Shown: positions 1-42,466, counted from the first letter of the stretch. The stretch is DNA of 42,466 bases from a virus (IMGVR_UViG_3300033145_000490:1-42466); one strand, 5' to 3'. Numbers and translations are program-made. The notes: generated from the letters alone by a model not told the origin.

Positions 1-114
1 AACATCTGATGTAGTTTTCTGATTCTCAATGAAAAGATCAATGAGCTTCTGAGCGTGTACCTGAGAAAGCCCTGCCTCCTTAAATATTGGAGTAGCCTTA
101 TCCGCTAATACCTG
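1..114. repeat. Terminal direct repeat (assembly overlap of a circular or circularly permuted genome), left copy
   Basis: Bases 1-114 are identical to 42353-42466, and the scaffold ORF reads through the junction in frame. Confidence 0.97.
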
Positions 115-462
115 ATCTAAGGTTATCCCCTCTGGCATTTTGAACTCATACTTTTCGGGGATATTTTTAGCTTTCTCATCTGCCTTTGCCTTAATATCTG
201 CTTCTTCCTTCTCCTTAACGAGAATTACTTTTTTACCCTTATCTTCTTCAGATAAGTCCTCATCCTTTGCTTCCAGCAATTTCTTATCTGCGGCTAATTC
301 TTCCTCTGTCTTCTTACCCGCCTCGTCAAGAACCGAACCTTCCTTTGGCTTACCTTCATCATCCAGTATAGAATTAGTATCCTCTACTGGAGGTTTTCCT
401 TCTTCTTTAATTTTTACTGCTGCTAACTCTTCTGGGGTTGGAGTAGCGTTATTGTCTACCAT
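1..462 (-). CDS. Capsid scaffolding protein, N-terminal part (continues across the junction into 42352..42053; 253 aa in total)
   Basis: Not in the ORF track. ATG at 462 follows SD AAGGAGG. Reads MVDNNATPTPEELAAVK...IPEKYEFKMPEGITLDQVLADKATPIFKEAGLSQVHAQKLIDLF, an acidic sequence with a PEKYEF-type motif seen in BPP-1-like scaffolds. Lies between the Bbp19-like gene and the major capsid gene. Confidence 0.8.
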   Translation of the reverse strand, partial: MVDNNATPTPEELAAVKIKEEGKPPVEDTNSILDDEGKPKEGSVLDEAGKKTEEELAADKKLLEAKDEDLSEEDKGKKVILVKEKEEADIKAKADEKAKNIPEKYEFKMPEGITLDQVLADKATPIFKEAGLSQVHAQKLIDLFIENQKTTSDV

Positions 463-793
463 CTTGAGCCTCCTTGGCTTGTTTTTTACTATTGAGGGCA
501 GATAGATATTCGTTCTGCATCTGCGCAAAAGCAGATATATCGGCCTCGTTTATGTCTCTAAGCAATCCGAGTCCAACATCTCTTGTTCCTTCTGCGAAAG
601 CAGTTGCATTGGAATTTGCTGAAAATGAGTTCCTGAACACGCCACATTTATCTAACATCCTCCAACACCACCTTCTACCCTCAGGGGTTTTTAATATCTT
701 AAATAAATCATTTATCTCTTTCTGGCGAATCCTCTTCTGTTCGTCAGTTAATTTTTTTTGTTGTTCCTCTATATTAAAAATATCTTCTATCAT
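449..793 (-). CDS. Bbp19-like head-module protein
   Basis: Motif LKTPEGRRWCWRMLDKCGVFRNSF...AFAEGTRDVGL, and position between portal and scaffold. Confidence 0.75.
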   Translation of the reverse strand: MIEDIFNIEEQQKKLTDEQKRIRQKEINDLFKILKTPEGRRWCWRMLDKCGVFRNSFSANSNATAFAEGTRDVGLGLLRDINEADISAFAQMQNEYLSALNSKKQAKEAQDGRQ

Positions 794-933
794 TGTTTTT
801 TAAGACGATGTGAATGTTTAAAAAACTCTACAGCTCGAAGTCTTGCTATAGCAGCCTTTTTAGAACTATATTTGCCTAAGCTTTTCCCTGATTCGCTTCT
901 TACTACCCAAAGAGAACCTTCTTGTTTAATCAT
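790..933 (-). CDS. Small basic hypothetical protein (47 aa)
   Basis: Not in the track. MIKQEGSLWVVRSESGKSLGKYSSKKAAIARLRAVEFFKHSHRLKKQ, with AAGGA upstream and an ATGA overlap with the next gene. Confidence 0.7.
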   Translation of the reverse strand: MIKQEGSLWVVRSESGKSLGKYSSKKAAIARLRAVEFFKHSHRLKKQ

Positions 934-967
934 TATATATCCTTATCCTTATCCTTAGACCCTTGAT

Positions 968-985
968 AGCCCCTTGTTAGGGGCT
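968..985. terminator. GC-rich intergenic hairpin (possible terminator or processing site)
   Basis: agcccct-tgtt-aggggct stem-loop with no clear U-tract. Confidence 0.35.
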
Positions 986-995
986 TACTAGACCC

Positions 996-1202
996 TTATT
1001 TACTTTCTCTAATATTATTCTCTTTTTTACATATATCTAAGCGTAAAATATGTCCCATGCCTTTACTTGCGATAAAAGTATTCTCATTAGAAAGCATAAT
1101 CTTATTATATATTTCACATCTCTTATGTCCACCAATAGTATTAAGCTCTTTTAATTTTTCACAACTATCACAATAGTTTTTATTCCTTAGTTTTAAATTC
1201 AT
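996..1202 (-). CDS. Hypothetical Cys-containing protein (68 aa)
   Basis: ORF overlaps the portal stop codon (ATGA); has CxxC plus two more Cys. Confidence 0.6.
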   Translation of the reverse strand: MNLKLRNKNYCDSCEKLKELNTIGGHKRCEIYNKIMLSNENTFIASKGMGHILRLDICKKENNIRESK

Positions 1203-2959
1203 GTGTTCATCTTCCTTACTGCGCTTGTTGTTCTAACTAACGCATTGTCTTCATCCATCTTAGCATCAGCCATGCTTTTCGCAGCCCCAGCACCATCTTT
1301 TGCGGCAGAGGCAGAATCAATCATATTCTGTTTTCTCTCGGCTGCTGCTGCAATTTCTGCTTTGGCCTTGCGTATCTCGGCTACTGCCTCAGGAGAATTA
1401 ATTATGTTTGGAGGGATTCCTAACTTCTTCCCTTTTTCTCTAGCATATTCGTCAAAATTAGCAATATCTCTTATGTTAGGATCAACTTCCGCTAATGCAA
1501 TTAAAGATTGTATCCATTGATCCATCGGAGCAATATCAATCGCCTTCTGAGCTTGGGCTAAGATATTAGTATATTCTACTTTTAGGTTTAAGCCTTGTAT
1601 CTCTGGAGGTGGTGGTAAGAATACTTCGTTACGAACACAAATATTAAATGTCCTATCAATAAAAGACTTAATAAATTCATCTCCTTGCCACAACTCTAAT
1701 AATGGGGCTATCTTAGATAATCTCTCAGATTGCCTTTCCAGAACTTCTGTCGCAGTGATAGGACTTCCTTCTCTTGCTGCCTCTATCATCATTAGGAATA
1801 AATCCGTAAAAAAGAACTTCTTTATTATTTGTTTAGTGTCTTTGATTGAAATATCTAAAGAAGCAATATCTAGGTCAACTTGATATGTAGGTTTGACACC
1901 TGCGTGTGGAAAGATTGACGAATAAGTAGTTACACCACCAGGTAGGGTGTTGACATCTCCAGAAACAGATGAGTCTTTCTGTAAGGGTGGATTGGTTTTT
2001 TTATCCAAAGCTATAAGAAGATTACTCTTCTTTTTTTGTAGCTCTTTAACGGCACCTAGGGTTTTCCATCCTGCGCCCTTGCCATATATATCTGAAGTAG
2101 TAGCCCTTTCCCATCTTGGGGCCACAATAGGAAATTCCTCATATCCGCCAAGTTTCAAATATTTATCGTCTAATTCTCCATCTTCCCAATAGATAGAACG
2201 AAAAGGCATATTACTATAATCCTTAAGATACGGAATCCTATCATCATTCTCTTCTACCATCCAGCTTACTTTCTTCCAAATGTCGGGTTGATTACCTTGA
2301 TACGCAGTCTGAACAGCCACCGAACAATTCTCTATACCAAACTGCTTTACCATTTGTCCAACCGTTATCCAAAATATTCTATAAAAAGCATTAACTTTGC
2401 CCTTACTATCACAACCAATATAATATTCTCCCGCAGTATATGATTTTAAATGGATTATATTATCAAAGTCTTCTTCAACATAAAAACACCCAGTTCCAAA
2501 TGTAGCTAGTTCTTTATATGTCTTTGCCAATACAGTATATGAGTTAGACTTCTGGAATATTTCATACATCTTCTCCTGGGAATCTTTCAACCAAAATGCT
2601 ACACGGGGAATTTCCATTAATGCCCTGTCTTCAAAATAAAACTTAAACCAAGGTCTTGCAGCAGAGGTAAATCCGTGCATCATTCCAGAAGAAAATGTAT
2701 CTACGTCAAGAGTAGCCTCTTCATCAAGTAGGACTTTATGATCTATTTTAGATCCTGAATTTGGAGTAATTGATTCAAAGAACCCCAGAGTAGGATAGAT
2801 ATAGGTTTGAAGATCTCTCCAGGTTGGAGTCCACTTTGTCCCTTCAGTCTTTAAAGCATTAGCTCTCTTCTTTACAAATCTCTTCTCTAATCCTGTATCG
2901 GTAAATTCACCTTTACCTATTGGTTTTGTTTCTGCATTAGTATTAATAAGAGTAGTCAT
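1199..2959 (-). CDS. Portal protein (podovirus head-to-tail connector, BPP-1 Bbp21/T7 gp8 type)
   Basis: 586 aa with motifs ARPWF, ELATFGTG, FPIVAPRW..YGKG and TATEVLER; lies downstream of TerL. Confidence 0.92.
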   Translation of the reverse strand: MTTLINTNAETKPIGKGEFTDTGLEKRFVKKRANALKTEGTKWTPTWRDLQTYIYPTLGFFESITPNSGSKIDHKVLLDEEATLDVDTFSSGMMHGFTSAARPWFKFYFEDRALMEIPRVAFWLKDSQEKMYEIFQKSNSYTVLAKTYKELATFGTGCFYVEEDFDNIIHLKSYTAGEYYIGCDSKGKVNAFYRIFWITVGQMVKQFGIENCSVAVQTAYQGNQPDIWKKVSWMVEENDDRIPYLKDYSNMPFRSIYWEDGELDDKYLKLGGYEEFPIVAPRWERATTSDIYGKGAGWKTLGAVKELQKKKSNLLIALDKKTNPPLQKDSSVSGDVNTLPGGVTTYSSIFPHAGVKPTYQVDLDIASLDISIKDTKQIIKKFFFTDLFLMMIEAAREGSPITATEVLERQSERLSKIAPLLELWQGDEFIKSFIDRTFNICVRNEVFLPPPPEIQGLNLKVEYTNILAQAQKAIDIAPMDQWIQSLIALAEVDPNIRDIANFDEYAREKGKKLGIPPNIINSPEAVAEIRKAKAEIAAAAERKQNMIDSASAAKDGAGAAKSMADAKMDEDNALVRTTSAVRKMNT

Positions 2960-2969
2960 CTATTTTCTC

Positions 2970-3236
2970 CTATCGAATAATTGCTCCGACATTCTCCTCA
3001 CGAGTTAAAAAGTATTGTTTCTTCTCAAAGGCAAATGGAACTATTGCCTGAGGATCAACTATTAGCCTATCACCTACCTTAACATCAATACACTTTTTAC
3101 CTATCTTAATAACAAGAAGGCTTGTCCCCTCAACCAGTTTTGTGTTTTTAGCAATGTCAGGAATTATAAGTTTTGAATTTATATTGTCAGGTAGTCTTAG
3201 AATAATAAAATCTTTTATAGCTAACATCTCTGGCAT
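2970..3236 (-). CDS. GroES/Cpn10-like co-chaperonin
   Basis: 88 aa. MLAIKDFIIL..KLIIPD..VIKIG..DVKVGDRLIV..KQYFLTREENVGAII follows the Cpn10 pattern (IILPD, VKVGDxV, YLIxRExDILAVI). Confidence 0.75.
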   Translation of the reverse strand: MPEMLAIKDFIILRLPDNINSKLIIPDIAKNTKLVEGTSLLVIKIGKKCIDVKVGDRLIVDPQAIVPFAFEKKQYFLTREENVGAIIR

Positions 3237-3237
3237 A

Positions 3238-3384
3238 TTACCTTCCTTTCAGTTTTTGATATAGCCCTCTATTTTTAGAAGCTACTATCTGACCATTGTT
3301 CAATCTTGTGTAAGGTTCTGCGCACAAGCTTATACCTCTTACAAATGCTTCCTTGCGAATAAATCTAGCCCTTGCTCCATTCAT
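3238..3384 (-). CDS. Small hypothetical protein (48 aa)
   Basis: Not in the track. MNGARARFIRKEAF...YQKLKGR fills the gap between its neighbours exactly. Confidence 0.65.
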   Translation of the reverse strand: MNGARARFIRKEAFVRGISLCAEPYTRLNNGQIVASKNRGLYQKLKGR

Positions 3385-3648
3385 CTATGTCCCCAGTTTT
3401 TCTTTCTTACCTGACGCAGCCTCATTAGTTACACCCAATGGACTCGTTTTGATTGTTGATAATATTCCTTGCCTTGCAAAAGCTATCCTTCTTCTTCTAG
3501 CCTGAGAAGATTGCACGGATGTCGGAGAAGGAGATCCAGGTGTTGAAGTTGGCGGAATTATTGAAGGTGCTGGTGCTGCTATTGGCGCAGGCGCAGGAGT
3601 CGGAGTTGGCTGAATTGATGGTTGTTTTGGTGATCCGAATATACACAT
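3385..3648 (-). CDS. Small Pro-rich virion protein (T7 gp7.3-like position)
   Basis: MC start, Pro/Ala-rich linker and basic C-terminus ending KLG; SD AGGAG; between TerL and portal. Confidence 0.55.
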   Translation of the reverse strand: MCIFGSPKQPSIQPTPTPAPAPIAAPAPSIIPPTSTPGSPSPTSVQSSQARRRRIAFARQGILSTIKTSPLGVTNEAASGKKEKLGT

Positions 3649-3659
3649 AATTTACTCCT

Positions 3660-6185
3660 TTATTTTAACACATCATACTTTGAATTAGTAAACTCTAAGT
3701 TCCCTTGGCTATTCGCTGGGAGATTAATTCCTTCAACTCTTCTACCCATAAACCTATTCTTAGGCATAACAGGAAATGCGAATGTCAATGCTAGAGAGTC
3801 AGCTGCATTAGGAGAAGCCACTCCTCTCGTCTTCATATCTTTCTTAGACTCTAATAATATCTTGCCCGAGTTCCTGCCTATCGCTATTACCTCAAACTCT
3901 GGGGCTATTAAATCATCACACAATTCTTGGTCATCTGGAATACAGCCACCTTCCTTCAACCATCTTTTCATCGAGTTCCACATTTCAGCTCTCTTATTGG
4001 CACAGCCTATATCGGCAGAAGCTCCGCCAAATGGAATTAATATCCATTCCCTCTTTAATTGTTTGCCTGCCGAGAATATGCCAGTACCAAATCCCATATC
4101 TATAAAAACTGCATCAGCCATTTCTCTATCTTCAAATGCAGCAATATGTCCAGCCATAACAAAGTCGTCGTCATTCTTAGAATATTTTGCGAGTACCTTA
4201 GAAAAATTACCTTGCCTTAAAGTTATAACAAACTTATCTTCTCCTGTCCAACTTGGATCTACTCCGATAATCTTAGCTGCAAATCTATAGTTCTCTGGAT
4301 TTATTGCTCTACCCCTCGCTGCCTCAACATAATTAAGTGGGATAAATTGTCTGTCTGATACATTAGGAAACTGTCCTTTTATTCTCACCCTGCAAAAGTC
4401 AGAGTCTTCTCCGTAATCGTCTATCCATTTCTGGAGTTCTTCCTTATTTGTCATCTTACAATTACGAGCGTCGATTTGCCAAGTTCTCCAGCGGTGCCGT
4501 AATTTGCCAAAGCACTCTTTAAATCTTCCAGTATTTCTTGTGGGATTACCACAGACCATCCAGATTATCTCTGTCTCGGCATCCGTCATAGCTCCTTCGG
4601 TAACTTCCCAAATCTCATCAGGAATAGCAGAAGACTCATCAAATATAATTAGTATTCTTTTGCCTTTATTATGTAATCCCGCAAAAGCCTCCGTCTTGTC
4701 TTTTGACCAGGGTATAATATCTATACGCCAAGTTCTTTCATGTTCTTTGTGAATAGAATAAATTGCTGTTGCGGTAAGAGTAAACCAGTGCTTTGCTATG
4801 AATAAACGATGCCACTTGGAAAGCTCTGCCCAAGTCTTAGTCTTCAACTGAGATTCTGTATTGGCTGTAACTACTCCACGGGTATCTTCGCAAGTAGCCA
4901 TCGCCCATAATATCAACCAAGCTACAAGTGCTGAGTTATGAGTAACAATAAAATCATTTGCCAAAAATAAATGATTTTCTGCATCTACAATAACACAATG
5001 CCCATCTTCATAATGACTAAATTCTATCGATTCAATCCATCTCTTAATATATCTTTCTTCAGAGGGTTTATATAACTCTTTACGATGTTTGATTGTAAAT
5101 GGATTCCAGGAAATATTTATCGTTATTCTATAACATTCTTTGCAAATAACTTTCTCTCTTTGATTATTATAATACCAACCTTGCTTTGGAGTCTCCTGTA
5201 TCCAAGACTTTCCACCCAACGAACGAACAAGCCAAACAACATCATCAGCTAATCGTCTGCTTGTGGTGCTATATATAACTACATCTTTTGAAACTTCTCC
5301 ATCAGTATCAAGTAAACCCTCCAATAGTGCTTTTCTATTTTTAATAGAGTTATATTTATATTCATCAGGAAGATACCTATCGCAAGAGTTACAATTAAAT
5401 ATTTCTTCTTTTATTAAATGACTAATCTCTTTAATATAATTGGTTTTTTCACCATAAGTAGAAACTTTATAACCTAATAATTCTAATTTATCTCTTAATT
5501 CTGGAAAAGTCTTTGTATAAATAGGTTTCTCCTTACTTCCATCTCCAATCCATATCCCCATTAAATAAGGGTGTATATCTACTTCTCTCTCTTCAAACTC
5601 AACAGGTTCTTGAATTGGTATCTCCCATTGTCGAGCTTTAGAGATACCATTAGACCGTTTGACCCCAATCTCAAGGATTTGTTCTGTTGACAAAGTTCTC
5701 CAACTGTTAAGATTTTTTCTACGCTCTTGTCTACCCCTTACAGCCCAGAGATGTTCTAACCCAGCAAATGTAAAAGAACCATCATCAAAAGTTACCTTAT
5801 AAAATGGCCAGCTTTTATGAATAAATTTTTGCTTTACTTGAGTAGGCTTACCATCAGAACCAAAAAGCAAATCTCCTTCGTTTATATCACCCCAAAACTT
5901 TTTCCCTTGAGGAGTATCAACTACTATTGAATTTGCAAGAACTTTTCCTGGCCCATGTCCAGAAGCTACTGCTAATTTAATTGCATCGTAAGGATTTAAT
6001 AACTTATCTTTTATTTCTTTAAGGACTCCTGCTTGCCATTCATCAGGCCCATCAAATTTTTCAAGCTCCCCTGGTTCACCCCAAGGAAAAGAATAGTAGA
6101 CAAAATTATAAGGATCCCGAGTAAATGAAGTGATGTCATTTATCAGGTCTTCTTGATTATCAATTATTACTTGGTTCGAGTGCAT
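3660..6185 (-). CDS. terL: Terminase large subunit, interrupted by an intein
   Basis: Walker A VASGHGPGK^S, VTANTESQL, Walker B IFDESS, GNPTR, nuclease motifs GVDPS and SPNAADSLALTFA. Confidence 0.95.
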   Translation of the reverse strand: MHSNQVIIDNQEDLINDITSFTRDPYNFVYYSFPWGEPGELEKFDGPDEWQAGVLKEIKDKLLNPYDAIKLAVASGHGPGKVLANSIVVDTPQGKKFWGDINEGDLLFGSDGKPTQVKQKFIHKSWPFYKVTFDDGSFTFAGLEHLWAVRGRQERRKNLNSWRTLSTEQILEIGVKRSNGISKARQWEIPIQEPVEFEEREVDIHPYLMGIWIGDGSKEKPIYTKTFPELRDKLELLGYKVSTYGEKTNYIKEISHLIKEEIFNCNSCDRYLPDEYKYNSIKNRKALLEGLLDTDGEVSKDVVIYSTTSRRLADDVVWLVRSLGGKSWIQETPKQGWYYNNQREKVICKECYRITINISWNPFTIKHRKELYKPSEERYIKRWIESIEFSHYEDGHCVIVDAENHLFLANDFIVTHNSALVAWLILWAMATCEDTRGVVTANTESQLKTKTWAELSKWHRLFIAKHWFTLTATAIYSIHKEHERTWRIDIIPWSKDKTEAFAGLHNKGKRILIIFDESSAIPDEIWEVTEGAMTDAETEIIWMVCGNPTRNTGRFKECFGKLRHRWRTWQIDARNCKMTNKEELQKWIDDYGEDSDFCRVRIKGQFPNVSDRQFIPLNYVEAARGRAINPENYRFAAKIIGVDPSWTGEDKFVITLRQGNFSKVLAKYSKNDDDFVMAGHIAAFEDREMADAVFIDMGFGTGIFSAGKQLKREWILIPFGGASADIGCANKRAEMWNSMKRWLKEGGCIPDDQELCDDLIAPEFEVIAIGRNSGKILLESKKDMKTRGVASPNAADSLALTFAFPVMPKNRFMGRRVEGINLPANSQGNLEFTNSKYDVLK
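4935..5942 (-). mobile_element. Intein with LAGLIDADG homing endonuclease (336 aa) in the TerL Walker A motif
   Basis: Starts VLANSIVVDTP after GPGK and ends FIVTHN before Ser. Block B FTFAGLEHLW; LAGLIDADG blocks PYLMGIWIGDG and LLEGLLDTDG; block H STTSRRLADDVVWLVRSLG. Confidence 0.93.
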
Positions 6186-6558
6186 CTAAAACCCTCTTTC
6201 TTCCTGATTGGATCTTCTCAGCAAAATTAACAGTAATTTCTCCAGTATGTTCCAATTCTTTCTTATCACGCCAGCCAGCCACATTCTTTAAAGTGAATAT
6301 TCCTGCGGCAACATCAATCTTCTTCTTCATTATTGCCTTGACTATGTTCAACGTCTGAACATCCTCAAATCTTTTTAAGGCTTGAGAAAACTCGTCATTT
6401 TCTTTAGCCCAGATACTCAAGTTCTCACTTGGATAGCAACGCTTTATAGCAAATTCCTGTTTAAAAGGAATAGTATTCTCTGATTCTTTTGCATATTCCA
6501 ACAAAGCCTTCGCTTCGACTTCAATGAACTCAGTTGTGTACTTCTTAGGTCTACCCAT
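6160..6558 (-). CDS. terS: Terminase small subunit
   Basis: MGRPKKY start and AAGIFTLKNVAGWRDKKELEHTG motif; immediately upstream of and overlapping TerL. Confidence 0.85.
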   Translation of the reverse strand: MGRPKKYTTEFIEVEAKALLEYAKESENTIPFKQEFAIKRCYPSENLSIWAKENDEFSQALKRFEDVQTLNIVKAIMKKKIDVAAGIFTLKNVAGWRDKKELEHTGEITVNFAEKIQSGRKRVLDALEPSNN

Positions 6559-7221
6559 TTATTTTCACCGCTTTCTGATTAGTATAATTCTCCCAACGGT
6601 TTATGATTACCTGGCAATACATTGGATCAATTTCCATCATATAACATTTACGATTAAGGCGCTCGCAGGCTATCATGGTGGAGCCAGAGCCGCCGAATGG
6701 ATCAACAACTATATCATCCCTATTGCCCCATTGAAAGAAAATGTCCTCAATTAAAGATGTTGGTTTTTGCGTAGGATGCAACCTATGCTGCGCTTCTTTT
6801 GTGTTTCTTGAAGAAAGAAACCCAAACCAATCATGCCTCAGTGTTCGTCTTTTATGTCTAATTCTTGACCATATTAATTCAAATGCGGATCCGTAAACAC
6901 CATATCTGCCTTGTTTCCATCCATAAGCCTATTTACCGCCTCATGTTGCGTAGAATCCCCGCACAAGAGCCTATGAGAGCCAAGATTATAAAGGTCCCCA
7001 GGCATTACCCCTACCTCGGTTACCTCGGGTACCGCATCCGCTTTTTCATCAGCGTCGAGCTGAAAGATAAAATCCAATTCCTTTGGATCGAACCCGACAT
7101 CCTTCAATAAATTCTCATCGAAATTCGCCAGGGCGTCAAAATCCCATTCACCTAGGTTCTTATTAAGCCTGAGATTAAGCTCTCTTTCCTGGGCCTCACG
7201 GTTTTCGCTGCGCCAATGCAT
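6551..7221 (-). pseudogene. Decayed ParB-fused N4/N6 DNA methyltransferase (internal deletions and a frameshift)
   Basis: The upstream frame has ELNLRLNKNLGEWD and HRLLCGDST...MVFTDP, then stops where DPPY is expected. The downstream frame has HPTQKP...VVDPFGGSGSTMIACE...MEIDPMYCQVIINRWE. Confidence 0.8.
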
Positions 7222-7228
7222 GTATACC

Positions 7229-7258
7229 AGTATAACAGCTATTTTCGGGACTTGTCAA
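7229..7258 (-). promoter_or_regulatory. Sigma70-type promoter (TTGACA-18-TATACT, extended -10 TG), probably giving a leaderless mRNA; candidate late-operon promoter
   Basis: Motifs read directly; the ATG at 7221 is 7 nt after the -10 box. Confidence 0.7.
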
Positions 7259-7397
7259 ACTTATTTTTTAGGGAGTAACTTTTGCGGGCTAAATCCCCGA
7301 CGGTAGGATGCGCCTTTTTGTCAGGCAAGTTTTTTTGGGCATGATATATGCAGTAGTATTTATTTCTGAGATAGCGGAAATATTCTAAAGGGTTCAT
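7239..7397 (-). CDS. Small hypothetical protein (52 aa)
   Basis: Not in the track. MNPLEYFRYLRNKYYC... starts 3 nt after the upstream stop codon. Confidence 0.45.
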   Translation of the reverse strand: MNPLEYFRYLRNKYYCIYHAQKNLPDKKAHPTVGDLARKSYSLKNKFDKSRK

Positions 7398-7400
7398 ATA

Positions 7401-7619
7401 TTATTGATACTCGCTATGTTTTTGCAAGTCTTCTTTTAAATCTTCTATTCTATATTCTAAATTCTTGAAATCTTCTTTATATAATCCGCTTTCTAAGAAC
7501 TTCATTACAAACGTCATACTAGCTATAAATACAAAAGTTGCGACTAAGACAAATATCCAACACTTCATGTCTCCTGGATTTATTTTAAATAGATAATAGT
7601 TTTTAGTAACTCTTGTCAT
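7401..7619 (-). CDS. Small membrane protein
   Basis: One hydrophobic segment and a short coiled coil; ATGA coupling. Confidence 0.65.
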   Translation of the reverse strand: MTRVTKNYYLFKINPGDMKCWIFVLVATFVFIASMTFVMKFLESGLYKEDFKNLEYRIEDLKEDLQKHSEYQ

Positions 7620-7834
7620 TTTTTCCTCCCTAGTAAATATCTTGATTTATGCTTATTGGGTACTTTTGTTACTACCCAAATTAAGAACACCATAACTACC
7701 GTAGCCAAAACCATTGATAGTATCAACGCAACCAAATCTTTTCCAGTCATATTCCATTCTTCTACTCGTTCTGCCCATCTGTCTGAGGCGTTTATATAAT
7801 AGATATATTTTTGATATACTTCTTCAAAAGTCAT
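7616..7834 (-). CDS. Small membrane protein
   Basis: One hydrophobic segment; ATGA coupling. Confidence 0.65.
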   Translation of the reverse strand: MTFEEVYQKYIYYINASDRWAERVEEWNMTGKDLVALILSMVLATVVMVFLIWVVTKVPNKHKSRYLLGRKK

Positions 7835-8226
7835 TTCACCACATCTTTACTTTGTGCTATGGCTATAATACAATCATCGTAAAACAATTTACCCACTTTA
7901 TATTTTGGTCTTTTCTTTATCTTTTCCACTATTTCTGATTTCTTGATGTAACCCTGTCCTTCCAAAATTCCAATCATATTTTCTGTAAGTTTGACATAAC
8001 CAGCAGAGGTTATGGCGTTAGAGATTGCTTTACACCAATCAGGAGTAAGTTCATAATGTTTTACCATACCGATATATTTTGTTTTTCTTATTATTTCTTC
8101 CAACCCCTTATCCTCTGTGGGTTTGATAGGTTTATTACAACTTTTAATAAGGCATCTTTTAACCCCACTTTGGTCTAAATAGAAATGGTTATCTTCGCAT
8201 TTACAAAACTCCTCTAGTTCTTTCAT
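7831..8226 (-). CDS. Hypothetical protein with an N-terminal Cys cluster
   Basis: SD AAGGAG; CxC...CxxxxC. Confidence 0.7.
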   Translation of the reverse strand: MKELEEFCKCEDNHFYLDQSGVKRCLIKSCNKPIKPTEDKGLEEIIRKTKYIGMVKHYELTPDWCKAISNAITSAGYVKLTENMIGILEGQGYIKKSEIVEKIKKRPKYKVGKLFYDDCIIAIAQSKDVVK

Positions 8227-8238
8227 CTTTGCTCCTTA

Positions 8239-8397
8239 CTATTTAACTATTTTATAAACTATAAAATCTTTCCAAGTATAACGAGAGCATTTACATTTCT
8301 CACATTTATCTCCATGATTGTCTAAGTGATGCGATGTATGATAACCCTTACTATGTCCACAACTACAAATTTCATCATCAACTTTTAATTTTTTCAT
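8239..8397 (-). CDS. Small Zn-finger-like protein (52 aa)
   Basis: Not in the track. MKKLKVDDEICSCGHSKGYHTSHHLDNHGDKCEKCKCSRYTWKDF; CxCGHxxxxH...CxxCxC. Confidence 0.7.
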   Translation of the reverse strand: MKKLKVDDEICSCGHSKGYHTSHHLDNHGDKCEKCKCSRYTWKDFIVYKIVK

Positions 8398-8525
8398 CAA
8401 AACCTATCCTTTCTTCTTCGTAATTCTGTTATCCACTCAACTGTTGAGGTCAACCATTTAGGTTGATTTAAGTCCATCCAGATTGCCCAGAGAAAAGAGT
8501 GTAACCATTTACGGAGTTTTTTCAT
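8397..8525 (-). CDS. Small hypothetical protein (42 aa)
   Basis: Not in the track. MKKLRKWLHSFLWAIWMDL..., TGATG-coupled to the next ORF. Confidence 0.55.
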   Translation of the reverse strand: MKKLRKWLHSFLWAIWMDLNQPKWLTSTVEWITELRRRKDRF

Positions 8526-9016
8526 CGTTTTCCTTTAAATATATAACTAACTTAGCTCTAGCGTTGGCTTCGGATTTATCAAATATTTCTTTAAAGTTTG
8601 CTTTTTGATTCATTCTTCTCATATAATTACTCACCCACATTTCTCTTGAATTTTGATTTTCGCAAACTAAATATCCCACTCTTTTTGAATCTCTGCCACC
8701 ACCACAATTTGAAGTAGAAACATAATTTGGCAACATCTCCCCCAACTCTGCTAAATTATGTTTCCAGCGAGGAATACCTAATTCAACTAACTTATTACGC
8801 AGTTCTTCTGAAGGATATAACTTAGCCATTGAATATCCATAGTGAGGATTTTTCTTTCCTTTGTTATCCCAACCTAAAATTTCTCTTTTATGTTTCTCTT
8901 GTTCTTCTTGGGATATTTAGTTTGCGAAAATCAAAATTCAAGAGAAATTCTGCCAACTCTCTTAAATCTTCAATACTTAATTCATTTATTTCTTCTTTTA
9001 ATTCTTCTATTGTCAT
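8509..9016 (-). pseudogene. Hypothetical phage gene split by a 40-bp inverted insertion (now ORFs 8888..9016 and 8509..8829)
   Basis: Removing 8909-8948 fuses the two ORFs into one 155-aa frame, MTIEELKEEINELSIEDLRELAEEEQEKHKREILG...AELGEMLP...EANARAKLVIYLKEN. Strong SD at the 9016 start. Confidence 0.7.
8639..8948. repeat. Perfect 40-bp inverted repeat (arms 8639-8678 and 8909-8948)
   Basis: atttctcttgaattttgattttcgcaaactaaatatccca and its exact reverse complement, 230 bp apart. Confidence 0.95.
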
Positions 9017-9037
9017 CACTCCTCCTTAATAATCAAT

Positions 9038-9226
9038 TCACTTTTGTATTTCTTCTACAAATTCATTAAGGGATTTTTGCAAACTTTTCAAATCTTCTAA
9101 AGTGTAATTTCTATAATTATAAATTTCTGGACTTACATCTAATACAACACAAAAGAATCCATCATTACCATCTTTTTCAAAATATCCTCTTCTGTGGTTA
9201 GAAATAACTTTTTTAAATATCTCCAT
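9038..9226 (-). CDS. Hypothetical protein (62 aa)
   Basis: SD AGGAGGAG; tight packing with neighbours. Confidence 0.7.
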   Translation of the reverse strand: MEIFKKVISNHRRGYFEKDGNDGFFCVVLDVSPEIYNYRNYTLEDLKSLQKSLNEFVEEIQK

Positions 9227-9409
9227 TCACTCCTCCTTTATTAAACCACAATGTCCTGAACGCATTTTGCTAACATCTTTATCTACCCACAATCTACAAT
9301 TTTCTTTTTGACAATAGATTACCGTTATAGCAGAAAGAGTTAATCCTGTTTCTTTAGTATATTCATTTTTTGGTTTACTCATTATTGGACAAATTTTATC
9401 TCTCATCAT
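9227..9409 (-). CDS. Small four-Cys protein, paralog of 15196..15402
   Basis: KICPIMS...CQKENCRLW...GHCGLIKEE. Confidence 0.75.
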   Translation of the reverse strand: MMRDKICPIMSKPKNEYTKETGLTLSAITVIYCQKENCRLWVDKDVSKMRSGHCGLIKEE

Positions 9410-9582
9410 TCTCCTTTCACTATCAATTCACATTGGTTGCTCTCATGAAGAACAACTTGTGTTAAGTTTCTCCTATCTACTAATTTTTTACAATTCTTAC
9501 ATTCGTGATAATATTGCAAAGGATTCTTATATTCAATAATGTTTCCATCTTTATCTATTGGATGTCCTATTATATCTTTCAT
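9406..9582 (-). CDS. Small hypothetical protein (58 aa)
   Basis: Not in the track. MKDIIGHPIDKDG...ECKNCKK...HESNQC; SD AGGAGGAG. Confidence 0.65.
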   Translation of the reverse strand: MKDIIGHPIDKDGNIIEYKNPLQYYHECKNCKKLVDRRNLTQVVLHESNQCELIVKGE

Positions 9583-9723
9583 CACTCCTCCTTAATAATA
9601 AGACTACTTGCTTTAGCTTTGAGGGCTTGAGCTATGTTGCGAGGAATTATTGCTAATACAATATTCTCTCTCTGGTATATTCTTTTTTTCTTCAGGCAGA
9701 ACGCCCATATCTTTAATTTTCAT
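9582..9723 (-). pseudogene. Frameshifted small ORF or gene remnant
   Basis: MKIKDMGVLPEEKKNIPER in one frame and NIVLAIIPRNIAQALKAKASSLIIKEE* in another, switching at an (AG)4 run near 9665-9673. Confidence 0.4.
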
Positions 9724-9851
9724 TTCTCACCTTTATTTAATCTATTAATAATCTCTATTATCAATTTTCTATTATCAACTACATCTTCAAAAGAAGCCAT
9801 TGAAACGTCAATATTATTTGGAAGTTCTATTTTCTTTTTGGGTTCATTCAT
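9720..9851 (-). CDS. Small hypothetical protein (43 aa)
   Basis: Not in the track. MNEPKKKIELPNNIDVS..., coupled to neighbours at both ends. Confidence 0.55.
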   Translation of the reverse strand: MNEPKKKIELPNNIDVSMASFEDVVDNRKLIIEIINRLNKGEK

Positions 9852-10272
9852 TTATTTTCCTTTGTCTTTTTTTATCCTTGCATTTTTTAGCTGGAGAATT
9901 ATCAGAAACAAGATACAAGGTAAATACAACTCGTGGCTCTTTATCGGCGAGAAATATCTCAGCACTTAATTCTTGTAATTGCGAATCGTCTTTCCAAACA
10001 CTAGCAATCGTTATGCCATCCATTAAATTTTTAATTAAATTATCGATGTCGATTCTTTGTTTATTTGAACGATAAAAAGTAGCTTTTAATCCAAACTTAT
10101 TATTCTCATCTGGCGCGTGTCTATATTTAGAGCGAATATATGAAGCGACTAACTCTTTGTATTCTTTTGATTTTCGAGGAGTATATACATACCCCCTGCC
10201 CATTCTCGGTCTTTGATTCGCAACTGGATTTCCTGGAATAGTTAAATAAAATAATACTTTTTTATCATTCAT
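9844..10272 (-). CDS. rusA: RusA-family Holliday junction resolvase
   Basis: IPGNPVANQRPR...YTP, DIDNLIKNLMDG and WKDDSQ motifs. Confidence 0.9.
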   Translation of the reverse strand: MNDKKVLFYLTIPGNPVANQRPRMGRGYVYTPRKSKEYKELVASYIRSKYRHAPDENNKFGLKATFYRSNKQRIDIDNLIKNLMDGITIASVWKDDSQLQELSAEIFLADKEPRVVFTLYLVSDNSPAKKCKDKKRQRKINE

Positions 10273-10293
10273 TAAAATTCCTTCTGTTCTTGT

Positions 10294-10752
10294 CTAGCCA
10301 TTTGATACCTCCTTTTTAAATATAACTATACAACTTGGAAATGGCGCTGAGTTTTTACTCCCGCCAAATTTTAATCTTCCTTTTCTGCCAAGTAAGATAT
10401 ATTCGGGATTAGCTCTTGTTGCGTTCCCCATTCCCCAGAACAAAGTATTTGTGCTTTTGGTATTCATTTTTATCCAAGTAAATGCTATCGTAAATAAAAC
10501 AAATCCCCAACTTTTTAAAACATCTAATCCTTCTTGAATACAGGGAGCAGTAACCCATAGAAATAAATAACAGTTCTTATCTACTATACTTTGAACATTT
10601 AAAGATTTAATTAGCTCAATATCCATTGTAGTATAAAACTTTTTAGCTAGTCCTCTTGCAGATTTAATTCCACCTGATTTACGATAACTCCACGGTGGAT
10701 CAGCAAGAATAATCTGGTACTTTTTAGAATTTTGAGTATTTTCCAATAACAT
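10294..10752 (-). CDS. MT-A70-family adenine methyltransferase with a phage-Dam-like C-terminus (chimera)
   Basis: IILADPPW, LFLWVT, SWGF, FTWIK and GMGNATRANPE match MT-A70; the tail GRLKFGGSKNSAPFPSCIVIF resembles the end of phage Dam. Confidence 0.8.
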   Translation of the reverse strand: MLLENTQNSKKYQIILADPPWSYRKSGGIKSARGLAKKFYTTMDIELIKSLNVQSIVDKNCYLFLWVTAPCIQEGLDVLKSWGFVLFTIAFTWIKMNTKSTNTLFWGMGNATRANPEYILLGRKGRLKFGGSKNSAPFPSCIVIFKKEVSNG

Positions 10753-11137
10753 ATTTAGTATCTCCTTTTTCTTTAAAGTCTATACATTGTTTTAAATATC
10801 CCAATTCTGTTGTAAGTAAGTGTCTACCCAAATATTCTACTTTCTTCATATTTATAAATACGAAAGCAACGCAATCAATTTTAATAGATTCTATAGCGCG
10901 TATAGAACCCTTAGAACTTCTAAGAGAAAATCTATATACGTCTTTATTTTTTCCATAAGTAGATTTTTTGGTGCAAGTTTTTACTTGTATTCTATAAATT
11001 TTTCCCTTAATATCAACTAATACATCATAAGGTAATCCTTGATCTGCAAGGAAGGCATTATATCCTTGAGTAATCAAATCACAACAAACCAAATGTTCAC
11101 CCGCTTTACCAATTTGCAATTCTTTAGATAAACTCAT
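10724..11137 (-). CDS. PD-(D/E)XK endonuclease (homing-endonuclease-like)
   Basis: GKAGEHLV...PYDVLVD...RIQVKT. Start moved to 11137 because SD AAGGAGGA precedes it. Confidence 0.8.
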   Translation of the reverse strand: MSLSKELQIGKAGEHLVCCDLITQGYNAFLADQGLPYDVLVDIKGKIYRIQVKTCTKKSTYGKNKDVYRFSLRSSKGSIRAIESIKIDCVAFVFINMKKVEYLGRHLLTTELGYLKQCIDFKEKGDTKYVIGKYSKF

Positions 11138-11157
11138 AAATTCCTCCTTTATATGGT

Positions 11158-11186
11158 AGCTTATCATATAATACAATCTTTGTCAA
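11158..11186 (-). promoter_or_regulatory. Sigma70-type promoter TTGACA-17-TAAGCT with extended -10 TG
   Basis: Read directly, in an intergenic gap ahead of the endonuclease and methyltransferase pair. Confidence 0.6.
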
Positions 11187-11212
11187 GTCAGCATATATTA
11201 TTTGATATTTTT

Positions 11213-11860
11213 TCATCTAAACAACTCCGACTGTATGTCTCTTTTGCTTTCATTAAGAATGTGAAGGCCTAAATATGGATTGACACAATTTGCCAATGTT
11301 TTTTGTTTATCCTTTATACTATATTTAGATAAATCAAATCCTAAATATTGCTCAAGTATCTTTACACTTCCCCTACATTCTCGTCTAGTTGAACTCCTGC
11401 AATTTGTTACACTTACATTTAATTCTTTTTTTAAACCACTTTCCCAACCACCAATAAAAAAATTAGTCCAAAAATAATGCCTATCCCTTTCTATTGGATG
11501 GAACATTGGTTCATAATAGCTTTTCACATTTTCAATGCAAAATTTTGTCTTGCAAAACTGCTTTAAGAAAACGATTTCTTGCCATAACGCCATATCTGGG
11601 TATCTTATACAACCTTGAGCGTGAAGAAAGTTATTAACATTACTATGTGTCGGACATGGTGGACTACTCCAAATAAAATCAAACTCATTAAAGTGTTTAA
11701 GTAAATAAGAATGAGCATCCCCGATAACCATTTTGTCTTTTGGAAAGAAGTCTTGATATATCTTGGCAATCTGTTCATTATTCTCAACAGCAGTAACCTC
11801 AACATCTTCCCATAATTTACGATTACCACCTATGCCTGCATAGAGATTAAGTATTTTCAT
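11213..11860 (-). CDS. Compact C5-cytosine DNA methyltransferase
   Basis: Motif I LNLYAGIGG, motif IV SSPPCPTHS, motif VI IENV, RDRHYFWTN, motif X LANCV. Probable start is MKILNL at 11860. Confidence 0.88.
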   Translation of the reverse strand: MKILNLYAGIGGNRKLWEDVEVTAVENNEQIAKIYQDFFPKDKMVIGDAHSYLLKHFNEFDFIWSSPPCPTHSNVNNFLHAQGCIRYPDMALWQEIVFLKQFCKTKFCIENVKSYYEPMFHPIERDRHYFWTNFFIGGWESGLKKELNVSVTNCRSSTRRECRGSVKILEQYLGFDLSKYSIKDKQKTLANCVNPYLGLHILNESKRDIQSELFR

Positions 11861-11881
11861 CTTACCCCCCAACAGAAACAT

Positions 11882-12223
11882 TTAGCTTTTTAATAATTCA
11901 ACCATACCCTCAATTTTATTTGCCACTTTCTCAGGATCGCTAAAAATCTCAACCGAAAGAAATCTCAATAATTCTATATTATAATTTCTTGCTAAATAAT
12001 CTTTATATAAATCGTTTGTTCGTTGTTTAAGAGTAGAATGAAATTGTTTGCTATCAACCTCAATTAATAAAATAGTGTTTTCATTAATCAATAATACAAA
12101 ATCATATCTTTTATCTTCTATCCAATGTTGTGTTTGAACACCTTTTATCATTGATAATATCTCATAATTTACAAGAATATTATTATAAAAATGTTCTTCT
12201 AAAATACTATCGAATTTAATCAT
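11882..12223 (-). CDS. DUF559/Vsr-like endonuclease
   Basis: Q..I...RYDF...IEVDSKQFH...D..KD.......LLRF pattern. Confidence 0.75.
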   Translation of the reverse strand: MIKFDSILEEHFYNNILVNYEILSMIKGVQTQHWIEDKRYDFVLLINENTILLIEVDSKQFHSTLKQRTNDLYKDYLARNYNIELLRFLSVEIFSDPEKVANKIEGMVELLKS

Positions 12224-13118
12224 TTCTTTTTATCTCTACCTCTGCTACACCAAAAACTTTTTCACCATCTGAATATCGCCTTATTAAAAAACTCCTAACT
12301 TTACTCCAATATTGTTCAGGTAATTCTTTAAGTACCTTAATAACCATATCCTTAGTGGCCATTTTATTGAGTTGATCTAAAATTATTTTATCAGCCTTAA
12401 TACTTAACTGACCCTTCTGAGGTTTGTTCATTTTTAAAACTAATTGATCATACTGTTTGCGTAGTTTCTCTGTAGATAATATATTGTTCTGCCAGAAATC
12501 ATCTTGTTGGCACCAAAGCATTACTTTTTCAATTTCATCTGGATTACGTTTATCTATATAGATCATTCGGTTAATATGACTACCCCATTTTTGAAGATCG
12601 GGTTTTTTAAAATCAGGTTTTCTTTTTAAAATAATTTCTAATAATAATTGAGAAAGTTTTAACTCGAGAGAGTTCGGACTATATAATAGGTTATGTATGT
12701 TATGTTGGTTATCTATGTTGTCTGTCTTTTGACTGACTTTAGACTGACTAAAGACTGTCTTATGCTTTTTGTATATCTGTTTGAGTTTATTAGGGTTAGA
12801 AATGCGGTATTTTGTAGTTAAATATCGCCCTGCTCTTTCTAACCAGTCGTGAATTAAGATAATTTTAGGGTTTTTATCAATCCAACCATCCAAAAGTGCT
12901 TCATAAAATCTTTTTGGATCTTCTCTCCAATCTGCGTATTCAGCTATATCTTCAATACTCCATTTCGTGATGTCTCCATCCTCGGCTTGTTCCATTACGT
13001 TATGCCAAAGAAAAGTAAGGTGTCCAACCCCTTGAGATATGTCTATATTAAGTCTCCTTATAAACTTTCTAAACTTAGGATTTCTTGTTAATGTTGTATG
13101 GCTTTCAATCCAAGACAT
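12216..13118 (-). CDS. Phage replication initiator (replisome organiser)
   Basis: MSWIESH N-terminus, HDW, low-complexity linker carrying DNA repeats, and C-terminal WCQQDDFWQNNILSTEKLRKQYDQL. Confidence 0.85.
   Translation of the reverse strand: MSWIESHTTLTRNPKFRKFIRRLNIDISQGVGHLTFLWHNVMEQAEDGDITKWSIEDIAEYADWREDPKRFYEALLDGWIDKNPKIILIHDWLERAGRYLTTKYRISNPNKLKQIYKKHKTVFSQSKVSQKTDNIDNQHNIHNLLYSPNSLELKLSQLLLEIILKRKPDFKKPDLQKWGSHINRMIYIDKRNPDEIEKVMLWCQQDDFWQNNILSTEKLRKQYDQLVLKMNKPQKGQLSIKADKIILDQLNKMATKDMVIKVLKELPEQYWSKVRSFLIRRYSDGEKVFGVAEVEIKRND
12689..12763. repeat. Iteron-like repeats inside the initiator gene (putative replication origin)
   Basis: Four GWCTGWCT units at 11-bp spacing (12720, 12731, 12742, 12753), next to degenerate 9-bp GTTATGT-type repeats. 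Confidence 0.6.
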
Positions 13119-13119
13119 T

Positions 13120-13260
13120 TATCCCCCCAAATAAAATACCCGGGCTGGTTTCCCATTTGATCCGCGTGAGGAACCCGGGCAATAAAAAAAACCGACAGAA
13201 TTATATCGGTTATCAGTTTTTGTTTTGTGTCCATTTAATCCTCACGCTTTTCATACTCTT
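13120..13260 (-). promoter_or_regulatory. Structured leader or attenuator with a 13-codon uORF and intrinsic terminator upstream of the initiator
   Basis: uORF MKSVRIKWTQNKN (13254-13213); hairpin AACCGAT/GTCGGTT plus U-run; complementary GCGTGAGGA/TCCTCACGC; second CCCGGG stem. Confidence 0.6.
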
Positions 13261-13261
13261 T

Positions 13262-13289
13262 ATTATACATAATATTAATTATTTGTCAA
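13262..13289 (-). promoter_or_regulatory. Consensus sigma70 promoter TTGACA-16-TATAAT
   Basis: Exact -35 and -10 hexamers. Confidence 0.8.
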
Positions 13290-13591
13290 GAACTAAATAA
13301 TTCTTCTTGTCGCTCTGTTATCTCATCTGGTCGCTTAATCCGCCAAGCTATAACTATACGACCTGTTATACTACACCTACGCTTACAATCTTCTTTAACA
13401 AGGTCTTTTTTCACAAGTTCATTAGTGCGTCCAGTTACTCTATTTATACTCCATTTAAGTCTATCCGCAAGTTCACTATTAGTCATCGAGACTATATTAA
13501 ATTTAAGGATATTGAAAACAACATTTTGCCTAAAACTTAAAGTCTTTTTAACCTCTTTATATGCTTCTAAAGATGTCGCTTGTATACTCAT
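13286..13591 (-). CDS. Winged-helix DNA-binding protein
   Basis: TSLEAY...MTNSELADRLKWSINRVTGRTNELVKKDLV...CSITGR. Confidence 0.75.
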   Translation of the reverse strand: MSIQATSLEAYKEVKKTLSFRQNVVFNILKFNIVSMTNSELADRLKWSINRVTGRTNELVKKDLVKEDCKRRCSITGRIVIAWRIKRPDEITERQEELFSS

Positions 13592-13605
13592 AACATCCCG
13601 CCTTT

Positions 13606-13806
13606 CTATATCTTTCTAACCTCTACTGCCTGTTCTCCTTTTTTGCCTTCTATAATATTAAATTCTACCTCATCATCTTGTTCAAGATTTTTAAATCCTT
13701 CACCGTCTATTCCAGTGTGATGTACAAATACATCATTTCCTGATTCAGGAGTGATGAATCCGTAGCCTTTCTGACTATTAAACCATTTTACTATTCCTTT
13801 TACCAT
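13606..13806 (-). CDS. csp: Cold-shock protein (CspA family)
   Basis: GIVKWFN, RNP1 KGYGFI, RNP2 DVFVH; 66 aa; SD AAGGAG. Confidence 0.96.
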   Translation of the reverse strand: MVKGIVKWFNSQKGYGFITPESGNDVFVHHTGIDGEGFKNLEQDDEVEFNIIEGKKGEQAVEVRKI

Positions 13807-13825
13807 TGTCGCTTCTCCTTTTTTG

Positions 13826-13897
13826 TCTCCTGCCTGCCCCAGGGGTGTAATCCGTAAAACCTTCGCGTAAAACGGACTTCAGGGCAGGACTAGGAGC
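13826..13897 (-). promoter_or_regulatory. GC-rich long stem-loop in the csp 5' region
   Basis: Nested pairings CTCCT/AGGAG, CCTGCCCT/GGGGCAGG and GTCCGT/ACGGAT. Confidence 0.5.
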
Positions 13898-13901
13898 AAT
13901 A

Positions 13902-15194
13902 TTATTGTTCTTTTTTAATTTCTTTTCCATCTACTGCCTTAATCTCTCCTGATTCTATATAGAAACCGATTTCTCCTGATTCATCACAACACTCAAGCCA
14001 TACTTGGTAATCTTTATCCTTGGCTTGATTTATAATCTCAGACAAATTGCTTTTATCTAACAATGATCCTTCCCTAATGAATATAACTTTAAGTTGTGGA
14101 TTCAAAGCCATGCCTATTGCTGTTGATACTCTAATCTGCTGACCAGAAGATAACCTATCAAAGCGATCACCTTTATACATAACTGCATCGTCGGAAAGCG
14201 ATAAATCTGGTATCGGAAATTGTGCATTGGCCACTTGAGTTGATTTATCTTGATCTAAACGAGCTAATTTTGCTGATAAGACATCTGATTCTTTCTTTAA
14301 TTTATCCGCTGTCTTAATACTTTCTCTATAACGCTTGGCTGCTCGGATGTCTGCATTTTGTTTTTCGATGTCTTCTAGGGCTGACTCGGCTTCAATAATC
14401 TGAATCTCCGTAACCTCTGGTATCTGCTGTTGAGTGAGCCAAGCGCTCTTTTTTAATTCTCCATTTTCTACAAGCAAAGCCTCTATCTTTATGTTCAATT
14501 CATCTATCTTTGCCTTTATCTCTGCAATAACGTTTTCATTAGCAACTATATGTATTTCAATTTCCGCCTTCTGCCGTGCTATCGTTTCAAACGTCGACCT
14601 CTTCCGCCTCAACTCATTAATCTTCTCAAGCTCTGTTTTATATGATATTTCCTCGTCCGGTGTCTTAGGATCTGGCGCTTCTGTATTCTTAAGATGCGCT
14701 ATACTTTCTTTGATTTTACAATTAAGAACAGTTCTCTCCCCATAAACAACATCTTTATCTTTATCAAGATCTGCAAAATCAAGGCCTGCTATCTTCTTTA
14801 AAAGCTCTATTCTGTCCATAGATTTCATATCCTTGAACCCCATAGGATCAAACGAAAGGGTACCAATCTTCTCATCGAGAAAAGTTTGAGGACTTGAATA
14901 CTTAATTTTTTTGCCTTCTTCGTTTGTAGAATATACCTGGATGTTCTCGCCCTTGTCCGTCCACACTTTCTTTACGGTAAAGTCGCCCATATCTACTATT
15001 GTATCTGCCCTATCTTCACCATGTCTGATAACGTCCTTAAGTCGCTTCCCTGTCAAAGTTGAAAATATGGCATCAATAACCGCTGACTTTCCTGCTCCAT
15101 TTTTACCAGTCAAAAATACTCCATTATCTCCAGGTGTAATTTCAATCGCTTTTAGATTTTTGATATTCCTACCAATAAATTTTACTATCTTCAT
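13902..15194 (-). CDS. SMC/Rad50-like ABC ATPase with coiled coil
   Basis: Walker A GKNGAGKS, central coiled coil, signature LSSGQ, degenerate Walker B IFIREGSLLD. Confidence 0.88.
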   Translation of the reverse strand: MKIVKFIGRNIKNLKAIEITPGDNGVFLTGKNGAGKSAVIDAIFSTLTGKRLKDVIRHGEDRADTIVDMGDFTVKKVWTDKGENIQVYSTNEEGKKIKYSSPQTFLDEKIGTLSFDPMGFKDMKSMDRIELLKKIAGLDFADLDKDKDVVYGERTVLNCKIKESIAHLKNTEAPDPKTPDEEISYKTELEKINELRRKRSTFETIARQKAEIEIHIVANENVIAEIKAKIDELNIKIEALLVENGELKKSAWLTQQQIPEVTEIQIIEAESALEDIEKQNADIRAAKRYRESIKTADKLKKESDVLSAKLARLDQDKSTQVANAQFPIPDLSLSDDAVMYKGDRFDRLSSGQQIRVSTAIGMALNPQLKVIFIREGSLLDKSNLSEIINQAKDKDYQVWLECCDESGEIGFYIESGEIKAVDGKEIKKEQ

Positions 15195-15195
15195 C

Positions 15196-15402
15196 TTACT
15201 TTTCCTCCTTAATTAAACCGCAATGACCTGGTATTAAAGTCCACCCTTTGCTACTATCTCTTTTTTCATCTCTTGTCCACAACTGGCATTTTTCTTCTAA
15301 ACATTCTACTTCTTCCAAGCGATAATCCATCCTTTCTCGATTATATTCATCTTGAAATGGATAACCACATAATTTACTTAGTCGTGGACAAGTCTTATTC
15401 AT
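15196..15402 (-). CDS. Small four-Cys protein, paralog of 9227..9409
   Basis: KTCPRLS...CLEEKCQLW...GHCGLIKEEK. Confidence 0.75.
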   Translation of the reverse strand: MNKTCPRLSKLCGYPFQDEYNRERMDYRLEEVECLEEKCQLWTRDEKRDSSKGWTLIPGHCGLIKEEK

Positions 15403-16166
15403 TGCTCTGTACTCCCTTCTCCTTCATTGCTATACCATACTATCTTCTTCTCTATATGCTCACAATGCTCGCACGTCATTGATGCCTTTGGTCTTTTACC
15501 TCTAAGACATTCGGCTGCTTTTCTTATTAATTCTTTTGCTCTTTCGCTGCTACAAGGAATTTTAAAAACGCTGATGCCAAATCGAGTAATCGTTTCATGA
15601 TAATGAGATACCTTCTCTACATCTTTAAGTTTATGTATTTCAAGAGTATGCACATTTGTAGGATAAAAATAAACAAGGTATCCTATTTCTTTTATTTTAT
15701 ATCCTGTCGATAAAAGCATAAGGTTGTAACAATCAAGTTGCGTTTGATAATATTGTGAACCATCATCTTTTGGCTCTGAACCTTTAGTCTTATAGTCGAG
15801 TGGAATATAATATTCTGTCGGAGGAACTGTCGATAAATCTGCATAAACCACACAATCATCAATCGCCCCAATCAAAAGAATGTTGTTCACTTCGTCATTA
15901 TACGTCATACCTGTTCGCCAAAACCGCCATCGTTTAAGTAAGGCTTGGTCTTTCATTAAAGCTCCTTCTACTCGGTCTTTAATTTCTGGTGGCATACTTC
16001 CTCTAAAATTATCAAAATGTTTCTTGATAACTAAATCCATTCCACCAGGAAGCGATGGAAATATCCCCCGAGGTTTTACAATCTTAAGCGTGTACGTATC
16101 ATAGAAACATCTCGGGCAATCATTAAACATATTAAGTTTACTCGGACTAAGCTTTATCTGTTCCAC
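15399..16166 (-). CDS. PD-(D/E)XK (RecB/Cas4-like) nuclease
   Basis: LSPSKL..CPRCFY, GAIDD, LDYKT, QLDCY, CEHC. Confidence 0.85.
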   Translation of the reverse strand: MEQIKLSPSKLNMFNDCPRCFYDTYTLKIVKPRGIFPSLPGGMDLVIKKHFDNFRGSMPPEIKDRVEGALMKDQALLKRWRFWRTGMTYNDEVNNILLIGAIDDCVVYADLSTVPPTEYYIPLDYKTKGSEPKDDGSQYYQTQLDCYNLMLLSTGYKIKEIGYLVYFYPTNVHTLEIHKLKDVEKVSHYHETITRFGISVFKIPCSSERAKELIRKAAECLRGKRPKASMTCEHCEHIEKKIVWYSNEGEGSTEQ

Positions 16167-17145
16167 TCTTTACTCCTTTCTTTACGTCCTGATGAGTTGC
16201 TGAATCTCCTGGTTTAAGATCTATAGGCACTTGTTCAAGATTCTTTACATCAGAAGCCACTTCTGTTTTATCAACAAAATCCTTCCATGTTGCCTGGCCA
16301 TCAGAAATAGTTTTAAATATTATCTTAAGATCCGCAATTTCTTTTGGAGTTGTTGCATCGATTGAATGTCCTAAGTATTCCTCAAGATCAAGAGGTTTAA
16401 TACCTAACTTTGCAAAAACATCAATCAATGTTTTTCTTGATCCATGTATATCGCTACTGACACCAGCCTCTATTGTTGTGCTTGTTATTTGCATGGCCTC
16501 ATCGATAATATCTTGCGGAATAAGTCTGAGAGAAGCGTTGCGGATCTCTTTAGATATAAGCGCAGCCTCTTTGATAGTTACCTCATCACTTGTAGCCACC
16601 ACAATAGAAATCTTCTCATTGTAACTATTTATCCTTTCGCTTATAACTTCTCGGCCAGCCGCATTCTTTCTTTCTACTGTCTTATCAACCGTAATCTGTT
16701 TGCTGTATGAGATATTTTTTTGAAGATCCACAACATTGACAAGCGTGATTCTTTTAAACGAATCTTCATAAATAGTAACGCATTGAATCTTAACATTACC
16801 CCATGTTCTAATCATCTCTTCCGCAAATCGAATTGAAGGCCCTTCAACAAAGTTTTGAACCCATTGATTGCCAACCTTCTTTTTGCCGACTGGCTTTTTA
16901 TATTTTACTTTTTCTGCAAACCTGAGATTCCTGCAACTATCTACAATCTCAACCCTAGCTTGTTCTCTATTCCTAGGCATCTTAAGCGCCATAACAAAAG
17001 CTGATTCAATTTCTGCCCTGGCTGATGCTGATACTGCTATGGCTGCATGTTCTGCTCGTTGCGCCAACTCCGTTCCTGCAAACTTAGTTGATATTTTTGA
17101 GAGTTCCTTCGAGTTCTCCGATAACATCTTTGTTTGTTCTTCCAT
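16147..17145 (-). CDS. Phage recombination-module protein (possible ssDNA-annealing protein)
   Basis: ALKMPRN...VEGPSIRFAEE...WGN motifs; sits between exonuclease genes. The function is inferred from position only. Confidence 0.55.
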   Translation of the reverse strand: MEEQTKMLSENSKELSKISTKFAGTELAQRAEHAAIAVSASARAEIESAFVMALKMPRNREQARVEIVDSCRNLRFAEKVKYKKPVGKKKVGNQWVQNFVEGPSIRFAEEMIRTWGNVKIQCVTIYEDSFKRITLVNVVDLQKNISYSKQITVDKTVERKNAAGREVISERINSYNEKISIVVATSDEVTIKEAALISKEIRNASLRLIPQDIIDEAMQITSTTIEAGVSSDIHGSRKTLIDVFAKLGIKPLDLEEYLGHSIDATTPKEIADLKIIFKTISDGQATWKDFVDKTEVASDVKNLEQVPIDLKPGDSATHQDVKKGVKSGTDKA

Positions 17146-17576
17146 TATCTCTTCCTCCTTAATTTTCTGCCATCAAAAATTATTTCTGATAGCTTAATTA
17201 GTTTTCCTCTTTCAAATTTATGATGCACTATATCATTAACAAATGCCACAAGTTGACTTGGTCTATCATCATCTTTTTTCCCAAGATGATGGACGACCTC
17301 TTCTTTTTTTAAATACCTTCCTATCTGTTTTTCAACAACAAGCCGACTTCTTCTAACATATCCAGTTTGCCAACTGAATGGATGATCTGGCATGCAAACA
17401 AGGATATATCCTTTTTGGGTTTTAATTAATCCTCCTTTCCAATTCCTACTTCTCTCTCCTTTATCATAACATCTCAAATTGAGCTTATGTTCTTCTGTAA
17501 ATTTTTTCCCTTTAAAATATCCTAGATGTCCTTTTTTAAATTCCGTTCTTGGATGATGTCCTTTTTTAAATGCCAT
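17145..17576 (-). CDS. HNH homing endonuclease
   Basis: FKKGH repeats, NWKGG, GY..HP..GYV..RLVVEKQIGRYL..EVVHH. Confidence 0.85.
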   Translation of the reverse strand: MAFKKGHHPRTEFKKGHLGYFKGKKFTEEHKLNLRCYDKGERSRNWKGGLIKTQKGYILVCMPDHPFSWQTGYVRRSRLVVEKQIGRYLKKEEVVHHLGKKDDDRPSQLVAFVNDIVHHKFERGKLIKLSEIIFDGRKLRRKR

Positions 17577-17579
17577 TCT

Positions 17580-18494
17580 TTAGTCTCCTTTTAAACTTCC
17601 CTCAAGAGATTTAATAAAACTATCTGTTTGCTCTAAGGTTTGCTTAACTTCTTTTTTTGTAATTGTTAAAGGAATTATCCGTTTACCATTTACATAAGGG
17701 CATGTTGGATAAAATCCGCAAAACTTAGGGCTACATAATGGATCAATGGGATTCGCTGGGACAAAAGAACCTTTCTTAATAATTTCACAAGCAAGAGCGA
17801 ATCGACTTACCGCTATTTTAAAATCTTCCTTTGTCCTTGTGGATTTATAAATGATTCCGTATGCGCTTCGCGTTTTAGTAGGTTTAATTAAATTATCCTG
17901 GATTACAAAATCAGGCATTATACCGTCTATGGTATATTTTGCCAAAGCATAGAAAGTATATTGTTCACTCAAATCTACAATTCTTTGTCCTCCATTTACT
18001 TTCATTGTTTTTGTATCTCTAATTTGATTTCCTTCGTCAATATCCATTTGTCCTGCAAGATCATAATCAAACTCTTTCGCTTTTAATACCCATTTTCTCT
18101 CTATGATTTTTGGATTTATCTTGTTAGCGATGTCGTAGTGATGAGCAATTATAAGTTCCCTTGCTTGATCTTGAGCAAAATCTTTTGTTTTTTTTAATCC
18201 TTGTGCAACCTCTTCTTCATTAAGAACAACTGGGGATTCTTGCCACTCTTTTATAAAATCGTCTTTACTATAATCTTGGATAGCTTCTTTAGTAAGAAGA
18301 GTCCCTTTATCTATTTTATGATTGAGATTCTTTGCAACAGTAGTATGAGTGGCAGTTCCAACAACAAGAGGAACAGTAGGAGGCTCTTTTTCTCCATCTA
18401 AAACGGCTCTTGAAAATTTATATCCGCACTTATATAATAATGCTAAATGGCTTTGATGGAGTTGTGGTTTTATTTTCTCTTGCGTGTCTTGCAT
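17580..18494 (-). CDS. Cas4/RecB-like PD-(D/E)XK exonuclease
   Basis: N-terminal Cys, GTATH, LAGQMD, IRDTKT, QYTFY, C-terminal CSPKFCGFYPTC (1+3 Cys arrangement). Confidence 0.85.
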   Translation of the reverse strand: MQDTQEKIKPQLHQSHLALLYKCGYKFSRAVLDGEKEPPTVPLVVGTATHTTVAKNLNHKIDKGTLLTKEAIQDYSKDDFIKEWQESPVVLNEEEVAQGLKKTKDFAQDQARELIIAHHYDIANKINPKIIERKWVLKAKEFDYDLAGQMDIDEGNQIRDTKTMKVNGGQRIVDLSEQYTFYALAKYTIDGIMPDFVIQDNLIKPTKTRSAYGIIYKSTRTKEDFKIAVSRFALACEIIKKGSFVPANPIDPLCSPKFCGFYPTCPYVNGKRIIPLTITKKEVKQTLEQTDSFIKSLEGSLKGD

Positions 18495-18652
18495 TCTTTT
18501 ATTCTCTTATCTTTTATAAAATATACTGCCTTTGTCGTGGCTACAATAATCTTTCTCTTAAATAAACACATACCTGTAATCATTTCTCCTTCATCAGTTA
18601 TAGCGATTGTATGTACTCCTGTTCTTTTGTTATATCTATGGACTTCTCTCAT
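18470..18652 (-). CDS. Small basic hypothetical protein
   Basis: ATGA-coupled ORF. Confidence 0.6.
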   Translation of the reverse strand: MREVHRYNKRTGVHTIAITDEGEMITGMCLFKRKIIVATTKAVYFIKDKRIKECKTRKRK

Positions 18653-19152
18653 TTTAATCCTTTCAATCGTCTGTACTTCAAAATATAGTTTATGGTTTCT
18701 TGTGGCAAAAGCAATCCCTTAACTACATAGTTAATCCCTGCATTATAGCAAATCAATACATTCTCTAGGGTAACAGGCTTCTTGAAGTATCTGAGCATTT
18801 GAGGAATACGTTTTTTGAGATACCAAGTACCAATCATTATATTGATTTTTGAAGTATAGAGTTCGTAACTTGCTATCGTTTTATGGAATAAATAACTATT
18901 CCATTCCTCCAAACATATTGGAGTTATCTGCATCAACCCGATAGCTCCACTACTCTTATTATAAGCATTAGGATTCCCACTACTCTCAATTTGAATGATT
19001 ATATCTATATCAACCATTTCTTCAGCAAATGCCTCTGTTGTATATAAGATTGTTATAACCACAAATATTATTGCGAGTATTAAAACAATAGCTAAGAATA
19101 CTTCCCATATTTGTTTAGCGCACTCATGTTCAATTTCATCGAAAAAACTCAT
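18649..19152 (-). CDS. Lytic transglycosylase (SLT) with N-terminal membrane or signal segment
   Basis: IESSGNPNA, GAIGLMQI, NIMIGTWYL, CYNAG; hydrophobic stretch followed by AFA. Confidence 0.92.
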   Translation of the reverse strand: MSFFDEIEHECAKQIWEVFLAIVLILAIIFVVITILYTTEAFAEEMVDIDIIIQIESSGNPNAYNKSSGAIGLMQITPICLEEWNSYLFHKTIASYELYTSKINIMIGTWYLKKRIPQMLRYFKKPVTLENVLICYNAGINYVVKGLLLPQETINYILKYRRLKGLK

Positions 19153-19421
19153 GGTTTCACCTTTTCTGCTTTGGCGATAATTTCTCTTGCTGTTGAGATA
19201 TGGTCTTGATTTAATCTTCCTTCTTCAAATGCTTTGATTATTGATTGTAGTTGTTCAAATATCTTAGTATTGATTTTTTTAGCAAATTCATCGCCATACT
19301 CAACCCAATCATCAACACTAACATCTCCTAACCAAGCATTAAAAGCATCTGGCATATCATCATCTGTACCAATATAATCCTCTGCGTGTTTTTCCATTAA
19401 GAAATCTTCAAATTTACTCAT
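19149..19421 (-). CDS. Acidic hypothetical protein
   Basis: FEDFLMEKHAEDYIGTDDDMPDAFNAWL; SD GGAGGG. Confidence 0.75.
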   Translation of the reverse strand: MSKFEDFLMEKHAEDYIGTDDDMPDAFNAWLGDVSVDDWVEYGDEFAKKINTKIFEQLQSIIKAFEEGRLNQDHISTAREIIAKAEKVKP

Positions 19422-19545
19422 GGTTCACCCTCCAAATTAAATGAAGGGAAAGTCAGTCCGCTAGAGCTGTAAAAAAAGACCAGCGCTGTCTCTGGTCTTT
19501 TACCTTTCCCATTTTTAATTTGTAATCTAGCGGATTGGCAATTCA
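19422..19545 (-). promoter_or_regulatory. Structured intergenic RNA element with a central intrinsic terminator
   Basis: AAAAGACCAG/CTGGTCTTTT hairpin plus U-run, two crossing long-range pairings and an SD-occluding hairpin. Confidence 0.65.
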
Positions 19546-19980
19546 TTATTTTTTTGTTTTATTATGATTATTTTTTCTGTTTACTGACATTTCAATAAAC
19601 CTACAATTTGAAAATTCATAATCCTTATTGGAGTTTAAACGATCAATGGATGGTTTTTTCAATCTCCAACCTTTATCTCTTTCCCATAGTAATTTTAATT
19701 CTGTCTTAGAAAGCCTTACTTTTATTCCTTTACCACCATAATATTTATATTTTTTATCATTTGGATTACCACAACGCTGAGTAAGATTTTTCCATAAACA
19801 ATTCAAGTATTTATTCTTCTTATATAAATTTAATATTTTTGCTTTATAGAAAATATCAAATCCATTTCTTTCCCAAACAGAAATAACCCCCCCAGAAACT
19901 TTTAATTCTTTACATAACTGAATTAAAGTCTTTCCATATTTTCTTTTGAACTTACTTCCGACTTTAATATATTTAAGCAT
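19546..19980 (-). CDS. HTH-like plus HNH-type endonuclease protein; first early gene
   Basis: N-terminal TLIQLCKELKVSGGVISVWERNG; C-terminal RCGNP..YKYYGGKGIKV...SIDRLNSNKDYEFSNCRFI. Confidence 0.75.
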   Translation of the reverse strand: MLKYIKVGSKFKRKYGKTLIQLCKELKVSGGVISVWERNGFDIFYKAKILNLYKKNKYLNCLWKNLTQRCGNPNDKKYKYYGGKGIKVRLSKTELKLLWERDKGWRLKKPSIDRLNSNKDYEFSNCRFIEMSVNRKNNHNKTKK

Positions 19981-19986
19981 AAATAA

Positions 19987-20015
19987 ATTATAAGCTATAA
20001 ATAATTATTTGTCAA
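19987..20015 (-). promoter_or_regulatory. Consensus sigma70 promoter TTGACA-17-TATAAT (main early promoter, leaderless mRNA)
   Basis: Exact hexamers; ATG 6 nt after the -10 box; AT-rich upstream region. Confidence 0.85.
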
Positions 20016-20072
20016 GAAGAATTATTTTATATTTACATCTAATTTTTAGGCGAGTTTTCTCGTCGAGAAATT

Positions 20073-20723
20073 TTAAAGGATATTCTTTCCTGTAATAAAA
20101 TCCACATTATTCTTTCCGCAATCTTTGGGAGTTGTCAAACCGCATCTGTTTTTCGACTTGCCTCGATATATGTACGGATTCAAAGAAGATATGCCGAAGT
20201 CTGCTTCACATACCGCTTCGCTACAAAAAAAGGAATCTCGGCTTTGCATTGGATTAAACCTTTTTGTCCAACTCTTGAATGTGAATTTGAAGACAAGAAA
20301 CATTATAGCCCAACCATCGTACAGCTTTCCTATCTTCTTATGCATCCGGATCCTGGCGATTTCTATGCCATCAGCATATTCTTTATTGCTATCAAAAACA
20401 TCTTTCTTTAATCTAACCGCCTTCAACTCATATTTCTTTTCGTTAAAGTAAACTTCAAGAGGGCGTTTAACTACGCCCTTGAATAAAGCCTCGATAACAT
20501 AACCCTTACCATCTTCTTCATAATACTTACCAACATGGTTAAAATGCGATTCTGTAAGTTTACGGATAGATATAGAAATCCAAGACCAACCTTTCGTATG
20601 CACTAAAATATTATCGCCGTTTTTTAATAATTCAGGATGAAATCCTAACAAATGAGATCTATTTGCATCCCACCATCTTCCTGTCTCCCACCATTTTTTC
20701 TTATTGTTCATCCTTATCTCCAT
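20073..20723 (-). CDS. Permuted papain-like NlpC/P60 hydrolase (YiiX/YebB type)
   Basis: GDNILV, FNHVG (His), VIEA, YD, FFCSE (Cys), TPKD. The start may be 20711. Confidence 0.85.
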   Translation of the reverse strand: MEIRMNNKKKWWETGRWWDANRSHLLGFHPELLKNGDNILVHTKGWSWISISIRKLTESHFNHVGKYYEEDGKGYVIEALFKGVVKRPLEVYFNEKKYELKAVRLKKDVFDSNKEYADGIEIARIRMHKKIGKLYDGWAIMFLVFKFTFKSWTKRFNPMQSRDSFFCSEAVCEADFGISSLNPYIYRGKSKNRCGLTTPKDCGKNNVDFITGKNIL

Positions 20724-20913
20724 TTGCCATTTTGTTTATTTGCTCGTCAACTTCTAGTAAACCACCTGTAAGCTTCTTAACTCCTCTTTTAAGTAAATTA
20801 ATCGCCATAATAATATCATTTATAGCGCCCTTCATATTGTGTATTACATCACTAATAGCTTTCCAAGAAGAAGTAAATCCTTTTATTTTGATTGATTCTG
20901 GTGTTTTTTTCAT
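20701..20913 (-). CDS. Hypothetical protein (70 aa)
   Basis: ATGA-coupled ORF at the end of the late operon. Confidence 0.65.
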   Translation of the reverse strand: MKKTPESIKIKGFTSSWKAISDVIHNMKGAINDIIMAINLLKRGVKKLTGGLLEVDEQINKMANGDKDEQ

Positions 20914-21155
20914 TTTGAAAGCAATATAGGTATTAGCTTGAAAACCATTCCTACCATCCCTGTCAATAAAATGCCTATTAAAAAATAATGAATTGCCCTA
21001 TGGGTCTTTAAGGATTTAACATCATCCTTATACCCATTAAGATTATCTAATTTTCTACAGACTCGTTTCAATGTTTCAGTAGTCTTTACTTTGAAAGTTA
21101 TATCGTCTTTTATTTCAGTTAATTCTAATGGAGTTAAGGTAATCTCGTCTGGCAT
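20910..21155 (-). CDS. Small protein with a C-terminal transmembrane helix (holin or lysis accessory candidate)
   Basis: Coiled segment then one TM; follows the fibre genes; SD AGGAGGAG. Confidence 0.5.
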   Translation of the reverse strand: MPDEITLTPLELTEIKDDITFKVKTTETLKRVCRKLDNLNGYKDDVKSLKTHRAIHYFLIGILLTGMVGMVFKLIPILLSK

Positions 21156-21227
21156 TATTTTCTCCTCCTGATTAATGCAACGCTGATTGTGCCTATTACA
21201 GTTATTTTTGTTGCTGTTGTTCTATCA

Positions 21228-22211
21228 TTATTTCTTCTTAATGTTTAATTGACTGATTACCATTATTCGTCTTGCTTCTACTGCTGATACGTATTCATCT
21301 GCTCCTATATCCCAAGTTCCTGTTCTAGTTTCTCCATCTATATCATCTGAAAATGGATAAACCCCATCAGCAACAAGAGATGTTCCATAATCTAACGCAC
21401 CAGCATCCCCTGAGTCTAAATGAAAATCTGGGTCACCTACAAATGTAAAGGTTTGATTAATCCTATTTCCACCACCATCAGTAGTCCAATCCGAAGATTT
21501 ATTTTCTTTTAAAGAACAATTTGTAGCTACTAAAGTAGCCCCAGCATAAACCAAAAAAGCGTCAGTATGGTCAATTAAAAAATTGGTGCAAAAATTTGTA
21601 GTGTTTGCTCTACAAATAAATCTTCCCCCTATAAAAGTGCAATTATATATATACACACTGCTACCAACCCCAGTATGGTCAATATAGGAACCACTAAGAA
21701 AAATACAATTTACGAATATTTGATTTCCAGCACCAGCACCATCTGAAAAAGAGTGAGTAATTAAACAATTTCTGAATACAGTATTTCCACCTGCTGAAGC
21801 CAGAGTGGTAGTAGAATCATTCTGTATTCCATTAACAAATACATTACCAAAATAGAATATTATTGTGCTGGCACTATCTAAACGATAATAAGATGTAGAA
21901 TATACCCCTTTATGTCGTGCAGTAGGAGAAGTATAAATATTTATATAATCATCGGGAGTAGTAACATAATTATGTAATAATAATCTTGTTGTGTCGGCAC
22001 TTGTCCATCCATTACCACCTAACTCAGTTCCGATTATTTCAACATCAAACCAACCATCTCCAGTTAAGTCTTGTTCATTGGCACCCGTGCAAGCTTCTAG
22101 TGTTGTATAATCCCCATTACCATCTTCTTCTACTGTCTTATATAAAAATTGAGCAGCAAAACAGTTGGTGGTTAAAAAACAAAATAAGATTGTGATTAAA
22201 AACTTCTTCAT
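21228..22211 (-). CDS. Beta-helix (pectin-lyase-like) protein with signal peptide
   Basis: Leader MKKFLITILFCFLTTNCFA; repeated NC(L/I/T/S) rungs; DFHL...DIDGETR..WDIGADEY. Confidence 0.75.
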   Translation of the reverse strand: MKKFLITILFCFLTTNCFAAQFLYKTVEEDGNGDYTTLEACTGANEQDLTGDGWFDVEIIGTELGGNGWTSADTTRLLLHNYVTTPDDYINIYTSPTARHKGVYSTSYYRLDSASTIIFYFGNVFVNGIQNDSTTTLASAGGNTVFRNCLITHSFSDGAGAGNQIFVNCIFLSGSYIDHTGVGSSVYIYNCTFIGGRFICRANTTNFCTNFLIDHTDAFLVYAGATLVATNCSLKENKSSDWTTDGGGNRINQTFTFVGDPDFHLDSGDAGALDYGTSLVADGVYPFSDDIDGETRTGTWDIGADEYVSAVEARRIMVISQLNIKKK

Positions 22212-22672
22212 TGAGTTTTTATAGTTATATTTGATATAAAAGTATTCTTCTGCAACTTATTCACACTTATACTACTTTGAGATAATTGTTTAGCATTATC
22301 TACCACAATTTTAGGTATTTGGTGTTTTCTATGTTTAAGTATAATAGAATTTTCTGGGTCTGTATTATCTTCTAAACTTTCTTCATATTTTTTGGCATCC
22401 TCAATCTTCAAATCGGGTATTTTGATTACTATATAATTAGGTAAACATTCTTCCTTACCCCATTTCCAACCATCGGGTTTAACTACAATAATATCTCCTA
22501 TTTGAGAACGAGCTTCATAAGATTGTTTATCCCTAAAAGTTAATTTATCAATATCTTCCTGTTTAAAATCATCCATCCAATGTGGTTTGGCTTTAACAAG
22601 AAGTTCTGCTCCAAAGCAAGAAGAAGAAATTAAACAAAACAATATAGTTAAAATTATCTTTTTAATCATCAA
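22208..22672 (-). CDS. Hypothetical late protein with signal peptide
   Basis: Leader MIKKIILTILFCLISSSCFG; GDIIVVKPDGWKWGKEE. Confidence 0.75.
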   Translation of the reverse strand: MMIKKIILTILFCLISSSCFGAELLVKAKPHWMDDFKQEDIDKLTFRDKQSYEARSQIGDIIVVKPDGWKWGKEECLPNYIVIKIPDLKIEDAKKYEESLEDNTDPENSIILKHRKHQIPKIVVDNAKQLSQSSISVNKLQKNTFISNITIKTQ

Positions 22673-25064
22673 TCGTATATTCTACCATTAAACTTAATTC
22701 TGTCGCTGTGGCTACTGCTGATATATCTAAATCTATGTCCTCTGTCCTTGCTGTTATATTATCATAATCTGTATTTATGGTATCAACATCGCAACCAGAG
22801 GCACAGGAAGTCTGTCCGCCCGTATCGCAGACCAATTCCGCAGACAAAATATTATTATCAGAACCATCTTCTAAATTTAATTCTACTGTTCCCGCATCTG
22901 TTATACACTTTACAAATGTAATGGTGATGTCATTCGCAAAACCGCAAAGTAAATTATTCATCGCTTCAACGGCTGGAGTTTCAATCCAAGCTTTTACATC
23001 ATCGGTATAGAGTTCTGCATCAGCAGCTAAAGTAGCTCCCCCTATTGTTAAAGACCTTCCCTCTAAATCTGTAACTGCTGTGGCATCTGTAACAATAATC
23101 CCTGCTAGACCATCCAGTCTATCTAATTCGGCTACTGTGATAGTTTTAGGTGTAGAAGTTGTTATACTCGTTGTAATACCTAAATCGTTTATTGCAGATA
23201 CGTCTAAACTTCCATCAGCTATTACTGCCTTATTAGCTGCTACTGTACCATTCGTAATACCATCAAGTTTTTCTAAGTCTGTTTCGTTTAAGTCTGCTCC
23301 GCCTATAATAAAAGAACCTGTTGCTGTTATGGTACTTGAAGTCGCTAATGCTCCTGCTTCTGTAAGGCTCGCTATTTCAGCACTTGCTCCATCTGTAAAT
23401 GAATATTTATTAGAACCATTATTATCAGCGTCTATCTCAAAAACCATATCGTCATTATCGGCTAAAATACCTGCTAATGTTGCACCTGTTAAAACAGGAT
23501 TTGTATTAAATACAGCTAAAGGTGTGCCAGAAGCCGAGCCTGTCTCATCAGATAATAAACCAAAAAGATTTGCAGAGCTAAAAACATTTAAATCATCTGC
23601 TATATCCAATTTAGTCAAAGTTAAAATTTGTCCGCTAAGCGTAAGATAATCAGGAGTTCCTGCAAGTGAAACTGGGTCGTGAGATGAACCACCGCCACCT
23701 GTTACTACTGTCGGCTGAGTACCTCTTAAATCAACTGTTGAGATAAGTTCTAAATCACTTCCTGAATTAGTCCATTTCATCGTCAACCTAGCAAGCAAAT
23801 GTCCTGTGTTGCTATCTATAACAAATTCTCTGGGTAAAGAGTAAACATCACAGCCTAAGGAATCCAACTCTGCCCCTGATTGTGTAGAATAAGAACAAGT
23901 AGGAAGATTTACCATTAACGGAGCGTATTCGCTTGTCTTATTTCCAACCATCCATAAAACTAAATTATAATATCTTGCAGGATTAACATTCATAGGGTCG
24001 CCATCCGCATCTACTAAAAAATCATATAAGTCGTGTCCATCCTCATAAGCTGCAACTGAGCTATTAACCACGTGAAAATCATCATTACCTGGAGAGGTAT
24101 CTTTAGCAAGAATAGCTTGTCTATGAAATTGATATAATACACCTGCCGAAGTTTCCAAATAAACAGTATCAGGCGCAGCATCAGTTCTTGTAACATAAGT
24201 TCCGCCATCTCCATTTCCACTTAATCCGCTAAAATATCCATCTGCGCCACCCAATCTTATACGTTCTCCGAGATGCGCTAAATGCCCCTGGTCATTTCCA
24301 TTAACTAAATGATCATTCCAGTTTTGATTTATATAAATTCCATCTGCCTGAGCATAAGCAGCAGTAGGTACAAAGAAAAACCCAACTCTGATATGTTCTA
24401 CATTTGTAGGAAATTCAGTTGTTGATTTTACTAATGTAGCAGGAGCAGATTCTAATACATAGATAAAATTCTTTTGAGGAGCAGCATCACTAGCACCTAC
24501 TGTAAGGGCAATAGTAGAGCCACCTGTAAATACGCTATTACCACTTGAAAATTGAGAAGTTAGATTGCCACCTGCAGGATTAGTTACAGTTAAAGTTACA
24601 ACTGTTCCATTTGAAGTTACTAAGGCATTAAATGATTCTGCAAAAGTACCATTATAAAAATCTCCCTTAGTAGATGAAACTGCGCCAGAAGATACAGAGA
24701 AATCCCTTGCGGTAAAAGAAGCCACCCCCTTATTAGAATCAGAGGCATCTTCGCCTGAAACAACAATATTTCCATTAGCACCACCATCAGCTATATCTAT
24801 TGCTTCACCCTCAGTTAATACTCTTTCATCAGAAAGGTCTCCATCTAGGCTAAGGACAACGTATTCTGCATCTGTGGGAGCGCCTCCAGCACCTTCTGTA
24901 GCAACCTCTTCTATAGCAGCTTGAACATCAGTCGCAGTTATCGTTCCAGCAGGTGTAAAACTAATCCTCTTGGCTTTTGGATCCGCAGCATAACTATTTG
25001 TATTGATAAAACAAAAGTTTAATACTATTAAATATGCAAATAACACTCTTAAAATATTTTTCAT
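22662..25064 (-). CDS. Tail fibre-like protein with signal peptide
   Basis: Start moved to 25064 (AGGA upstream). Leader ends SYA; TDVQAAIEEV, SDETGS..LAVF and ELDRLDG fibre-type motifs; G/S/T/D-rich. Confidence 0.75.
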   Translation of the reverse strand: MKNILRVLFAYLIVLNFCFINTNSYAADPKAKRISFTPAGTITATDVQAAIEEVATEGAGGAPTDAEYVVLSLDGDLSDERVLTEGEAIDIADGGANGNIVVSGEDASDSNKGVASFTARDFSVSSGAVSSTKGDFYNGTFAESFNALVTSNGTVVTLTVTNPAGGNLTSQFSSGNSVFTGGSTIALTVGASDAAPQKNFIYVLESAPATLVKSTTEFPTNVEHIRVGFFFVPTAAYAQADGIYINQNWNDHLVNGNDQGHLAHLGERIRLGGADGYFSGLSGNGDGGTYVTRTDAAPDTVYLETSAGVLYQFHRQAILAKDTSPGNDDFHVVNSSVAAYEDGHDLYDFLVDADGDPMNVNPARYYNLVLWMVGNKTSEYAPLMVNLPTCSYSTQSGAELDSLGCDVYSLPREFVIDSNTGHLLARLTMKWTNSGSDLELISTVDLRGTQPTVVTGGGGSSHDPVSLAGTPDYLTLSGQILTLTKLDIADDLNVFSSANLFGLLSDETGSASGTPLAVFNTNPVLTGATLAGILADNDDMVFEIDADNNGSNKYSFTDGASAEIASLTEAGALATSSTITATGSFIIGGADLNETDLEKLDGITNGTVAANKAVIADGSLDVSAINDLGITTSITTSTPKTITVAELDRLDGLAGIIVTDATAVTDLEGRSLTIGGATLAADAELYTDDVKAWIETPAVEAMNNLLCGFANDITITFVKCITDAGTVELNLEDGSDNNILSAELVCDTGGQTSCASGCDVDTINTDYDNITARTEDIDLDISAVATATELSLMVEYTIDD

Positions 25065-25072
25065 AGTTAGTC

Positions 25073-25438
25073 CTAGGTTTTGATGTATTTCCCCCACAAG
25101 ATTTCGTCTGAATCGGGAGCAGACACTACCGTAACAATACCCGAGCTAGGCGTTGTTTCTGTAAAGTCCACTCCCCCTGGTTGTAAAGTAAGCTTGTCCC
25201 TAAATAATTGCATCGTTCCTGATACATAGGCATTGGCAAAAGTAAATATTACTTGCGCCCCATCTGTAGCAGGAGTTGGAATTTCAAAAGTTACAATATC
25301 TCCTATTTGCACAAAGGTCGATACTGGCTCATATCGCAAAGTGGTAGCGTTCCATTTTAACACTTCTCCATTAGAAGGGGCTTCCCCACTAACATCGGCA
25401 AAGCTTTTTATAGTTCTCCACCATCCGCTCCAACCCAT
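25073..25438 (-). CDS. Fibre adaptor-like virion protein
   Basis: DVSGEAPSNGEVLKWN and DG..VIFT...DFTET...AP motifs typical of fibre or adaptor domains. Confidence 0.6.
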   Translation of the reverse strand: MGWSGWWRTIKSFADVSGEAPSNGEVLKWNATTLRYEPVSTFVQIGDIVTFEIPTPATDGAQVIFTFANAYVSGTMQLFRDKLTLQPGGVDFTETTPSSGIVTVVSAPDSDEILWGKYIKT

Positions 25439-26292
25439 TATTTACTCCTTAGTTGATTTAATACCTCTATTTTTTCCATAGTCTCTTTTTGTCTTATAGC
25501 TAAGAGTTGTCCTTTTGCATCAATAGTTTTATCCTTATCATCTAACTCTTTATTGGATTGTTCAAGCACAGAAAATTGATGCTTTAAATTTTTTTCTCTT
25601 TTTTCAAGATCTTCTTTATTCAATGCTACTTCATCGATGTCTGTTTTGTTTTGCTCTTCAATTCTTTTTGCTTCGCAAAGTTTTTTATCTGCTTCATCTA
25701 GTATGCTCTGATTAGTTTCCTTTTGAGTATTTATTTCCTGTCTATCATTAGTTATAACCTTTAACTGCTGGTTTATATTATTTTGCCTGTTCATCAAAGT
25801 TTCTTCAAGACGATTTAATATTAGCTCACGTTGGTTTTGGGAATTTTCCTTGTTGTCTAATTCAACTTTTTTAGCATTGAGGGATGCTTGCAATATTAGG
25901 ACTTGACTTTTAATCTTCCCTGCCTCATCTATTAGAGATTGTGCCTCTTCTTCCTTCTGGCTGATTTCCCTTAAACTAGCCTCTCTCTTAGTCTCAAAAT
26001 CATTTATTTCTTGCTTTAAATGCTCTGCCTGGGTATTCGTTTCTTTAAATTGATTTTCACTTTCCTTTTTAATTCTATTTACATAATCCTCTGCTTCTAT
26101 TTTTGTCTTATCAGCAAGCTCAATCATCTCTTTGACCTTGGTTTCTGCTTCAAGGATTATCTTATCTGCTTTACTCTTTGCCTCAAGTAAAGGAATATTA
26201 ATATCTCGAACAATTTGAATTTTCTGTTTATTCAAAAGCTCGATTTCTTCCTTGAGTTTTACCAATATTATTTTTTCTTTAACCTCAATCAT
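25438..26292 (-). CDS. Long coiled-coil protein
   Basis: 284 aa of E/K/Q-rich heptads; SD GAGGAG. Confidence 0.75.
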   Translation of the reverse strand: MIEVKEKIILVKLKEEIELLNKQKIQIVRDINIPLLEAKSKADKIILEAETKVKEMIELADKTKIEAEDYVNRIKKESENQFKETNTQAEHLKQEINDFETKREASLREISQKEEEAQSLIDEAGKIKSQVLILQASLNAKKVELDNKENSQNQRELILNRLEETLMNRQNNINQQLKVITNDRQEINTQKETNQSILDEADKKLCEAKRIEEQNKTDIDEVALNKEDLEKREKNLKHQFSVLEQSNKELDDKDKTIDAKGQLLAIRQKETMEKIEVLNQLRSK

Positions 26293-26302
26293 AAGCTCCT
26301 CA

Positions 26303-26707
26303 TTATTGTGTGAATTTTTTTTGAAGCGAAATCCAGATATTTATTACTGTATCGGTAACCGAAGCCGTCTGCTCTGTTATCTTGAATCTGACATATAATA
26401 AAGGTAAAGGAGTAAATCCTGCGTGTTGTATTGTCTTGCTGGTTAGCGCAGATTCAATATCGGCTATTCCTTGAGGAACAGCAAAATTTGAATCTGCTGC
26501 ATTTCCCGTAGCAGGAGCCACCCTGCCTTGCTCCATTTCTATTTTAAGACCAGGGGTTCCCGTACAGGCGACAAGATAACTTAATGCAAAAGTATCGGTA
26601 TCTCCAAATTTATATGCATCAGTATAAACCGTTGTACTCTTAGGAACAGAAATATCCTCGCTTTCAGCTAAAGTTATAGCAAACGACTTAGGCTCGTTCA
26701 TTAACAA
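26303..26707 (-). CDS. Beta-sandwich virion protein (cement-like)
   Basis: Beta-strand pattern ending YVRFKIT; the start may be 26701. Confidence 0.6.
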   Translation of the reverse strand: MLMNEPKSFAITLAESEDISVPKSTTVYTDAYKFGDTDTFALSYLVACTGTPGLKIEMEQGRVAPATGNAADSNFAVPQGIADIESALTSKTIQHAGFTPLPLLYVRFKITEQTASVTDTVINIWISLQKKFTQ

Positions 26708-26716
26708 CCTCCCTTG

Positions 26717-27166
26717 TTATTCTCTTCCTACAATATAAACTTCTACATCCAATAAATCATCCGCATCGGTATTAGTAGCCACTACATTAACTCTTACATA
26801 AGGAACGCATATATCTTTATCAAACCAAAAATAGAAACTTCCATCAGAAGAAATAGTCTCCGTAGTTTGCAGCGTTGCCCCACCTGCATAATCATAAAAA
26901 TTAGCGTCAAGGTAGGTAGTCCCGTCAAAAGAAATATCAATAGTTATGGCGGCAGAAATTGACAATCCGACCTCTGTTTCGGCGTAATCTACAAGAAATG
27001 CCACCTTGTCGTAACCCTGGATATATGTTGCGGTGGAATCCGCATCAGTAGTTACTGCATTAAATGTCTCGTCCATTATTTCGGTTACTTTAAGAATCCT
27101 TGCTGCCTCCGCTGTTCCGACCATTACAAATAAAGCTAATAATGCTAATATTAAAAATCTCTTCAT
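26717..27166 (-). CDS. Beta-sandwich virion-type protein with signal peptide
   Basis: Start moved to 27166 (SD AGGAGGAGG). Leader MKRFLILALLALFVMVGTAEA; ISFDGTTY and PYVRVNV. Confidence 0.75.
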   Translation of the reverse strand: MKRFLILALLALFVMVGTAEAARILKVTEIMDETFNAVTTDADSTATYIQGYDKVAFLVDYAETEVGLSISAAITIDISFDGTTYLDANFYDYAGGATLQTTETISSDGSFYFWFDKDICVPYVRVNVVATNTDADDLLDVEVYIVGRE

Positions 27167-27179
27167 AGTCCCCTCCTCC

Positions 27180-27416
27180 TTATGTATAAACTTCTTTTGG
27201 TTTTTCAAAATCTACATTAATATAACCACCACACTGGGCAGGGTTAAGTTCATCGTGAGTACAGCTATGGTATCGAGTTTTCCTATGGCAAAGTATTTTC
27301 TCATCACCCTTTGGCTTATACGCCTTGTTCTTTTTTTCCTCAATAAGATTCAAAATATCTATAGCATCTTTCTTGTTATCAAATGATATGTCGATTTCTA
27401 ATCTATGTTTAGCCAT
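27180..27416 (-). CDS. Hypothetical protein (78 aa)
   Basis: HSCTHDE...C motif; SD AAGGGGG. Confidence 0.7.
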   Translation of the reverse strand: MAKHRLEIDISFDNKKDAIDILNLIEEKKNKAYKPKGDEKILCHRKTRYHSCTHDELNPAQCGGYINVDFEKPKEVYT

Positions 27417-27425
27417 TATTCCCCC

Positions 27426-30400
27426 TTAATTATTTTCTAACATAAATTCCGACCAAAGTAATCTTCTAAAAGATTCTGCTTCCCCACTCATTAAATCTAA
27501 AATTCCTTTGATGGTTCTTCGTGGTTGTGCGTATGGCATTTGAAGCCATACAGCCAATATAAAAGATGCTTTCTCCATCGCCTTCATATATTCTTCATTC
27601 TCAATATTTGATTTCATAAATTTAAGATTATTCATAATAGAACTTGCAGGACTTATTGATGGCTCATAACCCCTTAAATAAGCCATGCTCATATTACCAA
27701 TTATAGGTATAGAGGCAATCGTTGAACCAAATATAGCATCGAAGAAATCATCGGGATCTTGAGGTAGTCTCCCATGAGACATAATATATATCAGGGTAGA
27801 AGAAACAATTATAGAAGCTATCCCCATGGTTGCTCTTGCATATTGTCCCTTGCTTATCTCTCTCGGCAAATCAGCTCTTGTCATATTCCATATCTGATTA
27901 AGCTGGTTAGTAAACATCAATCCCAATCTTAAAAACTCGCTATTAGTTCGATAAAGTGCTGGTAAATCCTTAACTCCACCTTGAGGTTGTGTCTCTATAA
28001 CTGCCTTATGAGCTATATTTTTTGCTTCAACTATAGATTTTGTCTTTGACTGATGCCTATATACAGCATCATAAACAGATAAAACAGCATATTTATCCAT
28101 CTGCATTATCATAGCAAATGCTTTTTTATCTATCGCTTTAGAAGCAACAAGCAAAGCTCTCTTAATATCACTTTCGGGTAATGCTTCTATAGTCTTTAAC
28201 AAATCTTTAAAATCTCTTGATACAACCCTATTTTTTAGTGATGGATCTAACTCGTATATTTTATCTCTATTTTCTTTAAACAACATCCTTTCCATGCTTA
28301 TAGCCATATCCTGTGGAGTAGTATATTTTAAAGCCAATGCAAGCGAAGGAAACTGTTTGCCTGCGGTAACTACGTTAAAACCTAAATATGCTTTTGATAA
28401 ACCTAACCTAACAGGTTTTATAACTCTATTGACATATCTTTCTATCCAATTCGCCCCTTGAAACATCTTGGCAGGATTAACATTAACATCCAAATAATCA
28501 TTTAACCATTTCCAAGATGCTTGTCCATGATTATATTTGACGGCATCTTGTAAATCTGGATCATCTAAAATCTTATTAAATGCTTTCTGTAATGGTGCAT
28601 AAGCAATAAGATGTTCCTGGCTTTCAATTATCTTTATAGCATCTCCCATAAAATCAAGGCTTATCTCTGATTGATATTTTTCATCTAATTCTTTACGGGA
28701 ATAAGTATTCTTTTTGTCTGCGGAAGTATAAGTAAATCCTGCACCTTTCCTAATTATCTGTTCGTTTATCATCTCTGTTTCAATATCAAGATTTAACTCT
28801 TCCTGAGAAATACCACCCTTACCTATTCTCTTTATGGGAAAATAAACCTCAACTCTTTCCATCTCTACATTGAAATAAGTCTCTACAGTCTGAGCATATT
28901 CATCCGTTCTTTCAGAAACAATCTTTTGAACTTCATCGGCAAATTTAATATAATCAGGATAATCAGCCTTTACAGAATCAATAAAAGCAGTAATTTCTAC
29001 ATCAGTAAGATTATTCCCAAACTTTAAAGCATCGTAAGATTTTTTATCCTTAGTAGCTAAATACATTCTTAATATATTATTGACTTGATAAGATTTTCCA
29101 TCTATCTCAATCAATCTGCCTAAGTTAAAAAAAGTAACCTTGTTATCTTCCATAGCCTGTTCTATTTTCTTCTTACGCAACCAAGAATATACTCCTCTTT
29201 GCATATCAGCATTGTCAATGCTATCATAAATTAAGTCTTCTCCAATATCTCCAAACAATCTTCTAATCATTCGTAAAGGTCTTAGGGTAATAATATCGGC
29301 AACTTTCAATAAAGGAGATCTCTTAGCTCTACGCTCTTCCAATGAACCCTTAGAAAACATCCCTGCCTTAGTTCCACCAGCTTGTTTAATTAAAGCAGCT
29401 CTTAATATCTCAGAAGCTACCTTGCGCTGTTCTTTTTTAGTTGTAAATACTTTTTTGCCAGTTTCTTTTAATTCAGCCAAAGTATCCGCTAACTCAACTA
29501 ATTCATTAACAGACATAGCATTTAGGGCCTTCTTGCGAACTTGTTTTTTATCTCCTAGCTTATTAAGAATATCATTTATCTTTTTTTGATATGTAACATC
29601 AATAATATTCTCTGGCTTCTTGGGTTGTTTGAGGATTTTTTTGACAAGCCCTCTCTTTTCAGCGGCTTCTTCCAATCTTTCAATACGTTCTTCAATAACT
29701 GGTAATGCTTTAGAGAGTTGATCGGCTGTCTGTATGTTTTTAATTGCTTTAATAAATTTAGCTTTATCTTTAGCATCAAGACCAGATGCTTTTAAAAGAT
29801 TTATCAATTCGGTTTGGATGCTTTTAACTTCTTTTTTCTGAACAAACTTTCCAGCTCGGATACCTCTATCTATATCTTTAATACGTTGTTTAAGAATAGT
29901 AGTCTCTTTTTTAGTAACTAACTGAGCTTTATTCTCTTGGATGGTCTCTTTAAGTTCTTTCCTAGTTGATTCTAAATTTTGCAAATATTCTTTTAAAGCA
30001 ACTTCATCGGTTAATTCAACTCCTTGTTCTCTCAACTCTTCTAATACTTCATCTGGAGTAATAGCTTTTGGATCTGTAGAAATATAATACTTCGGGATGC
30101 CAGTCAACTCTTCTTTAAGAAACTCATCTTTATATTTTTTAATTCTACCCTTGAATTGTTCACGCTTTGTCTCTATATCCTCAAGCGCAAATTCAGCCAC
30201 AAAGATACGCTTCTCACGGTCTTCCATATCTTCAATCTGCTTAATAAGGATAGTCTTTCCAGATACGTCTTTTTTAATAGTCTTTGGAGTTACTTTAGGC
30301 TTTTGCACTTCTTTAACATTAGCCTCTACTATTTGTTGGGCTTTTTTCTGTTCAGGAGTTATTTCAGGTTTAAGTTGTGCTTGTTTCCAAATATCGGTGA

Positions 30401-32330
30401 GTTGTTGTTTGGTTTTAATTTGAGATTTATCTAATACTATCGTAGTAACGCCTTTAATAGCATTTTCTACATCATTGAACACAATAGCGTCATATCCCAT
30501 TTTTTTAAGTTTAGGTAATAATTTAAAACGAGATATTAAATCTTCCAAAGGTTTATAAAAACTATCTGTTGGTTTATATTCATCATAATAACTATTTCGC
30601 ACCATATTTCCCAATTCCCATTTATTAACTTTTTTATCAATAGGAAGCATATTTACCAAATCATCAAAACTTTTTATGTTGGTCAAATCTAAAGGTTTTG
30701 TAATATTGAGAGAAGTTTCTATAATATTTTTACCAAACTCACTTGCCAACTCTTTTGAAGTTGTAAAATAAATCCCAAAAGTTTCGCTTGGGGTTCCTAA
30801 TACTTCTTGAGCTAATTCTTCTGGCATTTCTTTTGGAGTTAAAAATTCTTTAAATTTAGAAGGAGTCCCGTGATAAAACTTCTCTTGGCTTGCCACAAAC
30901 TCCTCCGCAGTTTTATACTTTTTAGCTTCTTCTATAAGTGGCTCTATGATGCCCTCTTTCCCCTTAGGAATTGGCTCAGGTGCGACTTTTATGGGTTCAA
31001 TTAACCCCTTATCCACAAATTCCTGATATACCCTATTTAGCTCTGTAAGCTCATCTATGGACAAATCCTGTCCAGAAGCGGCTTTTACAACAACTTCAGC
31101 CCTTAATTTACCTGCTTCAAAGGTTTGACCTAATTTAACTGACATCTGATCTTTTTCATTTTCAGAAAGATTATTAATTATCTTATCAATATCCTCTTGT
31201 GATCTTCTTTTTCCTCTAAGATGATTATTAAGAACCTGTGAAGAAGCACCCATGCCACCATACATAGCAAATGCTCCAAGTTCTACTGAAGCCTGATCCC
31301 ATCCAGGGAATACAGCCTCTTGCAGTTTATCTAACATAGAAATTTCTCTTTCGTCTAATCCCGTTACTGCTCTTAACAAAGCTCCAAATCTTTCTTCTCC
31401 GTATTCTTCTATGAGTCCATCCCAACCACCCTTAGACATTAATTCAAATATTCTTCCTTTAGGTATTTTTTTAGCTATCCCTTCGGCTATTTTTGAAAAT
31501 ACCTCTTTTGTCGCTTCTGGCATACGATTCAACATTCCTCTTGTGGCAACTTTCCCTATAGGTTTGAATAATTGACCTCCCATAGTTTCACTGTAAAACT
31601 CCACAAAAGTATCTCCGTATGCTTTCATAAAAGCAACCACGGGGGTTTCTGCTGAATCCTCTATAAGTTGAATACCTTTATCGGTAATAGCAAGATGTTC
31701 GTTTAAACTTTTTTGAGCATAATTAGAAACATATCTATGGGGTAAAACTGTAGTCCTAGCTAATCCTACAACAGCTTCTCTTCCTAAAACTTCAACTCCT
31801 TTTCGTAACAAGCTTTTCTTAGCAACTTCTCCTGCTACTTTAACTCCTGCTTTCTGGATCCCTGTTCTAATAGCAGTAGCCAGTCCGCCAGTCAAAGCCA
31901 TTTCCATAGCGAAAGTAGGGATATTAGCAACAATACGATAGACATTCTTTCCCCAAGTAGATCCTCTCACCCTTACTTCTTCCTGCCTTAACATTACATC
32001 TCTCAAGACTTCCATATCATTTTCTTTACTTCCTTTATCTTCGTAATCATCATCTCTTAATCTATTTACAAGTCCCCAGAGAGAACCCGAACCTGCAACT
32101 TGTCCATAATAAATATCACTACCTTTTGTTTTAGCAGCATATTCCCACCAACCTTCAGTGCCTTGTTTAGACCATTCATATCTTTGCTCTGGGGTAGAAA
32201 GCATAAATTCACCTTCTCCAGCCTGAAAAGTTTTTAAACTAACGGTATCATCCTCTAAGATAGGCTCAGGACTTCGTTTTTCTTCTATAGGAATTAATCC
32301 AGATTTCTCTTGTATTTCTATTAATGGCAT
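27426..32330 (-). CDS. Large internal virion (ejection) protein, polyvalent, with an ART-like domain
   Basis: 1634 aa, helical, last of three internal-virion genes. Has YHGT...GIYFT...GYDAIVF, and a C-terminal A...VIETQP...LMFTNQ region. Confidence 0.8.
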   Translation of the reverse strand: MPLIEIQEKSGLIPIEEKRSPEPILEDDTVSLKTFQAGEGEFMLSTPEQRYEWSKQGTEGWWEYAAKTKGSDIYYGQVAGSGSLWGLVNRLRDDDYEDKGSKENDMEVLRDVMLRQEEVRVRGSTWGKNVYRIVANIPTFAMEMALTGGLATAIRTGIQKAGVKVAGEVAKKSLLRKGVEVLGREAVVGLARTTVLPHRYVSNYAQKSLNEHLAITDKGIQLIEDSAETPVVAFMKAYGDTFVEFYSETMGGQLFKPIGKVATRGMLNRMPEATKEVFSKIAEGIAKKIPKGRIFELMSKGGWDGLIEEYGEERFGALLRAVTGLDEREISMLDKLQEAVFPGWDQASVELGAFAMYGGMGASSQVLNNHLRGKRRSQEDIDKIINNLSENEKDQMSVKLGQTFEAGKLRAEVVVKAASGQDLSIDELTELNRVYQEFVDKGLIEPIKVAPEPIPKGKEGIIEPLIEEAKKYKTAEEFVASQEKFYHGTPSKFKEFLTPKEMPEELAQEVLGTPSETFGIYFTTSKELASEFGKNIIETSLNITKPLDLTNIKSFDDLVNMLPIDKKVNKWELGNMVRNSYYDEYKPTDSFYKPLEDLISRFKLLPKLKKMGYDAIVFNDVENAIKGVTTIVLDKSQIKTKQQLTDIWKQAQLKPEITPEQKKAQQIVEANVKEVQKPKVTPKTIKKDVSGKTILIKQIEDMEDREKRIFVAEFALEDIETKREQFKGRIKKYKDEFLKEELTGIPKYYISTDPKAITPDEVLEELREQGVELTDEVALKEYLQNLESTRKELKETIQENKAQLVTKKETTILKQRIKDIDRGIRAGKFVQKKEVKSIQTELINLLKASGLDAKDKAKFIKAIKNIQTADQLSKALPVIEERIERLEEAAEKRGLVKKILKQPKKPENIIDVTYQKKINDILNKLGDKKQVRKKALNAMSVNELVELADTLAELKETGKKVFTTKKEQRKVASEILRAALIKQAGGTKAGMFSKGSLEERRAKRSPLLKVADIITLRPLRMIRRLFGDIGEDLIYDSIDNADMQRGVYSWLRKKKIEQAMEDNKVTFFNLGRLIEIDGKSYQVNNILRMYLATKDKKSYDALKFGNNLTDVEITAFIDSVKADYPDYIKFADEVQKIVSERTDEYAQTVETYFNVEMERVEVYFPIKRIGKGGISQEELNLDIETEMINEQIIRKGAGFTYTSADKKNTYSRKELDEKYQSEISLDFMGDAIKIIESQEHLIAYAPLQKAFNKILDDPDLQDAVKYNHGQASWKWLNDYLDVNVNPAKMFQGANWIERYVNRVIKPVRLGLSKAYLGFNVVTAGKQFPSLALALKYTTPQDMAISMERMLFKENRDKIYELDPSLKNRVVSRDFKDLLKTIEALPESDIKRALLVASKAIDKKAFAMIMQMDKYAVLSVYDAVYRHQSKTKSIVEAKNIAHKAVIETQPQGGVKDLPALYRTNSEFLRLGLMFTNQLNQIWNMTRADLPREISKGQYARATMGIASIIVSSTLIYIMSHGRLPQDPDDFFDAIFGSTIASIPIIGNMSMAYLRGYEPSISPASSIMNNLKFMKSNIENEEYMKAMEKASFILAVWLQMPYAQPRRTIKGILDLMSGEAESFRRLLWSEFMLENN

Positions 32331-32331
32331 T

Positions 32332-33951
32332 TTATTTAGGGTTTATCCACATATAGCGTTTACCTTTTATAATAACTTCTGTATTGTCTGGTAAATTAGC
32401 AGCTTTAACTTCTGCCTCATTTGCAAAAGTCGGAGCTTCTCCTTCGGTATCTAAAATCGTATCTCTCTGATTAAAAATAGATTGCCTGTTTTTCTCCATT
32501 ATATTATCAGCTATTTTTGATGCTACTTCTTTGCCTTCTTTTGTTCTTAATTTTTTATCTCCAACTTCATAGAAAAATTCCCTTACCGCTCTATAGGTGT
32601 CCTCTAAGGGCAAGACTTTTTCAAAATAGTCATTCGCATCCCTAGAGTCCCATTGCCTCCATTCATCTTTTGTGGCTATTACTTCTGTCGCTTGAGAAGT
32701 GGTATCACTAAATATTTTAGTAATCAATTTATCGTAAGTCTCTTGAGTCAGCAACCCCTTAGATTTTAAGTCATTAATCTCTATTTCTACATTATGAATA
32801 GCTTTCAGGTATTCTTTTGCGTCTTTCTTTTTCCTTTTTTTAGGAACTCCTGTCCCTGTATATCTTTTACTAATATCTGTAATCTTTAAAATAGTTTCAG
32901 ATTCAAACCTATCTACATTTCCTTGGTCAATCCCGCCAGTATAAAGGATGGCTTTTCTCTTTGCATCAGCCCATGTTGGATTATAAATACCCGCAGCTTT
33001 CCCGTTATCCAATATATTTAACGCTTCTGAAACAGATACTTGGTTAAGATTATTTTCAAATTTCATCTGTGCAATAGATTGATTTTCTAAATATTTTACA
33101 TCTGCTTTTTCTATATTTACCTTTAGAATCTTTTTTATATCTTCTTGTATACTGCGGTAGCTTTCTGTTGATATTTTATCTTTAGCACTATCTAATAATG
33201 ATTGGGCTATCTCCAAATTTCCCGTACTTTCTAAGGTAGATATAACCGATGACTTAACTGTTGTCGAAGCTATTTCTTCATTCTTTAATTTCAATGAAAC
33301 CTCATCAAATTTAGAATAATAAGGGGTAGCCTTTTCAATATTTTCATCTATAGCCTTATTTAAAGATTCTCCATCTCTTATCGTAGAGGCATCCAATATA
33401 CTCTGCTCTATATTGGAATCCGTGGCTTGTTTAAAATCTTCGTCTAATTGGTTCGCTTCGTGGGTTATTACATTATTCCTGGAAGAAAGATAATAACTAT
33501 CCATGGCTGGAGAAAGTTTACTTATCTGGTATTCTGACAATCCACCCAAATATTGATTCCTTAGCTGAGTAGAATAAATCTCGTCAAAGTCTTGGGTTGC
33601 CCCTTTGGCTTGACCTAATTGCCTAAGAAGTAATCCCTTAGTCCTCTCTATTTCCTGACCATCAATAGTCTTGGTTTCGGTTTCATTATTGAACAATCTA
33701 TCTTGAACATCTTTCCTATATGCGGTTTCACGACGGAGGATTTCTTTGTCCTGCTCATCAATGATCACTCTCTTAAGATGCTCGGCTATCTGCCCACCGA
33801 CTTTTCCTAAGCTCTCAGTAGCCTTTCCTATATCTGCGCCAAAAGCCGCAGGAATAACATTTGGAAAATCTACACTAGGTTGCCTCGGAGCGCTTATTTG
33901 AGGAACTTCTGTCCTTACTTGTTCTTGATATTGAGGAACTTTTAATGCCAT
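32332..33951 (-). CDS. Internal virion protein (T7 gp15-like position)
   Basis: MALKVPQY..Q start, AFGA..G helical N-terminus, and synteny. Confidence 0.7.
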   Translation of the reverse strand: MALKVPQYQEQVRTEVPQISAPRQPSVDFPNVIPAAFGADIGKATESLGKVGGQIAEHLKRVIIDEQDKEILRRETAYRKDVQDRLFNNETETKTIDGQEIERTKGLLLRQLGQAKGATQDFDEIYSTQLRNQYLGGLSEYQISKLSPAMDSYYLSSRNNVITHEANQLDEDFKQATDSNIEQSILDASTIRDGESLNKAIDENIEKATPYYSKFDEVSLKLKNEEIASTTVKSSVISTLESTGNLEIAQSLLDSAKDKISTESYRSIQEDIKKILKVNIEKADVKYLENQSIAQMKFENNLNQVSVSEALNILDNGKAAGIYNPTWADAKRKAILYTGGIDQGNVDRFESETILKITDISKRYTGTGVPKKRKKKDAKEYLKAIHNVEIEINDLKSKGLLTQETYDKLITKIFSDTTSQATEVIATKDEWRQWDSRDANDYFEKVLPLEDTYRAVREFFYEVGDKKLRTKEGKEVASKIADNIMEKNRQSIFNQRDTILDTEGEAPTFANEAEVKAANLPDNTEVIIKGKRYMWINPK

Positions 33952-33963
33952 GATTTATCCTTT

Positions 33964-34623
33964 TTAAAATTGTATTAAATTTTGACTACCTGCTCTTGGC
34001 GTCAGGCTAGTCCCGCCACCACCACCAGGAACCCTTAAAGCACTAAATCCAGCTACCGTTGCTGCCGTTGATAGCAAAGTAGTACCCGCTTTAATCCTTG
34101 CAGCTCTTCTTGCATTTTTAGCAGCAACTTCATATTGAGAAGCTTCAGATCTTAAACCAAATGCTCTAAATTTAGCTTCTTCTCCTACCGTATAAATATC
34201 TCTTTTTGCTGCTTCGCTTAATTCATAGCTTCTTATATTAGCATTATACCTTATGGCTAGTTGATCCATAATTGACTTATTTGAAGTATCAATAGTTATA
34301 TCTGTAGCTGTAACTCCACCAATACCTAATGCCCCAATAGCTGCTCTTTGAGAACCTGACAATACAGCTACTTCCCTGGCTAATCGTTTTGATTCTTGAG
34401 CTGCCCCTGTCTGAACAGCTGAAATATTAATACCAGCAGTTTGTTCAATTAATCTTTTTTGCTGTTCTGCATATTGTGTTACAACATTAGCTTGTTGTTG
34501 TTTAAGAGAGGCTTGATACTTATAAGCTCCAGCAGCAGCCTCACCTTGTTGAAGCTGACCAGCGATTTGAAATCCTCCTGCAACAATGGCGGTTGTAACT
34601 CCAATAGTAATAGGATCACACAT
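33964..34623 (-). CDS. Internal virion protein (T7 gp14/Bbp11-like)
   Basis: MCDP start with hydrophobic helix, Ala/Gln-rich, GSQRAA..A.G, IRYNA. Confidence 0.8.
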   Translation of the reverse strand: MCDPITIGVTTAIVAGGFQIAGQLQQGEAAAGAYKYQASLKQQQANVVTQYAEQQKRLIEQTAGINISAVQTGAAQESKRLAREVAVLSGSQRAAIGALGIGGVTATDITIDTSNKSIMDQLAIRYNANIRSYELSEAAKRDIYTVGEEAKFRAFGLRSEASQYEVAAKNARRAARIKAGTTLLSTAATVAGFSALRVPGGGGGTSLTPRAGSQNLIQF

Positions 34624-34625
34624 AA

Positions 34626-35114
34626 TTATCTCCTAAATTCAAAATATTGAAAAGGTTGCTGTTCTACTCCGTAAATAACTACTGGCCCTAACTTAGCCCC
34701 ACACCATTTAAGCCACTTGATTGATTGTTTGTTTTCTACGTCAACAAAATTAAAAAGCAAAGGATAATAGCCAAGCATTAAATCAATGAAGTGCCTTGAA
34801 TGTTTTATAAATGTTTTTTGAATTTCATTTAACCTGGGAGAAGCAAGCAACCAAATAAAAGCATTATTGCTTAGAAACATCTCGGGGACTATCCCGAACA
34901 TAGCTATCGGAGATTCTTTATACTCAACTGTTGAACAAAACACCGATTCAGTATGCCCACTTAATAGGGCTTCTTCTGGAGTCCTATGGTGAGATTTCCA
35001 TATCTCCTTCTTATCGGCTTCTCTCATATTCTTAGCTAATTCAAATACATCCTCTATATTAGAATCCCTAACTAATGCCAGTCTAGTTTTATAATAACAT
35101 TCTACCTTTATCAT
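34626..35114 (-). CDS. T7 gp13-like GNAT-fold virion assembly protein
   Basis: MREADKKE, AMFG, IWLL, LFNFVDVENKQSIKWLKWCG. Confidence 0.82.
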   Translation of the reverse strand: MIKVECYYKTRLALVRDSNIEDVFELAKNMREADKKEIWKSHHRTPEEALLSGHTESVFCSTVEYKESPIAMFGIVPEMFLSNNAFIWLLASPRLNEIQKTFIKHSRHFIDLMLGYYPLLFNFVDVENKQSIKWLKWCGAKLGPVVIYGVEQQPFQYFEFRR

Positions 35115-38071
35115 ATCTTTTGACTTTGACCTCCGACTGTTACAACAGGAATCAAGGTTGTTATCGTTATAGGTAGTGGATCGGACTGCCTGATAAACAT
35201 TTTTGCATTACTCGAAAAACCACCGCCTAAAGTAGCAGGAATATCACCCGAGTAAAGAGAATCCAAATCATACCCGCTAATAGCGGCATAATTCAAAGAC
35301 TTTAGATCACTTGAACTTACGCCTATATTTCCACCTTGAGAATTTATTACCCTAAGCATAACCTTAGAAATCTTTGATTTTCTACTTTGGATCGTTCCCT
35401 CTTCCGTCGTCATATCAACATTTAAACTTTCAAAATCCGCATTATAAGGCAAACCCACCTGGACTACGAAAGCTTCTGCGTCTAAAGTAATCTGTCCATT
35501 GGCTACGACTTGTCGATCCTGAACAACCCCATCCGCCAGAATAGCCACGGTTTTACCGTTAAGATGTTCTAAACCCGTTATTGTATCTGTAGCTATAATA
35601 GAGTCATAGGTATAGCCCGAATCAACAAAAAATTGATCCTCTAGGTCAGTCGAGGCATTTCTGTCTTGCATTATTTCTATATGCCTTATCCCTGCCCTAT
35701 TTACAACTACCCATACTTCATCATAGTTATCGCCTCTGATTACAGAAACCGATTCAAACAAATCATCCCCATCATTAGTATCATGCCAAGTCCAAGCTAA
35801 AACTTCCTGATCTTTCATATAGGTCATTGACAATAGTTTGCCATCATCCCTCACAGCCCATAAAATTCTATCAGGATTCTGCTGATAATCCATCTCCGTA
35901 ATTTTATAATTTGTAAATAAATGATTAGAATAAGGAGTTAAATCATCTCCTATAAAACTATCAGAATATAAATCAAAGCCTAAATCTCTAACAATAGAAC
36001 CTGTTGATTGAACATAGATTGCCCTGTTTCCGATTATTACAGGTCTTGTGCCGTAAGAACCTTCCCAACCATGAATCCTATTTTGTATTGTAGTAGGAGA
36101 TATTGCTCCAGAGATAGAACGTACGCTACACTCATTAGAAAGCGTAAGCATAATCATCTCAGTAAAAGATACTATCCCATTGATACCATTTACTTTCCTG
36201 GACGGCAAAGGAGAAGAAATCCCGTCAGAAGCAACCAACGGAGAACTCCTCAAAAAGCTAGTATAATTTCCTGTTTCTGTCATCCAATACGTTTGTGGTT
36301 CAGTATATGTATTAGCGAACACCAACCTATCATCTGGATGAAACTCAACCGTCGAAGGCCATCCCCTTAACGGAGACCAAGAACCCTCCGCCCAATCCGC
36401 TGTGGCATCTGTGGATCCTAAGTTTCTCTTAACAGTAGCGGTAGCGGTAATTCCGTTTGCAGCTACAGCAGTAATCTTGGCTATTCCTATATGAGTATAA
36501 GGATCTGAAGATAAATTAACACTACAAGTTCCACTACCAAATACCGTGCAATTTATTCGTATTTGAAAAGGCTCCGCATGGTTAGACATATCTTCTGTGC
36601 CAAAAGTATCAACATTAAAATCATCTGCGGAAGAAAACTCTCTAAGCATAGTCCAGTTTGAACCACCATCTATAGACTTTTCTATTCTTATGGTTGCAGT
36701 CCAAGTACCATGGGTAATCAAACGCCATGTCCCTCCACAGGTTATTGCACTTTCCGCACCCGTACCTGTTATATCAGCAGAGTCAGCTTGGCCTTCTATA
36801 AAATGTCTCAACTCATACAAAGCCCCTACTGAATCGCTATAATCAAAAAGAAAACTTGCCGCTGTCAATGTTACTGATCCTGTGAGAGCAGAGGCGGCTA
36901 TGGTATCTGCTGCGTCTATATTGCCCAACTGAAATGGGCCTCCCTGATAATCGTAAGCCACTATCTGCCAACTCGTAGCAGAGAGTCTTTCTAACTGCAT
37001 AGGAGCATGATCTGGATGAGTAATATACAACACATCGGCAGACTGGGTAAAATTAAGGTTTGGCAATTCGGCTTCTAGATAAGGAGTGGCAACTTCTATG
37101 GGTTGAAGTGATGTAGCGTAAGCACTCGTAGGAGGAGAAAAATTTTCTGTCCATCTGGCTATGCCTTTTGAAACTCTTACTTCATCTATCCAACCATTAA
37201 CATAATCCTGTGGAACGCCTAAAGCACCTATATATAATGTTCCAGTGAAGTCAGTAAGAGTAGCAGAATAAGAACCATCCGTGAGAGTTAAATCCTGAGA
37301 AATTCCATTTATAAATATATACCAAATATTACCATTTCTAACTATTGCTATATGATACCAAGTATCTACCGATGGTGTCCAAGTGCATCTAAAACTTACA
37401 TCTGATACTCCACCATTATTTGAGTGGAAAGTTAATAAATGATTTGCGTTATCATAATTTATATCCCAACCGTGAGTAGCATCTTCAAATTGGTCTATAA
37501 AACGACAATCCTGCAAACCGTTGAATCTACCCCAAAAATCAATAGTAAGATCACCCGCCCCGAAATTCCAATCATTTGAATCTGGAAGCGTAACATAATC
37601 AGAATCACCATCTAAATGCAAGCTCGCCCCGCCGAACTTAGATTGAGCGGTATCTAGTTCGGCTGTTCCTACAAAAGTATAAGCTCCTGCTATTGGATCG
37701 GTATAAGCTGTAGCCCCATCAGAGCCATCAAAATGACTGGCGGTTTTGATAAAATCGTCCCAACCGTCTGCGCCGACTACCTGTCCACCATTAGCAAATA
37801 TCCTAAAATATTTATTGCCAAATTCAAGATTATAAGTCTGAGTCGTAGAGAACTCAAAGGGGATAAGCCTAACTGCCTTTCCGCTGTATTTACTAGTTGC
37901 TATATACTTAAACCCTGGTCTATTTGATATACCCCCATGCCTATGAACTATAAAGTTTCTAAGCTTTCTAGCCCCTATTGAATATTTAGCTAGGTCTACT
38001 CGAGAGTATAACGCAGGAGCAAGTTCTCCTCCAGCAAATGAAGTTTTGATTCCAATTACAGGTTTTGGCAT
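35111..38071 (-). CDS. Tail tubular protein B (nozzle) with an inserted LamG domain
   Basis: SFAGGELAP..RVD..KY, HGG..RPG, QSADVLY, GWPS, YQQNP..LW.VR.DG, AWTWH, GLEHLNGKTV, VGLPY. Confidence 0.9.
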   Translation of the reverse strand: MPKPVIGIKTSFAGGELAPALYSRVDLAKYSIGARKLRNFIVHRHGGISNRPGFKYIATSKYSGKAVRLIPFEFSTTQTYNLEFGNKYFRIFANGGQVVGADGWDDFIKTASHFDGSDGATAYTDPIAGAYTFVGTAELDTAQSKFGGASLHLDGDSDYVTLPDSNDWNFGAGDLTIDFWGRFNGLQDCRFIDQFEDATHGWDINYDNANHLLTFHSNNGGVSDVSFRCTWTPSVDTWYHIAIVRNGNIWYIFINGISQDLTLTDGSYSATLTDFTGTLYIGALGVPQDYVNGWIDEVRVSKGIARWTENFSPPTSAYATSLQPIEVATPYLEAELPNLNFTQSADVLYITHPDHAPMQLERLSATSWQIVAYDYQGGPFQLGNIDAADTIAASALTGSVTLTAASFLFDYSDSVGALYELRHFIEGQADSADITGTGAESAITCGGTWRLITHGTWTATIRIEKSIDGGSNWTMLREFSSADDFNVDTFGTEDMSNHAEPFQIRINCTVFGSGTCSVNLSSDPYTHIGIAKITAVAANGITATATVKRNLGSTDATADWAEGSWSPLRGWPSTVEFHPDDRLVFANTYTEPQTYWMTETGNYTSFLRSSPLVASDGISSPLPSRKVNGINGIVSFTEMIMLTLSNECSVRSISGAISPTTIQNRIHGWEGSYGTRPVIIGNRAIYVQSTGSIVRDLGFDLYSDSFIGDDLTPYSNHLFTNYKITEMDYQQNPDRILWAVRDDGKLLSMTYMKDQEVLAWTWHDTNDGDDLFESVSVIRGDNYDEVWVVVNRAGIRHIEIMQDRNASTDLEDQFFVDSGYTYDSIIATDTITGLEHLNGKTVAILADGVVQDRQVVANGQITLDAEAFVVQVGLPYNADFESLNVDMTTEEGTIQSRKSKISKVMLRVINSQGGNIGVSSSDLKSLNYAAISGYDLDSLYSGDIPATLGGGFSSNAKMFIRQSDPLPITITTLIPVVTVGGQSQKI

Positions 38072-38353
38072 TTATGCCTCGTCTAATATGCTTTGTTTAT
38101 CTTTCCCATCTTTAACTATTTCACCTTTCTTTAATTCCAGCGAAACTCTTTTGGCGTATCTTGTATCTTCCATCCCGCTTATCCTACCCTTTGCCACAAA
38201 AGAAATATTATCGTCGACTTCTAATTTTAATCCTTCAATAAAGTCTAAGGGCAAATTAATCTCAGGGTAAATTATTCTGTTCTTCTCTGATTGAACTGTC
38301 CCAGGACTATCATACAACTGACTTGACTTCTTGCCTAAATCCTTCATTGCCAT
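38072..38353 (-). CDS. Small virion-module protein
   Basis: MKDLG...YP.I.L pattern; between tail tubes A and B; strong SD. Confidence 0.65.
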   Translation of the reverse strand: MAMKDLGKKSSQLYDSPGTVQSEKNRIIYPEINLPLDFIEGLKLEVDDNISFVAKGRISGMEDTRYAKRVSLELKKGEIVKDGKDKQSILDEA

Positions 38354-38364
38354 GGTTCTCCTCC

Positions 38365-38979
38365 TTATCCTCTTGAATCCGCTATATATGATTTTTGGTT
38401 AGCAGTATTTTTTTCTTTACTCTCCATGCTGCTTTGTCTCTGCGCCTCACTTATCAATGTATTAAAAATGGCTATCTCTTTAGCCTGAGTGCCTTCGTCG
38501 GCATTAAGTGGAATAGCAATATTAGAAGCCAATATATGAGAGAATGTTTGTATAAAATGAGAATCGAATTGTGTGGTATCAATAATATAATGAGTGTATT
38601 CCGCATAGGCATCTTCAAGGTTTGTAACTATCACCTGTTCGTCCTCACTCGCATCATACATTATCTTGAAATCATAACCTATATTAAGTTCGATTGCTTC
38701 CCCGTCAAAAATCTTCCTTATCGCAAGACAATCAGCAGGATAGTCGTACGCATAATCATATACTAACGGAGTATATGTAGCTTCGACCAAAGCGAGATGC
38801 ACCTTAGCAAAAGACCAGTTAAATCCCCTCAACGCTGCCTTTAAAGATGGTACCCATTGTCGATTTAGTGCTTCAGCTTGAATCGTACTATCTGCATCAA
38901 GTTGAGCCTGGGTTACTTTAGTTTGTGCAATATGATCTAACGCCAAATTACCGATAATAAGGTTGACTACACTCTCCAT
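38365..38979 (-). CDS. Tail tubular protein A (adaptor, T7 gp11-like)
   Basis: NLALDHI, LRGFNWSFAK, YAYDYPADCL, FD..F...LA..IA.PL. Start moved to 38979 (SD GGAG). Confidence 0.88.
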   Translation of the reverse strand: MESVVNLIIGNLALDHIAQTKVTQAQLDADSTIQAEALNRQWVPSLKAALRGFNWSFAKVHLALVEATYTPLVYDYAYDYPADCLAIRKIFDGEAIELNIGYDFKIMYDASEDEQVIVTNLEDAYAEYTHYIIDTTQFDSHFIQTFSHILASNIAIPLNADEGTQAKEIAIFNTLISEAQRQSSMESKEKNTANQKSYIADSRG

Positions 38980-39956
38980 GATACCTCTCCTTTTATTTTT
39001 TGCGTGGTATAAGCCAAAAAAGCTAATAGCATAAATACGCAATGGATCTGTCTTGTAGGAAAATATATAGCCATATTAAGAGATATTATTAATAGAGAAA
39101 ATAAAATAAACCAATCTTTCCTCCACAACTTTATAACCATATATACAAATGCGGAAAAAACCAACCCAAACCCTATACTCCCAAACTCGAATAAGATTTG
39201 CAACCAGCAATTATGGGCTGTATAAAATACGCCTCTAGTGGTAACTCCGTGTTCTGCCAATACAGGAAATAATGTTTTATAGGTTGACATCCCAAAACCA
39301 ACTACCGGATGAATTATAGATAACTTAAGCGTATCTATCCATACAGGAAGCCGGATAAGAGAAAAATAATATAAAGAACGATCCCATTTAGCATAAAATC
39401 CTACCAATGAGGCTAAAATAATAATTGACAACAAGGATACTATCTTATTCTTAAATATCTTAGGCTTGCATAATGCAAACAACAGGCAAACTGCAATAAT
39501 TATAAAACTCTTAAACTGCATTAAATTGCCTATTACTCCCCAACACTCCGGTTCCTTAGCTCCAAAATTCAACAATGTATCGTAACCTATTTTCTGCATT
39601 AAAAATAAAAAGCACTGAATGAGAATAATAATCTTCAGTGCGTTAATTACAGGTCTCCAATCTCTCAGATTGAGACACAATATGTAATAATAAATCCCAA
39701 TAATAAAAACAACGTATGCGGTAAAAGATATGTAAGGTGCTCTACTTAAAAAACAATTAACAAGGGCATATATAGCTATAATCTTTACAAACTTACTTAC
39801 GTCCAAAAATAGAGTATATAATCCTGCGAACCCTGTTAAGAGAACCAACCAAATCCAATAGTTGTTACCAACCATAGGGATCCGAATATCCAATGGTGGG
39901 TACAGGGCAAACAAAACGATTGGCAATGTAACCAATAAACTATGTATTTTTTTCAT
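38967..39956 (-). CDS. O-antigen ligase / O-oligosaccharyltransferase family (Wzy_C) membrane protein
   Basis: About 10 hydrophobic segments; RLPVW...HPVVGFGMSTY...AHNCWLQILFEFGSIG signature. Confidence 0.88.
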   Translation of the reverse strand: MKKIHSLLVTLPIVLFALYPPLDIRIPMVGNNYWIWLVLLTGFAGLYTLFLDVSKFVKIIAIYALVNCFLSRAPYISFTAYVVFIIGIYYYILCLNLRDWRPVINALKIIILIQCFLFLMQKIGYDTLLNFGAKEPECWGVIGNLMQFKSFIIIAVCLLFALCKPKIFKNKIVSLLSIIILASLVGFYAKWDRSLYYFSLIRLPVWIDTLKLSIIHPVVGFGMSTYKTLFPVLAEHGVTTRGVFYTAHNCWLQILFEFGSIGFGLVFSAFVYMVIKLWRKDWFILFSLLIISLNMAIYFPTRQIHCVFMLLAFLAYTTQKIKGEVSWRV

Positions 39957-39964
39957 AGTTGTCT

Positions 39965-39994
39965 GGGAGAGAAACTAATTAAAGTCTCTCTCCC
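39965..39994 (-). promoter_or_regulatory. Hairpin with UUAAUU loop just upstream of the Wzy_C gene
   Basis: GGGAGAGAGACT-TTAATT-AGTTTCTCTCCC. Confidence 0.55.
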
Positions 39995-40001
39995 TTAATT
40001 A

Positions 40002-40469
40002 TTATTGGTTAACAGTAGCTCCATACGTCCCAATTACAATCCAACCTGTAGTATCATCAACGTAGTATAATGTTATAGACTCGCCTGCTGCGTCCAATGT
40101 GAACGTCGCAAAACCTGATGTCGTTGCAGGTGTCACTACACTACTTCCACTACCTACCAATACAGAACAGTACATAGTAAATACTTGTCCTTGTACCCCG
40201 TCGTCTAAAACACAAGCCTGAGTAGTATTCGGAACAACTTTGGCCATGACTGTATACGACGAAGAAATATCTGCAGCAGTAGAAGAAGCTGTACTCGCTC
40301 CCCCCCTATTAAATCCTACATGAAGAAAATCATAGGGCAACTCTCTACCTAATAACCTAACTCGGTCTACACCTCCCCAGTTGTTAAAATTAGTAGTAGA
40401 GAAAGCGAGAGGAACAACGAGAAAAACTAGAACTAACAGCACTAACAGTGAAATAAGTATTTTTTTCAT
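40002..40469 (-). CDS. Ser/Thr-rich head-fibre or decoration-like protein with signal peptide
   Basis: Leader MKKILISLLVLLVLVFLVVPLAFS; C-terminal L.DG..GQ...TLDAAGESITLYY...GWIVIG; follows the capsid and cement genes. Confidence 0.72.
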   Translation of the reverse strand: MKKILISLLVLLVLVFLVVPLAFSTTNFNNWGGVDRVRLLGRELPYDFLHVGFNRGGASTASSTAADISSSYTVMAKVVPNTTQACVLDDGVQGQVFTMYCSVLVGSGSSVVTPATTSGFATFTLDAAGESITLYYVDDTTGWIVIGTYGATVNQ

Positions 40470-40489
40470 ACCCCTCTCCGTTTAAATTA

Positions 40490-40513
40490 GAGGGGAGAAA
40501 TTAATCTCCCCTC
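40490..40513 (-). terminator. Hairpin after the capsid and cement genes (UUAAUU loop)
   Basis: GAGGGGAGA-TTAATT-TCTCCCCTC followed by TAATTT. Confidence 0.55.
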
Positions 40514-40521
40514 ATTGTTAA

Positions 40522-40950
40522 TTAAAGCTGCTTGTCTAATGTCTTACCAGTATCGAGAACGATTCTTGCATCCATCGCTCCTGAATCCATAGCTGCGCTG
40601 AAAGTAAAATACACTCTCAGATAACGTAATGCCATTGGTGGTATCACAACATCTAGAAGAACTACACCTTTTGCTCCTGCTGAAGTTGCTGCTCCTGCTG
40701 CGATGGTGATAGTTGGCCCTACAACCAACGTTTTCAGATTACTCGCAAATCCATCATCATCGTCTGTTTCCAATTTTGCTATGATAGTTCCACCGCCTGT
40801 ATCAACATAAGCAGTTCCGATTTGGACTTTGATTCTTGCACCTGGAGCTATTGCATCACCAAGAGCAAGAGTATCAACGTAATCCGTTGAAGCACCAGTA
40901 TCCAGAATTGTTTGCCCGTCGGCCATTACTAGATCTTTATCAATAATCAT
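40522..40950 (-). CDS. Capsid cement protein (Bbp16-like)
   Basis: MIIDKDL..DGQ...ST..VD, LETDDD..F, RYLRVYFT; directly after the major capsid gene. Confidence 0.85.
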   Translation of the reverse strand: MIIDKDLVMADGQTILDTGASTDYVDTLALGDAIAPGARIKVQIGTAYVDTGGGTIIAKLETDDDDGFASNLKTLVVGPTITIAAGAATSAGAKGVVLLDVVIPPMALRYLRVYFTFSAAMDSGAMDARIVLDTGKTLDKQL

Positions 40951-40999
40951 GTCTCTGTCCTCCCTATTATTAGTTTTAACTTATTCTTATGCTTAATGC

Positions 41000-42019
41000 T
41001 TAGGATATTGTAGCTTCGTCGTTAGCAATTTCATCAATCCTTCTTACTGGAACACCTTGAAACTTCAAGGTCGGTCTGTTTAATCCAGAGATCGGGCCAA
41101 GCATATTCTCTAAGGTGATGTAAACATTCGACTTATTATTCATCTTAACCCTTAACATAGCTCTTACTCTATTGTTGCAATAAAACACTGGTCGAACCAT
41201 TCCGCCAGGAGGTAACTGATCTAACGCCTGAGACATAAGTTTTAACAAGTTGGCTGAGGAATCTGAAGTGTCTCCGGATGTTTCTAAATCAGAGATGTCA
41301 AGGTTGCATATACGGACTACATATCTCCAATCCTTTACTGCTATACCACACTTCCATTGGAAGTGAGTTCTATAAGCCTGAAACGGTCTATTGTTGGAAT
41401 CATAAACTGTCTGTTCACCTAGATCGTTTACCTGCAAACCAGCTTGAGAACCTTTAGGGAATATCCCCATGACTGTCGAAGTAGACCAGCCAATCAACCA
41501 CACTGATGTATTATCTGAGTTTGAACCACCACCATTAAAAACATTGTCGTCCACGGATGAACCTGAAAGGGTGTAATACCTTGGTGCTAAACCGATAAAC
41601 TTCTCTGGATCTACAGAAGTATCTCCGTAAATCAGAGTTGTTGCAAACAGCTGATTCATTGCTTCGATGTGCGCCTGGTCTTCTGTGAATCTAAACTGTG
41701 CGGTATTGCCGTTCAACAGAGCTAAATCTTTGTCTATCTCAGAGTAGGCTTCCATCATGCCAACCGTCTCTACGAGCTGATTGGTTGTTGACTTGGTTCT
41801 AACAACGCCTTGATTTAAAAGTCTCCAAGCAATAGTGGGTAGCGCTCCTCGAACAGTCACTTTGTGACCTGTAGGAAGATTACCTTCCTGCCAAGCAATA
41901 TCGTCGAGAATATCGTTGTAACGTGTTAATAGCTCTACAACGGTAGCGATTTTGCCATCAGGATCCACCCTTCTTGCCCAGTCTAATAGCGTTACTTTAT
42001 CGTTAGTTAATACACTCAT
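41000..42019 (-). CDS. Major capsid protein (BPP-1 Bbp17-like)
   Basis: TLLDWARR.DP, EGNLPTGH..TVR..LP...WR.LNQGV, YGD....PE.F.GL.PRY, W.CG..V.DWRYVVRI.N, F.GVPVRR.D. Confidence 0.95.
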   Translation of the reverse strand: MSVLTNDKVTLLDWARRVDPDGKIATVVELLTRYNDILDDIAWQEGNLPTGHKVTVRGALPTIAWRLLNQGVVRTKSTTNQLVETVGMMEAYSEIDKDLALLNGNTAQFRFTEDQAHIEAMNQLFATTLIYGDTSVDPEKFIGLAPRYYTLSGSSVDDNVFNGGGSNSDNTSVWLIGWSTSTVMGIFPKGSQAGLQVNDLGEQTVYDSNNRPFQAYRTHFQWKCGIAVKDWRYVVRICNLDISDLETSGDTSDSSANLLKLMSQALDQLPPGGMVRPVFYCNNRVRAMLRVKMNNKSNVYITLENMLGPISGLNRPTLKFQGVPVRRIDEIANDEATIS

Positions 42020-42052
42020 AATATTTCCTCCTAATTATTATGTCCTACCTAA

Positions 42053-42352
42053 TTATGCTCTACCTTGGTTTGGATACATCACATCTGCTGCTGATTTTCC
42101 AGCATCAGACTCTACACTCTTTCCATCAATTATCTTATCTTCTGAGATGGATCTTCCTATTTTGATGAGGTCTTTGATTACAGAAACATTATTAGACAAA
42201 CCTGAAGCGTTCAACAGCTCTATCGTTTCCTTAGACAAAAGACTATTCCTTACCTTGGCTGCGTAAGCAATCTCTTTCTTATAGTCAGCACCCAATGCCT
42301 TAACAGTCTCTTCTTTGGATTCCTTTAAGAACTTATTGAAGCTCTCAGTAGA
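42053..42352 (-). CDS. Capsid scaffolding protein, C-terminal part
   Basis: In frame with 462..1 across the junction. Ends ...GKSAADVMYPNQGRA directly upstream of the major capsid gene. Confidence 0.8.
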   Translation of the reverse strand, partial: STESFNKFLKESKEETVKALGADYKKEIAYAAKVRNSLLSKETIELLNASGLSNNVSVIKDLIKIGRSISEDKIIDGKSVESDAGKSAADVMYPNQGRA

Positions 42353-42466
42353 AACATCTGATGTAGTTTTCTGATTCTCAATGAAAAGATCAATGAGCTT
42401 CTGAGCGTGTACCTGAGAAAGCCCTGCCTCCTTAAATATTGGAGTAGCCTTATCCGCTAATACCTG
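42353..42466. repeat. Terminal direct repeat, right copy
   Basis: Identical to 1-114. Confidence 0.97.

Follow-up and report, generated by a model that had tools for sequence, protein, structure and literature searches.

Predicted Sec export of late proteins and a Wzy_C ligase-like gene behind a putative capsid spike in an uncultured podophage

Tailed-phage assembly is regarded as wholly cytoplasmic, so why would late, virion-type proteins of a short-tailed phage begin with signal peptides? The question arises from the window, the whole 42,466-nt stretch of DNA analyzed here, which is the complete genome of an uncultured BPP-1-like podophage. The original prediction assigned Sec-like leaders to five of its late open reading frames (ORFs), here SP1 to SP5, and all five are present with the leaders described; these and all other window features given below with coordinates lie on the minus strand. 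The leader of SP1 (40002..40469) comprises residues 1–24, MKKILISLLVLLVLVFLVVPLAFS, with a predicted cut before T25, the mature start. That of SP2 (26717..27166) ends in GTAEAA, and those of SP3 (22662..25064), SP4 (22208..22672), and SP5 (21228..22211) end in TNSYA, SSCFG, and TNCFA, each with a predicted cut before an Ala. Leaders were called with an in-house n/h/c-region heuristic (not SignalP), which found a basic n-region, a hydrophobic h-region, and small residues at −3/−1 in each. The heuristic flagged 7 of the 59 minus-strand ORFs of the window (the five SPs, the first helix of the ligase-like protein discussed below, and one early ORF when read from an alternative start) and 3 of 575 internal 45-mers used as a control. 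SP1 and SP2 have a strong ribosome-binding site at the chosen ATG; for SP3 to SP5 this site is weak or absent, and each gene runs into its predecessor or adjoins it. Downstream of the leaders, the proteins showed neither a membrane anchor nor a lipobox. A duplication of the leader among SP3 to SP5 was also considered, but the DNA similarity is modest and AT-rich and leaves that idea unsupported.

Homologues retain the leaders in 78 of 106 cases (SP1), in 49 of 55 (SP2), and, for the core domain of SP3, in 20 of the best 150, and it is the leader pattern that is conserved while the leader sequences diverge. Two related loci (L200, L202) encode SP4 and SP5 homologues without leaders, which start at M-AELL and at M-AQFLYKT or M-ATQLKKT, respectively; in the window proteins these starts fall at A22 and A20, where the mature chains are predicted to begin. 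As originally proposed, the core proteins have no leader: the BPP-1-type major capsid protein (MCP; 41000..42019; PF20911, E = 2.8e-125), the Bbp16-type capsid cement (40522..40950; PF21190, E = 1.5e-6), portal, tube, nozzle, and gp13–16 all lack one. Judging from these patterns, it is highly probable that the five leaders are cleaved and the proteins exported.

SP1 had been read as a head decoration, and its structure model (pLDDT 84) and gene context agree. Behind the leader lie a conserved N-arm and a β-sandwich of the gp9/gp10-type spike domain, which we take to be the T4 gp9/gp10-type (XD) domain; structure comparison (VIA) gave Z = 11.5 with the Solidus gp83 tailspike (rmsd 2.0, 88 residues aligned), 10.2 with residues 79–180 of CBA120 TSP4 (rmsd 2.9, 95 aligned), 8.8 with the phage KP1 baseplate, and 7.5 with the Pa223 capsid spike. 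A PDB sequence search gave no useful match. SP1 occupies the head-decoration gene position in the window, and its leaderless relatives either take the first or second gene position after a P22-, HK97-, or Mu-type capsid gene or form a fusion with Phage_cement_2. Based on the model and these positions, SP1 is likely a capsid spike. In the arm behind the SP1 leader, the motif W-G/H-x-x-D is found in 13 of 13 GP7 phages (12 by regular expression, one by eye) and in 0 of 17 PF19821 phages; the arm tracks the capsid family, a match that could reflect linkage alone, because recombination between lineages can start only in the shared domain. A complex prediction with MCP, two Bbp16 copies, and SP1 scored 0.00 and carries weight neither way. 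SP1 is flanked by stem-loops, one in the intergenic region 5′ of the gene (40490..40513; −18.3 kcal/mol, z −2.7), found at this site in each of the 8 relatives that were folded although its sequence is not conserved, and one in the gap behind it (39965..39994; −21.2 kcal/mol, z −6.3), kept in 7 of 8 relatives, the gap of the eighth being 10 nt.

Directly behind SP1 lies the gene for a polytopic, Wzy_C/O-antigen-ligase-like membrane protein of 329 aa (38967..39956; PF04932, E = 4.2e-9, 36.8 bits against a cut-off of 31.7), with ~8 helices predicted heuristically. The gene had gone unmentioned in the original prediction. It lies on the late-gene strand within the head-tail block, with no ribosome-binding site seen before its ATG; Pfam shows Wzy_C alone, and NCBIfam gives no match. 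Family members are mostly 315–400 aa long, and the window copy, which lacks ~35 residues found in some relatives, is shorter than known oligosaccharyltransferases (OTases) and WaaL. The family profile matches WaaL (PDB 7TPG) over the periplasmic loop (E = 2.1e-8); R202, H248, and a GxG motif are invariant in 55 of 55 family clusters, and R202/H248 align to WaaL R265/H313 (numbering counted from the alignment). The Arg and His of WaaL are catalytic. The phage protein differs from WaaL in its length, in its occurrence on phage contigs of ≤45 kb, and in its place in a head-gene operon. Since Wzy_C proteins include both polymerases and LPS ligases, the domain leaves the acceptor class unreadable.

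Relatives of the ligase came from an IMG/VR scan with an alignment query, a single ligase sequence giving no matches. Among 51 ligase loci examined, duplicates included, 46 had upstream DNA, and in every one of these the gene immediately preceding the ligase belongs to the SP1 family (with a leader called in 44); the predicted exported protein it encodes is the putative acceptor. Seen from the SP1 side, in clusters at 90%, the ligase follows 17 of 22 leader-bearing homologues (5 having the leader alone) and 0 of 34 leaderless ones, in a count whose rows are phylogenetically dependent and from which 11 of 81 clusters were dropped for too short a flank. Within those five, one (L163) is a false leader call on inspection by eye, and another (L149) is an additional paralogue located after a ligase. 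The pairing spans at least three capsid lineages, and in the ligase tree the two capsid types (GP7, PF19821) are intermingled, with 5 changes, at least 4 of them forced by starred branches, as judged from tree counts and bootstrap shares. We favor SP1 as the acceptor by somewhat better than an even chance. TfpO-type C-terminal glycosylation is rejected, since a terminal Ser/Thr was seen in just 4 of 29 SP1 proteins.

The other exported proteins fared unevenly. SP2 had been called a cement-like β-sandwich: its model (pLDDT 93) does show a jelly roll, but the best matches are YomS (VIA Z = 13.1, rmsd 2.1, 106 aligned) and XepA (12.8), ahead of a phage 7-7-1 capsid chain (9.3) and BPP-1 cement (9.2). 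XepA is exported during phage development and absent from mature particles (PMC6834076); XepA of PBSX and YomS of SP-β share the jelly roll with SP2 (Z ~13) but belong to Gram-positive prophage lysis cassettes, whereas SP2 has a classical leader and a single domain. SP2 homologues often lie among holin-like genes, and SP2 may not be a virion part. It shows no similarity to the adjoining 134-aa ORF, one of three leaderless ORFs (134, 284, and 121 aa; 25073..26707) between the exported genes, which match phrog_28213 (function unknown), other weak unknown PHROGs, and, far under the cut-off, an SMC-like coiled coil; they are possibly cytoplasmic adaptors or chaperones. SP3, predicted to be a tail fibre, carries 774 aa behind its leader and is a fibre-like mosaic by its homologues (3362 relatives at E ≤ 0.001, the best matches mostly to residues 135–460 and in mosaic proteins, some of which match tail/fibre PHROGs elsewhere in their length); direct Pfam, PHROG, and PDB searches gave no match. 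SP5 is a right-handed β-helix, as proposed, with best ESM Atlas feature matches to viral clusters (0.96, 0.94; TM 0.77–0.79) and then to Beta_helix/NosD clusters. SP4 has no assigned fold and no usable ESM Atlas match, and the SP4/SP5 profile found no useful PDB sequence match; it is fused to SP5 in three of five related loci (L197, L201, L203) and split and leaderless in the other two, an arrangement that marks SP4 as the predicted N-terminal partner of SP5. Virion-type folds are supported for SP1 and SP5, and SP3 is fibre-like through its homologues only; the leaders are confirmed, and the original interpretation of their carriers as exported virion parts is partly supported.

Relatives extend the export pattern to fibres. 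The N-terminal (docking) domain of podovirus fibres normally starts at residue 1; in 3 of 10 matches from two lineages (L192; L091/L093) it stands behind a leader, at the fibre gene position, and 1 of 62 nozzles (L004) has a leader-like extension. No fibre docking N-domain was detectable in the window, nor was another fibre candidate identified there. Two genomes, G012 (complete) and G005 (88% complete), encode exported proteins, with neither ligase nor SP1 detected; export therefore does not require glycosylation, and appears to be the broader trait, with the ligase an add-on tied to SP1. We consider it probable that virions carry SP1 and the fibres.

We propose that the five late proteins are exported via Sec, that the Wzy_C protein likely transfers a lipid-linked host glycan onto SP1 in the periplasm, and that the exported parts would attach to completed particles once the cell lyses, while capsid, cement, portal, tube, and ejection proteins would follow the usual cytoplasmic assembly. 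The ligase behind SP1 offers a concrete candidate for the modification in the periplasm that the original prediction had envisaged. The donor would be the undecaprenyl-pyrophosphate glycan of the host, since the window genome yielded no glycosyltransferase. We put the chance of this reading as a whole at about even.

Parts of this scheme have known counterparts. The tailed mycobacteriophage Che8 reportedly carries a glycan coat on its capsid, laid down by phage glycosyltransferases (work attributed to Freeman, 2023). Glycosylation of capsid proteins of this type is cytoplasmic. Che8, as cited in PMC11256854, resembles the present proposal in its glycan-coated capsid and differs in having neither export nor a ligase. 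According to PMC9829042, TfpM requires the conserved His of its Wzy_C domain, and its cognate acceptor gene lies immediately upstream; the pilA-tfpO and pilin-tfpM pairs share with the phage pair a Wzy_C enzyme, the conserved His, and a gene immediately behind that for an exported protein. They use a lipid-linked glycan outside the cytoplasm, as is proposed for the phage pair, but glycosylate a type IV pilin with a terminal Ser/Thr, where the phage partner has a spike fold, and the enzymes are 420–470 aa long. PglL/PglS O-OTases, at 520–600 aa with an extra C-terminal periplasmic domain, are larger than the Wzy_C-only phage protein. Filamentous-phage coat proteins also carry signal peptides, are membrane-anchored, and are assembled during extrusion. 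The window phage would share with these phages, which 10.64898/2026.09.15.751708 mentions, the passage of virion proteins through Sec; it differs in its HK97-type capsid, portal, and terminase and in exported proteins with no predicted anchor. Phage-encoded Wzy_C membrane proteins occur in the D3 Wzy-β cassette and as VarioGold VG_p25, the latter with a signal-peptide gene upstream, as here; according to PMC9658991 these are genes of temperate phages, VG_p25 on the strand opposite the late genes. The window pair has no sequence match to them, no integrase match, and a partner of capsid-spike fold, and it does not fit a D3-type seroconversion cassette, which belongs to a temperate phage and sits in a moron position with iap/oac partners. 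The literature within reach, with subscription journals thinly covered, yielded no description of exported or OTase-glycosylated tailed-phage virion proteins.

The same data can be read in other ways. The outer parts could be exported and carried on the virion, with export serving their folding or the separation of sticky or lytic fibres from the cytoplasm, while the ligase, instead of modifying SP1, masks receptors during infection by acting on LPS or surface polysaccharide of the host. Export without the ligase in G012 and G005 fits this, as do the seven Cys each of SP3 and SP5 and the known alteration of O-antigen by the D3 Wzy_C polymerase (PMC9658991). However, it fails to explain why the ligase occurs only after leader-bearing SP1 (17/22 vs. 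0/34; 46/46) in at least three capsid lineages, and Cys also occurs in MCP and nozzle and just once each in SP2 and SP4; we regard this reading as unlikely. Rather unlikely, too, is that the exported proteins are not virion parts at all but decoys, superinfection blockers, adhesins in or on the infected cell, or, for SP2, a XepA-like lysis helper, with the ligase remodeling the cell surface. The YomS/XepA matches of SP2, the frequency of SP5-type β-helices in secreted bacterial proteins, and the lack of a detected tail docking domain in the window point that way; against it stand the leaders on genuine fibre N-terminal domains of relatives at the fibre gene position, SP1 at the head-decoration position with leaderless relatives behind capsid genes, the failure to find an anchor or lipobox, and the want of any alternative fibre candidate in the genome.

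The two remaining readings carry far less weight. SP1 and a Wzy-β-like polymerase could together be a moron for lysogenic serotype conversion, as in D3, that entered the head region and has nothing to do with the other leaders, and the Wzy_C domain and the hairpins flanking SP1 are compatible with that. This is very improbable given that both genes lie on the late-gene strand, that a weak scan of the gaps preceding SP1 and the ligase turned up no sigma-70-like site, that none of 56 window ORFs scanned against PHROGs matched an integrase or repressor, that tblastn found no match in 50,697 phage records (SP1 and the ligase both lacking a match among cultured phages), that SP1 has a spike fold, and that the D3 and VarioGold ligase genes lie on the strand opposite their neighbors (PMC9658991). 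Uncleaved membrane anchors or mis-called starts could be suspected where leaders come from a heuristic alone and ribosome-binding sites are weak (SP3 to SP5), but the conserved small-X-small sites, the leaderless homologues that start at the cut site, and the 3/575 control make this barely credible.

If periplasmic glycosylation of SP1 is true, virions of several unrelated capsid lineages are decorated in the periplasm or after lysis, and phages bring along an O-oligosaccharyltransferase for proteins. At ~330 aa and with an acceptor other than a pilin, such enzymes would form a compact class of interest for glycoengineering. Many "secreted hypothetical" and "O-antigen ligase" genes of viral metagenomes, filed as morons or auxiliary genes, would then gain a function. 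More tentatively still, and short of an even chance, a broad group of uncultured tailed phages may build its outer layer in the periplasm, with spikes and fibres (in some, the docking domain or nozzle) exported via Sec, a phage oligosaccharyltransferase coating the capsid spike with host surface glycan, and the last assembly step waiting for the inner membrane to open, so that the particles emerge dressed in host sugar. Leaderless SP5 relatives have long Ser-rich stalks beside the cytoplasmic sugar genes NeuB, cytidylyltransferase, and GT2, a hint that appendages may also be glycosylated by a parallel route inside the cytoplasm; L203 combines a leader with cytoplasmic glycosyltransferases.

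An Omnitrophota host is supported by none of the results, and a GTDB scan for the host returned distant capsids only (46–49% and lower). The probable lysis genes (20073..21155) encode an 81-aa ORF that may be holin-like, to judge from its C-terminal helix (with no family match in Pfam or a further family search), a 70-aa ORF, and a C92 papain-like peptidase (PF05708, E = 1e-4, under the cut-off); an SLT lytic transglycosylase with a hydrophobic N-terminal segment lies at 18649..19152 (PF01464, E = 1.4e-14). No lipoprotein gene was found in the window, but four relatives have such genes in their lysis regions, which fit a host with two membranes.

The original prediction placed Sec-type, signal-peptide-like leaders on five late proteins, SP1 to SP5 (40002..40469, 26717..27166, 22662..25064, 22208..22672 and 21228..22211, all on the minus strand), and all five were found in the window as described. 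Leaders were called with a purpose-written n/h/c-region heuristic, which was positive for 7 of the 59 window ORFs (SP1–SP5, the first helix of the ligase discussed below and one early ORF) and flagged 3 of 575 internal windows used as a control. Predicted cleavage falls after residue 24 in SP1, 21-22 in SP2, 26 in SP3, 21 in SP4 and 19 in SP5. The proposed check that homologues keep the leaders was borne out: they are retained, with divergent sequences, in 78 of 106 cases for SP1 and 49 of 55 for SP2; the SP3 core has 3362 matches, and 20 of the best 150 carry a leader. The strongest check on the predicted cut sites, made by sequence comparison, is provided by natural leaderless starts, since SP4 and SP5 homologues in two related loci (L200, L202) begin with Met followed directly by the window residues A22 (SP4) and A20 (SP5); the leader is thus a modular addition, without which the protein is still complete. 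As a feature it is real, conserved and widespread. In three related loci SP4 and SP5 are fused (L197:12254-13774, L201:9938-11596, L203:8760-10361), and an internal N/K-A-Y/F-A|A site is retained after an amphipathic stretch, at the exact point where SP5 begins; the fusion is possibly a polyprotein cleaved by signal peptidase. Small leader-bearing genes also occur between portal and scaffold genes (L114:6224-6586, L119:6934-7296).

Directly behind SP1 lies a gene that the original prediction overlooked, encoding a 329-residue membrane protein (38967..39956, minus strand) with a Wzy_C domain above the Pfam cut-off. The family profile aligns with the O-antigen ligase WaaL (7TPG, E 2.1e-8), placing R202 and H248 opposite R265 and H313 (residues counted from the alignment), the catalytic residues of WaaL; R202, H248 and a GxG motif are invariant in 55/55 clusters. 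The ligase is a Wzy_C protein for which SP1 is the candidate acceptor. All 27 homologues of it found in the database lie on contigs no longer than 45 kb, and none was found among 50,697 deposited phage records. In a ligase-anchored survey of 51 loci, duplicates included, an SP1-family gene lies upstream in every one of the 46 with upstream DNA, and a leader was called in 44 (of the other two, the first is cut short and the second has an acidic n-region). Among clusters recovered by searching with the SP1 domain there are 17 with leader and ligase, 5 with leader only, 0 leaderless with ligase and 34 leaderless only; the same test on all loci, from which 11 clusters with too-short flanks were dropped, gave 29, 6, 0 and 35 of 70 clusters. 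The Fisher value of 3e-10 overstates the pairing, as the rows are phylogenetically dependent. The pair accompanies three capsid families (PF20911, PF19821 and PF25209); neither gene was seen at the corresponding position in the inspected loci of more distant capsid relatives (L010-L012, L015-L018). In genome G010 the capsid gene is followed by two other leader proteins and, two genes later, by a more distant ligase.

The AlphaFold model of SP1 (pLDDT 84, with low confidence over the first 30 residues) resembles beta-sandwiches of phage tailspikes, baseplates and capsid spikes by VIA (Z 11.5 for Solidus gp83, 10.2 for CBA120 TSP4, 8.8 for the KP1 baseplate and 7.5 for the Pa223 capsid spike), and Foldseek finds these proteins again as weak PDB matches, along with 89 viral models at E<=0.001. 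Predicted proteins labelled Marseillevirus, Faunusvirus and Mimivirus are also among the matches of the domain in a viral fold library. Since leaderless relatives trail capsid genes by one or two genes (P22-type, 7 tested; HK97-type, 4; and others) and some are fused with Phage_cement_2, SP1 belongs to a family of head decorations, part of which carries leaders. Second SP1-family paralogues occur elsewhere in the late region of some relatives (L089:5627-6184, L100:3970-4587, L149:5745-6275). The arm after the leader tracks the capsid family, W-G/H-x-x-D being present in 13/13 phages with the BPP-1-type GP7 capsid and 0/17 PF19821 phages. The ligase tree, in turn, has five switches between capsid types, at least four of which well-supported branches make unavoidable, and the two types stay separate in 0 of 200 bootstrap trees; the short spike-domain tree mixes them too, with poor resolution. 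These patterns fit a capsid-specific docking arm, although linkage would produce them too if recombination occurs within the shared domain. Stem-loops flank SP1 on both sides in the window and in nearly all of eight relatives. Its ribosome-binding site is strong, whereas none is visible by inspection before the ligase gene in the window, as might be expected where the first gene encodes a structural protein and the second an enzyme.

We propose that SP1–SP5 would be exported by Sec and lose their leaders, that a host undecaprenyl-linked glycan would be moved en bloc onto SP1, as in pilin-TfpO/TfpM pairs, and that the exported parts would dock once the inner membrane opens. This mechanism, whose observed basis is the leaders, folds, gene pairing and conserved active-site residues, is plausible. 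According to PMC9829042, the acceptor gene of pilin-TfpO/TfpM pairs lies immediately upstream of the enzyme gene, and SP1 and the ligase would work like such a pilin-OTase pair; however, the ligase falls outside both the TfpO/TfpM and the PglL/PglS families. It is also unlike the D3 and VarioGold ligase genes (PMC9658991) in its position, its lifestyle markers and its sequence. In mycobacteriophages, capsid glycosylation by glycosyltransferases is known (as cited in PMC11256854). No published description of an SP1-ligase or exported-decoration system was found in the literature searched, which included few subscription journals. A C-terminal glycosylation site on SP1 was rejected, a Ser/Thr end occurring in only 4/29 proteins. 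Position S63 is Ser/Thr in 26/29 ligase-linked and 0/30 leaderless proteins; it is a candidate site chosen post hoc, one of many columns and confounded by ancestry.

For SP2, predicted to be a cement-like beta-sandwich, the model is indeed a jelly roll (pLDDT 93) and capsid cements including that of BPP-1 match at Z about 9, but YomS and XepA are closer (Z about 13). Because XepA is exported yet absent from mature particles, according to PMC6834076, a virion role for SP2 is weakened. Among 10 matches to a podovirus fibre N-terminal domain in relatives, three, from two lineages, have a leader in front of the domain, and one nozzle of 62 carries a leader-like extension (L004:10115-13288, 26 residues, after a ribosome-binding site); such arrangements would be hard to explain by cell-surface display. 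No such fibre domain was detected in the window. Leader proteins also occur without detected ligase or SP1 in G012 (complete) and G005 (88% complete), and in three phages (HK97-like or other) an SP1 relative with a leader occurs but no ligase, so export reaches further than glycosylation. In L120, L147 and L157, longer SP1-family proteins with a leader but no ligase follow the PF25209 or HK97-type capsid gene at a distance of one or two genes, and export of head decorations may reach further phage groups.

SP3 is a mosaic with no direct family or PDB match; its residues 135-460 recur in more than 1000 proteins at E<=1e-30. Most of the proteins checked have no leader, and some of the carriers show matches to tail or fibre PHROGs. 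SP5 is a right-handed beta-helix, with viral clusters as its closest matches. No fold was found for SP4, which is fused to SP5 in 3/5 related loci. Leaderless beta-helix relatives of SP5 whose stalks of Ser or Ser-Pro-Ala are very long (L200:10402-11781, L202:10423-12546) adjoin NeuB, cytidylyltransferase or GT2 genes, a possible cytoplasmic counterpart of the proposed periplasmic glycosylation; L203 has a leader and glycosyltransferases in one locus.

The record is a complete virus with a 114-base terminal repeat, and the minus strand carries every gene identified. By gene content it is a BPP-1/T7-like podophage, with terminase, portal, GP7 capsid, Bbp16 cement, tube, a nozzle bearing a laminin-G insert and internal proteins of the gp13-16 type; among the 56 window ORFs scanned against PHROGs, none matched an integrase or repressor. 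The large terminase (3660-6185) is interrupted by a homing-endonuclease insert of the LAGLIDADG type, which is probably an intein, and residues 484-640 of the gp16-type internal protein (27426-32330) form an ADP-ribosyltransferase domain of the ART-PolyVal kind. A ParB/DNA-methyltransferase gene appears as two ORFs (6551-7221), and a cold-shock protein gene (13606-13806) is a possible clue to the host.
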